The notes below the pieces were generated by a model that searched no databases, was not told where the DNA came from, and saw only the letters and a list, made by a program, of their open reading frames with translations. Both the position numbers and the translations under genes were made by a program. Positions 1-64,000 of a DNA stretch of 64,000 nt are shown here, one piece after another (position 1 is the first letter of the stretch; every line of letters begins with the position of its first letter). The DNA comes from Oopsacas minuta (Eukaryota > Animalia > Porifera), in NCBI GenBank assembly GCA_024704765.1, contig JAKMXF010000318.1, forward strand, positions 124,001 through 188,000, written 5' to 3'.

Positions 1-216
1 CTCTTCTTCAAAACACGAAAACCAGATGACGCAATAGAATCATGTCCTAACTCATATACAACATTAGACACCAATCTAGCTACATACCTTATAAGGCAAG
101 CATTAGGGGGTGATGCTAAAAGCCTATATAATATCCTCAATTTAAGCCCTGGAGTATCTCGAGGCTACAGAGACGATATTTCTGTTACAGTACTGTATTT
201 TAATGAAGAAAAATAA
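1..216 (+). CDS. 3' end of a PP2C-family, pyruvate dehydrogenase phosphatase (PDP1/2)-like gene (5' partial)
   Basis: Frame 1 is open from base 1 to TAA at 214-216 and reads ...DTNLATYLIRQALGGDAKSLYNILNLSPGVSRGYRDDISVTVLYF. This matches the PDP C-terminal pattern N-x-A-T-x-L-I-R-x-A...R-x-Y-R-D-D-I-x-V-x-V. Confidence 0.75.
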   Translation, partial: LFFKTRKPDDAIESCPNSYTTLDTNLATYLIRQALGGDAKSLYNILNLSPGVSRGYRDDISVTVLYFNEEK

Positions 217-1005
217 ATGATAACTGAGACTATTTTAAAGCAGGATGGGGTCCAGCTATTTGTCTACCTCTCTCGTGTATTTGACTAGTTTTAGGTGTAT
301 ATTTGTATTAATAATGACAACAGTTAGGTGTCAAATGCATAATTATATTACTAACTAAATTCAAACAATTGATGTTTGTTTTGTTTTTAGACACTTGTGG
401 AATAATCTTTCTTAAATAACTCGTCTATATTTCTTGATTTCAATCTCCAATTACAGGTGGTAAAGATAGATGATAATAATAAGACCTGGGATACCCTAAG
501 TCTTCTGTAGTACGTGCAGGTCCTAGCCTAAAATTGTAGATTAATTGAATTTTCAGTTCTGTCCAGTTGTAACGCAAACGTATATTCACCACGTAACTAC
601 TATTTGTCCCTCTGTGTTTATTCATCAAGATTAGTTGGTTTGTTATGGAAAAGCTATTCCTACTATGTGTCCGTTATTTGAGTGTCTTTACCAGTGATAT
701 TATCGCGAGTGTTGAATATATTTATCGTTTTACAGAAATAAACAATCTTTTTCTAATTATGTTGCGTAATTACAAAACGGAAACATCTACAGAATTATAC
801 GCCAAAAACACTGAAACAGTCATTGTTGTTTACTAAATAATGATGTAATACTCGTATTGATCTCATGCTTTTCTCATGAAAAATTACTATCACTTCCAAA
901 TATATATTTATGATTACAATTTAGATATCAAAACTGATACAATGTTAGTATAAATATATTCTGAAGGGAAAAATGTGCGTTATTCTCTTATCGCAATACA
1001 AATCA

Positions 1006-4000
1006 ATGTATTTCTTATTTATCATTTTCCTGACCCTTCTCATTTCTGGGTTACATGGTGACGTGTACCCTAGTGAAGGTAGTCTAGGAGGTGGGACGAG
1101 GATCACTATTACTGGAGCAGAGTTTAGTACAGATATGTTCAACAGTCCTGGTACTAACACTTCTAATGGTAATATTGTTATAATGGAAAGTAACGATGAA
1201 CTGCCTTTATCCTGTGATTCAATTAATTATCTTTCTAATCCAATTCAGATAGTTTGTGTAACACACAATTCTGGACACAGTAAGTGCTTAGTGTATAGTT
1301 GCAATTTTCCTAATACTCATACAGCTGTAGCCAGATATTCAATGCTACAGTTTGGATATTAGAAAATTGCAAAATTTGCAATCATATATAAAGAAGTATC
1401 TCTTATATGTTTTGTTCTATTTTCTAACACAATTATCTAGGATAATACTAAAGTTACAATACAGAGATTAGGAAGTATGTATGTATACGTAGCTATCAAA
1501 TCGGATGGGTTTCGCTGAAAAACTTTGTAACTTTTATATCCTGTGACGTATGTATTTCTATCTGTTTATGTAGTAAGTGGTGATCACCAGTACAGCATCA
1601 GTGTAACCTCTGACGGAGCTACAGTCCCTGTATCAGGAACATTCACTTACAGAGATGGCCAGACTCCTATTATTACTGACGTCACCCCTCGCTACACGGC
1701 ACCAGGCTATCTTGTGAGTTTGTTTGGAATAATATATACTGACAAGTATATGAATACTAATGAAGAGACAGTTGATGAACATCAGCTGGAACGTGTTCAC
1801 CTTGGTCCTTCTACATGTGATCTATACCCTGATGATAGTCCTGATGAGTTGTACGGATTATCACTGGATGGAGATGATTTAACAACAGGACACTGTACAT
1901 GCAAGCCTCAAACTACTGATATAGGATCTTTCAATGCTAGTATGCTATTCTCTGGACCTAAAGGCAGGACTTTGATCAGTAAAGATGCACTACTTGTTGA
2001 TGCAGAGCTGAATACTTTCTTAGTGCAATACTACCCAGAAATTACAGGTATTACTCCGACAGTTGGTAGTATAGAGGGTAATACTTTGATTACAGTGAGT
2101 GGAAAATCCTTCCATGACATCCAGGATAATGTAAAGGTATTTATTGACCATTCAGAGTGTATGGTTGTTACTAGCAGTATTGATACGATTACATGTTTGA
2201 GCCCTGTTGGTGTAGGTGATAATAGTTTATACACAGGGCAACGGGGTTGGACATTGAACCTCTGGGAGACCACGGTAACCTCTATTGACCTAATAGACAG
2301 TTTAAACATAACTCTAAGTACCGTTTATTTGGTAGAAAATACTGATTCATATCCCAACATTACAGTCAGTCCGTATGTGATTAAATTATCAAGTTTTTTC
2401 ATAGCTCCACAGTCTGGACATTATACACTTACTACGTCATCTGGTAGACTTTATATTAACACTTCGCCTTATCCAGAATTGAATGACCATTTAATTTCTA
2501 TTCACAATGTTAAAATTGTATTGGAAAAAGGCTCGTATTATTATTTGTACGCTCTGGCTGAAAATACGTTACCTATAGTTAGTATTAAAATGGATGAAAC
2601 CGTGTTCGTGAATAGCATTTTGGGCTCTGCTAGCAATGAGCTACAAACTATTATAACTGATAATAATCCTTATGACGAATGGCTACGAGTATCTGTGCTA
2701 GATAGAAATGAAGGTAATGCTTCTATCCAGGAAATACATTTACCTGTAAATGCATTGGATGTTTGTTGTAATATTTCAGAGATTATTACTGTCAATGTCA
2801 CCTGTGAAGAGAATGTAACGGATTGTAATTCCACCATGGACACTTTTAATAATTATACAATATGTCATACGTCATCAATTGATATCATATATCAAGGTAA
2901 CTCTTCTACTTTTCTAATCAACAGCACTGAAGAGTTAATTAGAGATGAATTAAATTCTGCCAATTTCGCGATTTCCAATGCTGGAGGCGTTAATGTTAGT
3001 CTGATACAGAATAACACACATGTATCGATAATATTTTATTTCAGGGAGATAGGAAAGAGAGATACAATGGAGTTCAATTTATTACAAGCTAATTGTATGA
3101 ATAATGATACTTCTAGTGAGGCAATTACTGTATCAGTAATTTCACCAGGTCTTGATCCAGATAACACCTTTATCTTCATATATAATAACGTTAGATCAAA
3201 GCCTATTCCTTTCACAGCTGGTGAACAGCTGATTAAAACATATGTTGAAGATATGTTCATTAGGAAATGTGTGTATCCTAGAGGAGGGAAGTATTTACTG
3301 CAGGATTTTGAAGATGGTATAGGTTATATATCTGGTACACGTACAGGGACTTATGAACCGTTCTGTGGCAAGAGAGCTTTAAAAAACCCGAGATATCTGT
3401 TCAGAGTAAATCAAACTTATGCCAAGTCAAATGATGGTGACCCAGAACAATTAGATGAGTTTGATGCGAGAGTTTATAAGTATGTTTGTCTTGCTTATAG
3501 TGGGAATTTCCCTTCTAAAATGTATTTTGGCGTACGATGGCAAAATCTCAATCAAGATAGTATTTACAGTCATATTTCGATTGATTTGACTGTGTTTTCT
3601 GATAGCCCTTCAGAATTGATATTCAGATGTCAAAATATATTCGCTCAATTGTTATTAAATGAGGTTTTCGCAGATATATCTGATTCATCTGGTTACTCTA
3701 TTACTTATATACGTATATACCCAGGGAATAATGTTATCTATGTTGATGAAGTTGTTTTCTCTGAAAACTACTATTATTTACAAAGAGATGAAGCTAGGCC
3801 AGCTCGTCCTAGTGGAAACATATTTGTAGATACTACAGTTGTAGAAAATCTAATCCCGATGACTGAAAATGATTCTCTCAGTTTTGATTTACTATTCTCT
3901 ACATTTGAATGCGGACATAACTTCACATTGATTGAGGTGGCATACGAAGAATTTAACTCTCCAATAACTCAGTTTAATATCACTCGTATTCAACAGGCAT

Positions 4001-7000
4001 CACCACCTATACGTGGTTCTTTTACATTATCACAGAACGGTATATTAACACCAGAAATAGATGTACAAGCTACAGAAGATAATCTTAAACAGAGCCTTGA
4101 ATCGACGTTCGATGACGGAGAAATTCGAATTCATCGTGCTGGAGATTGTAGAGGATATGCATGGGATGTTGAATGGATACAATCAGGGGGAAATAAGCAA
4201 ATGATGGAAGTTAATGATGACAATGTTAGAGAATTTGGTGATGTATCAATTACCGTTGAAACTAAAAAGGATGGGTATCTGTACTTGACACATTTACCAG
4301 GTGACATGTTACGCAATACTCACGCGATTCCGCAGATATCTGTACTAGTGAACAACATACCAGCTTATTGTCCTATAGGAAACTGTGACTACCAATACAC
4401 TACAGACTCCACACCAATGATAACCAATGTCTCCCCTAACACTGGTTCTAATGGTACTGCAATTATGATCACCGGTACGATGTTTGGTACACAACCTGAA
4501 GGAGTATATGTATTAATTGGTGGTGATAACTGTAACCATGTGGATCTAGTATCTGGTACCAAAATATCATGTGTTCTACCCAGACATCAATGTGGTATTC
4601 TCCCGCTTAAAATCAATATTCCTATGTTAGGATTTTCCACTACACTTTCATTTGAATACACAATGACTGTTATTAGTTCTATTCCATCACAACTAAGCAC
4701 TACAGGAGGTACAGGGCTAATTATTAACGGGTATGACTTTGGAGATTCTATAACAGATACCTTAGTTACGATATCTTCAAAGGAATGTGTTGTTAATTAT
4801 ATAAATGACACGTATATCCAGTGTACTTCACCTGCGAATCCAGTTGGTTCATATTCCATTGTGTTGACTATACGAAATGTAACAGATGACAGTTTACAGG
4901 CGGAATACGTAGTAATGCTTTCACCTGTTATAACCAGCGTAGAGCCCAATACATTAAGTGCATGTGGTGATGAAATTACCATATTAGGTAATAACTTTGG
5001 CACTGAACTAAACTATATACAGATAATGGTAGGAGATATTGGCTGTGTAGATATTTCATTACAAAGTGATACACAAATGGTTTGTATTACACCACCACGT
5101 GAACCTGGTATGGCAATACTTACAGTTACACATTATTATACAGGTTCTGGTACATTCAATATTACGTATGTGTTAGTTATTGATAGCTTGACACCTTGGG
5201 TGGGGTCCTCATTGGGCGGGTCTATCCTCACATTCACTGGGCAAGGCTTTTGTTCATCTATTGATGACGTAATGGTTACGTTTTCAGATCCACGAGTTGA
5301 TTCATGCAATCCTCTATACGTGAATGACACTTACATACAGTGTAGAATATCCTCAACTTCTATACAGCATCTCATAGATAACACAGGTTATAGCAGTTTA
5401 TATGGTTATGGATACAATTGGAGTCCTAACAATATTACGATACAAAGTGGTGATACGGTTGTATGGAGCTGGAATGGTGCACAATTTATTGAATACCAAG
5501 TTGTACAAACGTATGAAAATGGTAGTGATTATATTGATGGGTTTATGAGTGAGATAAGCTCTGTAGGTACATTTTCTCATTGCTTCTATACTCCAGGAGT
5601 TTTCTATTACAGAAGTATAGAGCCTAGCATGATTGGAGTAATTTATATTACTGAATTGCCTTCTTTTATACCAGAATTTGAATTTACTGTTCATGGATTT
5701 TCTCCTTCAGCAGTTCCTTCCATACCTCAAAATTTGACATCTGTCATGATTAATAGTAATTGTACAGCTTCATTGCCTTCTATTGTCAATGACGCTGATC
5801 TACAGTTCATTTTCTGGAGCTGTAACACTGGGTTCATACGCTATGCAACTCCTTTACAGAGTTATTGGGAGGACTTAATACAAATCATAGGTGATAACTT
5901 TATGGATACACTACTGGAAATTTTGCTTGATGACGTATACCCCTGTGATGTAATCGATTTTAATAATACAGTAGCACAATGTAGGTTGAGACAAGATGCA
6001 CAAGTTCCATCTTGTATTACACTCCCTATAACTGTATCTTATGGTGCTTATGGTTATGCCTTACTTGCAGAGAAGAGTACTTATACACTTAAACCAACAA
6101 TTAGCAATATTTCTCCGTTATTAGGCTCTACTGAAGGTTGTCAGGAAATTACTATTTCTGGTTACGGTCTGAATAACGTAACTAGAGTATATATAAGTAA
6201 TGAATGCAAAATTGTTAGTAGAACTTACTATCAAATCGTGTGTATAACTAGTAGAACTAATGCTAGTAGTTATCCTATTATTATACAGACTTGTTTTGGG
6301 AATGAAACTTATACACATGAGTATGAATATTCAGTATCTAGTACACCGCAAGTTAACCAAATCTCCGTTACAGAGAGTGAGAACTATGCAGTGGTTGCCA
6401 TCTCAGGGAATTCATTCAACACAGTACAGCCAAATGACGTCATGATAGATATTGGAGGCATATCGTGTGTTGATATAATGTTCACTAATTCTGGTAATAC
6501 AATTGAATGTAAAGCTACACTGGCTGTAGGAGATTATTCAGTGTATGTAGCTGTACGTGAATTAGGTTGTGCTTCTATACCTAATAGTATTAATACTGTG
6601 ACCATCCATGGTGAAATCACGAGCTTTTCACCAACAGGAGGTAGCATAGAAGGTTGTACACGTCTCACTATATATGGATACGGATTTTCCTCTGGCTCAA
6701 CTGTAAATATGAATCCTAATATTGTCTGTGATGTAACTGCAATAACTTTCAATCAAATAAATTGTACTACTAGAAGCTCTAATTCAGGCACTAAGATACT
6801 GTCAGTACAGGGAAATGGAAGGACAATTACTTCTAGTACTAGTTTTGATTATTCTCAATCTTTTACTCCTACAATTACAAACATATCTCCTGATAATGGC
6901 CATGGGGGTGATATTGGTATTATCGGCTCTAACTTTGGTACAAGTATCTCAAGTGTGACAGTAAATATTGGTACAACTAATTGTATTATTTCAAGCATAA

Positions 7001-10000
7001 CCGAAACACATATTATGTGTCAACTGCCCTCTACATTGTCTGCTGGTACATACACGCCTCTAGTTACACGCTACAATTACGGGTGTTCTCAATCTAATAC
7101 AGTTTACGAATATACTCTCACAGTTGATGACGTAATGTTTGATAGCGCTATTCCAGGTAGAAACATACAGCTAACGGGATATGGATTTGATATCTTAGCT
7201 ACTGTAGTCACTATATGTGATTTACCGTGTTCCATATACAATTATACGTATTCATTATTACAATGTCGTGCACCGCCGAATCTAGATTATAACGACAAAA
7301 CTTGTAATATTATTATTGAGCATAACTCCCAGTCAGTTGCATTGGTTGATTCGTTTCATTACGTTACAGCACTGACGTCACAGGTTACAGCTGTTACTCC
7401 TTTTAGAGGAGGTACTGGAGGAGGTGTTGAGTTGATAATAATCGGTGAAGGATTCGGTACTGACCCAGACAGAATTATTGTGCTACTAGGTGACCTGTAT
7501 TGTGACGTAGTAAATGCTACTGATACAGAAATACGATGTATTACTCCCGTTAGCAGTAATACTATTATTGTACAAGTCGAAGTACATGTTGATGAGGAAG
7601 GTTACGCAAATTCAAGTGTTTATTTTCAATTTATTGACGTGTGGTCTTCTATTTATACTTGGGGCGGTGAGAGTACTCCTGTAGAAGGAGATTTCGTGGT
7701 TATCAGCCAGAATCAAACTATACTGCTTGATGTTACAACTCCTATTCTCTCATTCCTTCTCATACAAGGGAAATTGATTTTTGATGAAGTTGATCTTACT
7801 TTAAATACTGAATACATTTTAATCACAGATGGAGGTGTGTTGCAAGTTGGAAGTGAGGAAGAGTATTTTAAACATAAAGCTGTTGTTAGGATCCATGGCC
7901 ACGCTAGGAAACCAGAGTTACCTGTATATGGTGCTAAAGTGCTAGCTGTTAGAGATGGTACACTAGAATTACATGGTAAACCTATACCCATCACATGGAG
8001 TAGATTGAATAGCACCGCTAATATTAATGATACTGAGATTGTTGTAGAAGGTGAATTAGAATGCTGGGAAGTAGGCCATGAGATTATCATAGCTACAACT
8101 GGGTTTGGTCCTGTTGGCAATGAGAGAGTAGTAATAACTCATGTCAATATAACTGATGGTATAACTGTTCTAGGTATTGATCCACCATTACAGCATGAAC
8201 ATCTAAGTTTAACTATGTCAAATGGGAGAGAGGATTTACAATTGAAAGCTGAAGTTGGATTACTGACAAGGAATATCGTGTTTGAAGGCTCTGTTAATGA
8301 CGAATGGACTGAAGAAATACCAGCTTGTCCGCGTGATTTTGATCATGATCAGCATGCAACACAGACATGCTTCCAGGGCAGATTTGGTGAAGAGATTGGT
8401 AGCGATCAATTTGGTGCACACATCATGATACATTCCCATACACACCTAGCCCAAGCACGTATTGCGTATGTAGAAGTACGTCATGCTGGACAAGCATTTA
8501 GACTAGGTCGCTATCCAATACATTATCATATCAACGGTAATGTATCACACTCTTACGTCAGAGGTTGTGCTATACATGATACATTCAATCGTGCTGTCAC
8601 CATACACGCTGTACATAATCTATTAGTCGAGCATAATGTTGCTTACAATATAAAAGGGCATGCTTTCTTCCTGGAAGATGGTATTGAAACAGAGAATATT
8701 ATACAGCACAATTTAGCTGTGTTCGTCAGGTCATCTAGTAGCTTGTTAAATGTTGATGTTACCCCCGCGGCATATTGGATAACTAATCCGAATAATATTG
8801 TGTCATATAACGCAGCTGCTGGAGGCACTACATTCGGTTATTGGGTGCGGTTATCTGCACATCCAGAGGGGCCCAGTTTTGATCCTGACATATGTCCACG
8901 TAACGTTAGAGTACTAGAATTCACTGGTAATACTGCACATTCTTTTGGTCGCTATGGACTATGGATATTTCCAACTTACACACCCAAGCTACACGGTACT
9001 TGTGACTCAAATGTACCAGCTGTTGCTCTCTTCTCAGATTTCCTATCTTGGCATAACATGCGTGGAGCTGAGTCTACAGAAACTGGTGCAGTTCATTGGA
9101 GGAACTTTAATATGATTAGCAATGAGTTAGCTGGTATGGAAGTGACTATACCTAGTATTTGGCATACTTATGATACAGACGGTGGGCTTGTATATGATAG
9201 TTATGTAGCAGCTAGAATACCAGGAATTGAGGATAATTTCTGTTGCGTAGCTGGTATCAAAACTGGTCACAATTTGGGCTCTACATTTCGCAATATAACC
9301 TTTGCATATTTTGATCAGTCAAGTTGTAGTGCAATAGCTGGTTGTTCTCACTGTAAGGCAAGGCAAGGAGGATGGGAAGTTAGATGGTCAGAAGTTGAAT
9401 TTATCGCTTCTCCTTCTAAGCTAGCTTTTCTATGGGAGCACGAGACGGTACATGCAGATTTAGACGGGTCTATTACTGGACAGAACGGAACCTCTTATAT
9501 TGTACCGAGTATGGGTACCTTACCTGTTGATAAATGTACTATTGATGTATTTGCACTTTCAAAAGGTGATAATAATGGCAGTTATTGCTGGGACACTACG
9601 TTCAGGAGGATGGCTTGGAATAAACCTAAGCCAGAATCCCTGCTCTATGTAAATGCATTAGTTTCTAATAAATACGGAGCAAGTGTGATTCCTTTCAAGT
9701 TTAAGCGGTTAACACATCCTGATGGTTGGATGGCATTAATATTAGTGAATGAAGTGAATACGATAGCATTTGAAAATGTTTCACATGTAACGAATATTAG
9801 CTATGTAGCAGGCTTCTTTGAAATTAGGCCACAGGAAGATTTATGGATTAGACACAGTTTTGTACAAGCTCCGGATTTTCTGAGAATATTTGAAGATCAA
9901 GAAATGGCAGAAACTGATTATATACCACACAGACCTAATGTAACTCATGGTGATTGGCATTTTAACCATTCTTCATTAGATTTGTATTACATAGTCACAG

Positions 10001-13000
10001 GAATTGATTTAGTTACTCCAAGCAACTTGGCTACTGAATTATCAGTTTATCAGTGTTATTTCGCTGATTGCGTCATTCCAGTTCCCCCACCCCCACCCAC
10101 CGGGAGGCCACATGACTACAGACGTTGGAGTAATGCTACCGCTTGGATAGACTCAGAGTATGGAATTGAAGGACCCCCTGCAGATGGTGTTGACGTATTT
10201 ATACCACCTCATTGGTGGATGGTGATTGATATGCCGCTACCGGAAATTCGTAATTTAACCATACAAGGGGTGTTGGAGTTCGAGGATTATATTGACTATA
10301 CTTTGAACGTGACTTATATCGTAATTCTAGGTGAAAATGCTGGACTTTTCGCCGGTTTAAATGAGTCATTCACACACAATATTCATATAAGATTGAAAGG
10401 TGATCATAACACACCTGAATTAGTATACCCAGGTGCTCCTATTATCGGTTCTAAGGTCATTGCTAATTTTGGCATTTTACAGTTATGGGGTGTTGTCCCT
10501 GAAATTTCGTGGACGTTTGCCCGCTCAACTATCCATAAGAATACATTAACAATTATCCTCTCGGAGATTGTTGATTGGGGAATACATTTGGATATTCTCA
10601 TTACGTCATCATCATTTGATCACTACCAAACAGAAGTAGCTACTATACACTACATAGAAACAAAGAATAATGTATCATATATTTACGTTGAAGAACTAAT
10701 TCAATATACACATCATGTGGTTACAGGGTATACTGATAATGGTCTTGAGTATACGTTACGACCGGAAGTAGCTCTGTTACATCGTAATATTATCATTGAA
10801 GGCGTAGATGAACCTGTTGGCAGCGTTTCTATTAGGGATTTCGGAGCACGAGTATTAGCAAGTACAATCGAAATTGAGGATAAAACTCATGTTGCTAGAA
10901 CATTTCTTGAAGGGGTGAGGTTCTACCACGCGGGACAATACGGACATACAGATTCATATGACCCTAGATACTCTCTGGCATTTGTTAACTTAGGTACACC
11001 ACAAAAAAATTCATCATACATCCATTCGTGTGTATTTGATGATTCGAGGAGCACTGCTATTGGGGTTTTCAACTCCCATAACATTGAGATTATTGATAAT
11101 GTTATCTACGGTAGTGTAGGTGATTCTGTGATAATAGCTGGGGATAACATTGATATTGTACACAATCTAGTTGTACAAACTAAATTCCCTGTATACTTCT
11201 TAACTACTGTTACTTCAGGCTTACTCCCTCATGTAACTACTTTTGAGTTAACTAAAGCGAATGCTTTGAAACTTCAACGAAATTCTGCTGCTGGCTCTGA
11301 TTACATAGGATTCCATATTAATGGAGAACATTGTAATGAAATTGATCAGGACAGACAATGGTATGGGAATATAGCTCATTCTAATCTACACGGTATTCAT
11401 ATGTTATACGATGACGGTATTCCTTTCTGCACAAAAGTTTCTAATTTTATGGCATACCTAAACTGGGATTGGGGTGTCTTTACGTACACGAGGCAGCGTA
11501 TGGTGTTCAAGAACCTTATTCTTGTTGATAATCGCATTGGTTTACATGCTATAGTGTATGAGCCTAGAGCATTAGCGCATACTACTTCTAACAAATACAT
11601 TAGCGTGGATGACTGTTTGTTCATTGGTAATTCTGATGTTGAAAATTGTCGTAGTAATTTGTCTGAGCCGAGACATCTGTCACGGACAGGAAAGTGGAGG
11701 TCTTCGGCATCTGTTGACGGTGGGAATGTGGGGTTCACTTTGGCTACCTTCATGTCTGGAAAGGGTGCCGCTCCTAATAAACCATATGACAAGCTACTCA
11801 GTTATTCTACTATAAGTGGTCTTACACGTTTCAACCAGGTCACTTTTGCTAACTATCTAACTAGCTGTGGAGATAGAGCTATACAATCTCATCGTGCATC
11901 AGGTGATGCTATGCATCCTGTGGAAATACGGAATAGCCATAGATTTAATGTAGATCAAAATGCTACGTACTTTTTGTATAGACCTTTACTTAGCTGGGTT
12001 GATCCTTCTGATTGTGTTGATATGGATTGTGATGGACCTAAAAAAGTGTTGATTAAAATGTTGGATAATTCCTTCCTGGGGGAAATAAGCGAGGTGGTGG
12101 CACAATCTGAGTTTGAATGGGATGGAGACATGCGGAGGGGTCTAGGAGATTATCGTATTCCAATTTCAATGCAGACGAACAGTGATGGTAGCAGAGTTGA
12201 TATACTAAGTACATACCCATATAAGGGCATTTATCGTGATCAAGATTGTGTGTATAAAAAGGAATGGCAATCGTATTTGTGTCCCGGTACGAATCATGAT
12301 ATGATGATTATAGAGAGTTTAGATGCTGACACAGAGACTAGAAGGATTTCTCCTGTGGGTTTAGCTTCTGGGGAATTCATTGATCTTATTAATGGACCCA
12401 TGGACCATGGCTGGTGTCTCGGATACACATGTCAAGAACGTATATCTACTTTCTACACGATTGTACGAAACAGTTTGAACTATTCATTAGCTTTCACGGG
12501 CACGAATCCACAAGTACTTCGTGTGTTCTTATTAAATGTTGACGTCACTCGAGCAATTGTCGTTGGCTTATTCTACCCAAGCCCTCAACGTCTAGATGTG
12601 TATAACGAGGGTCGTTTCATTATACCAACAAACGCATATTTTATGGATGCGAACCTTAAATATGCTGATACACGCGATCCAGACATAAAAGCTCAATACG
12701 TACCGACTATAGATCTTCATCCAGGAGCTAATTTCTTTGACAGAGATAGTCTTACGATGTATTTTGTAGTGAAAGGCGATGCTAAAATTCAATTAGAGAC
12801 TACTATGATTATTCATTTGAGATTTGATCTAGCTTCTATTACTGTAGATGAATTCTTTGAAGAGAATATTGTGAATAATATCGCGCTTCTTCTCAACATT
12901 CCACCGTCCAGGATCCGTATCACTAAGATAGTCGGAATTCCAACGATAACTCGGCGACAAGTACAGTCAGTAGCAAATAATGTCTCACTTGAAATCGAGA

Positions 13001-13050
13001 TTGGTGATCCTCCTATGAACATTACAAGCTCTCTACCAAATGATAACTAT
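1006..13050 (+). other. PKHD1L1: Fibrocystin-L (PKHD1L1)-like region: IPT/TIG repeats, PA14-like segment, cupredoxin-like segment, two G8 domains with beta-helix repeats
   Basis: Repeated P-x-I-x-x-I-x-P-x-x-G-S-x-x-G-G-T-x-I-T-I-x-G IPT motifs. G8 domains start at WSSIYTWGG (~7640) and RRWSNATAW (~10120). Family-typical strings include GQAFRLGRYPIHYH, FLEDGIE, DCVDMDCDGPKK, GPMDHGWCLGYTCQER and DEFFEENIVNNIALLLNIP. Confidence 0.9.
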
Positions 13051-16000
13051 ACCTACATGCCGAATACTAGCAACCAAACCAGTATGGTTAATATGACTGT
13101 ACCTTCTACAGTGAATACAACAAATGCTTCAGGTCTATCTTATGAAGAATTATTGAATATTTCTAGTAGTGTAGTAGCTGTAGCTCAGTCAGGGGAATTA
13201 GAAGAAGCTATTGATGGTAATATTGATACTGTTACTGTAGCTAATCCATTGCCTTCTCCGGTTGGTGGTAATCTCACTGGGTTAAATGATACTGCACTTA
13301 ATAACACTGATCCGAACTATTTTGATAGTTTGGATCCGATCGAGTCAGAAAATGCTTCTTCAATCGAGTTTTTAATATACAAAGTTCCTGAGACTTTGTA
13401 TTTATTTCAAGCACCATTAGACTCGAATGAAACTGTTCCATTAGGCCAGCAACCTCTCCTATTTATAGCTGACGAGAACAACCAAATCGTATCTAGTTTG
13501 AAACATGTAATGAGTGAACCTTGGAGATTAACAGTGTCTCTCCATGCTGGTTACGGAGATCCTGATGCTGTTATTAGCGGTAGCACTACAGTAGATTTTG
13601 TTCAGGGATGGGCGAATTTCACTGATATAGCCATTTCTCATTTCGGGAATTATAAATTAGATTTCAATATCACGACCCCAAATAGTAATCTAACGATATC
13701 TTCTGATTTTCTACAAGTTAAAGAGCGTATTATTATACTGAATATTATTACGCATGTAAGCAATACGAATGAGACTGTTGTATTCCTTCCGGCTCCATTG
13801 ATTGAGCTAATTGATATTGGCAATGGAGAACGTGTGCTTAATCATAACTGGAAAGGTTGGGATTGGGTGACTAATGTAACGCTTATCTCTCATTCAGGCT
13901 ATGGGGAGTTTATTGGAGATGTTGATAGAAATTTTACACTTGGTTTAGTCGAGTTTACTGATCTATCGATTCACTCAGATGGCAATTATTCAATAATATA
14001 TGACGTATATACAATTCCTTCATCAAACTACAGTCTCACTGTAACACATAAAAACCTTATTATAAAAGAGAGGAAGTTTTATTTAACAATTGATACACAG
14101 CCTAGTGATTGTAATGAGACTGTGGTATGTGGGAATCAGCCTGTAATAAGCATTAGAGATCAAGGTAATGGGCAGATAGTACAGAACATTGGTTGGAAAG
14201 GTAGAGTTTGGGAACTTAATACAATTCTTTACACAAATAGTAATCAACAATTCCAGCTTAATGGTACTCTCAGTCATCTCATAAACGGTACAGGTAATGT
14301 TGTGTTCGAAGATTTAAGAGTTTTTGACATTGGAAGTGACTTCTATATATATTTTAACATATCAACTTATCCAGTATCTAGCTATGACGGTATGATGATA
14401 AATACGAGTAGATTCGATGTGAATGAACGGGTGTATTATTTGAAGGTTGATATTGTACCATTTGATTGTAACCAGTCTGTTGTTTGTGCGGTATCTCCAC
14501 ATGTGGGTGTTTACGATTATGGTACAGGACTAATCGCACCGTATTTGAATAGCAGCTGGGAAATATCTGTGTCAATTGATTATGACCCTTCTATACGTGG
14601 TGGAGATATTCTGGGGTATAGTACTACAACTTTAAACAACTCTATCGCGATTTTTAACAACTTTTCTGTATCAGAATATGGTGAAGGTTATGTAATACGT
14701 TTTAACTCTAACTTTGGCCATAATGTACTGTCAATTGATTTCGATGTTGATTACGTAAATGACCACACTCCTATATTCCTCCTCCCTTCTTTAAACACGA
14801 TTTCAATATTTGAGGAGAATACCACTAATATAACTGTTACTACATTCTATGCTACTGATCGAGATCAAGGCTCACAAGGCGATGTTGCTTACTCTATACA
14901 TTCTATGACGCCTGTTGTAAATGGAGTTTTTGCTATCAATAATACCAATGGTAACTTATCATTGCTATCTCCGCTAGATAGAGAAATGTTCTCATTTCCT
15001 GTGATCAGTAATTATGAGTTAGTTATACGAGCATCTGATTTAGCTTATCCTGAGAAAGTTAAATTTGCTGATATTACATACACTATAGTTATTCTGGATA
15101 TTAATGATAATGTTCCTACTAGTCAATTTCCAAATTACATGCTAGATTGTCGTGAAGATTTGGTAAATGGAGATGTTGTTGAAACTATTAACGCTTATGA
15201 TCTTGATGATGGTATTAACAGTGAGATCAAGTTTTCTCTTGTAGCAGATGGTGTTGATCATTTGCTGTTTGATATCGATCCTATACTTGGCGGGATATAC
15301 GTGAAGAATGAATCCCTACTCGATTTTGATACCAATTCTCATCCGGATGGAACAGAATACAATTATTTTCTGTATGTTACTGATCTAGGTACTCCTCCAT
15401 TGGTTTCTAATTCTACAGTAAGCATCACCCTACAACATGTGAATGAGTTCTTCCCTGTATTCGATAACCTCACTGACTATTCCTTTAGTTTTGCTGAGGA
15501 GAATAATAGTACTTTATTCGTGACACAAGTATCTGCTACAGATGATGACTTTGGTAATGAAGGTGCAGTCGAATTCAGATTGCCAAGCTACACTGATATA
15601 TTTTCTATTGGACAGACAGATGGAAATATTACTATTACAGGTAAGTTTTAATTGTAAATAATTCTTAATGAGTTATGTTACCATGGAAACATAATTCATA
15701 GTTCAATAAACTTTACTATTGTCAATTATCCCCCGTATATATTTCCTTTTTAGGAAGACTTGACTATGAACAAGCTACGTTTTACGATCTCATTGTAGAA
15801 GCTTATGATTACCCTAACGTGAATCCACCTAATGGATTTCCAGGTAGGAAAACTACAGAGTTGCATTTATCCATAAATTTGATTGATATTAACGATAATG
15901 CTCCTCAATTCGTTTCCCCTGATGCTACCGTTAATCTATTGGAAGATCATATTATGTATGCAAATGTTTACGAAGTAATATCATTTGACATTGACTCAGA

Positions 16001-19000
16001 TTTGAATGGGGAATTACGTTATGAGATCCTACAAACTTTTCCAACTGATAATAATATAACATACTTGGAAATTAATCCCGATACTGGAGTTATTCATCTC
16101 AATCATTCACTCGATCTTGACTCGGTTGCTGTCCCTATTGAAACTATAGTATTGTCAATTATTGTCACAGATAAAGGTACTCCATCGCTCTATAATAGCA
16201 CAACTCTTACGATCTTTATTGAACAAGTTGATGAATTTATACCCGAATTCGTTCACGGAGATATTTCAGTAAATATTTTTGAAAATCAACCTCTATCACA
16301 AGTACTATTCAATGCAAATGCGACTGATTCGGACCATGGATTGGGAGGAGAATTCGAATATGAAAAGAGAAATGGGTTGGGTTTTCTTTCAGTATTTAAC
16401 CTTGATACATTAACTGGTGCTGTAACTTCTACTATACAATTCGATAGGGAAACTAAAGATTCATACTCTTTTACATTAGCTGTACAAACTAGGTCAAATA
16501 ATCCTGTTACGAGATCATCTACTATTGAGGTATTTATAACTATTCTAGATGTTAATGATAACTTCCCAGTGTTCCAGGAAACTCTATATACAATATACAT
16601 CACTGAGAATACTATGGTTAATTCTGATATCTATCAAATAACCGCTACTGATAGAGATATTAATCTTAATGCTAATCTACAATACGAATTATACCATGAA
16701 AATTCTCCTGATGTATTCCTGATTGATATGCTGACAGGTGCCATCAGTTTGACACTTGATCTTAATCTAGAAGCTCCCGCGGTTGTTCTACCGTCAGCTG
16801 AGACTTTTAACTTAACAATAACCGCATTTGACAGGAGTGAGAGCCCACTATTCACGAATACCACGATTTTAGTAGTTATCACAGGTGTAAATGAATTCTC
16901 ACCCATTTTTGCAAATACACCAGATCAGCTGTTTCCAGAAGACACTCCTACAATTGCTCTATTCACTGTATCAGCTACTGACCAAGATTACGGACCTCAA
17001 GGTGTTATAACATATAGTATAATAGCTGGTAATAATGAAGGTAAATTTGGTATCTCATCTAGCAATGGGGAAGTAAGGTTGGTCGAGGAATTAGATCGGG
17101 AAACGGTTGATAATTATAATCTTGAAATTCTGGCCCTGGATAATGATGCTGATATTTCTTCACGTAGAAATGATACAATTCGTATTGGAATTACTTTAGA
17201 AGATGTGAATGATAATAGACCGATCATACAACAAACTAGCTGTATATTGTCTATACCAGAGAATACTGTAGTTGGATCTAACTTGTTTAATATATCAGCA
17301 ACAGATGATGACATCACAATTAACTCAGAAATAGAATACCTCTTGACATATCCTGAATTTTCTATTGATTCAAACACGGGGGTTGTTGAGCTATCATCTC
17401 CAGTTGACTATGAATCTGTAGAATCTCATATTATATACCTAAGTGCGAAAGATAAAGGTTCCCCAAGTCTAACCTCTGAAGTACTAACCTGCTTCATTTC
17501 TATAACTGGTTTCAATGAATATGAACCTCAATTCCAACAAAATAACTACACATTTGCTTTCGAAGAGAATTCACCTATTAACACAATGATAGGGCTTGTA
17601 GAAGCTACTGATGCAGATAATGGTATTGATGGTCTAATTACATATAGTGTAGTTGAAGTTGATAGTCGTTTTAGAGTTGATGATAACGGTGGAGTGATAG
17701 TTTTCGGTTTTTTCGATCGTGAGGTTGACGTATCCCCTATTTTAATAACAATTTCCGCAGTAGATGCACCTGGAGGTCCTATACGCTACACAGCATACAC
17801 TAATGTCTCAATTACCATACTGGATATTAATGATAATTTTCCAATATTCACTACTAATCATCAATACGAATCTCTCCCTGAGAATACACCAGTTACTACA
17901 AGCATAGCCCAGTTCACTGCTACTGATATAGACATAGGTCTCAATAGCCAGATTCGTTATTATATTCCCCCGGGTGATTTTGCTGTTGACCCCCTATCTG
18001 GAGTCGTGTCAGTACACAATTTCTTAGACAGAGAAATGAATGCTTATTATACAATACAAATATCAGCTGTTGATCAGGGCTTTCCAGGTAATACTGCTTT
18101 AGCTATTCTTGTTGTTAATATTGATGACGTCAATGATAATCCTCCTATATTCACTGAATATAATTACACGGTAATTGTGGAAGAAGATACACCAGTTAGT
18201 TCTATTATCTTGACTGTACAGGCTGTTGATATAGATTTTGGTTCCAATAGTGTGGTTATGTATTCTATAGTGTCTCAATCAGCTGATTATTTTGAAGTAG
18301 AATCAAGTATTGGCGCTATTACACTCAAAAGGACATTAACTGGAGCTGATGATATGTATAATATAACTGTAAGAGCTACAGATCTCGGTTTAATGCCATT
18401 ATCATCAACAGCTGATATTATGGTATACATCACACCCACTAATAAATACCCTCCTGTATTTACCTCACCTGATAACTATACTGTATATATTCAAGAGAAT
18501 ATACTGTATTCTGATACTATCTTATCTGTAACAGCTGTTGATCTAGATGAAGGCATCCTCGGACAAGTTGAATATTCTATTCTAACTGATTACACATTTC
18601 TACATATTAATACGAATAATGGTAGTATTACGCTATTGAGTGCGTTAGATAGTGAGTTGTATAGAGATGGTATTATATTTCAAGTTCAAGCTAATGATCT
18701 AGCAGCTGCTGAATATCGCAAGTATTCACTCGCTAATGTAATTCTTATCGTTTTAGATGTAAATGATAATTCCCCATACTTTCCTCATACACATTATTCT
18801 ATCTTAATACCATCTGATCTCGGTTATAGTGATGTCATCTATTTATCTGCTATAGATAGAGATATTGGGATTAATTCTGAGTTTACCTATAGTTTGTCTG
18901 GAGATGTTTGCTATTTCTATACAGACACCATGGATGGAGGCGTGTTTTATAACGGACAAATACTCCAAGTTAACCAGGAGTATCATCTAGTTTTGACTGC

Positions 19001-22000
19001 TACAGATCATGGTAGCCCTTCACTCTCAAATAAGACTGATGTTACTATTAAAGTCTTACAGAGTAATTACTATTCTCCTATTTTCATAGCTCCACCAGGA
19101 CGAATTTATATTCCAGAAGATTTGGGTGTAGCTGAACTTGTCTATCAATTTGAAACATTTGACTTTGACATTGGAGACTCTGCTATTATTGAGTACTACA
19201 TTTCAACAGGGAATACTCATGAAGTATTCGATATTTCTAATGATGGAGCTTTGTTCCTCAAAACTTCACTCGATTTTGAAGAAATGAACTTATATACTTT
19301 GACTATTCTAGCATATAACCCAGGTAATCTATTCGAATACAGATATTCTGATATTTCTGTTGATATTATCATTGAAGATATTAACGATATTATTCCTGAA
19401 TTTTCTCTCACTAATTATACATTTATATTCGCTTCAAATTTCCAATCAGGTAATCCAATTGGTACAGTTTTTATTATTGATGACGTAATAAGATCAACTA
19501 GCCTTTCTCCTTATACAATTATATCTGATCCATTTATTTTCACAATCTCTGAGGATGGTGTTATCAGATTAACAGAAGACTTTGGGCTGAATTTTGTTAG
19601 TGAATATTCTATAGAAATATCGTATAATGATGGGATATATACTGCTACAGCTTTAGTGACGATTTTTGTAGAAGAACCTAATTTGTACTCTCCATTATTC
19701 TCCAATTCAAACGGTTCATTTAACATTCTAGAGAATAATTATTTTACTGATGTATTACTGATAACAGCAACTGATAATGATATAGGAGCTAATGCAGAAA
19801 TTTCTTATACTATTACAGATAATTATTATATCTCTATTGATCAAAGTAGTGGTGTTCTAACCCTTGTTAATTTATTTGATTATGAACAGATACAAATATT
19901 GAGTTTGGTGATAACTGCGGAAGATAACGCTTCACCCTGGCAACGAAAATCCACTACATTTCCTGTTGAAATAGTAGTTTTAGACGAGAACGATTCTCCA
20001 GCTATTTTCGCAGAACCTACCTACATATTTACAGTAGAAAATAATACAATTGTTGCTGGTATTATTGGTAGAATAATTGCAACTGATGCGGATATATCCT
20101 CAACTCTTTTATACCAATTCACCACGACTAGTGATTACTTCGATATAGACCCATTCACTGGAGATATATTTGTAGCAAAGGAATTGGTTATTCAGAGTCC
20201 AACTATTACTGTATCAGTAAACGACTCTATACACACAGATAGTGCAATCGTGATTATTAACATCATTCCAGCCAATTTACATACCCCAATATTTCCCCAA
20301 CATAATTACACTGTATCTATACCAGAAGGAACTTCAATTGGAAATTCTATTCTACAAACAAATGCTGTTGATATGGATACTGGTATCAATGGGGATATTA
20401 CATACAGTATTTCGTATAATCTAACGGGTGAATTATTGTATAGTGAATTCTACTACGGGTATGATTGTATTAACTCAGTCATTAGATGCTGAAACAGATC
20501 CAGCAGAAATTTCGTTTGACATAACAGCAACAGATAATGCTTATTCTTCTTTCCGTAAATCTAGCTCTGTAACTGTTATTATACAAATTGAAAATGTGAA
20601 CGATAGATCACCAGAATTTTCACATCCTATTTATCAGCTGTTTGTAGAAGATGGCACTGATAGATACGTGAATATTTACAAGGTTGAAGCTATTGATAAA
20701 GACGGAGATACTCTATCGTACACGATATTATCCGGTGATATTGACCAAGTTTTTAGTATCAACTCTATTACTGGAATACTCTTCCTGAATACAGTACCAT
20801 ATGCTGACGTTAATCCCTTATACAACCTGAGGATACAGGCTTCTGATCTTGGAGGTAATTTCGCTATTGCATCATTTGAAATACGTATTATCCCTAGGAA
20901 CATGCAAGCACCTGAATTCTCTGAACAAATTTACTATTTTGAGCATTTCCATGTTGTTAATATTGGTGGAGTTATTGGTCGTATTTCTGCAACAGATTTA
21001 GACACAGGGAATGAAGGCAGTGTATCTTATAGTATAATCTCTCAATCAAGTGATGCATTCGTTCTGAATCATATCACAGGTGTGATACAGCTGTTTAGAT
21101 CAGCTGATTATAATAATTATACTATTCTAGCTCAGGCGTGTGATAATGCTGTTTCTACATACAAATTGTGTACCAATACGACAGTTCAAATAGAAATACA
21201 ACAAATAGAAGATGAGTATGTTATTCAGCCTGTTAGTCTATCTCATACGTTTGAATTAACTGATATTAACCAAAATATTTCATTTAACGCTTTTCAAATC
21301 AGTCTTAATTCCTCGATTTTATACACAGAAAATATCGACATAGAACTTCTAACTTGTGTTTCAAATTTGATGTTCGACTACCGACTTAGTTTCCCATTTA
21401 TTGAAGTTATATTAATCCAAACTGACGTCATAACAGATCCCTTACAAACCCAGCTAAGAGTAATTATCAATAATTCTACGTTTTCAATCACTACAATCAA
21501 CCTATTGCCTCAACATAACATCACTATACCTACATTTTCAGATGATACTTACTACATTCACGTATCACATAATCACCAAGTTGGAAGTCTCGTATCTATG
21601 GTAACTTTGGATTTCCCACCTTTTGAGAGAGTATTATATCAACTTGCTAGTGGTAACGAAGATTCAGTATTCTCAATAGATTCTGATACAGGTAGTATAT
21701 ATCTGTATGCAGAATTATCAGATACACACCCTCTATACACACTCTCACTCGTAGCTAGATTATTCTACGTCACGAACTCTCCTATATTTGTTGAAGTTAA
21801 AACTACACTGTATATAATAGTACAAGAGATAATATCTAACATAATACAGCCTTCATTATCATTACCATATTTTAATCCGATTGTTACATATCCTAACAAC
21901 GTGTGGAGCATAAATGGAACGTTTGAATTCATTGGAGATACGTTTAACTTGGAATTATTAAGATTTCCTAATGAACTGAACCAGATACAGGTTTCTTTTG

Positions 22001-25000
22001 GTAATGTTAATATCTCAATTGATTCAGGCATTTATTATGATGTATACTACTCTCATCTACCTAACACTCATATCTGGTCTAATCAACCCATATTTCAACT
22101 GATAATATTTAAGTTTAACGCTCTTGTCGTCGACGAAACAAGTATAACTCTACACATATTCTCTCAAACTTATACATCACCATTTATTGATGGAATTTCT
22201 TCATTCATGATCGACATCCCTGGTTCTGAATTTGATATTATGAACGGTGATGTTGAAGTTCCATTTATTGTTAATTCATTCAACGGAATAATTACTTTAA
22301 CACTCTCTAAAGTTAATGAATACACACAGCCAAATTTATATATCCAACTTCCTTCTAATACCGCATATTCTACTGATAAGTTTGCGCTACCTCTATATAC
22401 AAGGAATTTCATATCACCCCTAACTACCTTTGAAATACTATTTGACATTTCAAATAGTTTGAATTTTATTTCATTCACTCCAGCTCCTGACTGGACTGTA
22501 TTCTCAAAAGCTGATACAAGCACTGTATTATTATATGGTGTAAATGACGTCATCCTCAATTCATCATTTACTACCAGCACTGATCTTATAGGACACTTTG
22601 TGTTAGAACAAACTCAAGGGGTAACACATGCATCTGCCACATTAACTACTGATATCAAACTTCTCACAAATACTGTAGGGGTAATTAGTGATGGAATCGG
22701 TTATGCAGATTTTATCTACACTGATGTTCTATCTAGAATTGCTACTTTATCTTTAAAACCTGATTCAACAGAGAAATTATTCTCGTTTATTCATCAGAAA
22801 GATGTTCTAGAAATTTCTAATATCCTACAAGATACCTCATCCATAATTGATCTAGGAATAACTGCTATTGCTATTTCTTTCTCTGGGAAAGTAGATCGAT
22901 TAGACAATACTCAAATACAATGCTCAATTATCTCAGAAAATTTATATTTCATAAATTCTACTTGTAATGAGCTACACATTGGGAGTGCGAATTTCGCAGA
23001 ACACTTAGAGATCACCATAACGTATGATAACATAATAGACACTCAGTATGTCGATGTATGGGCTATTCAACAAATCAGTATAATCACAGATTCTAATGTT
23101 CTGAATCCTATTTCTTCGTGGTTGAATCACAATTGTGAACAAATATACGAATGGACAAAATTCACTATACAAAGTATTATTGTTAATAAGAATTCAGAAT
23201 CCAGAATAATTGAAATTACCAAACAATTGATTGAATACTTACTCTATAACCATCAAGTTATTTCAATCATTCCATTCGATCCTAGTTTCTATTTACAGCC
23301 AAAGAATCCGACACTACAGCATACTACAGTCAGTGTAACCTTAGATGTACAAGTAGATTCTATTTCTATGGTTCCCTTATTGTTAATATTCTCAAATGAG
23401 TATTCTTATATAACTGGGGTATCTTCTTTGATTGTTTCAGATATAAACTATTCAATAAATAGCAGTGAGGAAAATATTGATAATTTAAGTTTAACTGTTG
23501 ATTCAACTCTTACACACAATCATAGGGTAGGTTCTCTTCAAAGCTCTGTTATACTTGATAATTCTACGTTTATTGATTATATTTTCGGCCCTGAATACCT
23601 TCATGTTATTCCAGTGGATCCTTCCAAGTTATCTGTTAACAGGGATATGCTACCTGAAATTAGTTCGTATCTTCATTTCACTTCGATTTCCTCCGATGTT
23701 TTATTGGTTCTCAGTAACATAGGAGCTTGTGGAGGGAATGTGCTTTATTCCACAAATAAACAGGTTGATATTATCCAAACTCTTCCCTCTTCTGTGCGGA
23801 TAGAAGTAGGCCATACACGTTTATCCTTATTTAACTCTCTGACTAACTTGCCATCTACAACTACGATTCATTTATTAGGTACTTTCCCTCAGCTAATACA
23901 GTCTTATATTGATATTACTGCTGTCAATGTCATTCATAATGATATCCAGATAAACTCTGTCAATTCTCAAATTCATTTGAAAATCATTGATCAGGATTTA
24001 TTGATTATACCAAATATAATTGATGGAAGTATTAGCGTTAGCGGCTCTAATACATTTGGTAATGTAGCGGTAGAAATATACGTAGATACAGAATTATTAG
24101 ATTCTCTTCTTATTAGTGTTGTGTATGAGTCCACGCTTGAGATTGTAGCTATTTCGACCTATACTGGAGATATATTGCAATACTTGCCTAAAATCGGTTC
24201 AACTACTTTTGAACCTTTCTATGTTAGAGGGATTTTAAGATTTGAAGATGATTCAGTTTTGTATGTAACTTTAGATAGTTATGACATCTTGTCAGATAGT
24301 AATTCTCTTCTTTGTGATTCACAAAATATATGTACTCTAACCATGGATGACATTTCTAACTATATTACTATTACAGGGAGTTATCGTACTCTATCTGCTA
24401 GCTATAATCTAAACTTGATTCCTTCTCCTGTCATTAAATCGCTGCAAATACAATTCTATGACAATAATGATATTCCTATCAATAACGTGTTTTATGGAGA
24501 GGAAGGGAGTTACTTCTATATTTCCTTAGTATTCTGTTTCCAAGGTTTATCAGGTACTTATCATTTGAATTCTAATAATCTATCGTATTTCTCAGAATCT
24601 CTGACTATATCTAGTAGTGATATAGCTGTTATTTCACAGAATAACAGCACTATATTACTTGATGGGGGTTGTAATAGTGTATTAGTTACCATTAACTTCT
24701 TCTCTAACGTTTCTACACATACGTTTGTATGTAATTATCTTCCATCAGCTGGGTATCCACATCTTGGTCATATTGTCGGTGCTTCCCTGGATAAGCCAAT
24801 TTCTTCTCTGTATACTATACCTTTATACTTCCATTTTGAAGATGAACAATCTATTGCTTTTGATATTTTAATTCAATTCAACACTGATGAATTGACTTTT
24901 TCACATTTAACAAAGTCTATGGATTTCTCTATTAGCAATCCCACCCCATATGGAGATGTGTTTTTACTCAATTCATTGACTAATTCATCACTACACATTG

Positions 25001-26295
25001 GAGTATTATCAAATTCTGCGATTCAATCAGGCTATATTAAAATAGCAGATCTCTCATTCAACCTAGCATCTACACTAATTATTCCCTCCATTAGTATTCA
25101 GTCTCATTCTTTAGTTAAACTGGATGACGTCATACAGACAGATAGTACTAATCTTATTGGAGATATAAACAGTGATAATGAGATAGACATAGGAGATTTG
25201 TTGATTTTATCTCATAATATATCTGAACATCACCTTACTGGCGACAACATAGAGTTAAATATGAATGACGTCACTGCAGATGGTGTGGTTAACTTCGAAG
25301 ATTTTCGTCGATTATTTTCCTCGCATTTCGGTGTTTTACCTTTACCAGTTTTATATGAAACCTTCAATTCCACTAACGCATGCCATCTCTCTATCAGAGT
25401 TGAGTTATCAGACATACAACACTCTCCTTACACACAATTCGATACAGTTAAAGTATATATGGGATTATTCACTACATCTGATCTATCTGATTACACTAAT
25501 TGGGAATTGAGTATAGGTTCATTCGTATCTCAAACTTATACTGGTGGAATCAGCTTAATTGTATTTGAAGCGAGTCCTGAATCAAATACATCTCTCTATA
25601 CCGTCAGTACTGATCTATTTCTCCCGATTTCTATCACTACACAAGTATTTATCTACTTACGTTCCTCACGGTCTCTTCCTCCTATTTCCAGCTTATTTTC
25701 TATACAAGATCATAGTAGTTATTCAGAACCTATATCTACTGGTGGTATTACTTTATTGACACCAGATGGTGATCTACTGCCTCTCCCATCCAAGCTACAC
25801 GGTTTAGACACTATACGTGATGAGTGTAGTAGTGATCCTACTGTATCACCTATAGTAAGGATACTTCTAATTGCAGGGACACCTTCATTAGCCTTCATTA
25901 TCATTATTCTAATTATCGTATTTACGATATTACTTATCGTTTGTTTGGTTTATAAGAAGAAGAATGTAGCCAAAGTGAAGATACAAAATATAGAGGATGC
26001 GGAGAAAGAGACCTTACGTGAGTCGGTTGATTCTGAACATCAGTTATACCGTGGTTTGACCTATTACCCTGATCCGTCAGAGGCACACGCTCTCTCTCGT
26101 TCACCTTCTTCTTTTAAGAACACTACATACGAGAATCCTGTTGGTATATCAGGGCATTTCCTGTCTGATCCTGATGATACTGCTTCTGGTGAGTATATAG
26201 ACGGTAGTCTGAATATATCTCATAAAGTTAGCTCTACTTCTGGAGTACATCCTCTGATACAGGAATCTCTGCCTGGTACACCTAAAAAGAACTAA
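1006..26295 (+). CDS. Giant type I membrane protein (~8,290 aa): fibrocystin-L ectodomain + 4 Ig-like repeats + ~20-22 cadherin repeats + cohesin/TMEM132-like region + dockerin + TM + short tail
   Basis: Exon model 1006-1279, 1574-15640, 15754-26295. Intron 1280-1573 is GTAAGT..ATGTAG. Intron 15641-15753 is GTAAGT..TTTTAG and restores the cadherin motif ITG|RLDYE. The signal peptide is MYFLFIIFLTLLISGLHG. Joining the ORFs needs removal of 1 nt near 20430; the total is then 24,882 nt = 8,293 aa + stop. There is a single TM (ILLIAG...IVCLVYKKK) near 25860-25960. Confidence 0.8.
14750..21820 (+). other. Cadherin repeat array (~20 clear repeats plus ~2 degenerate)
   Basis: Recurrent PE/xE, A-x-D-x-D, LDRE/LDYE and D-x-N-D-N-x-P-x-F motifs at ~105-110 aa spacing across ORFs 1543, 15819 and 20428. 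Confidence 0.95.
24750..25335 (+). other. Cohesin-like domain followed immediately by a type I dockerin-like domain
   Basis: The dockerin shows two duplicated Ca-binding loops, GDINSDNEIDIGD and NDVTADGVVNFED, each followed by a helix (25153-25335). The preceding beta-rich segment (YTIPLYFHF...FDILIQFNTDELTF...KIADLSF) fits a cohesin fold. An earlier cohesin-like segment lies at ~22320-22700. Confidence 0.7.
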
Positions 26296-26459
26296 TAAAT
26301 AGCAAAATACATTAGTTTACTGTAGGACTTACTTTTACGAATCTTTTTACTTTTTACTACTTCGATAATTATTTATTTATTTCCCTCTTTCTCTATCGTA
26401 TTCTATATACTGAATGTTTACAAAATTGGCTATTTTGCTTGTAGAACTTTCAATTAGAA

Positions 26460-28745
26460 ATGTCAAGTAGCCGTCTTCTACGTCACATAGCAACGTCATC
26501 AACATGCTCAGATGAATTGTTACATAAAGAATTATTGGATTCTGCAGCTAAAGGGAAATTTCCATTATTTAAGTCTCAACTAACATCTTTACTAAAGAAG
26601 ACACATCCAAAGGATATATTCCAGCCTAAGGGCAATAAGGGATCTCCGTTAATTCTAGCTGCTCAGAAAGGTCAAAATAAGATAGTAAGCTATATTCTCA
26701 AGAATTTTCTAGAAGTTTTGGATCTCGAATACACGATGACAGTCAAATCTGATTTCACAGGACATGAGATTAGAGGGGCAACAGCCTTATGGTGTGCTGC
26801 ATTAGGTATAAACTTCAAGTATTAGTTATTTACCTTTGTTTACTTCTGTTTTCTTATAGGTGGTAATGTCAATATTGTAAGAGAACTTATAGAAGCCGGT
26901 GCGAATATTAACCACTCAAATGCAACGAATTCTACTCCGCTTAGAGCCGCGTCTTATCATAATAGAGAGGAGGTTATAATGTGTCTGTTAAATAAGGGAG
27001 CTGATATTAGTATAGCTAATCAAGTGGGACAGGCTCCTGTTATGATAGCTGTATTGAGAGAGAATGAAGATGCTCTTAGATTACTCGGTAAGTAATATGT
27101 AGAAAATTTACAGTAGGAATATTTATACGAATTCTATACGTACAGTTAATTCACGTTATATCGAACACGGATATATCGCAATACCCGCTTATATCGATAT
27201 GTGATATTTTACAAATATTGTCCCGAACCGTCAAAGCAACATAAATTACGCCAGTCATATCGAAGAAATTATCACGATCCCTTGGCTTCGAATATTGGGA
27301 GTTGACTGTATTATACTTTAATATTAGTTACCATTTATTTGTATACAGTTACTTATGGCAAAGCCGATCTCGGTCAGACAACAGCTGCAGGAATAGACTC
27401 ACTACACATAACAATAGAACGAGAATCCCAGAAGATATTCAATCTATTAGTCCAGCTCGGAGCTAATATAATCTGGCCATGTAGAGCCCAATCGCCATCT
27501 CCTCCTATACCTTACTACACAGTACCAGAGGTGTATCAACCCCCCTGTCATGTATTTGTAGCTGCCAAATGTCACAATGAATATGCAATGGATTATCTCA
27601 GTAAACAGCCAGAATGTACTCCTGAATGTGGAGTTGACATGTGGTTAGTCAGAGGGATAGAGAGAGTCTGGGACTATCCTTCTTCTAAAGTAACTGAAGT
27701 TTGGAGAAGAGCACTTGAACTGAGAGAAAAACACAATTTAGGTTACCCCGGGAAACCAGCTATAGATTTATACGAAGGTGTACAGGAAGTTAGAACATTA
27801 ACGGATATATATACTATTTCACAGAAACAATACCTCATTCAGTGTGTGCTAATTAGCGAGAGAGTATTCGGGCCATTATACTGTACATCTTGTGATCTTA
27901 AGATTCGATTCGCCAACCTTTTGTATAGGGAAGGTTCTATGCATTATTGGAGATGTTGTGAGCTATTGTATCAGCTATTACAAGCTGTTGTAAAGAGAAC
28001 TTGGATGCCAACACAAGCATCTATCAATGAATTTAACGTGCTCTTGCATCAAGTAAATACACTATTGCCAGCGTTCAATACTGATGTTATGACAATGGAA
28101 AGGTTCGCTGCTTATTTCAAGTGTATTTACACAAGGTATGCTATTTTGCTGAAAGGCATAGAAACTAATATGAACGTTTCGTATCATAAGTGTTTGAATC
28201 AGTTATTAGCTTTTCTCGATATTTGGTTGGAGAAATTTCCATCATTCACTACTGTCGACTCTGTTGTTTATAGAAATCCTGTGTTATTGGAAGCACTACA
28301 GCTATTATTTCATCCATTAACGAAAGATGAATCTATTTTCCATTCTATTATGAAATCAAAGTATTTTCTTAAACATGAAAATGTACTCAACGCATTCATT
28401 GCCGTATCTACCCCAGATATGTTAGAGGTATCAGATAAGGACGGTTTAACCGCGTTACATTTCGCGTGTATGTTAGAAACAGTCCCTGATTCTGTTATCC
28501 ACGCGTTAATTCAAGCTGGGTCACATTTAGACTCTGTTACTCCCTCAAATCGAACACCTATAGAATCTTGTATCAGCAAACTTTCTCCACAGTATCTAAC
28601 ACTAAGATCGTATTACCCTTTAAAACTAGCTTGTCTGTCCGCACGGATTATCGTACAGTACCAACTGTCTACAGAAACACTACCTGCGTTTTTTCACACC
28701 TTTATTGACCTTCATCGCACACCACCTCCAAAAATTGACGAATAA
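26460..28745 (+). CDS. FEM1: FEM-1-like ankyrin-repeat E3 ligase substrate receptor (3 exons)
   Basis: Exons 26460-26805, 26860-27087, 27349-28745 are GT-AG and phase-consistent. Ankyrin strings include GATALWCAALGG and NSTPLRAASY. The C-terminus PLKLACLSARII...LP..F..FIDLH is FEM1-typical. Confidence 0.85.
27143..27308. mobile_element. MITE family A copy (pogo/Tigger-like TIR, TA target duplication) in FEM1 intron 2
   Basis: TA-CAGTTAATTCACGTTATATCGAA...TTCGAATATTGGGAGTTGACTG-TA. The internal ATACCCGCTTATAT is shared with the copies at 50869 and 54506. Confidence 0.85.
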
Positions 28746-28954
28746 ATTTCTCTTTCTCTCTCCTCCAGTTAAGCTTGCTGCTTTTGTGTATATTTACTAA
28801 AGAACTTGTGTATAATATTTACTACAGAACTTATGTGTAATATTTCGAAATGCTCTACTATATTTTGTTGTATAATTTTTTGTATTCAAAGGCTATATTT
28901 TGCTATATGATTGAGTCAACTATTTATAGGCATGCAGCGCACTTACAATCTCTG

Positions 28955-28978
28955 GAAGTATATCAGCTGATATACTTC
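28955..28978. repeat. Perfect 24-bp palindrome centred on CAGCTG, ~95 bp upstream of the adhesion GPCR ATG
   Basis: GAAGTATATCAG|CTGATATACTTC is its own reverse complement. Confidence 0.9.
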
Positions 28979-29071
28979 TAGGTGTACTAAAATTGTTTCC
29001 AGATCTCCATAATTATGCAGGTTTTTATAACCAGTGTTCGTATATTAGTTGATTTATATTGGAATCTAAAC

Positions 29072-32000
29072 ATGAGACTCGTTTTGAAGTATTTTCTTAT
29101 ACTTGTACTATCCATCGCATGTCTACAAGTATCAGCTGAATGTGATTTTCCAGATAATTCTACGAAAGACGGTTTTTTAAAAGACTTAGTAATGGAAGAC
29201 TCCCGTACACTGGTAAATTCCTATCACAGCTGTTCAGTAAGAGACCAGAATAATATAACTAAGTATACCTACATTCTCCTAACCTTGGAAATAGAAGTAG
29301 CCGGCGCGGAATACTACGCACGATTGTCTTTAAATTGTAGCGCGAGGATGTGGAAAGTTAATAATATGACTGATACTATTTCTGTACCTGATAACCCTCC
29401 TGTATTTCTAGATTCTTCTTATATGCGTGTAGATTGTTATGAATGTAATCTTAACTTCTCTCCAGTCTCTAGTGATCTGTACGGTTGTATGGAATGTCAT
29501 GATGATTGTCTTAGAGCTGGTGTTAATAACTCATTAGGCTATTGCTACGGACAGTCTGCATCAGAGTGTTGCTCTTATAGTCTCGATGGAATGTGTGTAG
29601 CCATGTGTCCTTTGAACTATGTGTATAATAATGAGTCTGCTTGTGTTTGTGCTCCGAATAGATCAGGTCCTGACTGCTCAAATTGTGATTTAATTTGCCA
29701 GAATGGAACAGCTGAGACAGATTGTAGTGTTTGTAATTGTGATGTTGATTATTTCGGTACTGTATGCGAGAGCCAATACCTTCCTTGCTTGGGTACTCCT
29801 TGTCAAAACGGGGGATTATGTATTGACGGTATAGGAGATAATGTGTATACGTGTGACTGTAATAATATGTGGGAGGGTACCGATTGTGCTACTTGTCCTA
29901 TTGTGTGTCAAAACGGTGGCACACCAAATTCAACTTGTAATGGCTGCAATTGTATAAACTCATGGGGAGGATTTGATTGCTCAGTTTGTGGCATAACCTG
30001 TGAAAATGAAGGCTTTCACAACACGATTTGTACTGGATGTGATTGTGTAGGGAATTGGGGTGGTGGTGACTGCGATACATGTGAATTGTCCAGCTGTTTG
30101 AATAACGGATCTGCCAATTCAACTTGTAATGGCTGCAATTGTATAAACTCATGGGAAGGATTTGATTGCTCAGTTTGTGGCATAACCTGTGAAAACGAAG
30201 GCTTTCACAACACGAGTTGTACTGGATGTGATTGTGTAGGGAATTGGGGTGGTGGTGACTGCGATACATGTGAATTATCCAGCTGTTTGAATGGCGGAAC
30301 TGCTAATTCAACTTGTAATGGCTGCAATTGTATAAACTCATGGGAAGGATTTGATTGCTCAGTTTGTGGCATAACCTGTGAAAACGAAGGCTTTCACAAC
30401 ACGATTTGTACTGGATGTGATTGTGTAGAGTATTGGGAGGATTCTAGTTGTACTACGTGTGGGCTGGACTGCAAACATGGTACTAGTGAATATTCAAATT
30501 GCACTGGGTGTCAATGTCCTCGTACACTGACAGGTGACTTATGCGATCAGGAAGCAGACTTATGTTCTGGTGATCCGTGTGGAATTACTAGCAATTGTAC
30601 TGACCTTACCCACCCAAATACATACGAGTGTGACTGTGATCCAGCGTACATATTAATTGACCAAATATACCCTGTGTGTGTTCTTGATGATGCATGCGAC
30701 CCTAATCCTTGTGACCGTCAATTTTCCATAAATTGTCTTAACGTACCTCCACATGATTATAAGTGTATTTGTGTACCTGATATCACTGCTAAGAACTGCA
30801 GTGAGGTGATTGACAATTGTATACCTGATCCTTGTGTAAATGGACTATGTATGGACGGTAACGCTACATACATATGTGAATGTACAAACTCATTTCAAGG
30901 TATGGATTGTGACGTATGCAACTTGACATGTGGTGTAGGAAGCGTATTGAATAGTGATACATGCGAGTGTGATTTTACGAGGATTCCATGTGGAAGTACT
31001 TCCTGCGACCTGATCACTGAGGTTTGTGACGTAGATCACTGTATTTGTAACAGCCCTGCTTTCGCTGAAGGAATTGAACCTGGGCCTTGTTTTGATAACG
31101 ATGAATGTCTTGGGTTTCCATGTCACGAGGATGCAATCTGTACCAATGCATATGGCAGCTATACTTGTGTGTGTAAACAAGGTTTCATGGGTGATGGCAT
31201 TGACTGTACAGACATAAATGAGTGTAGTTTCTATTACCCAGCATGTGGGCAGTATCCAGCTGTTTGTATGAATATTGTAGGTGGATTTAATTGTGTTTGT
31301 CCTACTGGATATTCCTCGAATAATCTCACACAACCTTCTTACTGCTATACTGAGGATTGTAAGGAGAAAATGTGTGTGGATATCAATGAGTGTGCTACAC
31401 CTGATTTATGCGGAGCGAACCAAAAGTGTGAAAACATTCTAGGTGGATATTTCTGCGAATGTTTACAGGGGTTCTTTCCAACTGGATCAGATTGTACACC
31501 GTCAATAGATGGGCTGAAATGTCCTAGTACGCTTGATGGTACTGGGACTGTATATCCAGATACGCCCATTGGTATAACCATTCGTAAGCAATGCCCTAAT
31601 ACTTTGTATGGGGTAATTTCACGTACTTGTATTCCACCATGTGAGTGCACAGCTGATCAGCCAGTATGGGGATACAGCAATGCAAATGAGTGTGTTAGCC
31701 AAAACTTATTTGAAGAAATTAACCAATTACGGAGGTTGAGTATTAGGGAATTGACGGATGAAAATATCTTAGTGAATGCTATTAATGAAGTTTGGAGGTT
31801 AACTGATGATTCATTTCTATTGGGGAAAGATTTGGAAATTGCTACAATATTTATTCATGAAGTGGAACTTGTTATTCGTGATTGGCCCACTTCCATGTAC
31901 TCCTTGTCCCTCTCTGAGTACGGGACTCTCCTAAATATCGCGGATTATTTGCTGTCAAAAAGCGCAGAGAGTTGGGAAGAAACTGATAATTCTACTGCTA

Positions 32001-33703
32001 ACATTCTTAGCATTATAGACACGATACGAAGGATAGGTAATAGAATCTCTATATCTATATACGATAATTCTGACGTCAGCTATACGTTTCAAGGCAACTC
32101 ATTTTTCTTAAAGCTTATAACCTGGGACGAATATACTACAGACTACTTCGAGAGTTCGTTGTTATTCCCTGAGAACACGAATCACTTCATGACATTACCT
32201 TATATGGAAGTAGGTAGAGTTAGTTTACCAGGGACTCGAACACCCAATGACTGTAAAACTTCACTTCTTCTCTTACAGCTGACTAGCGTTAGTTCACTGT
32301 TAAGCACCGCGGTAACAGGAGGTCTACGTAGAAACCAATGTATAGATACACGTATTCAAACACCAAGAAATACATACCAATTCATTGGTGATTCTATTTC
32401 AATGTCATTGACTCAAGGTATTTGTCAATTCGTTAGTATCACAGATTTCCCTACTGACTCCCCTCTTGTTTTCACTTTACCAAACTCCCCTGATTACCAG
32501 ATTTCTAAAAACATGTTTTTCAATACCAAACTGTTCTCGTTAAATGAGTATTCAAAATCTGACCTAATTCCCTATACACAATCTTGTGAAATACAGACTA
32601 CAGATGATGACGTAATTTCATTTCATTGTACATCTTTTAACCACTATATCCCATTGCTAATATCTCCGGTAGAAGGCCTTTTCCCAACAGCTACGCTAGT
32701 ATTAACCATCGTAATCAAGGTGATACTCGCTTTATCGTCTTTCTGTTGTCTAATTGCGCTAATTTTATTGATTTTCAAAATTTTCCAAATGCGGAAAGGA
32801 TTAGTTTTTGTTCGCTTTAACGTCATCTTTTCAATTATGATTGCCTTCATTGTGTTCTTAGCTGGAATTGACCGTACCGAAATACCATGGGTGTGTAGTA
32901 TTTTCGCAGGTTTAATGCAATATTTCGCGATTTGCACTACTTTATGGTCACTTCTTGACGTCATCAATGTTATCCTAATTGTGACTAGAAAAAATTATTT
33001 CATTTATGATATCATATTCTTCCTAGTGGGTTATTTGGTACCAATTATACCAATTGCATTTTCTGTTGGGTTTAGTCTATGTTCATATATACGTGCTCGT
33101 TTATATTGCTGGCCAAGTAGTGAGACTAATATTAATGTACAGTTTGCTATTTCAGCTCCTCTTTATCTTGCTGTTATTGTACTCATAGTCTTGATTGTAG
33201 TATTGTTGTTTACTTCTTTCAAAGAACGTGCTCATTATAGAGATAGTTCAGCCAAGCGTTTTGTGCGAGACTTAACTGTACAATTATCTTCAATTACTCT
33301 TCCCGTTGTCCTGATTATAACGTGGATCCTGGCTGCTTATGCATTTGATAGAGATGAAGAAAATTTTGGTTCACAAATCTGTTTCATTGTGTCTGCAGGT
33401 ATAACAGGAATTTACTGTTTATTCGCGTACTCAATAGCTAGTAGTGAGAAGTTCCGTTTCTATAGTGATAAAATTGAATCTGATAGCTTGGAACTGCTAA
33501 ACCAGTGTGTCGAACCAAACACGACTACGACAAACATTTCTCGTGCACGACGAGAGAGTATAATTAATCCTATCTACTCAGAAGATAACGAAATGAAACG
33601 AGCATCTACTGGATACTCTAAGACAGCTGTAGATGCACCCATTAAGGAGTTGGAAAATTACATTCGGGAGAGGGAGACTACCTTGATTTCTTCCAGAAAA
33701 TAA
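29072..33703 (+). CDS. Intronless adhesion GPCR (1,543 aa): signal peptide, Cys-rich/furin-like and EGF repeats, HRM, GAIN with degenerate GPS, 7TM
   Basis: Signal peptide MRLVLKYFLILVLSIACLQVSA. Ca-EGF motifs (DINEC...NIVGGFNC). HRM-like LKCP...TIRKQCP...SRTC...W...EC. Seven hydrophobic helices with secretin-class hallmarks (VCSIFAGLMQYF, GYLVPII, CW, PVVLIITWIL). Confidence 0.9.
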   Translation: MRLVLKYFLILVLSIACLQVSAECDFPDNSTKDGFLKDLVMEDSRTLVNSYHSCSVRDQNNITKYTYILLTLEIEVAGAEYYARLSLNCSARMWKVNNMTDTISVPDNPPVFLDSSYMRVDCYECNLNFSPVSSDLYGCMECHDDCLRAGVNNSLGYCYGQSASECCSYSLDGMCVAMCPLNYVYNNESACVCAPNRSGPDCSNCDLICQNGTAETDCSVCNCDVDYFGTVCESQYLPCLGTPCQNGGLCIDGIGDNVYTCDCNNMWEGTDCATCPIVCQNGGTPNSTCNGCNCINSWGGFDCSVCGITCENEGFHNTICTGCDCVGNWGGGDCDTCELSSCLNNGSANSTCNGCNCINSWEGFDCSVCGITCENEGFHNTSCTGCDCVGNWGGGDCDTCELSSCLNGGTANSTCNGCNCINSWEGFDCSVCGITCENEGFHNTICTGCDCVEYWEDSSCTTCGLDCKHGTSEYSNCTGCQCPRTLTGDLCDQEADLCSGDPCGITSNCTDLTHPNTYECDCDPAYILIDQIYPVCVLDDACDPNPCDRQFSINCLNVPPHDYKCICVPDITAKNCSEVIDNCIPDPCVNGLCMDGNATYICECTNSFQGMDCDVCNLTCGVGSVLNSDTCECDFTRIPCGSTSCDLITEVCDVDHCICNSPAFAEGIEPGPCFDNDECLGFPCHEDAICTNAYGSYTCVCKQGFMGDGIDCTDINECSFYYPACGQYPAVCMNIVGGFNCVCPTGYSSNNLTQPSYCYTEDCKEKMCVDINECATPDLCGANQKCENILGGYFCECLQGFFPTGSDCTPSIDGLKCPSTLDGTGTVYPDTPIGITIRKQCPNTLYGVISRTCIPPCECTADQPVWGYSNANECVSQNLFEEINQLRRLSIRELTDENILVNAINEVWRLTDDSFLLGKDLEIATIFIHEVELVIRDWPTSMYSLSLSEYGTLLNIADYLLSKSAESWEETDNSTANILSIIDTIRRIGNRISISIYDNSDVSYTFQGNSFFLKLITWDEYTTDYFESSLLFPENTNHFMTLPYMEVGRVSLPGTRTPNDCKTSLLLLQLTSVSSLLSTAVTGGLRRNQCIDTRIQTPRNTYQFIGDSISMSLTQGICQFVSITDFPTDSPLVFTLPNSPDYQISKNMFFNTKLFSLNEYSKSDLIPYTQSCEIQTTDDDVISFHCTSFNHYIPLLISPVEGLFPTATLVLTIVIKVILALSSFCCLIALILLIFKIFQMRKGLVFVRFNVIFSIMIAFIVFLAGIDRTEIPWVCSIFAGLMQYFAICTTLWSLLDVINVILIVTRKNYFIYDIIFFLVGYLVPIIPIAFSVGFSLCSYIRARLYCWPSSETNINVQFAISAPLYLAVIVLIVLIVVLLFTSFKERAHYRDSSAKRFVRDLTVQLSSITLPVVLIITWILAAYAFDRDEENFGSQICFIVSAGITGIYCLFAYSIASSEKFRFYSDKIESDSLELLNQCVEPNTTTTNISRARRESIINPIYSEDNEMKRASTGYSKTAVDAPIKELENYIRERETTLISSRK
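29927..30430 (+). repeat. Near-identical 189-bp (63 aa) tandem coding repeat, ~2.7 copies
   Basis: Units start at 29927, 30116 and 30305 with AATTCAACTTGTAATGGCTGCAATTGTATAAACTCATGG, and only a few substitutions separate the copies. Confidence 0.95.
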
Positions 33704-33978
33704 TTTACGGATATTTAATCCTATTTTTTCTACAAATGCTAACTATAAGTAGTTATAATTTCGATGTTTATTGATAATATTATATACTTTTCATATTTAT
33801 CCTTTTCATCTTTTATGAATTCTATTTATTTCCTAAAATTGTATCAACACTTATACCAAGATTGCAATCGAATATTTCAATATTTGGTTGGTTAAACCGA
33901 AAAAAATTCGTATTCGTTTCGAGAGGTTTCAACCTTGATGTATCCCACGTAGTGTATTTATCATACAATTTTATAGAT

Positions 33979-36900
33979 ATGTTTTTACATTTTCAAATCG
34001 CAATATTTTTCATTTCCCTATTCTTCCCTCTTTCACTTTCCCTCACGAATACTTGCTCCTCTTATTTCCTATTCGAAACCTCAATCCAAAATGCTTCTTT
34101 TCTTCCACATACTGTCACATTGCCGTCAATATTGCTTACAGAGGGATACATACCTGGTGATGAATACATGTTCAATATAGAAACTATAGGCCGTGCGAAA
34201 ATTAACACTTTCCTTTTGCAAGTTCAAACTCAAGGTAGACATTTCAAAATATGATTTTCTAACATGAACATTTTATATTGTGTAGACTCCACACCAATTG
34301 GTACTTTTCTGAGTGACAATCCAAAACAATCTGTCATTACTTGTCACAATACAAATGACAGTTTGATTGATCCTAACCTAACAGCTGATCAGAATCTCAC
34401 ATACTTGAGGGCTATATGGACAGCTCCTGACGCCCCAGAACTCACAGCTACATTATCATTAGTATATATCCTGGGTGTTAGTAGAGATAAATATCGGGAA
34501 TTCAATTCACAGCTATTTTCACTGAAAGGTTGTTTTCTTGGTTAATTTTGTGAATTGAAGATTTATTGGTTAGTTATAGATTTCTGCTCACCTTCTCCCT
34601 GTGAGAATTCGGGTATCTGTCAACAGCTATTAACAGGTGAATATGATTGTATCTGTCAATTTGACTACTTTGGATCAAATTGTCAATACTTCAATGCTTG
34701 TACTTCATCTCCATGTTTGAATAATGGCATGTGTAGTGACCAGGAATATGGATTTCTTTGTGTATGTCCTCCTGGCTACATAGGTAGACAGTGTGAAGTG
34801 GATATAGATGAATGTCAATTAGCTGTAATCAATGAGGTATGAATTACAGTGATTTGCAAATTTATGTGCGTATGTTATACTATTATTTCTATAGGATTCG
34901 TGTATGTTCAATGGAGAATGTATTGATGGTTCTAATACATTTTATTGTAAGTGTGTTAGAGGATATACTGGAGATCGTTGTGAATTCAACTTGCAAGATT
35001 GTACTACTGGTATATGTGGGGATTCAGGCATGTGTGTTGATTTAGTAGGCGACTATATGTGTAATTGTGATGCTGGCACAGCTGGAAGGTGATTATACAC
35101 ATTTGTACGTTTCTCTTTAATTTATATGTTCTATATTTTTAGGAACTGTGAACTTTCGCATGATTGCTCTGCCCAGGAGAATATCTGCTTGAACAATGCT
35201 GTTTGCAATAAGAACACAACCTTTAACGAAATTTCATGTGATTGCCATTCAGGATTTTCTGGGCCTACTTGTACCACTGCTGTAGATCACTGTACTTCTG
35301 ACACATGTCAAAACGATGGCACATGTCACGATCTAATAGATACACATTTATGTGAGTGCTCTCCTGGTTGGGTAGGTGGTAATTGTGAGGTTAACGTGGA
35401 TGAATGTCAGACTCCTGATATCTGTAATAATGGAATTTGTATTGATAATTCTGGATCATATGATTGTTTCTGTGCTAATGGATTTGCTGGGGAATTCTGT
35501 GAATTTAATATTCCTGATTGCTTCGACAGCCTATGTGCTGAGTTTTCCTCTTGTGTGGATGGCGTAGCAGAATATAATTGTACCTGTCCACCAGGTAGAA
35601 CTGGTAGATTTTGTGATACTAACCTAGATCTATGTATGTCAAATCCTTGCAGAAATAACGCTACATGTACTGATGGTGTGCTCTCATATTCTTGTACATG
35701 TATACCAGGTTATACAGGAGATAACTGTGAGACTGAGACAGATGAATGCGAGGATTTTCCTTGTCTTAACAACGGTACTTGTATTGACGGAGTACATGAA
35801 TTCATGTGTATGTGTAGAGATGGCTTTACAGGAGCTTGTTGTGAGGTTAATATTAATGAATGCGAGCCTCAGCCTTGTGAGAATAATGGCATATGCAAAG
35901 ATGGAGTAAATAGCTTTACTTGTGATTGCTTACCTGCTTTCACTAACATAACATGCTCAGATGATGTTAACGAGTGCTCACAACCTATTTGTCAAAACAA
36001 TTCAACATGTACTAATTTCTATGGAGGATTTTCTTGTGCATGTCAATCAGGTTTTATTGGGGAACTTTGTGGTAGTGACATTAACGAGTGTTTGAACGAG
36101 CCTTGCTCTAATGGTGGCGATTGTGTTAATACAATAGGTAACTTTTCATGTGTATGTCCTCCGTCTTATAAAGGTGACATCTGTCAAACATTTGTTCCAA
36201 GTTGTGACATGTTCGATGAGCAGGGAAACAGTCTTGATTGTGAGAACAATGGAACATGTATTGAGACTGAGAATTCTATAATCTGTCAATGTACTGCAGG
36301 CTACACTGGACAATTCTGTGAGGCTATATTTGATCCTTGTTTAAATGCAACCTGTGGCTCAAATAGCACCTGTATGCCTATAGGGTCCAATTACACTTGT
36401 ATCTGTCCTCCAGGAGTAACAGGTTTTGATTGCAATACTGACGTCATGGAGTGTATGAATAATATCTGTGATAACAACGGAACTTGTATGGAATTATTCG
36501 GCTCGTACAAGTGTATATGTGGAGAACTATTTGCAGGTCAGATGTGTGAAATAGCGCTTAACATTTGCGAATTATCACGCCCTTGTTTCAACAACGCAAC
36601 GTGTGAATCAACACAGCTCGGGTCACCCTTATTCAACTGTACATGCCCGTTAGGCTACACTGGAGACATTTGTGAGATACAAATTGATTATTGTGCATCT
36701 AATCCTTGCTTGAATAACGCTACATGTATAACTGCTATTCCTCCTATCTTCTCTCAAACTCCTCTCTTCACTTGCACTTGTCAACAAGGCTATACCGGTA
36801 TTACATGTGCTGAAGATATCAATGAGTGTTTATCAGTGCCTTGTAGGAATAATGCTACCTGTGTGAATCAGCCTGGAAACTATACTTGTGAATGCTTAGC

Positions 36901-39900
36901 AGGATTCACCGGATATAAGTGTGGTGAAGAGATATTAGAGTGTCAGATTTTGACACCTTGTCAGAATAATGGTACTTGTATTGAATTTATAGGTGGTTAT
37001 GCCTGTAATTGTATCCCTGGTTATACAGGAGAGAATTGTTCAGAAAGGATTGACTTCTGTATAGATTCACCCTGTAACAATGGGACTTGTGTTAGTTTAG
37101 ATGATAACTATATGTGTATCTGTTCTCAGGGTGTTACTGGGCCTAACTGTGCTATAGATATTCCAGAGTGTGCATCACAACCATGCATGAACAATGGAAC
37201 ATGTCAGGAAGCATTTGGTTCATTTTCTTGCATCTGCTTATCTGGATTCACCGGAACATTTTGTGAGGAAGAATTTGATAATTGTTCACCAAATCCTTGT
37301 ATGAATGAAGGTTTGTGCATAACCTCTACTAGCAGTTTTGAATGCTTCTGTAGACTGGGTTTTACTGGGAGCCTTTGTCAAATTAACATCAATGATTGTG
37401 CTGATTCACCTTGTCTTAACAGTGGAAATTGTACTGATGGTATAGCTTCATTCTCTTGTGCATGCACTTCCGGTTACGCTGGGACTTTCTGTTCTATTGA
37501 CATTGACAGCTGTCAATCTAGCACTTGTGCTAACAACGGTACTTGTATTGACCTTGCAGGAGATGAAGGTTATATTTGTATGTGTGCTATAGGGTATACA
37601 GGGATAGATTGTGAAGATCAAATCGATGAGTGTTCTAATAGAAACTGCTCTGGTAACGGAGAATGTTTTGACTCTGTTGCTGGATATGATTGTTTTTGTA
37701 ACACAGGATACTCAGGTAGAGACTGTGAGAATAGAATTGATATATGTTCATCTTCTCCTTGTCTAAATGGAGGTAATTGTGTGGAGAATTTCCCTTTCTT
37801 TGAGTGTATTTGTCTGGTTGGTTTCACTGGAGAGCTGTGTCAAACTGATATAGATGAATGCATTCCTAATCCTTGTAGAAATGGGAGCATTTGTGTAGAT
37901 GGATTTAACAGTTTTATGTGTCTGTGTACTGATCCTTATACGGGCTCTACTTGTGATACTGAATTGCTAGAATGCACGTCGAATCCCTGTTTTAATAACG
38001 GTACCTGCTTAGAGATAACGGGAGCTGGTTTCATATGCATTTGCACGGCAGGATATAGTGGAGAGTTATGTGAGAGTCAGATTGATTTTTGTATGTCAGA
38101 ATCTTATATGAATGATCCTTGTATCAACGGGAGCTGTGTAAGTATGAGAGATAGATTTATATGTGTGTGTAATGAAGGTTATACTGGAGCAAGGTGTGAC
38201 AATCAGCTACCATCAATTTGTGTTGCTCAAGTTTTGAATCCGTGTAATAACGGTACATGTATAGCTAGCCCTGAAGTAGAAGAGGGGTTCACTTGTGCCT
38301 GTCTCAAAGGGTACACGGGTGAAAGGTGTGAAAATGAAATTGATGAGTGTATTACGTCACTGGGTATAAGTCAATGTTTGAATGGTAGTTGTATTGATTT
38401 GATAGGAGATTTCTATTGTGTATGTACTAGTGGTTACACAGGGAGACAATGTGATATGTTAATAGATGACTGTAGTCCTGATCCTTGTCAAAATGGGGTA
38501 TGTCGTACTATGAACGGTCAATTTGTATGTCTATGTTATGACGGATATAACGGAGACTTATGTAAAATAGATATTGATGAGTGTGAATCTTCTCCCTGTC
38601 AAAATAACGGAACTTGTATGGATAGGGTCAATAGCACAGAGTGCATTTGTCAACCCGGATATACAGGTAAATATTGTCAGTACTATTTACCTATGTGTAC
38701 TGTAGATACATGCATGAATGATGGTTTATGCATTGAAGATGTTGTTGAAGGGTTTAGATGTATATGCCCTGTTGGGATAACAGGAAGGAACTGTGACGTC
38801 ATATTATTATTCTGTAAGGAAGATTCGTGTCTAAATGGAGGCATGTGTGTTGATATTGTGGATGGGTTTGAATGTGTTTGCCCTGCAGGATACACTGGAG
38901 AACGTTGTGATAATATTCTTGATTTCTGTGAATCAATGCCTTGCTTCAACAATGCTACATGTATTTCTACTAACTCTAGTTTCTCATGTATTTGTATTGG
39001 AAATTATATCGGTAATCTATGTCAGTATCATGATAACTGTCCTGGATTTGATTGTAACAACGGTGTATGTGTGAATTTGGTTAATAGTACAAGCAAACCC
39101 ATCACTTTAGTAACAAGTCTAATTGGAGATGGATTGATATCATGTGTATGCGAGGCAGGTTATTCTGGTGAACTTTGTGACCAGTTAATTGACCTTTGTA
39201 CACTAAATAATGACACATGTTCCAACAGAGGGACATGCATAGTTACAGGGGAAGATATGTATAGATGTGATTGTGATCTGGGTTATGCTGGAAATAACTG
39301 TCAAACTGGTGAGTTGGAAGAATAATAGAGTTTGTATATGAATTTTAAATGATGTAATCTCTATAGCTGTATCTTCAGTATATTTTACTCAAAGCTCTTA
39401 CCTGGAGCTAGCGTCTATACCAAATGCACTGAACCAATACACTATTGAGTTGTCAATACAAACTAACGATTCATCAGCTCTGCTTCTCTACACAGCACAG
39501 GATAGTTCACAGAATAGAGAGTTCTTTGATTTTCTATTAGTTCAAATAATTTCAGGACAAGTTAGGGTTACATTTGACTGTGGGAGCGGTCCTGGTACCG
39601 CACAGAGTAATTTCAACATAGATGATGGAAAGGTAATTTACCTGACACCCCATTAGTGGAGGTACACTACATACGGTTAAATCAATCAATCAGATACTTG
39701 TTTCTCCATGGAGAAAAGTGGAAACTTTGTGATGTATTGATCAATTGATTTATAGAATCAACTTTATTTAATAGGCACATATCATCTTAATAATACGAGA
39801 AGGCCAATCTATACAATTAACTGTTGATAGTAGAGTGTATAGACATTCGTCACCTGGGGACAATACACAGCAAATATTAACTCTACCATTATTTGTTGGT

Positions 39901-42900
39901 GGTCTTAGCGACTACGATATTCTCCCTACACGTTTCAGAGGGTTAAACGGGTATACAGGATGTGTGCATTATATTATAGTGACGTCACAGGTCCTTTCGT
40001 TAACAAAAGATTATATTAATGCAGTAGGAATACAAACTTGCCAGGTAATAATACGTGTATATTAAAATAATTCACCTAAATATGCTAATCTTCTCTGTTT
40101 ATTCACATCTTCTCCACATATATTCCTTAAGAAATGGTATGTAAGTCCATTCTTGTGCTGCAATTTGGTTGCAGCATTTGCTCGTACTTCCTCTTCTACT
40201 CACCTCAAAGTCTATACTTCACGTAAAGACCTTCATTTAACCCGATATCTTTTATGGAAGAGACATTAGGGACTAGTTGTCCTCCTTCCAATCCGATAGG
40301 TTATACCCACCCATGCTAACCATATGATCCCGAAAAGTGTGATGAGATAATTTTACTGATACTTATTTAATTTATAAGCTTATTATTAGGAATCCTTTTG
40401 CTAGTAAATACATATAATATTCTTAGTTACCATGCTTGCTCATAGTTATGCACACCCATTATTATTCAATAGGAACCTGCTTGTGGTTATGTACAATGTC
40501 AGAATGGTGGACAATGCAATGATGATGTAGATAGCTTCTATCGTTGTATTTGCCCTGAGGGGTATAGAGGGATATTTTGTGAAGTTTTGAGTACGAGTTG
40601 TAGGAGTGTTGAAGGTACAGGGGAGCTTGCTAATGGTGATACGGAGATAGTATGTTTTAATGGAGGAGATTGTAAGCAGATTGATAACCGATTCATGTGC
40701 GTGTGTATGTTGGGATTTACTGGGGATATCTGTCAGCAAGGTAAGCGAATTATTCATAAATTTACCTTGAAAATCCCCGATTTATTGCACACTCAACACT
40801 GTAGTTACACAGATTGATACACCATATTTTTCTGGAGAAGACAGTTATCTTATTTTTACATCTTTCCTTGACCTTTCTTTCACATTTAATATTTCAATCT
40901 CATTCCGACCTATGGCACAAAACGGTGTAATATTCTACTCATCACAATATGCAACTCCTCCAATAGGAGACTACACCATACTACAGCTACACAATGGGTA
41001 TATACAGTTTATATTTGACTGTGGATCTGGAGCTTTGATATTAACTAGTATTGATAAATTGGTGCTAAACAGCTGGCATAAAGTTAGAGCTGTTAGAAGG
41101 GGTAGAGTTGGATATCTGTATGTAGACTCACAACAAGTACAAACTAGATCTTCTTTTGGTGTTTCAGCGGTGCTTAACTTAGCTGACAACTTGTATTTAG
41201 GTCAGATATACATACATTTTTATATACATGTTATGATATTTGATTAATTAACTTTCTTTGTACAAATAGGTGGATATGACAGCAGAGTTGTAACTCTACC
41301 TCCTACTGTAATACAGAATAATACAGGTCTAATAGGTTGTATCGAAGAATTCAATTCATCTTCTATCTCTATAATGTTATCACAAGCTACAGCTGGTAGA
41401 GCTATCAATTCATGTCCTGTTTCGCTATGCAACAGCTCGTATTGTTATAACGATGCCATTTGCCTTGAGGATTTATCTACGATGATTATAGAAGTTTCTT
41501 GTAGCTGTCAACAGGGGTATAGTGGTGACAGGTGTCAAAATGTGATTGACGTATGTCTAACTGATAATCCTTGTCAAGGTGGGGGGATTTGTCAAACTAC
41601 TGGTGAAGGAAATATTTTTATTTGTCAATGTCCTCTTGGCAGATATGGCCTCACATGTGAAAATGGTAATTAATGTTTTTCAAAATTGTAAATATATTAT
41701 CGTTTATTTCCTTATATAGAATTTACACCTATTCTTCCTAAGTTGACTTCTCCACAGTCATTTTTACAATACTCGTTACTACCGCACTTTTCCGTGGATT
41801 CCTACACTAAGATTATATACTCATTCACATTCGATTTTTCTGTAATTCCTGAATTAGAATCTCAATTACGGAGTCTCATGTATTTTGGTTCAGTTGACTC
41901 TGACGACTTTATGGCATTGCTACTATATTTCTCCGAGGATAATACTAATCCTTATCTACAGCTACATTATAATATTGGTTCTGGTATACATATAACTAAT
42001 GGGCCTTCTTTACAACAAGATATACTCTATACAGGTAAATTATATAACTGCCATTAACTGAGCCTGTGGAAACGGGGTGGGTAACATTTTTCGGCGTCCC
42101 TGATACGCTGTTTATTGAGATTACACTGTATTTTCTTACCAGAAATTAGATTTATGATTCTACATTTGTAGTGTCTCTGACTCGGTATCTACAACACTTC
42201 ACATTAACAACACATTCTGATACAACTGGAGATACCTTGTTAGAGAGTTCTAATACAGGACCAGACACTGTACTAAACTTACCAATATCATCTGGAGTTA
42301 TTATAATAGGAGCACTTTCTCAACAACTTCAATCTCGTATAACCTCATCAGCTGATATAACAGCTGTAAGAGGGTGTATGCATACTCTCAAAGTAAGATT
42401 ATTATTAACTTTATTCCTGTGATACTTTATGAATTATATTATAGGTGAATTTTTTCGAGTATGGAGTAATTACGTCAGCTGATCAGGGCCTCGCTATATC
42501 AGATTGTCTACAGGATATTTGCTATAATTCACAGCCTTGCATGAATGATGGTATTTGTATACAAAATGAACATACGAGTATTGTATGTTTGTGTGGATTA
42601 GGATTTATTGGTGATAATTGTGTACAAGCTATCTCGATATCTACTGCATCATTCCTGAGCTATTCTAGTCTCACCTTCAATCCAATCCCTGGTCCAATAA
42701 CAGAGAAACTCGTCATTTCCTTACCTATAAAGCTTGATACTTTATCCGGCAAATTATTGTTAATTACAAATGATTTGGAAACAGAGTTTATCCGCTTAGA
42801 GCTATTACATGGAATATTCCTATTGAATTCTCATCTTGGAGATGCTAGATCAATACAATCTCTATTGCCTAGTCGTTGGTATAACTTAACTATTGTAATC

Positions 42901-45900
42901 ACCACTCAACACATTTCAGTATTGATTGATGGAGAAATTTATTTTGAAATTACATACTCCGATCCAATCCAGTTTATAACTACAGATACACTCGAGTTAT
43001 TTACTATAGGATCTTCAATATTAAGTCAACAAAGCTTTCAAGGTTGTATTGGTAATATTACGATTAATTATGACGAGGTCATGCTTATACTTTCCCCTTC
43101 AAATGCTACAGAGGGTCATGGTGTATCTCAATGTGTGTTTTCCAGGCAGTGTAGTTCTAGTGTATGCTCACATCATGGTGTATGTAGTTTGAATGATGAT
43201 TTGAGCTATAATTGTGTTTGTCATGAAGGGTTCAATGGTAGTATATGTGATATAGCTTTTTTTGAGTGTGATAATCGTCAGGTTGGGTGTGTCAATGGGG
43301 GAACATGTAAAGTGGAGATATTAGATGGCAGACAGGAATTTGGTTGTATATGTCACTTGCCCTATACTGGTGACAAGTGCCAATACAGTAAGTGATGATT
43401 AAGTCAGCTGTTTCCAACCTGGGGTCCACAGGATCTCAAAATTTGTCCAACGGGCGAAAAAGGTTGAGAATAGCTGGATTAGACATTTGTATTATTTGTT
43501 TGTTTTATTGTTTTTATTTTAAAGAATCTACTTTCACTTCTGTGTACTTTAACACCAATTCATATCTTGGATTTCCATCAAGTTTTCTATCAAGGTAATT
43601 TGTAATCGATGTCTTCATATTTATTTATTTACTTGAATTTTAATTAGCTTCAGGACAAGTACAGTAATTGAATTAGTTATGATGCCAGAATCAGGTGATG
43701 GGGTGTTACTTTTCGCACAAAATATACAGGTAACGTTAATTTATATCTTGTATAGAAATACAGTATTTATTGTTTATCTGATAGGGAACATCTAGACAAG
43801 ATTACATCTATATAGGATTACGTAACTACAAGGTTGAATTCAGGTATTTAAAGCTTTCAAAAATAATACCTTTATTACAAATAATTATACAAAAATAGAT
43901 ATGAATGTATGTACAATAAAACCTAGCAAACATGTTCACTGTATTTGACCTTGGCTGGGTTCGTTTGTATAGCTATATGTCTGTTTCTGTAAATCCACTG
44001 CGAAATTGTAAAGCACCTGGTGAATGAATCTGTACTGTTCTCGCGTCTGTACAGCACCAGGTCTATCTCTTCTTAAACTGGAGACTATACGGAGAATATC
44101 TAGTCGCTCATCTCCCTGTAATATTGCTTGAATTCCTAGAGAATAAATAGAGAGAAATAAAATTTAATGAAAACTTGCTCAGAGCTACATGATGTCCATG
44201 CCATTATTTTATGACATATTGTAGGTAAATTTGATGCTGGCGGTAGCTGAAACTATTTTCCAATTAATTGTGGTCTTAATCAAAATTAATGTATGCACTT
44301 ACCAATATCCACCGCAATGATCACTCCAGTTCTCCCTATACCCGCAGAACAGTGTACAAGTGCTGGACCTTCTGAATCAGCCATTTTAACTTCTTGTAAG
44401 AAGTCTGTCAGTTTCCTAGTGTCGTCTGGTACTCCCTGTTCTGGCCAGAAAGTCAGTTTGTAATGTCGTATCACTCTTGTCTCGCCTGTCAATTATCCGT
44501 AATAAACATAAAAGTATGCATTAATTATCTACTTTTATCAATCACATACCTTGTTCGAGATGTCTAAGTGCTAGTATTGCTTCATTAAAGTCAGTATGTG
44601 CTGTGTGTTTAGTGAGAGTTACTTCTAACTTCCCGTATTCTTGTGATCCTTGTGAAGGCCAGTATCTAAACAGAACAGATCATATTAAATTTTCAATATC
44701 ATATTTTTTGGTAACAAACCTTTCACATTTCTCAAAACCTCTCTCCTCGAAGTTCGTAGCCATCGTAATAATTTCAGCTTTGTGCTCCCAGACCATAATC
44801 CAGAATTCGTCTATTGTAGTAGCCATAGGTGCTTGTGTAGCAACATACTGTACATCTGTACCTTCATAGCCCTTCACGAAGCTAGCGTTAATGTAATCTG
44901 AACTAGGATCACTACCTAATATATATGCAGTCGTTATTTTATGATATTTTGAAATAAATATTGATAATTACCTTGTATGCCTAAAGGGACTCTTGTCCTG
45001 AGACAAGGTAGAACATTGCTGAAACGATTCTTCTTCTCAGCACCGGGAGGGATTTCTGAAGGATCCACGTGGTTAGGAGGCAGTTTCCTAAACTCTGTTT
45101 CTAAATATCCAGGCTGCTTTATAGTAGCTAATAGTTGTTTTAATGTTACAGGACGAGATAAGACTTTGCCCATGTAAGGGGCATTATCTGTTAAGTCACT
45201 GTCTGAATCCAATTCAGGAGGTTCGAACATTGTTATCCCTGCGTTACTGCTAGACTGAGATAAATCTGAATGATGATAAACTTGTATTGCGTTCCCTATT
45301 TTAAATAATAATCGGTAAATTCAATTATTGTAGGATTGTATTCGTTTTCGGTTAATACCTGCAGCCATTTCATTCTGATACATTATAGTTTGGTCCATCA
45401 TATTCAATACTTCTTCGCCAGGAGTTAAGCCAGGATTCCCAGGCATACCTTTCATCTGAGGTGGCATTGCTGTCATTTGAATCACCTCACCTCCATCCAT
45501 ATTTCTCGTTACTATTCCTCTACCTTGTGTTCCAGAATATTCCATTTCCATACCCATAGCCATACCCATACCACTTGCTTCTGTCATATCAAACTATATT
45601 ATGGTACACGTATATGAAACAAAAATATCTAATATTTAATCATTTTCTCGCTCACCATATTACCTACCTGTCTATCATAATTGTGTTCTCTGTTATTGAT
45701 ATGAACAGCGTTGTATGGTCCATGTTGAATCGTATATGTCTCTGTAACTGGTTTCCTCCTGTATAGAGCATGAACTATCATAATACAGAATATTACAAGC
45801 CAAATGAGGAAAAGAACGCCAGCTGCTACTATAATTCCGATACTCCAGGCTGGAAGTATCTCCGAAGGATTACTTGGTTGTGGGAAGAACATAGCTAGAA

Positions 45901-46878
45901 AATTCGCGATTATTTTCATTAAATTTATACATACAGTAGACATACATATGTAATTGGCCTCTAGTTGTCATTAACTTTTTGCGATTCTTTTTGTTAGTAT
46001 ATGGATTATGAAATTCACTTTTACACGAAAAATAATATATTACTCAACACGTTAAGTTGTTAAACTTCAATTTCTATCTAAAATTAAATCTGGAAATGTT
46101 TGATTCGTTTTGCCTCAGTTCTTTAGCTATAATTGAATCAATATAGTTTCTATGTAAGAATGTATCTTGTAAGTAATTAGTGCATATAGCTGATCCATTT
46201 GCTTGAATTTATGTGTTTTAAAGTAGCCATTCAGAGCTCTGCATTGTTCTCCCTTATCAAATTACATTCTTATCTTGCTTGGCTCCTAAATGAAGCTCGA
46301 CCATAGTTTATCTATGGTCTCATTTTTATATTAACCGATTGCAATCCATGTCATTTAATGGACATGCAATGAAATTTGAAAACTTCTCAATTTAGGTTTT
46401 TAATTAATTAACCAATTTCTATTCTAATAGGTTCGATTTAGGTTCTGGTAGTAGAACGCTAGTTAGCACACAATCTATTGAATTGGGGAAACCAATTTCT
46501 ATACGAGCTATAAGGTATTCATAATTTATGTATACACGTATTATGTATTCTATTATTGTCTAATTAGGAATGAAAAATCTGGACAGCTTTTTATTGATGA
46601 CAATTTGGAAGCAAGTGGTGATTCGCCTGGTATTTCAAATTTCTTTGCTGTAAACACAGATATCTACTTGGGTAGTTAAAATTACAAAATTTTAATCGCG
46701 GTGTATTTATCATTTATTACTTCTAGGAGGAGTACCTTTTGGTCACCTTATCGCCCCCTTTGGGTCCACTCAAGGGTTCGAAGGGTGCATAGGATCATTT
46801 CAGGTTGGTTATCAAACCAGTACAATTCCAGTCTCATTCACTTCCGCTACATCTGGTATAGACATTAGGCAATGTTAA
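33979..46878 (+). CDS. Secreted Reeler-like + ~40 EGF + 5 laminin-G protein, eyes-shut (EYS)-like architecture (19 exons, ~2,913 aa)
   Basis: Exons: 33979-34234, 34286-34528, 34580-34836, 34895-35088, 35143-39308, 39367-39632, 39775-40044, 40473-40740, 40805-41200, 41270-41665, 41720-42034, 42172-42392, 42445-43387, 43525-43594, 43648-43729, 43785-43843, 46431-46514, 46568-46671, 46727-46878. All are GT-AG and phase-consistent, and they sum to 8,742 nt. LamG strings include VTFDCGSG, FIFDCGSG and VEFR|FDLGSG. The protein ends ...GIDIRQC* with no TM. Confidence 0.85.
42061..42128. mobile_element. Truncated MITE family B copy in EYS-like intron 11
   Basis: GCCTGTGGAAAC...CATTTTTCGGCGTCCCTGATACGCTGTTTATTGAGATTACACTG-TA parallels the 3' half of the 52316 copy. 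Confidence 0.65.
43405..43476. mobile_element. hAT/Charlie-like MITE (family C) in EYS-like intron 13
   Basis: TIRs are CAGCTGTTTCCAACCT and AGGTTGAGAATAGCTG. CCAACCTGGGGTC recalls hAT-Charlie ends. A related left end starts at 53836. Confidence 0.65.
43936..45892 (-). CDS. Membrane-anchored single-domain protein tyrosine phosphatase (7 coding exons, 492 aa), nested antisense in intron 16 of the EYS-like gene
   Basis: Minus-strand exons 45892-45668, 45593-45359, 45295-44972, 44915-44720, 44665-44550, 44485-44303, 44135-43936 sum to 1,479 nt. Motifs: KNRF, DYINAS, ATQAP, FWIMVWE, KCERYWP, WPEQGVP, HCSAGIGRTG, QTREQYRF. An N-terminal TM reads IGIIVAAGVLFLIWLVIFCIMIV. Confidence 0.9.
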
Positions 46879-47068
46879 TAACAAACATAGAATTTTCACA
46901 CTTCAAATATATTCATATTTTCTATTTATTAATATATACCAATCACCTATTTATTAATATTACTCTGATTTAACATTATCTTCTCTGTTTCACCATCTAC
47001 ACCACTATTTATCTTATAGGCATTTGAGGTTATATATTTGCCATTTAATTCATTTTCAGTTAGATATT

Positions 47069-49321
47069 ATGCAAACTTTCTATATATTTCTTGTTCTCTT
47101 GCTGGACATTTTAACGGTGAATTGCCACCCACAATGTTTAGATTATCTCCCACCATTCAGCCCTGACCACCCCACTTTCTGTGCAAATGATTATCCAACT
47201 TTATCATGTTGCACTCAGAGACAGGAGTACGAACTCGCTTTCAGATTCTGGACCAAAATATGGAAACTAAATAGAATTGAAAGAGGTGTATGTAGTGAAT
47301 ACATACGTAAAGCACTCTGTACAGAATGTTCACCATATTCTGCTCATATCTATGATGCTGAGGGTGTATCAGCAGCTCAGCAGTCCCCTGGTTTATGTCC
47401 ACTATTCTGTACGGCATTATATAGGTATAATTGCTCAGACGTCATCCTAGAATTGTTTGGTATTCAAAAACGTGAGTATACAAGCGCGGAGGATTTCTGT
47501 AGTGATTTTGCTATTAGTGACAGTGATTACTGTTACCCTGGAGTGTTAGAAATTTCTACTGATGTAACATCTGGTATAAAAACTCCTGTAGATGATGGTG
47601 ATCCTGATAGAGATAATTGTCTGTGTGTTAGAGAGATCATATCTTCATTGAGAAATCCTATTGCATTAGTAGCAGCGTATGATGGTACACATCGTATGTT
47701 TGTAGCTGAACAATTAGGAATAGTGCATGTTATATTGCCGGATGGAACAAAGCTGGCAGAACCATTTTTGGATATTTCATCTCGAGTACTTGTCAGTTCT
47801 TATAAAGGAGATGAGAGAGGTTTTCTGGGTATTGCTTTCCATCCTCTTTTCAAAAAAAACAGAAGAGTTTATGTGTACTATTCAGTGTCTAATACAGATA
47901 ATCAAGTAGATGAATACGGCAGACGAGCCAGTCATGTCAGCCGTCTCTCCCAGTTCACTCTATCGACAACAGATCCTAATAGGTTAGATGAATCAAGTGA
48001 AGAGATCATTCTAGAACTCCCAGAGCCTAGATCAAATCACAACGGGGGATCACTGTTTTTCGACCTGGACAACTATCTTTATCTTAGTTTGGGAGATGGT
48101 GGAGGAAGGGGTGATGATTTTGGATCAATTGGTAACGGACAAAACACCACTAATATCCATGGTACAATGGTACGGATAGATGTGGATGATATCAGTACAA
48201 GGAGAGAAGGCTTTATGTATGGCATACCACCATCAAATCCGTTCATTAATTCTGATTTTTCTGAAGTGAGACATGAGATATTTGCATACGGATTCAGGAA
48301 TATATGGCGTTGTAGTTTAGACCGAGGAGATAGTGAAACGAATGCAGGACAGGGGAGAATTCTATGTGGAGATGTAGGACAAGGACGGTATGAAGAAGTT
48401 GACCTCGTTAAGAAGGGAAAAAATTACGGTTGGAGGGTAATGGAAGGCAACACATGTTATCAAGATTGTAATTCAGAAAATGATGACTTTGAACCTCCCA
48501 TTATAGTGTATGCACACAGTGAAGGTAAATCTGTAATCGGTGGAAAAGTGTACAGAGGTTGTCTCTTCCCTAGATTGAAAGGAAAATATATTTTCGGTGA
48601 TTATACGAGCGGAACTCTTTTCTACGGGATTGAGAATGAAAGCACAGGCCACTGGAGTAAGGAAGATATATGTTTGGCAGCTGATTCAAGCTGTTTAGGT
48701 GGTGGTAATTCAAATTCTTATAAAACTGGGATACTATCGTTTGGTGAAAGTGAATCAGGTGAAATTTATTTCCTCTCAACTTCTAATCCATCTTCTACTG
48801 CCAAATCTGGATCAATCTACCAACTAGTTGATCCTACATCGAGAGAAGAGTGTGACTTTTCGGTAAAACAACCGAAATTAATCTCAAGTCCTTCTAATTG
48901 GGAGCATTCGAATCTGTGTAGAGGTTGTGGATCAACTACTTTAACAAGCACGAATATTTGCAATATTATTGATGATTTTGTAATAATTGTTAGTTTCATC
49001 AGTAGAGGTAAAGATCCATTTACATCTGAGGTATATTGGCTTGTCGAAGTTAACGATATTATGTTATTACTGGATAGATCCTTGCACACAAATGGAGACG
49101 TGATTGAACTGTGGGAATCAAATACTAGTGTGCTTTGTCGTTGTATAAGTTCAAAGGTCAATGATATTGTTACAGAGAGGCCAAAGCTGGATACTCAGTA
49201 TATTGTGAGTGGGCGTGTTAAAGGCAATGCTCTTTACGTGTACCGAGGTACTCTGGTATTGGAAATGAATGATGATAGACAAAATGTACTGGATGAGTAC
49301 TTTAACAGTTGTTTTACATAA
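47069..49321 (+). CDS. HHIPL: Intronless HHIP-like protein (folate-receptor/CRD-like domain + GSDH-type beta-propeller + putative NTR domain), 750 aa
   Basis: A signal peptide precedes HPQCLDYLPPF and CSPYSAHIYDAE. Propeller motifs include LRNP, RMFVAEQLG, DERGFLGIAFHP, NHNGG, GDGG, AYGFRNIWRCSLDRGD, GDVGQGRYEEVD and NYGWR. Confidence 0.9.
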   Translation: MQTFYIFLVLLLDILTVNCHPQCLDYLPPFSPDHPTFCANDYPTLSCCTQRQEYELAFRFWTKIWKLNRIERGVCSEYIRKALCTECSPYSAHIYDAEGVSAAQQSPGLCPLFCTALYRYNCSDVILELFGIQKREYTSAEDFCSDFAISDSDYCYPGVLEISTDVTSGIKTPVDDGDPDRDNCLCVREIISSLRNPIALVAAYDGTHRMFVAEQLGIVHVILPDGTKLAEPFLDISSRVLVSSYKGDERGFLGIAFHPLFKKNRRVYVYYSVSNTDNQVDEYGRRASHVSRLSQFTLSTTDPNRLDESSEEIILELPEPRSNHNGGSLFFDLDNYLYLSLGDGGGRGDDFGSIGNGQNTTNIHGTMVRIDVDDISTRREGFMYGIPPSNPFINSDFSEVRHEIFAYGFRNIWRCSLDRGDSETNAGQGRILCGDVGQGRYEEVDLVKKGKNYGWRVMEGNTCYQDCNSENDDFEPPIIVYAHSEGKSVIGGKVYRGCLFPRLKGKYIFGDYTSGTLFYGIENESTGHWSKEDICLAADSSCLGGGNSNSYKTGILSFGESESGEIYFLSTSNPSSTAKSGSIYQLVDPTSREECDFSVKQPKLISSPSNWEHSNLCRGCGSTTLTSTNICNIIDDFVIIVSFISRGKDPFTSEVYWLVEVNDIMLLLDRSLHTNGDVIELWESNTSVLCRCISSKVNDIVTERPKLDTQYIVSGRVKGNALYVYRGTLVLEMNDDRQNVLDEYFNSCFT

Positions 49322-49649
49322 CACTGTAAATATTGTGTATTATTGTTCTGTTCATTTTATGCTATCAAGAAGTTTATTTGCTAGTTTATTCTGAGATATT
49401 TAATCAATTCACAATTCTTAGCAATATCAAGGGTATTTGTATGAATTCCTTTGCCATTAGAGGATTTTTACAATATACATTTAACCTTAATTCCCTGTAA
49501 CAACTTGATAACGTTACGCTAGGTAACAAATTATTTGGAAATCTGATCCTTAATTGAGCTCACTAGTTCAAATATACACTAGCTGTTATTTACAGCTGGT
49601 GTATATTGGCCTTATAGCAGGTAGATTTTCTAATTAGTAGCAATATATT

Positions 49650-50805
49650 ATGGCTAGTAGGATAGAACCAATTCAGTCTGCTCCAATTGAAAATTCAACA
49701 TTAATAGAATCTAGTGAAGGTGATGACGACACAGATCTCAATACAGAGGGCATAATAACCTCGTTACCTCAGAAGAAGTATTATAGACAGAGAGCACATG
49801 TTAATCCTCTATCAATACAGAATCTATTACCACCTGTCTGTCCGTCTGTTATGAAATGGAGTGAACACTATCCGGATATTGGACCCAATTGTGTTGAGTT
49901 TTTAGATATAGGTTGTGGATATGGAGGATTATTGATATCGCTATCTACTTTGTTCGCAGATAAATACATACTAGGTAATACATTGTTTCTAATCATTTTT
50001 ACACAGAAATTAGAGCTTGAATTTCATCGAAACTTTGTTACTATTATCTCTATTAGGGATCGAAATACGTATAAAAGTCATGGATTATGTCAATGATCGG
50101 ATAAAATCACTGCGCTTAACAAATGCGAATCAATATTTAAATATTTCTGTATTGAGGACAAATGCTATGAAATATCTACCGAATTATTTCAATAAAGCAC
50201 AACTAACTAAGCTATTCTTCCTATACCCGGATCCTCATTTTAAGAAGAGCAAACATAAATGGAGGATTATAAGTCCAAGTTTGTTAGCAGAATATGCGTA
50301 TATCTTACAGATAGGCGGTGTCCTATACACTGCTACTGATGTACTCGAGGTATGTAATTATTAGACAACCAATTTATTTCTATACCCTGTGACATTAAAT
50401 GATTATAGGGGGGAGTTAGGTGAGCCAACACAACAGTGTGCTGTTTACTAGTCAGCGCATATCGGCAGTTGGCTATAAAATAAGCTGGGCTCGCCCTGGT
50501 GCTATGCACGAGGGTCCCCCCATGCTGCATATTAAGTTTTTAGTTTTTACGTGCAGGCTTTTCAATGATATTGTGGGGCGATAGTAAAATCACTTCCTAT
50601 TAACATACAGGTTCATGAGTGGATGAAGAAGCATATAACAGATCATTCTCTTTTCACACCAATGACCTCAGAAGAGCTTTCCAGCGACTCATGTATTCCC
50701 CTGCTAACTACTTCCACTGAGGAAGCGGCGAAGGTTACCAGAAATGGAGGACAACATTATATTGCTTGTTTTAAGAGAATTCATGATCCATATGTGAAAT
50801 ATTAG
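49650..50805 (+). CDS. METTL1: tRNA (guanine-N7)-methyltransferase catalytic subunit (3 exons)
   Basis: Exons 49650-49974, 50057-50349, 50611-50805. Motifs: [27 protein letters not shown]|[35 protein letters not shown]|VHEWM. Confidence 0.95.
50408..50533 (+). ncRNA. Candidate structured intronic RNA (box H/ACA-like hairpin-hinge-hairpin) in METTL1 intron 2
   Basis: A GC-rich island in an AT-rich intron. It shows an AGCCAAC/GTTGGCT lower stem, an internal loop, a GTGCTG/CAGCGC upper stem, then ATAAAA (ANANNA) at 50475-50480, then a second hairpin followed by ATA rather than ACA. Confidence 0.45.
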
Positions 50806-50868
50806 ATATATGCATTTTAGAAGCAGTTTGTTAAGGGAAATTTACTTATCCCTGCACTGAGATATCTA

Positions 50869-50979
50869 TAGTCAACTACCGTAATATCGAACACAGATAT
50901 ATAGAAATACCCGCTTATATCAAAGTCTAAAATTGTACAAATATGGTCCCTCGAGCTTCGATATAACGGAGGTTGGCTG
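50869..50979. mobile_element. MITE family A copy between METTL1 and the PLCXD-like gene
   Basis: TA-TAGTCAACTACCGTAATATCGAA...TTCGATATAACGGAGGTTGGCTG-TA. Confidence 0.85.
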
Positions 50980-51026
50980 TATTTACAATTTTATGTATTT
51001 ATTACAAGAAATTAGAAAATAGATTA

Positions 51027-52681
51027 ATGTCGATGGAACACAGTGAAAACATATCACCACATGGTGCACCTCCTAACAACATCCCTACATCAGTATATCC
51101 CATCCCGCCTAAATTTCCTCCTACCCTTCCTCAATCGCGTACTAATGAATCTACATACTCAAACCTCTCGACAAGCAGTTTTATGAATTCCAGGCAATTT
51201 TCAGTACATCCGCAACCACCACCAACACCGCAGCATGCATATAACTTGGCATCTGGTCAATCACAGACTCCAAATACTGCAATTATTTCAACAGCTCAAT
51301 ACCAACAAATCTACTACCCGGCTACAATACCTGGTAAAGGAATTTCTGAAAATCCACAAACCTTCAATCCTCAAAATCCTAGTAAGAACAAATTTATTAT
51401 TATTATTATTTAATATATATAATTTATTTTGATAAAATTTTACTATTTATAGTTGTTCTCATGCAAACGCCACAACCAGTATCTGTATCACAACCACAAG
51501 CCAACACAGGAATGCAGCCACCTATCACATATGGTGGCAAACAAAAACCATTACAAGCTATCAATTGGATGTCAGAAACTCATATACCACTCAAAGATCT
51601 ACATATTCTAGGTTTATTACAAATTTCTATATACTTATAACATTCGAAAAATTTTTTGTTTTTTTAAAGGTACCAATAATTCGGGATTTTTTATGGGTAG
51701 GGAGCGAACACAGCGTGTGGACATTGCTGAACAACTCAGAATTGGTATCCGTTTAATCGATCTAATGATAGTACAATATAGTGATGAGATTTATATAGAC
51801 CAGTATGAACACATATATGAGTTATGTTGCCCCTATATTACACTCTCTGAAACTCTATTGAATATTCAGTTATTCCTGAAACGATATCCAAACGAAGTTG
51901 TCTTCATAAGCCTTCGCTGTAAAAATCCAAATACTGCAAACAAAAATATGGAAGAAGAACCTGATAAAATTGACGCAGAGCTTTTAGAAGCTAAGTTTGA
52001 TGAAATCAAGGATTTTATCTTGAATATTGAAGAAATTAACTTAGAAATGACTGCGAGTAAGTTGTGAATATCATACTTTACTCGTTTAGCAATTGTTTAT
52101 ATTTACTTCAATTTGACAGAAATTTTAACAACTTCAACAAAGAAAAATATAATCTGCTTCGCAAGTAGCTCTCCTTGTTTTCAATTCTTATTGGAAAAGA
52201 AACTATCTCTAAATGGATATCAGCTGGAAGCGACTATGATACTAGACTATGATATTACAACAGCCTTAGAAAAAATGTGGAGTGAACAAGTAAGTAGAAT
52301 ATAATCGTTAAAATATAGTGTAACCTCCAAAACGGGGCCTGTGAAATCGGAGACCTTGGAGATGGAGTAGCATTTTCGCGGTCCCTGACACCCCGTTTGT
52401 GAAGGTTACACTCTCTCTCTCTATATATATATGTATATATGACATTTTTCTATTAGAAAAGCATTACATACAATCCTGATCCTTATAAGCAAGCCTATTC
52501 TTGGCTTATAATCGACGCAACCACAGCTGAAAATGATGCAATTGTCCTAAAAGAATTTTGGGAAATCTACAATAAAGAAAATGCACTTGTTCCTTTCTAT
52601 TTCTTTTCTCTCTGTAAAGTTACAGATAAAACTTGGAAGGATTTAATAGAGCTAATGTTATCAGTACAAGGAGCTCAGTGA
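51027..52681 (+). CDS. PI-PLC X domain (PLCXD-like) protein with Pro/Gln-rich N-terminus, probably catalytically inactive (5 exons, 431 aa)
   Basis: Exons 51027-51381, 51453-51611, 51670-52056, 52120-52289, 52457-52681 sum to 1,296 nt. NWMS...IPLKDLHIL|GTNNSG...TQ..DIAEQL..GIRLIDL and FL..YPNEVVFI fit the X-domain pattern. Confidence 0.7.
52316..52413. mobile_element. MITE family B copy (TIR CAGTGTAACCTCC..AAACGG) in PLCXD-like intron 4
   Basis: TA-TAGTGTAACCTCCAAAACGGGG...CCCCGTTTGTGAAGGTTACACT, followed by a (CT)n(TA)n microsatellite. Confidence 0.8.
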
Positions 52682-52904
52682 AGAATTCAATTGATTTATA
52701 AGCTCTGTTGATTATATTGTATATACAGAAAGGTGTATTTCATATGATCTCCTTTTTAATAGCATTATGTATATTGGTTTTCTGAATGTTTTACCCATTT
52801 ATTTGATGATTGAGTAATAACCAAAGTATTTACGAGTTTATTATTTCACCGTTTTACCATATATTTTTATAGCTAGCTTTGCCATAAGCTTTAGCTTGTG
52901 AAAG

Positions 52905-54179
52905 ATGTCTATTGAATCTCCAGCATATGACAAGCTTGTAGGAAGATTATCGAATGTACACTCTCCTCAACTACCAATGGCTAGCCTACAATCTACTATC
53001 AACGGTAAAAGAGTACAGGCAACTCCCTGTTATATCGAACACGGATACATATAACGAAGTAATTATCGCGGTCCCTTAAGCTTAGATATAACGAGAGTTG
53101 ACCGTGTGTATACTATAATTATCCCTAACACAAATGTACTATTATAATTATTACCAAACACCAATGCATAGATGATGAAATTTCAGAATCAACAAAGCTT
53201 AATGAAGAAGAATTAAGCGATGGTCGTAGAGGTAGATCAAAGGCCCGTAATAAGAACCCAGCATCTCGGATACCAAGACCCTCATCCTTCCTATTCAAGG
53301 GTACAGGTAAGAAATCGAAAGGTCACAGGATGTCTAGACGATATGAGAATGCTATGTATCTTGCTACATACGTGGCAGAGACTGAAGAGGATTTCTATAA
53401 CTTTGATGTTATACCAGAACATAATAATGCGTTCACGCGTTTATTGCATGATCCTAAACAGCTTCAAGTCAGTAGTAAAGCTTTCTATACTTTCTTTCGT
53501 ATTTTTATTTGTAATAATTCTAAATTTAGGTTTGGCAAGAATTCCTGGAATTGACTGGAGACGAACAAGATAGAATAATATTTACAGAGGTAGAGTCTTG
53601 TACACAAGAAGAGGTACATTCCAAGGTGCCAGAAACCGCGAGTATTAGGGCAACAGCTGATAAAAACAAGGTAGAAGTGATGAATATGAAAAGTGAGAAA
53701 AATAATCAAGAATCAGTGGTAGTAGCTAAAGAAATCGGTTATCTTCTGAAAAGACACAATCCACCTCTTGTAAGCTAAACACCTAGGAATAAATTTGAAT
53801 ATTCTCTTAACCTTGTCGCAAATCAACCTTTATATCAGGTGGTACCAACCTGGGGTCTATGAACCCCCCTTGGTGCTCCACATACGATAGCAGGGAGTCC
53901 ACTGGATCTCAAATTGGTATTTCAGTCTATGGGAGGGGACCAGATGCCTATATCATTTTATTAATGTATATTATAGGATACACTGAAATGCATTGAAGAT
54001 GAACTTAGAGATTTGTTCTCCCAAGACAGTAATACTGTACTAGTTTACATGGAAACCAGCAGGTGAGATATGAATTTACTGAATTAATTGTACACTTTAA
54101 TACATTACCAATCATAGTTTAATTAATTGCAATAAATGTCAAATGTAGACAACAGCTGGGATTACATACAACAGTGTAA
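52905..54179 (+). CDS. R3HDM4: R3HDM4-like protein (R3H-associated N-terminal domain); last exon uncertain
   Basis: Exons 52905-53004, 53172-53467, 53530-53769, 53977-54062, and a tentative 54149-54179. SRRYENAMYL...AFTRLL...|VWQEFLELTGDEQDRI resembles the R3H-associated motif (RLEN..YL...VWNDF...GEEQER). I could not recognise a clear R3H motif in the last exon. Confidence 0.6.
53016..53104. mobile_element. MITE family A copy in R3HDM4-like intron 1
   Basis: TA-CAGGCAACTCCCTGTTATATCGAA...GATATAACGAGAGTTGACCG. Confidence 0.8.
53836..53945. mobile_element. Partial hAT-like MITE (family C) in R3HDM4-like intron 3
   Basis: CAGGTGGTACCAACCTGGGGTC...GTCCACTGGATCTCAAA shares sequence blocks with 43405-43476. 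There is no clear right TIR. Confidence 0.5.
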
Positions 54180-54228
54180 GAAAAATAGAATAAGTGACGT
54201 CATAATAAATTGAATTCTCAAGTGATTA

Positions 54229-55148
54229 TTAGTTACATATTTGGTTTAGTTTATCAACACAATTACTGAATTCCCAAAGTTTTACTGTTTTATCTGTTGA
54301 AGAACTTACCATGTACTCCGCTTCTGGTGAGAAGCGACATTGTATTATTTTCTGTGGGAATTTCGCGATTTGGTGACTGATACCGAGATCAGGGTAGGTG
54401 AGTTTAATTTCACCGTCATAGCTTCCGGTTAATAAGGTGTCATTAGTCGCAGGTTTGAATCGAACTGAGCGTACATCTTTTCGGTGAATCTAAATAATCG
54501 AATGTCAGCTAAATCCCTTCATATCGCTGCCACGGACACGTATATCCAAATACCCGCTTATATTGAAGTCAGAAATTGTATAAATTCGGTCCCAAACCTT
54601 CAAGGTAACATGAATATGATCGGTCATATCGAGGAAATTATCGATTATTGAGTTCCCTTGAACTTCGATTTATCGGGAGCTGGCTGTAATAATATTCCGA
54701 TAAAGTTACTTACTTTATTTGAATAGAAACATATCGTATTTCTTCTATCATATATCTGAAGACTACCATCTTCACAGCTAGCTGCTATTCTCAGTTCTTT
54801 TTTGTCAATACAAACTGAGGAAGGAGGAGATAGACATCTAACCTTCCATACACACTCACTTGACCTAATATCCCATATCCTAACGTGTTCATCTTGTGAT
54901 GCTGTTACCAATTCATTTTCTGAACAGCTGTACACTTCATTGATTTGTCCCACGTGTGATAATGACGTCACTACTGCTGTAGGTTTGTTGACGTCTACTA
55001 GTCGTACCTGACTGTCTCCCGCTCCTCCACTAGCCAGTAGCTTCTCATTCAGGAATGCTAAGGCCCTCACTGTACCTGTATACAAACGTTAAATATTCGT
55101 TATAACAGGCGTGTTATGACGAAAATGGAAACAGGTTATCCATTAAAG

Positions 55149-55179
<31 letters not shown>

Positions 55180-57888
55180 AAAACAGGCGAACTTCTTGAC
55201 ATCAAAACAATCGGGAATATATACAAATAATATATTTCTTACCTGAGTGTACTCTGATCTCCGGGGGGTCTCCCCATTGTGATATATCCTGTAGTGCCGT
55301 GTCTGTAGACATACTCAGTACACGAATAGATTGGTCATTACTCGCTGAAGCTAGCAAACTTCCTAACGGACTCCATTCTACACAGTATAAACTGCCTTTA
55401 TGATAGTTTGTGAATGTTTTGAATGGAAGAAGTAATTTTTCTGTGTCAATTTCTGTATTTTTTACATGTCCATTGTATTGACATAAATAGAGACATTTTG
55501 AATTAGCTCCCACTGCTAATATTTTCTGTGTGGGGTGGAAACTTACTGAGCGAACTACCTAAATTATATCATGTTAAATTTCGCGATTTATCAGCATTTT
55601 AAATTCGTTACCTGTGTGTCTTTAAGTTCACCGATCATCTGTACGTGAGGGGGCTCAAATTTAGGAGATTTTGCCCGGATTTTAGTTTCACTTTCTTCAG
55701 AAACAATTAATTTATAACACTTTTTCTCTACCAAAGGCGTAGAGATTTTCTCTTCCGTTTCATTCGAATCCAAATTTTGAAATATTTCAATCATATTTTT
55801 CATTTCTATTAACATTAATTAAAGTATAGAGAATATTTTTATTGAATCAAAAACTAACCTCTCTGCATTTCAACCTCGACAGTACCAGCTTCAGGCTTAT
55901 TCTCTGATAATATTTTCTTATCTTTATTCGCTTCACGGTCTCTACCTAGACCTACCATCCATTGTACTGCTTTAGGTATACTGCTTACATCTGCTATCTT
56001 AGCACTATGATGTCTAGTTTTTACACATTCATTAGTTCCTTCTAAATCTAATTTCCGTACTATTGGTCGTTGTTGACGAGAAGTATTCAATGCTAGAAAT
56101 AAACAATAAAAGTATGAAAATTGTATTATTTATCCAGAATGTGTGTTAACCGTAGTAATTCTAATTTTATGGTATTGGGAATATTCTTTTGACGTATTTC
56201 GTAATTTTTACAAGAGTTTTAGGCTATATTTTGTTGTCTTACATTGACTGTGTTTGTGTTGATTCCTAATAGCTTGTTTATTGTCAGATTTTAGAATAGG
56301 CTGTATAGGAGATTCATCTGGCATTGGTGTTAATACAATCCTAGCTTTATCAGGCTTAGGTGTAGATGAATCACATCCCGGTGTTGGAATGTTCCTCTTG
56401 GTATTTGAGTCAGTTTGTGGTGTAGATAAGATCTGTAGTTTTACTTCTTCTGGTGTACTTTTACCTACTTTATGAAATGTTATTAGGAATAATTTATATC
56501 AGTGTAACTTCCATAAACGGAGTGCCAGGATCGCCGAATTGCTGTTTGTGGAGGTTCGTGGGAGTAGGAATTCGTTTAGATTAGTTTTCACAGGCCTCAT
56601 TCGTTGAGGTTACACTGTACATTGTACACAATATAAAGAACTTTAATTATTTACCTGCGTTTTGCTCTGTAACACTATCAGGGATACTACTTCTACTCTG
56701 TGATATTCTGCTGTTGAGGCGAGGCTTGTTCTCGTCTTCTAAGTTCTGTGTTATAACTGATTGAGCAATAACATCTGTGTTAGCTACATACATTCAAATA
56801 TATATATTCACTCGATCAGCTGTTTTGTATTTATATTTGAACTTACCATTCCAATCTTTTCCAATTTCTTGTTTGATTTTCAGAGTTATTTCCTCATCCG
56901 TAAATCCATTCGGTCTTTCTTTTGGCTCTCTCAACAAATCTGAGAATATTTGATTATCTTCTACATCACAATCTTTTCCAGATACAGATACATTATCTAA
57001 TTTCCCTTCACCCTTAATGGTAGACAAACTCATGATAGGTGATAATACAACTCCCTTTGTGTTGTGTATATTATTGGTCTCTTCTTCACATACTATATCT
57101 AATAATTTTAATGGTTGCGTATCTTCCTGTAATCTTGGTAGCATGCTTGATATATCTATCATCTTATTTGTACTGATTTTTGTATTATTCAAAAGAGATT
57201 TCTCACATTTCTCATAGAATAATCCCTTAGCTGTAAGTTGGATGAGTCTACCTTTAATTTCCTTCTTCATATCACACTCAGGTTGACTACCCAAGCTACT
57301 GGATTCGCTATCAATATCCTCTCCTTTATATCCGATCACCTTACTAATTGCTTGCATTATTTCATCTGCTAGTTGTAGACGTGCACTAGGGATTGACCAG
57401 TTCTTGAATTCTTGCTGTAACGCTGTTTCAGGCAGGGTTAATAGCAGGCTTAACTTACGATGTTCTTCTTCAGAAATCCCCTGTACAGATAACTGTTGTA
57501 ACATTAAAACTAGTCTCTTATAATACTCTACTAATTCAAATGTGTTTTTACTATCAACTGGCGTTCCTCGTAACTGCTCAAGAAATTCTTGTTTGCATAC
57601 TTTCATTTTTATTTCTGCTATACTTACTCCCTTGACTCCCTCTAGGGGTGATAGGAATTTGAATATTGGGTGCCATTGTCCTCTGACAGCCATATCTCTG
57701 AGACAATACATTTCTACTGATAACGGCTCTGCTGTTAATCCTGATTCTTGTTCCAAAGCTCGCATCGAATGTACTAACCCAATTTCCTGTAGGAATTGTA
57801 TTACCGCACGTATTAGTTCGCTTTGTTCCACCACGACATGTGACTGTATTCGCCCTTCATTTTCAACAATCCTAAATTCATCGGACAT
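54229..57888 (-). CDS. WDR47: WD repeat-containing protein 47 (LisH-CTLH + C-terminal WD40), multi-exon
   Basis: The N-terminus EQSELIRAVIQFLQEIG...ALEQESG...GQWHPIFKFLSPLE is LisH/CTLH. The C-terminal WD40 region has YHKGSLYCVEWSPLGSLLASASND, HSG|TVRALAF and LLTGSYDGEIK. The last exon is 54489-54229 (KIIQCRF...SSSTDKTVKLW). Internal exons were not all delimited. Confidence 0.9.
54506..54686. mobile_element. MITE family A copy in the last WDR47 intron
   Basis: The internal sequence (ATACCCGCTTATAT, GGTCCC, CATATCGAGGAAATTATCG) aligns by eye with the 27143 copy. The right end is TTCGATTTATCGGGAGCTGGCTG-TA. Confidence 0.75.
55152..55179. repeat. (TATC)7 microsatellite in a WDR47 intron
   Basis: Read directly from the sequence. 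Confidence 0.95.
56500..56617. mobile_element. MITE family B copy in a WDR47 intron (opposite orientation to the 52316 copy)
   Basis: CAGTGTAACTTCCATAAACGG...TTTCACAGGCC...GAGGTTACACTG-TA. Confidence 0.8.
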
Positions 57889-58335
57889 TATTCCTACTAT
57901 TTGATAATAAACTAGATACACTTTTCATATGTACTTTAAATATACATTGAGTTGGACCGAAATCAGTCAAGTACTCAATCCCATCTGTTAGGATTCGTTA
58001 GCCTACGTTACTTATCTTTGTCGCAACAAACAAATATACCAAATTACTTCAATAAATTCAAACTTTATTCTATTGTTTGCTCTATTAGTATTCTTAACTG
58101 GCTTTACTATATGTACAACTGTTATGTGTCTAATGACTAATTTTAGATACTTTTCACTGTTGTTATCAGCTGTTGCTAAACATCTCAATCTTATTCTGAA
58201 ACGTAAGTTCGTGTATTATTTTAGTTCTATTTTGAGTGTTTTATTTATCAAATTTATCCTTCATCAACTTGTTTATCGTATCTTAAGCTACAGCGGAAGC
58301 GGTTACCCTAGAAAAGGCAAAACGTGGCTATCATA

Positions 58336-58477
58336 CAGTGGATGCCGGTTATAAGAACATACCGGATATAAGTACCGTCCTCTGTAAAACAGTTCTTATT
58401 TATTTCTGTATATTTTATATCGGGTATAAGGACATGTATTGCTACTCCCAAGGGGTTCTTACAACCAGCATCCACTG
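58336..58477. mobile_element. pogo/Tigger-like MITE (family D), single copy in the window
   Basis: A 23-bp TIR pair: TA-CAGTGGATGCCGGTTATAAGAAC ... GTTCTTACAACCAGCATCCACTG (2 mismatches). Confidence 0.7.
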
Positions 58478-59110
58478 GATTGAGAAATAAGATAATATAA
58501 ACCTGATAGGTTGTAAGTGTCCAATACAAACTGATTTCAGTGTTGTATTTGTAATTTAATTAATAAATCAAGCTAACTAGTAATCTATTGAACTCTAAAA
58601 ATGATCAAACATTATTTCCCTTCTAATATCAATTGAGATATCGTAGAGATGATAACAATTCTTTCTAAACACATTTGTAAAGAAGTTTGTTTATATTCTT
58701 GCTAGTTTTCTCTAAAATTATTTCTAAAGGCTTTTCTGCACCTGGAGGGCTATCCTTGATTGAACTGGAATGCAATCAAGAGCTTTCTGAATCACAAAAG
58801 TATCTGATTGATATTCTCAAATCAAACAAACGGATCTGAAGTTAAATTCAACCATTACCATATATGGTCCGTGTCATATGATTTATACACAACTGTTTTG
58901 TACAATTTATTATTTACCTTTCATATTTTGCTTTTTCACAATAATATTGATTACCAGTGAATAATTAAAATATTGAATAAATGAAAATTTCTATTTTATT
59001 TGGGAATAAATGTAGATCGAATAATTAGCAGCTTGTAAAATAAATAACACATCTCAATGTATTGATTCGGGCATAGATTAGTAACACTCAAATCCGCAAT
59101 ATTTTTAACG

Positions 59111-60785
59111 TTATAGATCTTGATTATAGGTTCGACCGTTTGTAGAGGTATATTGGAGGGGTGGGGATGGTGATAATAAGCGGCTATCCCAATCACTCGT
59201 TGGAGGAGATTCTAATGAATGATCTGGAATAGGCGACACTTCTTCTCCAGGCTTTGAGGTGATAAAATCAGAATCTTTGAGGTCGAGTTTAGGAGAGGGT
59301 GTATCTGAATCTGTCCTCTCTGTTGGCTTAGAAGGACACTCTGGTTCCTCCACTACAGCTTTAATAGACACATGGTGGAAACCGTTTGAATCTGTCAATT
59401 TGTTTGAATCAGCTCTTTGCCCTATAAATTTTAGATGTACAGTCAACTCCAGTTATATCGAAGTCTCAAATTGTACTAATATGGTAATAATTTGATCGAT
59501 TATATCGCAGGAATTTACTGCATTTACTTAAAGCCTAAGATCTCACATACCTCCATAATGAATGACGTCATCTGTATTTAATTTTCCCTGTTTCTCCAGT
59601 TCCTCTAATGTTCTCAATTCCTCGATTAGTTCAGCTTCACACTGACTTAATCTAGCTGGATCTAAGGCAGTATACGGCGTGCCTACAAACTGACGTAGAT
59701 GTATCTCTAGATAGAGGTTAACTTCACTACTACGACTTAGATAAGGGAAGTTACCGCCTGTCTTAAGATGAGCACGTTTTGCATGTGGATAACACTTGTA
59801 CATATCATCCTTTACTCCTTGTGTTAGCGCGCACTCATCGAAAACATCCATTATTGTTACACGAATGTTTTTCAAGTTTTGTGGCTCGACATAACTTTCT
59901 GAGCAATTCAACGTAAGCCTTGATGCTAATTCAGATCTAATAGAATATACATACATATTAATTTGTGTTACAGCTTGCAGTCACTACTATGAATACTAAA
60001 ATTGCTAGCAATCCAACAATATTGAAAATATATGTAAATTATCTAAATACGCAGAAAATTAATGAGCTTTAGTTTATATTGCAAATGGGCCAAATGGAAA
60101 TTCCTATAGGATTATTTTATAATGCATTTACAACATTGCAAAAGATTGTTCGTAAACAAATTAGCTAATTAAGTTAGATAAGATATATTCGTAGATATAC
60201 ACACCTGCTTAGTGAATCGAGTCTTTCCACCATAAAATCTGTGGCTTCGGCTACTCTACCTTCCAGTCCATCAGATGGCAAATGCTGCAATAATGTCCTT
60301 CTAAGCATAAATGCGGGTAATGTCCAATATATTCCTGAGAGAGAATTCTGTCTGAAAACGGAAGTATCGTGGAAAGAATTGCAGAGAAATACTGAATGGA
60401 CTAGTTTAGAATGTTTTGATCGTTCTACAAACTTCTGAGCTAAATATCCACCTAAACTAGCGCCGAATAAATGCACTTTACTCAATCCCAGCTGATCGAT
60501 AAGTCTAGTCAACCCTTTCATAAAATCCTCCAAGGTCCAATACACAGGATAACTCAGTGTAATTATCCTATAGCCACGTGTAGATAGACCTATTATCTGT
60601 TTGAAAAATGCATCACCTGTTCCAATAGCAGGTGGGAGACAAAGTAACGGACACATTATGTTCTTAGGCCCTGCATCGTACAGTGTCCAAACTTCGTTAT
60701 CAACGTCAACCACTATTTTCTGCTGGGATATAAGTGCGCGAAATTTTATATAATCTTCTTCCATTCTTGCGGAGTGCTCAGCCAT
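59111..60785 (-). CDS. SPG21: Maspardin (alpha/beta-hydrolase fold) with a Ser/Pro/acidic C-terminal extension (3 exons, 425 aa)
   Basis: Exons 60785-60205, 59936-59551, 59421-59111 sum to 1,278 nt. Motifs: [65 protein letters not shown]. Confidence 0.9.
59440..59520. mobile_element. MITE family A short copy in SPG21 intron 2
   Basis: TA-CAGTCAACTCCAGTTATATCGAAG..., with a decayed right end (TATATCGCAGGAATTTACTG). Confidence 0.7.
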
Positions 60786-61156
60786 TTAATCTAATGCAGC
60801 AATTTCTATTATCAAAACACACATGTAGTATTATTCATAGAAGAAGTATTACACGAAAATTGTAGCTAAAATCTACTAATTTGGATATGATTATTAAGAG
60901 AAATTTTATGATTAAAATTATCTTAGATAATTGTGAATTTATCAGTATGAAAATGGCTTTTTATGGAAATATTATCTTGTTGCAATTCAATGTGTTAATA
61001 CCCGCATAACACGTGGCTAATTGTTATGTATCACTATGATAAATATTAGTGGTAATTCATAAAATAAATAATTCTTAAATAAACACTCATCTTAAGTGAT
61101 AAAATAATCAAACTCTAAGTGACATTTGTCTGTAAGAGAATTCGTTTGTATTATGG

Positions 61157-63879
61157 TTAATGCGAATTTTGCCTGAATTCTTTGTTGTATAAAACTAGTC
61201 CACGTAAGATCAGGTAAATATCTCCCTAAACAGAAAAATCGTGAAATTTTTGGATAAGAAATTTTGTAAATATAGCTTACGATAGAAGTGATAATTTTCG
61301 GCCTTTCAGAACATAGAGTCCTACAACATTGCAGGAGATCGAAAGAATCTTCATTATCAAGATTATCCATACCGATTGAAATCGCAGTGAAAATGCCGCA
61401 GAAATTAGTCCCTAGCCTAAGAGAATAAGTTTTAAATGCGAAATTTGTATTCAATAAACTGTGAATTTTCGCATACTTATCGTATAGTAATATAGGATGT
61501 CTTGATCTATGAGCAGTAATTGTCATTTGTTGAGATTTATAAATACTCCTGGTGTGGTTAATAAATGAAATTAGTTCTTTTAATCCTTTCGGGTTCTTCT
61601 TGACACTATCAGACATCTGAGAGTAGTTGGATAGCAACGATTTGTTGAAATGGAATGTATAATGAGTAACTTTATATTCCTTACCCTATAATCGTGATAT
61701 AGATATATATTGATATAAATCACCAACGGGCGGTCAAAATTTGTTCGTCTTATCCGAAATTCGCATTTACGAAGTTCCAGACAGTACAAGCATTACCTTC
61801 CCCCATCTAAGAATTAGCTTCCTTTCTTCCAAGCACTTATCATCATTAATAATACAATCTATACACTCAATTTTGATGAAGTTGAACTCTAACTCTGTAC
61901 CGATATCATTCGGCAGGTATGTCTACAGTAATAGAGATTTATACCTAATAATTTCGAGTAGGGATTTTTAAAATTTTAAAGCAATTAGTTTATCACTGTA
62001 GTTAAAGGAATTTACAATATAAAGCTAGTAGACAAATCTCACTTGATCAGAAATGCTGTCTCCCGAATCGATACTGAAAGCTGAGCCATTTGGTATGAGA
62101 TCTTCTTGGAATCTCGTGATTTGTATATTTATGATACATGGACAGTTTTGTTGAAGCAGGAGTGACCAGAAATCAAACATCGTAGTTGATAACGGTTCTT
62201 GTGTAACAATAAAGTTATTCTCAAGCCAGTATCCCTATAACAAAATGAAAATGATTGCAGATGTAGTTCGTGTATTTAATGAATTGTAGATTGTACAATT
62301 GTGCAAGCCAATTATTGCATGATTTTGAAAGTTCTTTTACATCATAGAAGGAGTATACTCCAGCTTTTGGATTCAACACAGAGAATTAAAGGAGCGCTGA
62401 ACGAGAGCGCGTTCCAAGAAATGAAGAGAGCTTAATGCCCTGATTCAACACTGAAAGTAATTTGACGATCAAATAATTTATGGCTATTAATGCGGTAACA
62501 TATACTTATACTCATTTATTGAAATTCGATCAAATCCAACCCCCACAGGCTTACTTCTTTATAATTATGATTAATATTAAGCAATATTATAAATGTTAAT
62601 AATCAGGCTAACCTGCACAAAACTAGCATTGATATATGAATCTTTAACTGAAACATCAAAGTAGCCTTTTTCGGGTTTATATTGTAGTAATGGAACACAT
62701 GTTCGCTGGTCTAGGTAAGGAAATTGAATTGATAAATGTGGTAGTCAATAATTCGTCTATTTAAGAATCATCCAACAATTATAATAAAGTCCCAACTTAC
62801 AAGGAATGACTGTACAATCACGATTTTTCACAGAATTAGCTTGTTCGCCAGCAGTTGGGTGGATATATAAATTCTGTGTTTCAGGTAATTTCTAAAATTG
62901 AAAGTAATTGTAGCCATTTCTATTCCAAAAAACTGCTATTTAGTGAAAAGCTCTTATACAAATTAGTATATTTAACATGATTGTGCTATATTGGATTGCA
63001 AGCGTAAGTAGCAGTCCCTATCTTGGCATTAATAACGCAAAGATTGTCAAATATATCGATTGTACATAAATGTAAATAGTGGTTTTGGAAAAACACTTTG
63101 TTTTCAATTCTCTATGAATTAACAGTTACTTAACGTATAACATGTACACAATATTAGTATATAAGCAAGTGTTACCGGTAAATGATTAAATAAATAAAAA
63201 TACAAAACAAATGGCAGCCGAAATTCACGAACATTTCAATGATATTAAATCTGAAAGAATGGAGATAGATTTAAAATTAATATATTGTTTTCAACTCAAT
63301 TTGGAAGAAGTTTTGTTTGAAAATGTTGATTGCGTGAGACGAAAAATGGTAAACAATGGCTTAAGTAGGGAACAAATACTGCAATTGAAAGCATTCAGGA
63401 AGCGAGAAAGAGCAAAACTCCGCCGTAAGGAGGAGTTAAAATGTCTAAACAAAGATCTTAACGACTTACAATCTGAGAGAGATGATTTATTAATGGAAAT
63501 GATAGGACTGAAAGAAGAAATCGTGAAATATCAAAAATGGGAAATAATGACCTTTATAGAAGAACTGAATGATCCTACCTCGTACCAAGAAAATTACTTG
63601 TAATTCTGAAATTCTGAATGCAAACGCGGCAAGTAGCAAGTCAATTAATAGCATCCTCGCTTTTTCACGGATACAGTTAACTTGTAATTATTTGCATAAA
63701 ATTTTTTGCTATAATAGCTCAATTAAATTACAATTGCATATTACCGTAGCTAGCTGTTCTAATAGTTGATTATCAGCAGCATATTGAATGCATTTAGACT
63801 CTAAATCTTTAGCTGAAATAACTGTAATTCCACAGAGATAAGCCTCGACAAGAGCATCATGTAGGAATATATATTGTGC
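61157..63879 (-). CDS. 3' part of a tandem-domain receptor-type PTP (end of D1 plus a divergent D2); the 5' part probably lies beyond the window
   Basis: Exon 63879-63745 reads AQYIFLHDALVEAYLCG (end of D1). Exon 62891-62801 reads NSVKNRDCTVIP. Following exons give SYINASFVQ|GYWLENNFIVTQEPLSTTMFDFW, then a degenerate P-loop HPILLYD.LGTNFCGIF. The predicted stop is at 61157-61159. Confidence 0.8.
63211..63603 (+). CDS. Intronless small Maf-like bZIP protein (130 aa) nested antisense in an intron of the receptor PTP
   Basis: GLSREQILQLKAFRKR resembles the Maf extended homology region (GLSKEEVIRLKQRRR). It is followed by a leucine heptad, LNKDLNDLQSERDDLLMEMIGLKEEI. Confidence 0.6.
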   Translation: MAAEIHEHFNDIKSERMEIDLKLIYCFQLNLEEVLFENVDCVRRKMVNNGLSREQILQLKAFRKRERAKLRRKEELKCLNKDLNDLQSERDDLLMEMIGLKEEIVKYQKWEIMTFIEELNDPTSYQENYL

Positions 63880-64000
63880 CTAAGATATATGTACAAGAAT
63901 TATTAAGTTGGAATGAAATGCTAAAATGCACAAAAATGTGAAAATCGATCTTTTAACCGAAATAATTGGAATTTAGAATTGGATTATTTGTGTACAAGAT

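What the first reader, a model, noticed from the sequence alone, without database searches (positions are those of the whole stretch)
1006..26295. ~8,290-aa fibrocystin-L / cadherin / cohesin-dockerin fusion receptor encoded in three exons
Seen in sequence: a near-complete PKHD1L1-like ectodomain runs in one open frame into cadherin repeats. A clean 113-nt intron continues the cadherin array (ITG|RLDYE). After ~20-22 repeats come cohesin-like, TMEM132-like (VDVWAIQQISIITDSNVLNPISSW...CEQIYEW) and dockerin segments, one TM and a ~110-aa tail. Established: PKHD1L1-type proteins normally reach their own TM shortly after the beta-helix region; cadherins with cohesin domains (coherins) are known from sponges and choanoflagellates; TMEM132 combines cohesin and Ig domains. 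Inference: I know of no described protein joining a fibrocystin head to a coherin/TMEM132 stalk. It would be a very long tether, roughly 100 nm from the cadherin repeats alone, that could act as a surface-coat or inter-microvillar link.
Basis: partly seen in the sequence, partly recalled or inferred. Interest (0 to 1): 0.9.

Follow-up and report, generated by a model that had tools for sequence, protein, structure and literature searches.

The report
Giant sponge fibrocystin-L–cadherin surface protein
This is one real gene for an 8,290-residue membrane protein that puts a fibrocystin-L (PKHD1L1-like) head on a stalk of about 22 cadherin repeats, a TMEM132-type cassette and a cohesin-dockerin pair; sea anemone and jellyfish genes share the same head-plus-cadherin design, so it is an old, little-noticed form of the family and not unique to this genome.

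Summary
Window 1006-26295 (+) encodes one 8,290-aa type I membrane protein. It has a signal peptide and a fibrocystin-L head (at least 12 TIG, 2 G8, 2 beta-helix modules). The head runs in one open frame into about 22 cadherin repeats. A TMEM132-type cassette, a cohesin-like module, a dockerin, one TM and a 114-aa tail follow.

Two corrections:
- There is an extra intron at 1280-1573.
- The "third exon" boundary near 20,430 is not an intron. The assembly carries 10 letters (20421-20430) that every read contig covering the site lacks. Without them the frame is intact and matches five relatives without a gap.

An RNA contig confirms the 113-nt intron.

The uniqueness claim fails in part. Nematostella "fibrocystin-L isoform X2" aligns in one stretch through the head and its cadherin repeats. 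It and a Sanderia jellyfish protein also carry a membrane-proximal cohesin-like/dockerin-like pair.

What I found only in this clade (probably glass sponges, from other agents' notes, untested) is the 22-repeat array, the TMEM132 cassette and a tail without MYND.

I found no paper describing the fusion. Function, as a surface coat or microvillar tether, is inferred. The scan had already noted the frame break and the cohesin-dockerin pair on this same window.

The parts
1006..1279 (+). Exon 1: start codon, signal peptide (MYFLFIIFLTLLISGLHG) and the start of the first TIG domain. Another in-frame ATG lies 33 nt upstream.
   Evidence: Translation. Pfam TIG E 3.8e-6. The same exon is present in relative L001.
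1280..1573 (+).
   Evidence: Stops in all frames here. The join gives VTHNSGH-I-SGDHQY. L001 is split at the same place.
1574..15640 (+). Exon 2, 14,067 nt in one open frame: the fibrocystin-L head, a linker, and cadherin repeats 1-2 with the start of repeat 3.
1006..14040 (+). Fibrocystin-L (PKHD1L1-like) head, model residues 1-4247. It holds the TIG array, G8-1 (about 7657-8010), beta-helix 1 (about 8407-8961), G8-2 (about 10171-10518), beta-helix 2 (from about 11005), and a C-terminal part that Pfam does not name.
   Evidence: Pfam. One BLAST stretch against sea-cucumber fibrocystin-L-like P0019, model 23-4247 = 32-4285, 35% identity.
14041..14808 (+). Linker between head and cadherins, model residues 4248-4503. 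It includes a second copy of the last head module (model 4262-4467 resembles P0019 4069-4271).
   Evidence: No Pfam match (protein 7).
14809..21831 (+). Cadherin array of about 22 repeats, model residues 4504-6803. Canonical DxNDNxP linkers alternate with non-canonical xNEFxP linkers in repeats 1-14. The last repeats are degenerate.
   Evidence: Pfam Cadherin in 3+7+7+4 stretches. Self-HMM finds 21 repeats plus a gap. Linker motifs.
15641..15753 (+). Intron 2, 113 nt, GT..AG, phase 1, inside cadherin repeat 3.
   Evidence: A spliced contig of 3,682 nt in run X1 bridges 15638|15752. The same donor codon is used in L001, where the intron is about 260 nt.
20421..20430 (+). Ten letters (CTAACGGGTG) present in this assembly only. 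They break the frame inside cadherin repeat 18.
   Evidence: Left out by all contigs of X1, X2 and X3 that cover the site. Their removal gives a gap-free alignment to five orthologues. No run was listed for the 60-nt stretch that contains them, though that search had only 2 sampled words.
22189..23568 (+). TMEM132-type cassette (cohesin-like domain plus three Ig-like domains), model residues about 6923-7382. It includes the VDVWAIQQ...CEQIYEW motif.
   Evidence: Exhaustive profile search. Pfam on its hits P0128 and P0129 finds TMEM132 3rd-6th domains. hhalign gives 94.2%, E 1.1e-7, 445 columns. A weak direct Pfam hit to Ig_TMEM132_4th, E 0.04.
23569..24789 (+). Beta-rich region of about 400 aa with no assigned family, conserved in the orthologues.
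   Evidence: Alignment. All-beta secondary structure in low-confidence models. No Pfam match.
24790..25122 (+). Cohesin-like module, model residues about 7790-7900. The boundaries were set by eye.
   Evidence: Foldseek hits to cellulosomal cohesins 1anu, 1ohz_A and 5nrk_A at probability 1.00, TM by target 0.5-0.6, on a low-confidence model. ESM Atlas top clusters carry Cohesin and Dockerin_1, scores 0.90-0.93.
25159..25314 (+). Dockerin type I module with two Ca-binding loops (DINSDNEIDIGD and DVTADGVVNFED).
   Evidence: Pfam Dockerin_1 at 32.6 bits, cutoff 22.9. The three orthologues scanned pass the cutoff too. The best PDB sequence hits are cellulosomal dockerins, 2y3n_B at E 7.4e-5.
25315..25887 (+). 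Post-dockerin beta domain and juxtamembrane stalk.
   Evidence: Conserved in the orthologues. A comparable segment follows the dockerin-like module in the cnidarian proteins.
25888..25950 (+). The only transmembrane helix (LAFIIIILIIVFTILLIVCLV).
   Evidence: Hydropathy scan of the whole model. The orthologues P0121 and P0125 have one at the same place.
25951..26295 (+). Cytoplasmic tail of 114 aa plus the stop codon. Conserved motifs are YRGLTYYPDPSE and the C-terminal ESLPGTPKK. There is no MYND finger.
   Evidence: Alignment of six sequences. Pfam finds nothing here.

Best explanation
Shown: window 1006-26295 is a single, expressed, three-exon gene for an 8,290-aa type I membrane protein. 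From the outside in, it has:
- a full fibrocystin-L (PKHD1L1-like) head;
- a stalk of about 22 cadherin repeats;
- a TMEM132-type cassette (cohesin-like domain plus three Ig-like domains), as in coherin, hedgling and lefftyrin cadherins;
- further beta domains;
- a cohesin-like module followed directly by a dockerin;
- one TM helix and a short conserved tail.

The frame break in the assembly is a 10-letter insertion that the reads do not carry.

The head-cadherin-cohesin-dockerin-TM order is shared with cnidarian fibrocystin-L genes. It is therefore an old form of the family. Echinoderm-type fibrocystin-L, where the TM sits about 130 aa after the head, looks like a shortened version.

Inferred mechanism: in Ca-rich sea water the cadherin array forms a long, partly stiff rod, about 100 nm from the repeats alone. 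It holds the fibrocystin head far from the membrane. At the base, the dockerin of one molecule binds the cohesin of a neighbour, tying molecules side by side into a coat or link layer. This would parallel the stereocilia coat formed by vertebrate PKHD1L1. The tail's YRGL and YYPDP motifs would serve sorting or anchoring.
For: One gene:
- A 14-kb open frame crosses the head-cadherin junction.
- An RNA contig of run X1 runs from about 13.65 kb through the spliced intron to 17,444.
- The reads restore the frame at 20421.
- Five orthologues have an unbroken exon 3 of 3,516-3,551 aa. In L001 exon 1, exon 2 and exon 3 lie in the same order with the same splice codon.

Domains:
- Pfam.
- Cadherin self-HMM.
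- TMEM132 cassette.
- Dockerin.
- Cohesin.
- One TM.

Old architecture:
- Nematostella P0007 aligns in one stretch, model 122-5268 = 2-5187, 34% identity.
- Sanderia P0008 aligns model 2840-5047.
- All three cnidarian sequences have Dockerin_1 as their best or only Pfam lead at the equivalent place, and Sanderia also has Cohesin.
- The alternation of DxNDNxP and xNEFxP linkers occurs in both the sponge and Nematostella.

Coat analogy: PKHD1L1 is a stereocilia coat protein (PMC6707252, title and abstract).
Against: - No expression site, localisation or binding data exist, so the function is analogy only.
- The runs' kinds are not on record. Three of the four keep the intron, so I cannot tell whether the 10-letter difference is an assembly error or an allele.
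- The structure models of the stalk were poor (mean pLDDT 38 and 50). The cohesin call therefore rests on a weak model plus language-model features, and Pfam's Cohesin model does not hit the sponge protein.
- The cnidarian dockerin and cohesin matches are below Pfam's cutoffs, and hhalign gave only 4% probability for that region as a whole.
- The cohesin-dockerin linker is only about 15 residues, and the pair may bind other partners or nothing.
- Half of the cadherin linkers lack the Ca-binding motif, so the rod may be flexible.
Confidence: 0.8

Rival explanations
1. The gene is a pseudogene in this genome. The 10-letter insertion at 20421-20430 is real, so the protein ends in cadherin repeat 18, without stalk base or membrane anchor.
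For: The window as assembled has the frame break, with a stop at 20490-20492. Logan contigs drop rare variants, so the reads cannot prove the insertion is absent (caveat).
Against: - Every contig covering the site in three runs lacks the 10 letters.
- No run was listed for the stretch that contains them.
- The 5.9 kb downstream of the break remain fully open and 47-61% identical to the orthologues, including the tail motifs.
- Another agent's note reports an assembly error elsewhere in this genome (not checked here).
Confidence: 0.08
2. The locus also or mainly yields separate products. These could be a secreted or shed fibrocystin head and a cadherin/TMEM132-type membrane protein, made by internal promoters, alternative polyadenylation or proteolysis. 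The giant fusion would then not be the working form.
For: Coherin-type cadherins with the TMEM132 cassette exist on their own, for example P0055 and P0120. Fibrocystin-L exists on its own in echinoderms. Contigs cannot prove full-length transcripts (caveat).
Against: - There is no stop, no start context and no intron at the head-cadherin junction.
- The junction is conserved in six relatives and in two cnidarian classes.
- One RNA contig spans from the end of the head into cadherin repeat 8.
Confidence: 0.1
3. It works as an ordinary trans-acting cadherin adhesion or polarity receptor (Fat or CDH23-like) between neighbouring membranes. On this reading the fibrocystin head is a ligand-binding cap and the cohesin-dockerin pair is structural filler.
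For: The cadherin repeats score best against Fat, Dachsous and CELSR-type repeats. Long cadherins form links in other animals (general knowledge).
Against: The tip of the molecule is not a cadherin repeat, so the usual EC1-EC1 or EC1-2 handshake is not available. The tail has no catenin-binding or Fat-type motif that Pfam detects. Both Ca loops of the dockerin are conserved in all six clade sequences, which points to a working module.
Confidence: 0.15

Closest known systems
Nematostella vectensis fibrocystin-L isoforms X1-X3 (XP_048585400-402; automatic RefSeq models), and Sanderia malayensis EukProt models EP00794_P006712 and P009057
   Same: The head (TIG, G8, beta-helix) runs straight into cadherin repeats. 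It aligns collinearly in one stretch through the junction and the first 7 repeats at 34% identity. Canonical and xNEFxP linkers alternate. A cohesin-like plus dockerin-like pair sits near the membrane, and there is one TM.
   Different: The cnidarian proteins have only 5-8 cadherin repeats and no detectable TMEM132 cassette. Nematostella has a tail of about 400 aa ending in a MYND finger, and a SEA-like segment precedes the TM (seen by eye). Their dockerin matches are below Pfam's cutoff.
Bilaterian fibrocystin-L / PKHD1L1, for example Apostichopus japonicus fibrocystin-L-like P0019. Vertebrate PKHD1L1 is the stereocilia coat protein (PMC6707252).
   Same: The whole head aligns: model 23-4247 = 32-4285 at 35% identity. 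It is a type I membrane protein with a single TM.
   Different: In the sea cucumber the TM follows the head within about 130 aa and the tail carries MYND. Here about 3,900 aa of cadherin, TMEM132-type, cohesin and dockerin modules lie between the head and the TM.
[quoted passage not shown] 2012, as cited in PMC6030884)
   Same: Cadherin repeats are followed by the TMEM132-type cassette of a cohesin-like domain plus Ig domains.
   Different: I could not read the defining paper. As far as the TMEM132 paper describes these families, none is reported with a fibrocystin head or a dockerin. P0055 and P0120, which are cadherins with the TMEM132 cassette, have no TIG or G8.
TMEM132 family (PMC6030884)
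   Same: A cassette of a cohesin-like domain plus three Ig-like domains lies proximal to a single TM.
   Different: TMEM132 proteins are about 1,000 aa with no cadherins and no head. [quoted passage not shown]
Bacterial cellulosomal cohesin-dockerin modules
   Same: The dockerin has two Ca-binding loop-helix repeats and passes Pfam Dockerin_1. The cohesin-like beta sandwich matches type I, II and III cohesins by fold.
   Different: This is an animal membrane protein, both modules sit on one chain about 15 residues apart, binding is untested, and no enzymes are attached.

Membership tests
Fibrocystin-L (PKHD1L1) family | N-terminal signal peptide followed by an array of IPT/TIG domains | tested here: met
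   Hydrophobic N-terminus. Pfam TIG in 10 or more stretches.
Fibrocystin-L (PKHD1L1) family | Two G8 domains, each followed by a right-handed beta-helix (PbH1/CEMIP type) | tested here: met
   G8 x2 and CEMIP_beta-hel x2 in the order G8, helix, G8, helix.
Fibrocystin-L (PKHD1L1) family | Collinear full-length similarity of the ectodomain to named members | tested here: met
   Single stretches of 4,409 and 5,331 columns at 34-35% identity to P0019 and P0007.
Fibrocystin-L (PKHD1L1) family | TM helix shortly after the head | tested here: not met
   The TM is at residue 8156, about 3,900 aa after the head ends. The Nematostella protein named fibrocystin-L fails this in the same way.
Fibrocystin-L (PKHD1L1) family | PA14 domain near the N-terminus. 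Pfam PF07691 is listed for the cnidarian and several echinoderm members. | tested here: inconclusive
   There is no PA14 hit in window 1576-3975, but 600 aa there have no Pfam match at all.
Cadherin superfamily | Tandem extracellular cadherin repeats with Ca-binding linker motifs on a membrane protein | tested here: met
   Pfam Cadherin E 1e-159. 21-22 repeats. DxNDNxP at 8 linkers and LDxE at 11 repeats.
Coherin-type cadherins (cadherin plus cohesin/TMEM132 cassette) | Cadherin repeats followed by a cohesin-like domain and three Ig-like (BIG) domains in TMEM132 order | tested here: met
   hhalign 94.2% over the TMEM132 3rd-6th domains of P0128. These were the only non-orthologous hits in 1.84 billion proteins.
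Coherin-type cadherins (cadherin plus cohesin/TMEM132 cassette) | Orthology to the coherins named in Nichols et al. 2012 | not tested
   The paper is not held, and no named coherin sequence was obtained.
TMEM132 family | Conserved N-terminal region (CR) before the cohesin-like domain, and overall TMEM132 length and architecture | tested here: not met
   The cassette is embedded in an 8,290-aa protein. The hhalign match starts just before P0128's cohesin-like domain, and a CR was not looked for.
Dockerin type I | Score above the Pfam gathering cutoff, with two duplicated Ca-binding loops | tested here: met
   32.6 bits against a cutoff of 22.9. The three orthologues scanned score 24.9-30.6 bits. 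Both loops are visible in the alignment. PDB dockerins are the top hits.
Dockerin type I | Ca-dependent binding to a cohesin | not testable with these tools
   Needs a binding assay.
Cohesin domain | Nine-stranded jelly-roll fold matching known cohesins, or a Pfam PF00963 match | tested here: inconclusive
   Foldseek gives probability 1.0 to many cohesins, but E is only 2e-3 to 1e-2 on a model with pLDDT about 55-65 there. Atlas features point to Cohesin clusters. There is no Pfam Cohesin hit in the sponge protein; Sanderia's scores 18.7 bits, below the 24.1 cutoff.

The most novel reading that the evidence does not exclude
The first animals may have had a fibrocystin-L that was itself a giant cadherin. 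It would have self-assembled at the membrane through an in-chain cohesin-dockerin pair, making this a working cohesin-dockerin system in animals. The protein would form the links or coat of collar microvilli. Bilaterian PKHD1L1 (stereocilia coat) would be its truncated descendant. One ancestral molecule would then have united modules now split among three hearing-related protein families: PKHD1L1, tip-link-type cadherins and TMEM132E.
Probability: 0.25. Interest if true: 0.75.

Novelty: new variant of a known kind. Interest (0 to 1): 0.55.

Why it matters
- It shows that fibrocystin-L has a long cadherin-bearing form shared by a sponge clade and two cnidarian classes. This changes what the ancestral protein probably looked like. 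It suggests that the short bilaterian PKHD1L1 lost its stalk.
- It gives a conserved animal example of a dockerin that passes the family threshold, sitting next to a cohesin-like module on the same chain. The TMEM132 literature says vertebrates have no detectable dockerin partner for their cohesin-like domain. This protein offers a direct test of whether cohesin-dockerin binding operates on animal cell surfaces.
- For annotation, it shows that the frame break in this assembly should not be read as a split gene.

Tried and rejected
1. A tiny intron at 20.4 kb. A 16-nt GT..AG piece would restore the frame, but it is too short to be spliced. The reads show a 10-letter difference instead.
2. AlphaFold2 of the stalk in two pieces with six-sequence alignments.
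3. PDB sequence search with the TMEM132-like region found nothing.
4. A word-based search for relatives of the stalk found only the five orthologues.
5. A search from the Nematostella junction region was swamped by Fat-type cadherins and added no taxa.
6. hhalign of the TMEM132-like profile against the Nematostella C-terminal part showed no match, so that cassette is not shared.
7. Recent tandem duplication as the source of the array: no DNA repeats were found in 13-23 kb.
8. Literature: seven full-text searches found no paper on a fibrocystin-cadherin fusion. Nichols 2012 and Peer 2009 are not held.
9. A check for public runs holding the 10-letter form listed none, but only 2 sampled words were available.
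Full report
**What is in the sequence**

The + strand of window 1-26,300 holds three very long open frames: 1531-15648, 15702-20489 and 20425-26292. A short coding piece at 1006-1279 starts with a Met and a signal-peptide-like segment and runs into a TIG domain.

I joined 1006-1279, 1574-15640 and 15754-26295 and left out 20421-20430. This gives an 8,290-codon reading frame without a stop.

**Gene structure**

The closest relative, L001, has the same short first exon and the same split (VTQNSGH | TGDHSY).
- Run X1 holds an assembled 3,682-nt contig that lies on 14700-15638 and 15752-17444 with the intron removed. It reaches about 1 kb upstream of 14,700, into the end of the fibrocystin head.
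- L001 uses the same donor codon (ACAG|GTAAGT) with a 260-nt intron.

**The frame break**

- All contigs of runs X1, X2 and X3 that cover the site leave out 10 letters at 20421.
- Without them the protein reads ITYSISYNNYCIVNSTTGMIVLTQSLDAE, a normal cadherin strand.
- That sequence aligns without a gap to five orthologues whose third exon is unbroken at 3,516-3,551 aa.
- The 5.9 kb after the break are as well conserved as the rest.
- No public run was listed for the 60 letters that contain the insertion, though only two sampled words were available.

I conclude that the break is an assembly error or a rare allele.

The kinds of the four runs are not on record. X1 behaves as RNA because only the spliced form is present. 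X2-X4 keep the intron.

**Domains**

| Part | Model residues | Evidence |
|---|---|---|
| TIG array, G8, beta-helix, G8, beta-helix | about 1-3300 | Pfam |
| Rest of head | to 4247 | One stretch to sea-cucumber fibrocystin-L-like P0019 at 35% identity |
| Linker with a second copy of the last head module | 4248-4503 | |
| Cadherin array, 21 repeats plus one degenerate gap | 4504-6803 | Self-built HMM; Pfam counts |
| TMEM132-type cassette | about 6923-7382 | |
| Unassigned beta-rich region | about 7383-7789 | |
| Cohesin-like module | about 7790-7900 | |
| Dockerin | about 7913-7965 | |
| Post-dockerin beta domain and stalk | to 8155 | |
| TM helix | 8156-8176 | |
| Cytoplasmic tail, 114 aa | 8177-8290 | |

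The cadherin linkers alternate between the canonical DxNDNxP and a non-canonical xNEFxP type through repeats 1-14. No DNA-level repeats remain, so the array is old.

**The stalk base: TMEM132-type cassette**

A profile of residues 6800-7530 from the six clade sequences was run against 1.84 billion representative proteins.

- It found only orthologues and two other proteins, P0128 and P0129.
- Pfam places the TMEM132 third (cohesin-like), fourth, fifth and sixth domains in P0128 and the fourth to sixth domains in P0129.
- hhalign of the profile against P0128 gives 94.2% probability, E 1.1e-7, over 445 columns.

According to PMC6030884, this cassette is what coherin, hedgling and lefftyrin cadherins share with TMEM132.

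**The stalk base: cohesin and dockerin**

Dockerin:
- Pfam Dockerin_1 scores 32.6 bits against a cutoff of 22.9.
- The three orthologues tested also pass.
- Both Ca-binding loops are conserved.
- The best PDB sequence matches are cellulosomal dockerins.

Cohesin-like module, just before the dockerin:
- The AlphaFold model was weak (mean pLDDT 50).
- Foldseek still returned a long list of cellulosomal cohesins at probability 1.0.
- The ESM Atlas feature search gave Cohesin and Dockerin clusters at 0.90-0.93.
- I treat this call as probable, not proven.

A further beta domain, the only TM helix (8156-8176) and a 114-aa tail follow. The tail motifs YRGLTYYPDPSE and ESLPGTPKK are conserved.

**Relatives**

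- Six unnamed proteins from ENA contigs match exon 2 at 63-75% identity with the same Pfam set.
- Five match exon 3.
- In L001 the pieces are adjacent and in order.

Notes from other agents of this scan call the genome a glass sponge, Oopsacas minuta. I did not test that. It fits the low intron count reported for that genome (PMC10280926).

**The fusion is not confined to this clade**

- Nematostella vectensis "fibrocystin-L isoform X2" (XP_048585401, 6,423 aa) aligns in a single stretch, model 122-5268 to 2-5187, at 34% identity. That runs through the head, the junction and seven cadherin repeats.
- Pfam finds 7 cadherin stretches there, and a MYND finger at its end.
- Two models from the jellyfish Sanderia malayensis show G8, beta-helix, five cadherins and a TM.
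- In all three cnidarian sequences the segment before the TM aligns to the sponge cohesin-dockerin region in the same order, with both Ca loops present.
- Dockerin_1 is their best or only Pfam lead (E 0.012-0.017), and Sanderia also shows Cohesin (E 0.002). All of these are below the cutoffs.
- The TMEM132 cassette is not detectable in Nematostella.
- Sea-cucumber fibrocystin-L-like has its TM about 130 aa after the head and a MYND tail.

The simplest reading is an ancient head-cadherin-cohesin-dockerin-TM protein. It was lengthened in this sponge clade (22 repeats, TMEM132 cassette, new tail) and shortened in the echinoderm fibrocystin-L examined here. I did not build a tree, so independent fusions are not excluded.

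**Mechanism (inferred)**

- About 22 cadherin repeats at roughly 4.5 nm each (textbook value) give about 100 nm. The TIG array and the stalk base add more.
- Half of the linkers lack the Ca motif, so the rod is probably jointed.
- The conserved dockerin next to a cohesin-like module suggests Ca-dependent side-by-side coupling of neighbouring molecules near the membrane.
- Vertebrate PKHD1L1 forms the stereocilia coat (PMC6707252). A coat or link role on microvilli is therefore the most natural guess. I give it roughly one chance in three.
- None of this was tested.

**Novelty**

Seven full-text searches found no paper that describes a fibrocystin-cadherin protein. A 2026 review of the fibrocystin family does not mention cadherins at all.

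The Nematostella models are public under the name fibrocystin-L, however.

I rate it a new variant of a known kind, of moderate interest. The scan had already flagged the frame break (s1-242697) and the cohesin-dockerin pair (s1-242625) on this same window.

Noticed in passing
window 17400-19300: Runs X1-X4 hold many alternative contigs 95-99% like the window here. They show dozens of single-base differences and single-base gaps at 17457, 17966, 18327, 18919 and 19081, and the summed depth is raised. The window has no DNA repeat in this region, so these look like haplotypes or pooled individuals rather than paralogues.
   Followed up: partly
window 14809-20000 (cadherin repeats 1-14): Linkers alternate strictly between canonical DxNDNxP and non-canonical xNEFxP/xNxYxP. 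The same alternation appears in the Nematostella protein, which suggests an ancient two-repeat unit and a rod with alternating stiff and Ca-free joints.
   Followed up: partly
window 29015-33703 (+): A single 1,562-aa open frame with Ca-binding EGF domains and a secretin-family 7TM domain: an adhesion-type GPCR immediately downstream.
   Followed up: no
window 35126-39325 (+): A single 1,399-aa open frame with about 28 EGF domains (teneurin/Notch-type EGF). An EGF-laminin G open frame follows at 42445-43395.
   Followed up: no
window 47024-49321 (+): An open frame combining a folate-receptor-like domain and a glucose/sorbosone dehydrogenase beta-propeller, the architecture of hedgehog-interacting-protein-like proteins.
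   Followed up: no
P0007 (Nematostella) and P0019 (sea cucumber) C-termini: Cnidarian and echinoderm fibrocystin-L proteins end in a cytoplasmic MYND zinc finger. The sponge tail has none and carries YRGLTYYPDPSE and ESLPGTPKK instead.
   Followed up: partly
window 973-1005: A second in-frame ATG lies 33 nt upstream of 1006 (MCVILLSQYKS-MYFLF...). L001 starts at the equivalent of 1006.
   Followed up: no

Follow-up and report, generated by a model that had tools for sequence, protein, structure and literature searches.

In the glass sponge Oopsacas minuta, a cohesin related to that of bacterial cellulosomes and a dockerin stand side by side in one chain. The chain is a coherin-type cadherin, a giant type I protein of the cell surface, and the two modules lie in its membrane-proximal half. 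These modules, together with a further cohesin-like segment, are encoded within a single gene of about 8,200 codons on the + strand (here the C318 gene), studied in a window of 64,000 nucleotides (GenBank assembly GCA_024704765.1, contig JAKMXF010000318.1, positions 124,001 to 188,000 of the forward strand). That an animal surface protein carries cohesin and dockerin relatives in cis, as proposed in an initial annotation made from the letters of the window, is borne out by Pfam and by family profiles. At a little better than even chance, the adjoining cohesin and dockerin form a calcium-dependent intrachain clasp in the stalk of the protein.

Cohesin domains have been published in the cadherins of sponges and choanoflagellates (coherins) and in TMEM132 (PMC6030884), and the novelty of the find is accordingly smaller than the initial annotation had supposed; the cassette family is common to other sponge adhesion proteins, and the present copy stands apart in having no putatively protease-cut loop between the two modules. 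The role of animal cohesin domains has been a standing question since they were noticed in choanoflagellate and sponge cadherins and then in the human TMEM132 family; among vertebrate proteins, no homologue of the dockerin could be detected (PMC6030884). Because every TMEM132-type module in this sponge has behind it a cohesin with a dockerin of its own, a concrete and testable partner can be put forward.

Organization of the Gene

A fibrocystin-like head leads into a cadherin array and a TMEM132-type module; the cohesin, the dockerin and an unnamed domain come next, and a membrane helix and a conserved tail close the chain. Coherins, in the definition said to go back to Nichols and colleagues in 2012, are single proteins that join a cohesin domain to cadherin repeats and a membrane anchor, and all three are present here. 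The features are listed below by position in the window; residue numbers refer to the 1955-aa frame 20428-26295, in which the codon of residue n begins at 20428+3(n-1).

1543..15640, + strand: large exon with the fibrocystin-like head, known here from 1543 on (Pfam on the 4702-aa frame)
15641..15753, + strand: intron of 113 nt, GT..AG, within a cadherin repeat (frame and cadherin motif continuous across the joint)
14800..21760, + strand: cadherin array of 18 or more repeats, with the intron and the false frame break inside it (Pfam Cadherin)
20421..20430, + strand: ten extra assembly bases, missing from all read-derived contigs (read contigs against assembly)
22324..22737, + strand: first cohesin-like module, probably of the TMEM132 third-domain type, aa 633-770 (profile match, Atlas, hhalign)
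22795..23097, + strand: Ig-like domain, probably of the TMEM132 fourth-domain type, aa about 790-890 (aligned to PF16070 of P0027)
24745..25122, + strand: second cohesin module, PF00963 type, aa 1440-1565 (family profile, Atlas, fold matches)
25123..25158, + strand: short linker of about 12 residues without a polybasic site (21-cassette alignment, motif scan)
25159..25335, + strand: type I dockerin with two calcium loops (Pfam, PDB profile searches, structural matches)
25345..25797, + strand: unnamed domain after the dockerin, aa 1640-1790 (cassette alignment)
25861..25953, + strand: transmembrane helix, then KKK (sequence)
25954..26295, + strand: cytoplasmic tail of 113 residues, then the stop codon (per-domain identity)

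In the head, Pfam recognizes 10 TIG/IPT domains, 2 G8 domains and CEMIP beta-helices, followed by the first cadherin repeats, and the 3′ end of the large exon is a GT donor. The unnamed domain (25345..25797), which is kept in all cassettes and opens with LP(F/L) and a cysteine, matched no Pfam family. As it lies between the dockerin and the membrane helix, which follows about 175 residues on, the initial description of the dockerin as near the membrane was a loose one. The cytoplasmic tail is the best-conserved region among the orthologues (74% and 55% identity).

The gene is intact, the frame break at 20421-20430 having been introduced by the assembly. The ten bases are lacking at full depth from the read-derived contigs X1, X2 and X3 and also from the X5 record, and without them the two long frames merge into one; this joined frame was measured by a local translation check only, exons and frames having been searched separately. 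A reading of the break as a tiny GT..AG intron of 16 nt was dropped because the reads revealed the 10-base insertion in the assembly. The gene model is corrected at a point where the adhesive ectodomain had seemed to be parted from its anchor by what proved to be an assembly error.

The Dockerin

The segment 25159-25335 is a sound dockerin. Pfam Dockerin_1 (PF00404, cut-off 22.9 bits) matches it with 27.6 bits when the whole frame is searched, and with 36.4 bits when the 63 residues are taken alone. The two 12-residue calcium loops, DINSDNEIDIGD at 25162-25197 and DVTADGVVNFED at 25267-25302, lie where the first reading of the sequence had placed them, each having ligands that are acidic or polar (positions 1, 3, 5, 9 and 12) and a predicted helix after it, and every calcium ligand is kept in both orthologues (three species in total). 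Identity to solved dockerins is 24-29%. Type I dockerins of bacteria carry a Ser-Thr pair at their recognition positions, and the residues found here at the positions credited with that role differ from this pair.

A generic EF-hand pair, which had been named as the alternative to a dockerin, was checked and rejected. The isolated dockerin scores 36.4 bits with Dockerin vs. 21.7 bits with EF-hand_7, whereas control EF-hand proteins of the same genome show the reverse (EF-hand_7 96-121 bits, Dockerin 26-29 bits). PDB searches with the cassette profiles rank solved dockerins above calmodulins (best E 1.5e-11), and the structural matches of the dockerin model to solved dockerins have a VIA Z of 7.5-9.6, the fit reaching Z 9.6 and an rmsd of 1.1 A, all 14 of the 14 best matches being dockerins. 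Chance resemblance of the whole arrangement, with an EF-hand pair between unrelated beta-sandwiches, could draw on the low confidence of the structure models and on the genome-wide search, in which Dockerin_1 also cross-matches two ordinary cytosolic EF-hand proteins above its cut-off. It is already refuted for the dockerin part, however, and since a Pfam Cohesin match lies at the corresponding position in relatives, it is scarcely credible for the remainder.

Cohesin-like Modules and the TMEM132-type Stretch

The second cohesin-like segment (24745-25122) is a PF00963-type cohesin and a true relative of the cellulosomal cohesin. A profile of this segment and its relatives matches the protein P0027 at 2283-2607 (71.8 bits, iE 1.6e-22 in a small local set), and P0027 carries Pfam Cohesin PF00963 with 67 bits, the best stretch being 2311-2415. 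Direct matches to PF00963 occur in 6 of the 21 aligned cassettes (best E 4.5e-12). Atlas features place the segment in the Cohesin set (0.94), and, with regard to the nine-stranded jelly-roll beta-sandwich typical of cohesins, solved cohesins are the commonest proteins at the top of the fold matches (Z 6.0-6.3, vs. 5.5-5.9 for other sandwiches); these fold matches are taken as supportive only, because the cohesin part of the model has a pLDDT of 30-58.

With weaker support, the sequence of the first segment suggests that it is the cohesin-like third domain of a TMEM132 module. Its profile aligns with P0027 1492-1817 at 44 bits (best reversed-sequence match 3.4 bits), where Pfam places the TMEM132 cohesin-like domain PF23039 (below cut-off) and then Ig_TMEM132_4th PF16070 (84 bits). 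Atlas features give 0.92, with 29 of 30 matches in the Cohesin set, and hhalign gives a probability of 84% against the second cohesin family. Relatives beyond the orthologues were not found for this segment by jackhmmer with default filters; an unfiltered hmmsearch went further. Homology to PF00963-matching proteins at an aligned position is seen for the second segment only, and PF00963 has no direct Pfam match in either segment (E up to 10) or anywhere in the genome (E up to 1). The two cohesin-like segments originally reported are hence upheld to different degrees, the second through its PF00963-bearing relatives and the first less firmly, neither by a direct match. For the TMEM132-like stretch reported between them, 8 of 11 aligned relatives match Ig_TMEM132_4th PF16070 (0 of 11 match PF23039); in the stretch itself, the only direct Pfam match is to PF16070 (E 0.24), and a PDB sequence search with the TMEM132-like alignment returned nothing useful.

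AlphaFold2 models of cohesin-dockerin-X had a mean pLDDT of 40 with a five-row alignment and of 51.5 with a 16-row alignment from which P0026, P0027 and P0028 were left out (about 60-74 in the dockerin, 30-58 in the cohesin), values at which no interface is readable. Complex prediction of the cohesin with the dockerin and two calcium ions scored 0.02, which counts neither for nor against binding.

Cassettes, Paralogues and Orthologues

A census of the genome yields five cassettes, three in the C322 cadherin, one in the C318 gene and one in the C111 paralogue, named Lefftyrin by NCBI, and in all five the cohesin comes directly before the dockerin, one-to-one. In genome-wide searches with Dockerin_1 and the cassette profile, dockerins were found only in these three genes, all of them membrane-protein genes, apart from the two cross-matching EF-hand proteins; neither a free dockerin nor a free PF00963-type cohesin was found. 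The initial annotation had also envisaged a cellulosome-like scaffold, the cohesins of which would dock secreted dockerin-bearing partners. Analogy with bacterial scaffoldins and the count of two cohesin-like modules vs. one dockerin in the chain would speak for such a scaffold, but it is argued against by the confinement of dockerins to three genes, each after its own cohesin, and is very unlikely.

The cassettes of C322 and C111 align over their full length with that of the C318 gene and share the same following domain, at about 20% identity. They differ in the stretch between cohesin and dockerin: in the 21-cassette alignment, the relatives have a loop of 45-60 residues with two polybasic sites (RRRS, RxRR) and cysteines, whereas the orthologues P0002 and P0007, like the C318 gene, have a linker of about 12 residues and no polybasic motif. 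The cut-site loop is absent in the lineage of the C318 gene. All modules are 48-70% identical between this gene and its two orthologues, and the cohesin and dockerin modules (52-64% across three species) are conserved as well as the remaining ectodomain, which speaks for selection on them. For the C-terminal ectodomain of 1141 residues, a large representative search returned no more than six relatives.

The two folds could have been inherited while their mutual binding was lost, the dockerin then being a calcium-stabilised spacer and the cohesins plain beta-sandwich domains of the stalk. Such a loss would accord with recognition residues unlike the bacterial pair, with a cohesin that has drifted below Pfam detection, and with a lineage in which the disappearance of the cut-site loop left the holding function no longer needed. 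However, conservation of the calcium ligands and of both modules on a par with the rest of the ectodomain goes against it, and we consider it unlikely.

A Candidate Intrachain Clasp

An intramolecular latch is the best-fitting of the proposed functions because each dockerin in the genome follows its own cohesin one-to-one. The dockerin would fold on calcium and bind the cohesin just upstream in the same chain, and the bound pair would act within the stalk as a calcium-dependent clasp. Cohesin-dockerin pairs rank with the strongest protein contacts known. As the loop of the paralogues has furin-type sites, a clasp there would keep the cut pieces together; as the loop of the C318 gene is short and uncuttable, the clasp would remain covalently tethered and might function either as a stiff joint or as a latch released by force.

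The same short linker may count against the clasp, in that 12 residues may not let the dockerin reach the binding face of the cohesin, which would favour binding between molecules. If fold-back is prevented in this way, neighbouring copies, or the C322 and C111 proteins, would pair head to tail and build chains or cross-links on or between membranes. Besides the linker, which has about 12 residues here vs. 45-60 in the relatives, the compatible-looking cassettes of three genes and the further cohesin-like module upstream in the same chain are consistent with intermolecular pairing. Strict one-to-one adjacency in every cassette is nevertheless what a dedicated internal pair would be expected to show, and the genome yielded no free partner of either kind; pairing between molecules is, on balance, improbable.

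The intrachain clasp lends itself to a broader conjecture, which we regard as doubtful: that the missing partner of the animal cohesin is located in the same chain, that in early-branching animals each TMEM132-type module has retained a cohesin-dockerin clasp behind it, and that a clasp which once held cut pieces became, in the C318 lineage, a tethered latch that cannot be cut and opens only under load, a force-gated extension or sensor in the giant fibrocystin-cadherin hybrid of a syncytial sponge.

Relation to Known Systems

Coherins, as outlined in PMC6030884, resemble the C318 protein in being giant cadherins in which the cohesin domain and the five-domain TMEM132 module are arranged alike, and the C318 protein differs from them as described there in its fibrocystin-like head of TIG, G8 and beta-helix domains. 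A dockerin beside the coherin cohesin goes without mention in the literature consulted, and may have been noticed earlier (Nichols et al., 2012, or Peer et al., 2009). Bacterial type I cohesin-dockerin pairs (1OHZ, 2VN5, 6KGC) share the loop-helix architecture of the dockerin, and the best fold matches of the cohesin, on a low-confidence model, are cellulosomal cohesins. Unlike in cellulosomes, both modules are adjacent and one-to-one in one chain, on an animal membrane protein, and the search of the Oopsacas minuta genome found neither enzyme-borne dockerins nor a multi-cohesin scaffoldin. Vertebrate TMEM132 has a succession of a cohesin-like domain, Ig-like domains, a membrane helix and a conserved tail (PMC6030884) that the C318 protein probably shares, but the C318 protein adds a second cohesin and a dockerin after the module in the same chain.

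For the paralogues, the working principle proposed here resembles that of proteins with unrelated folds. The Notch heterodimerisation domain and the GAIN and SEA domains belong to receptors that are cut in the ectodomain and the pieces of which are held non-covalently. Because the C318 gene has no cut site, this analogy extends at most to the paralogues, and the contrast between cuttable paralogues and an uncuttable C318 gene constitutes a natural experiment on the purpose of the pair.

A cohesin and an adjoining dockerin in a sponge cadherin

The ectodomain of this giant cadherin of the glass sponge Oopsacas minuta carries a cassette in which a cohesin is followed by a loop, a dockerin and an unnamed (X) domain. 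The frame and the two calcium loops of the dockerin are located as follows:
20428-26295, + strand: open frame of 1955 codons, with the cohesin-dockerin region inside (open frame read)
25162-25197, + strand: dockerin calcium loop 1, ligands kept here and in two orthologues
25267-25302, + strand: dockerin calcium loop 2, ligands kept here and in two orthologues

The dockerin exceeds the Pfam Dockerin_1 cut-off of 22.9 bits both in the whole frame (27.6 bits) and as an isolated segment (36.4 bits), and scores 21.7 bits with EF-hand_7. The possibility that it is a generic EF-hand pair deserved attention, as two of the five Dockerin_1 matches across the genome are calmodulin-like proteins:
C33:315838-315972 (L003, L004, L017 and L018, shared with the next): calmodulin-like EF-hand protein above the Dockerin_1 cut-off (Pfam)
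C266:238837-238998: a second such protein (Pfam)

Ordinary EF-hand proteins thus pass this cut-off, and near-threshold eukaryotic Dockerin_1 matches need an EF-hand control. In these two controls EF-hand_7 (96-121 bits) far outscores Dockerin_1 (26-29 bits for the two jointly), the opposite of the pattern seen here. When cassette profiles were searched against all PDB sequences, solved dockerins ranked above calmodulins, with best E-values of 3.3e-7 and 1.5e-11 vs. ~3e-3 for the first calmodulins. The AlphaFold2 model of the dockerin (pLDDT ~60-74) superimposes on solved type I dockerins (Z 7.5-9.6, rmsd 1.1-3.5 Å, 52-61 residues, 24-29% identity), and its best 14 structural matches are all dockerins. 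The dockerin with two intact calcium loops proposed in the initial annotation is therefore borne out.

The cohesin-like segment at ~24750-25120 (aa 1440-1565) has no direct Pfam match. Two orthologues and a pair of paralogous cassettes joined it in a first alignment, and more distant relatives were then added by word search with a paralogue. The five-row cassette profile matches the relative P0027 at 2283-2607 (71.8 bits) and 515-811 (57.4 bits); in Pfam, P0027 bears a Cohesin domain (PF00963, 67 bits, best stretch 2311-2415) and a weak dockerin at 715-780. Individually, 6 of the 21 aligned cassettes match PF00963 and 11 match Dockerin_1. By language-model features the segment clusters with cohesins (score 0.94, 29 of 30 matches in the Cohesin set). 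Its AlphaFold2 model is poor (pLDDT 30-58); about 15 of the best 40 Foldseek matches to this poor model are solved cohesins, and with VIA the same low-confidence model gives cohesins Z 6.0-6.3 over 108-114 residues and unrelated sandwiches slightly lower values (5.5-5.9). Together, these lines of evidence are good, if indirect, support for a divergent cohesin, as had been proposed.

A probable TMEM132-type module upstream

The other cohesin-like segment put forward initially, at ~22320-22700 (aa 633-770) with a TMEM132-like stretch, is also supported, more weakly than the second. A profile of aa 575-960 and two orthologues matches P0027 at 1492-1817 with 44 bits (best reversed-sequence score, 3.4 bits), a region that Pfam reads as the TMEM132 cohesin-like third domain (23 bits, under the cut-off of 27) followed by Ig_TMEM132_4th (84 bits); the latter is matched by 8 of 11 relatives in the region aligned to aa 575-960. 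Language-model features again indicate Cohesin (score 0.92, 29 of 30 matches), and profile-profile comparison relates the two cohesin-like families (84% probability, E 7e-6). The segment thus appears, from its sequence, to be cohesin-like and of the TMEM132 third-domain type. In coherin, lefftyrin and hedgling cadherins the TMEM132 module has one and the same order, namely a conserved region, a cohesin and three Ig-like domains (PMC6030884), with which the data for this segment agree.

Cohesins and dockerins occur one to one

Searching the whole assembly (61.5 Mb, 365 contigs) with the cassette profile recovered five full cassettes, besides truncated 3′-end copies on contigs C57 and C177:
C322:240001-275000 (L015, L016, L019, L021-L023): giant cadherin locus, three cassettes
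C318 (this gene): one cassette
C111: protein named Lefftyrin by NCBI, one cassette

In every full cassette the cohesin lies immediately 5′ of the dockerin, and the common unnamed domain follows. Searches of the genome with Dockerin_1 and the cassette profile revealed neither a lone dockerin nor a secreted dockerin-bearing protein, and a scaffold docking secreted partners thus finds no support. It is above all the 1:1 adjacency that favors a dedicated pair within the chain over a cellulosome-like scaffold.

The C322 locus carries three copies of a unit that runs from cadherins and a TMEM132-type module through cohesin, polybasic loop and dockerin to the X domain, a layout common to five hexactinellid-like relatives of ~3,900 aa (P0021-P0025).

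A cassette variant without a cut site

Most aligned cassettes (18 of 21) have 45-60 residues separating cohesin from dockerin, a loop with conserved cysteines and two conserved polybasic motifs of the furin type, G-x-RRRS and R-x-RR. Here and in the orthologues P0002 and P0007 the loop has ~12 residues, in which the cassette alignment and a motif scan found no basic motif; within aa 500-1830 of this gene the sole RxxR is a non-conserved RSSR at aa 1745.

The data show which modules are present, how they are ordered and paired, and that they are conserved. The dockerin is predicted to bind the neighboring cohesin in a calcium-dependent manner. In the paralogues, such a pair would keep the cleavage products of the loop together. 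In this gene, which lacks the cut site, it would act ~175 residues from the membrane, either as a tethered latch in the stalk or as a rigid joint there. The main rival is that so short a linker might block fold-back and favor pairing between molecules; the internal pair is the arrangement favored by the adjacency of the two modules.

Identity among the three species is 48-70% across all modules, and the cytoplasmic tail (25954-26292) is the best conserved part (74% and 55% to the orthologues), which indicates a gene under selection rather than a decaying one. The tail has no family match, and its conservation suggests a conserved intracellular partner. Its motifs include YRGLTYYPDPSE, ISHKVSS and ESLPGTPKK.

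Cadherins of sponges and choanoflagellates, like TMEM132, were known to have cohesin domains; dockerin homologues were undetectable in vertebrates, and the partner of the cohesin was left open (PMC6030884). In the literature searched, that paper was the only one found to bear on a dockerin in these proteins. The C318 locus adds a third gene with the cassette, a variant without the cut site and a corrected gene model.

Gene model and fragment copies

Upstream of the 1955-codon frame lie:
1543-15651, + strand: frame with 10 TIG/IPT, 2 G8 and CEMIP beta-helices, then cadherin repeats (Pfam)
15641-15753, + strand: 113-nt GT..AG intron inside a cadherin repeat, linking the flanking frames (sequence)
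15819-20492, + strand: frame with 14 cadherin repeats (Pfam)

The last of these overlaps the cohesin-dockerin frame out of frame near 20428-20492. Read contigs were placed on 20350-26300; they came from three public runs of a single sample and from one run of a second organism. At full depth, every contig that covers 20421-20430 lacks these ten bases, which makes the frame break an error of the assembly, and the gene itself is not broken. Without these bases the cadherin motif is uninterrupted (ITYSISYNNYCIVNSTTGMIVLTQSLDAE) and a local translation check yields a single frame that stays open for 8209 codons, starting at 1543 and ending with the stop at 26295, so that the cohesin-dockerin region is continuous with the cadherin ectodomain. 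All searches were run on separate frames and exons, never on the joined or corrected sequence. At 1543-15640, a fibrocystin/PKHD1-like head (the TIG/IPT, G8 and CEMIP modules) leads directly into the cadherin repeats, an unusual fusion.

Copies ~90% identical to 25255-26295 lie at C57:16044, C177:628352 and C177:699720 (L007-L009). They begin mid-dockerin, at the second calcium loop, and continue through the membrane helix and the tail; their annotation is hypothetical protein (P0003, KAI6655785.1, among others); the C57 copy lies downstream of EGF-rich frames. P0004 (KAI6659481.1) is a ~92% identical fragment copy of ~21340-22650 with an internal deletion. Joints that match are seen in read contigs, one from 21937 to 23082 and one from 23746 to 26244, and probably come from rearranged paralogous copies of this kind.
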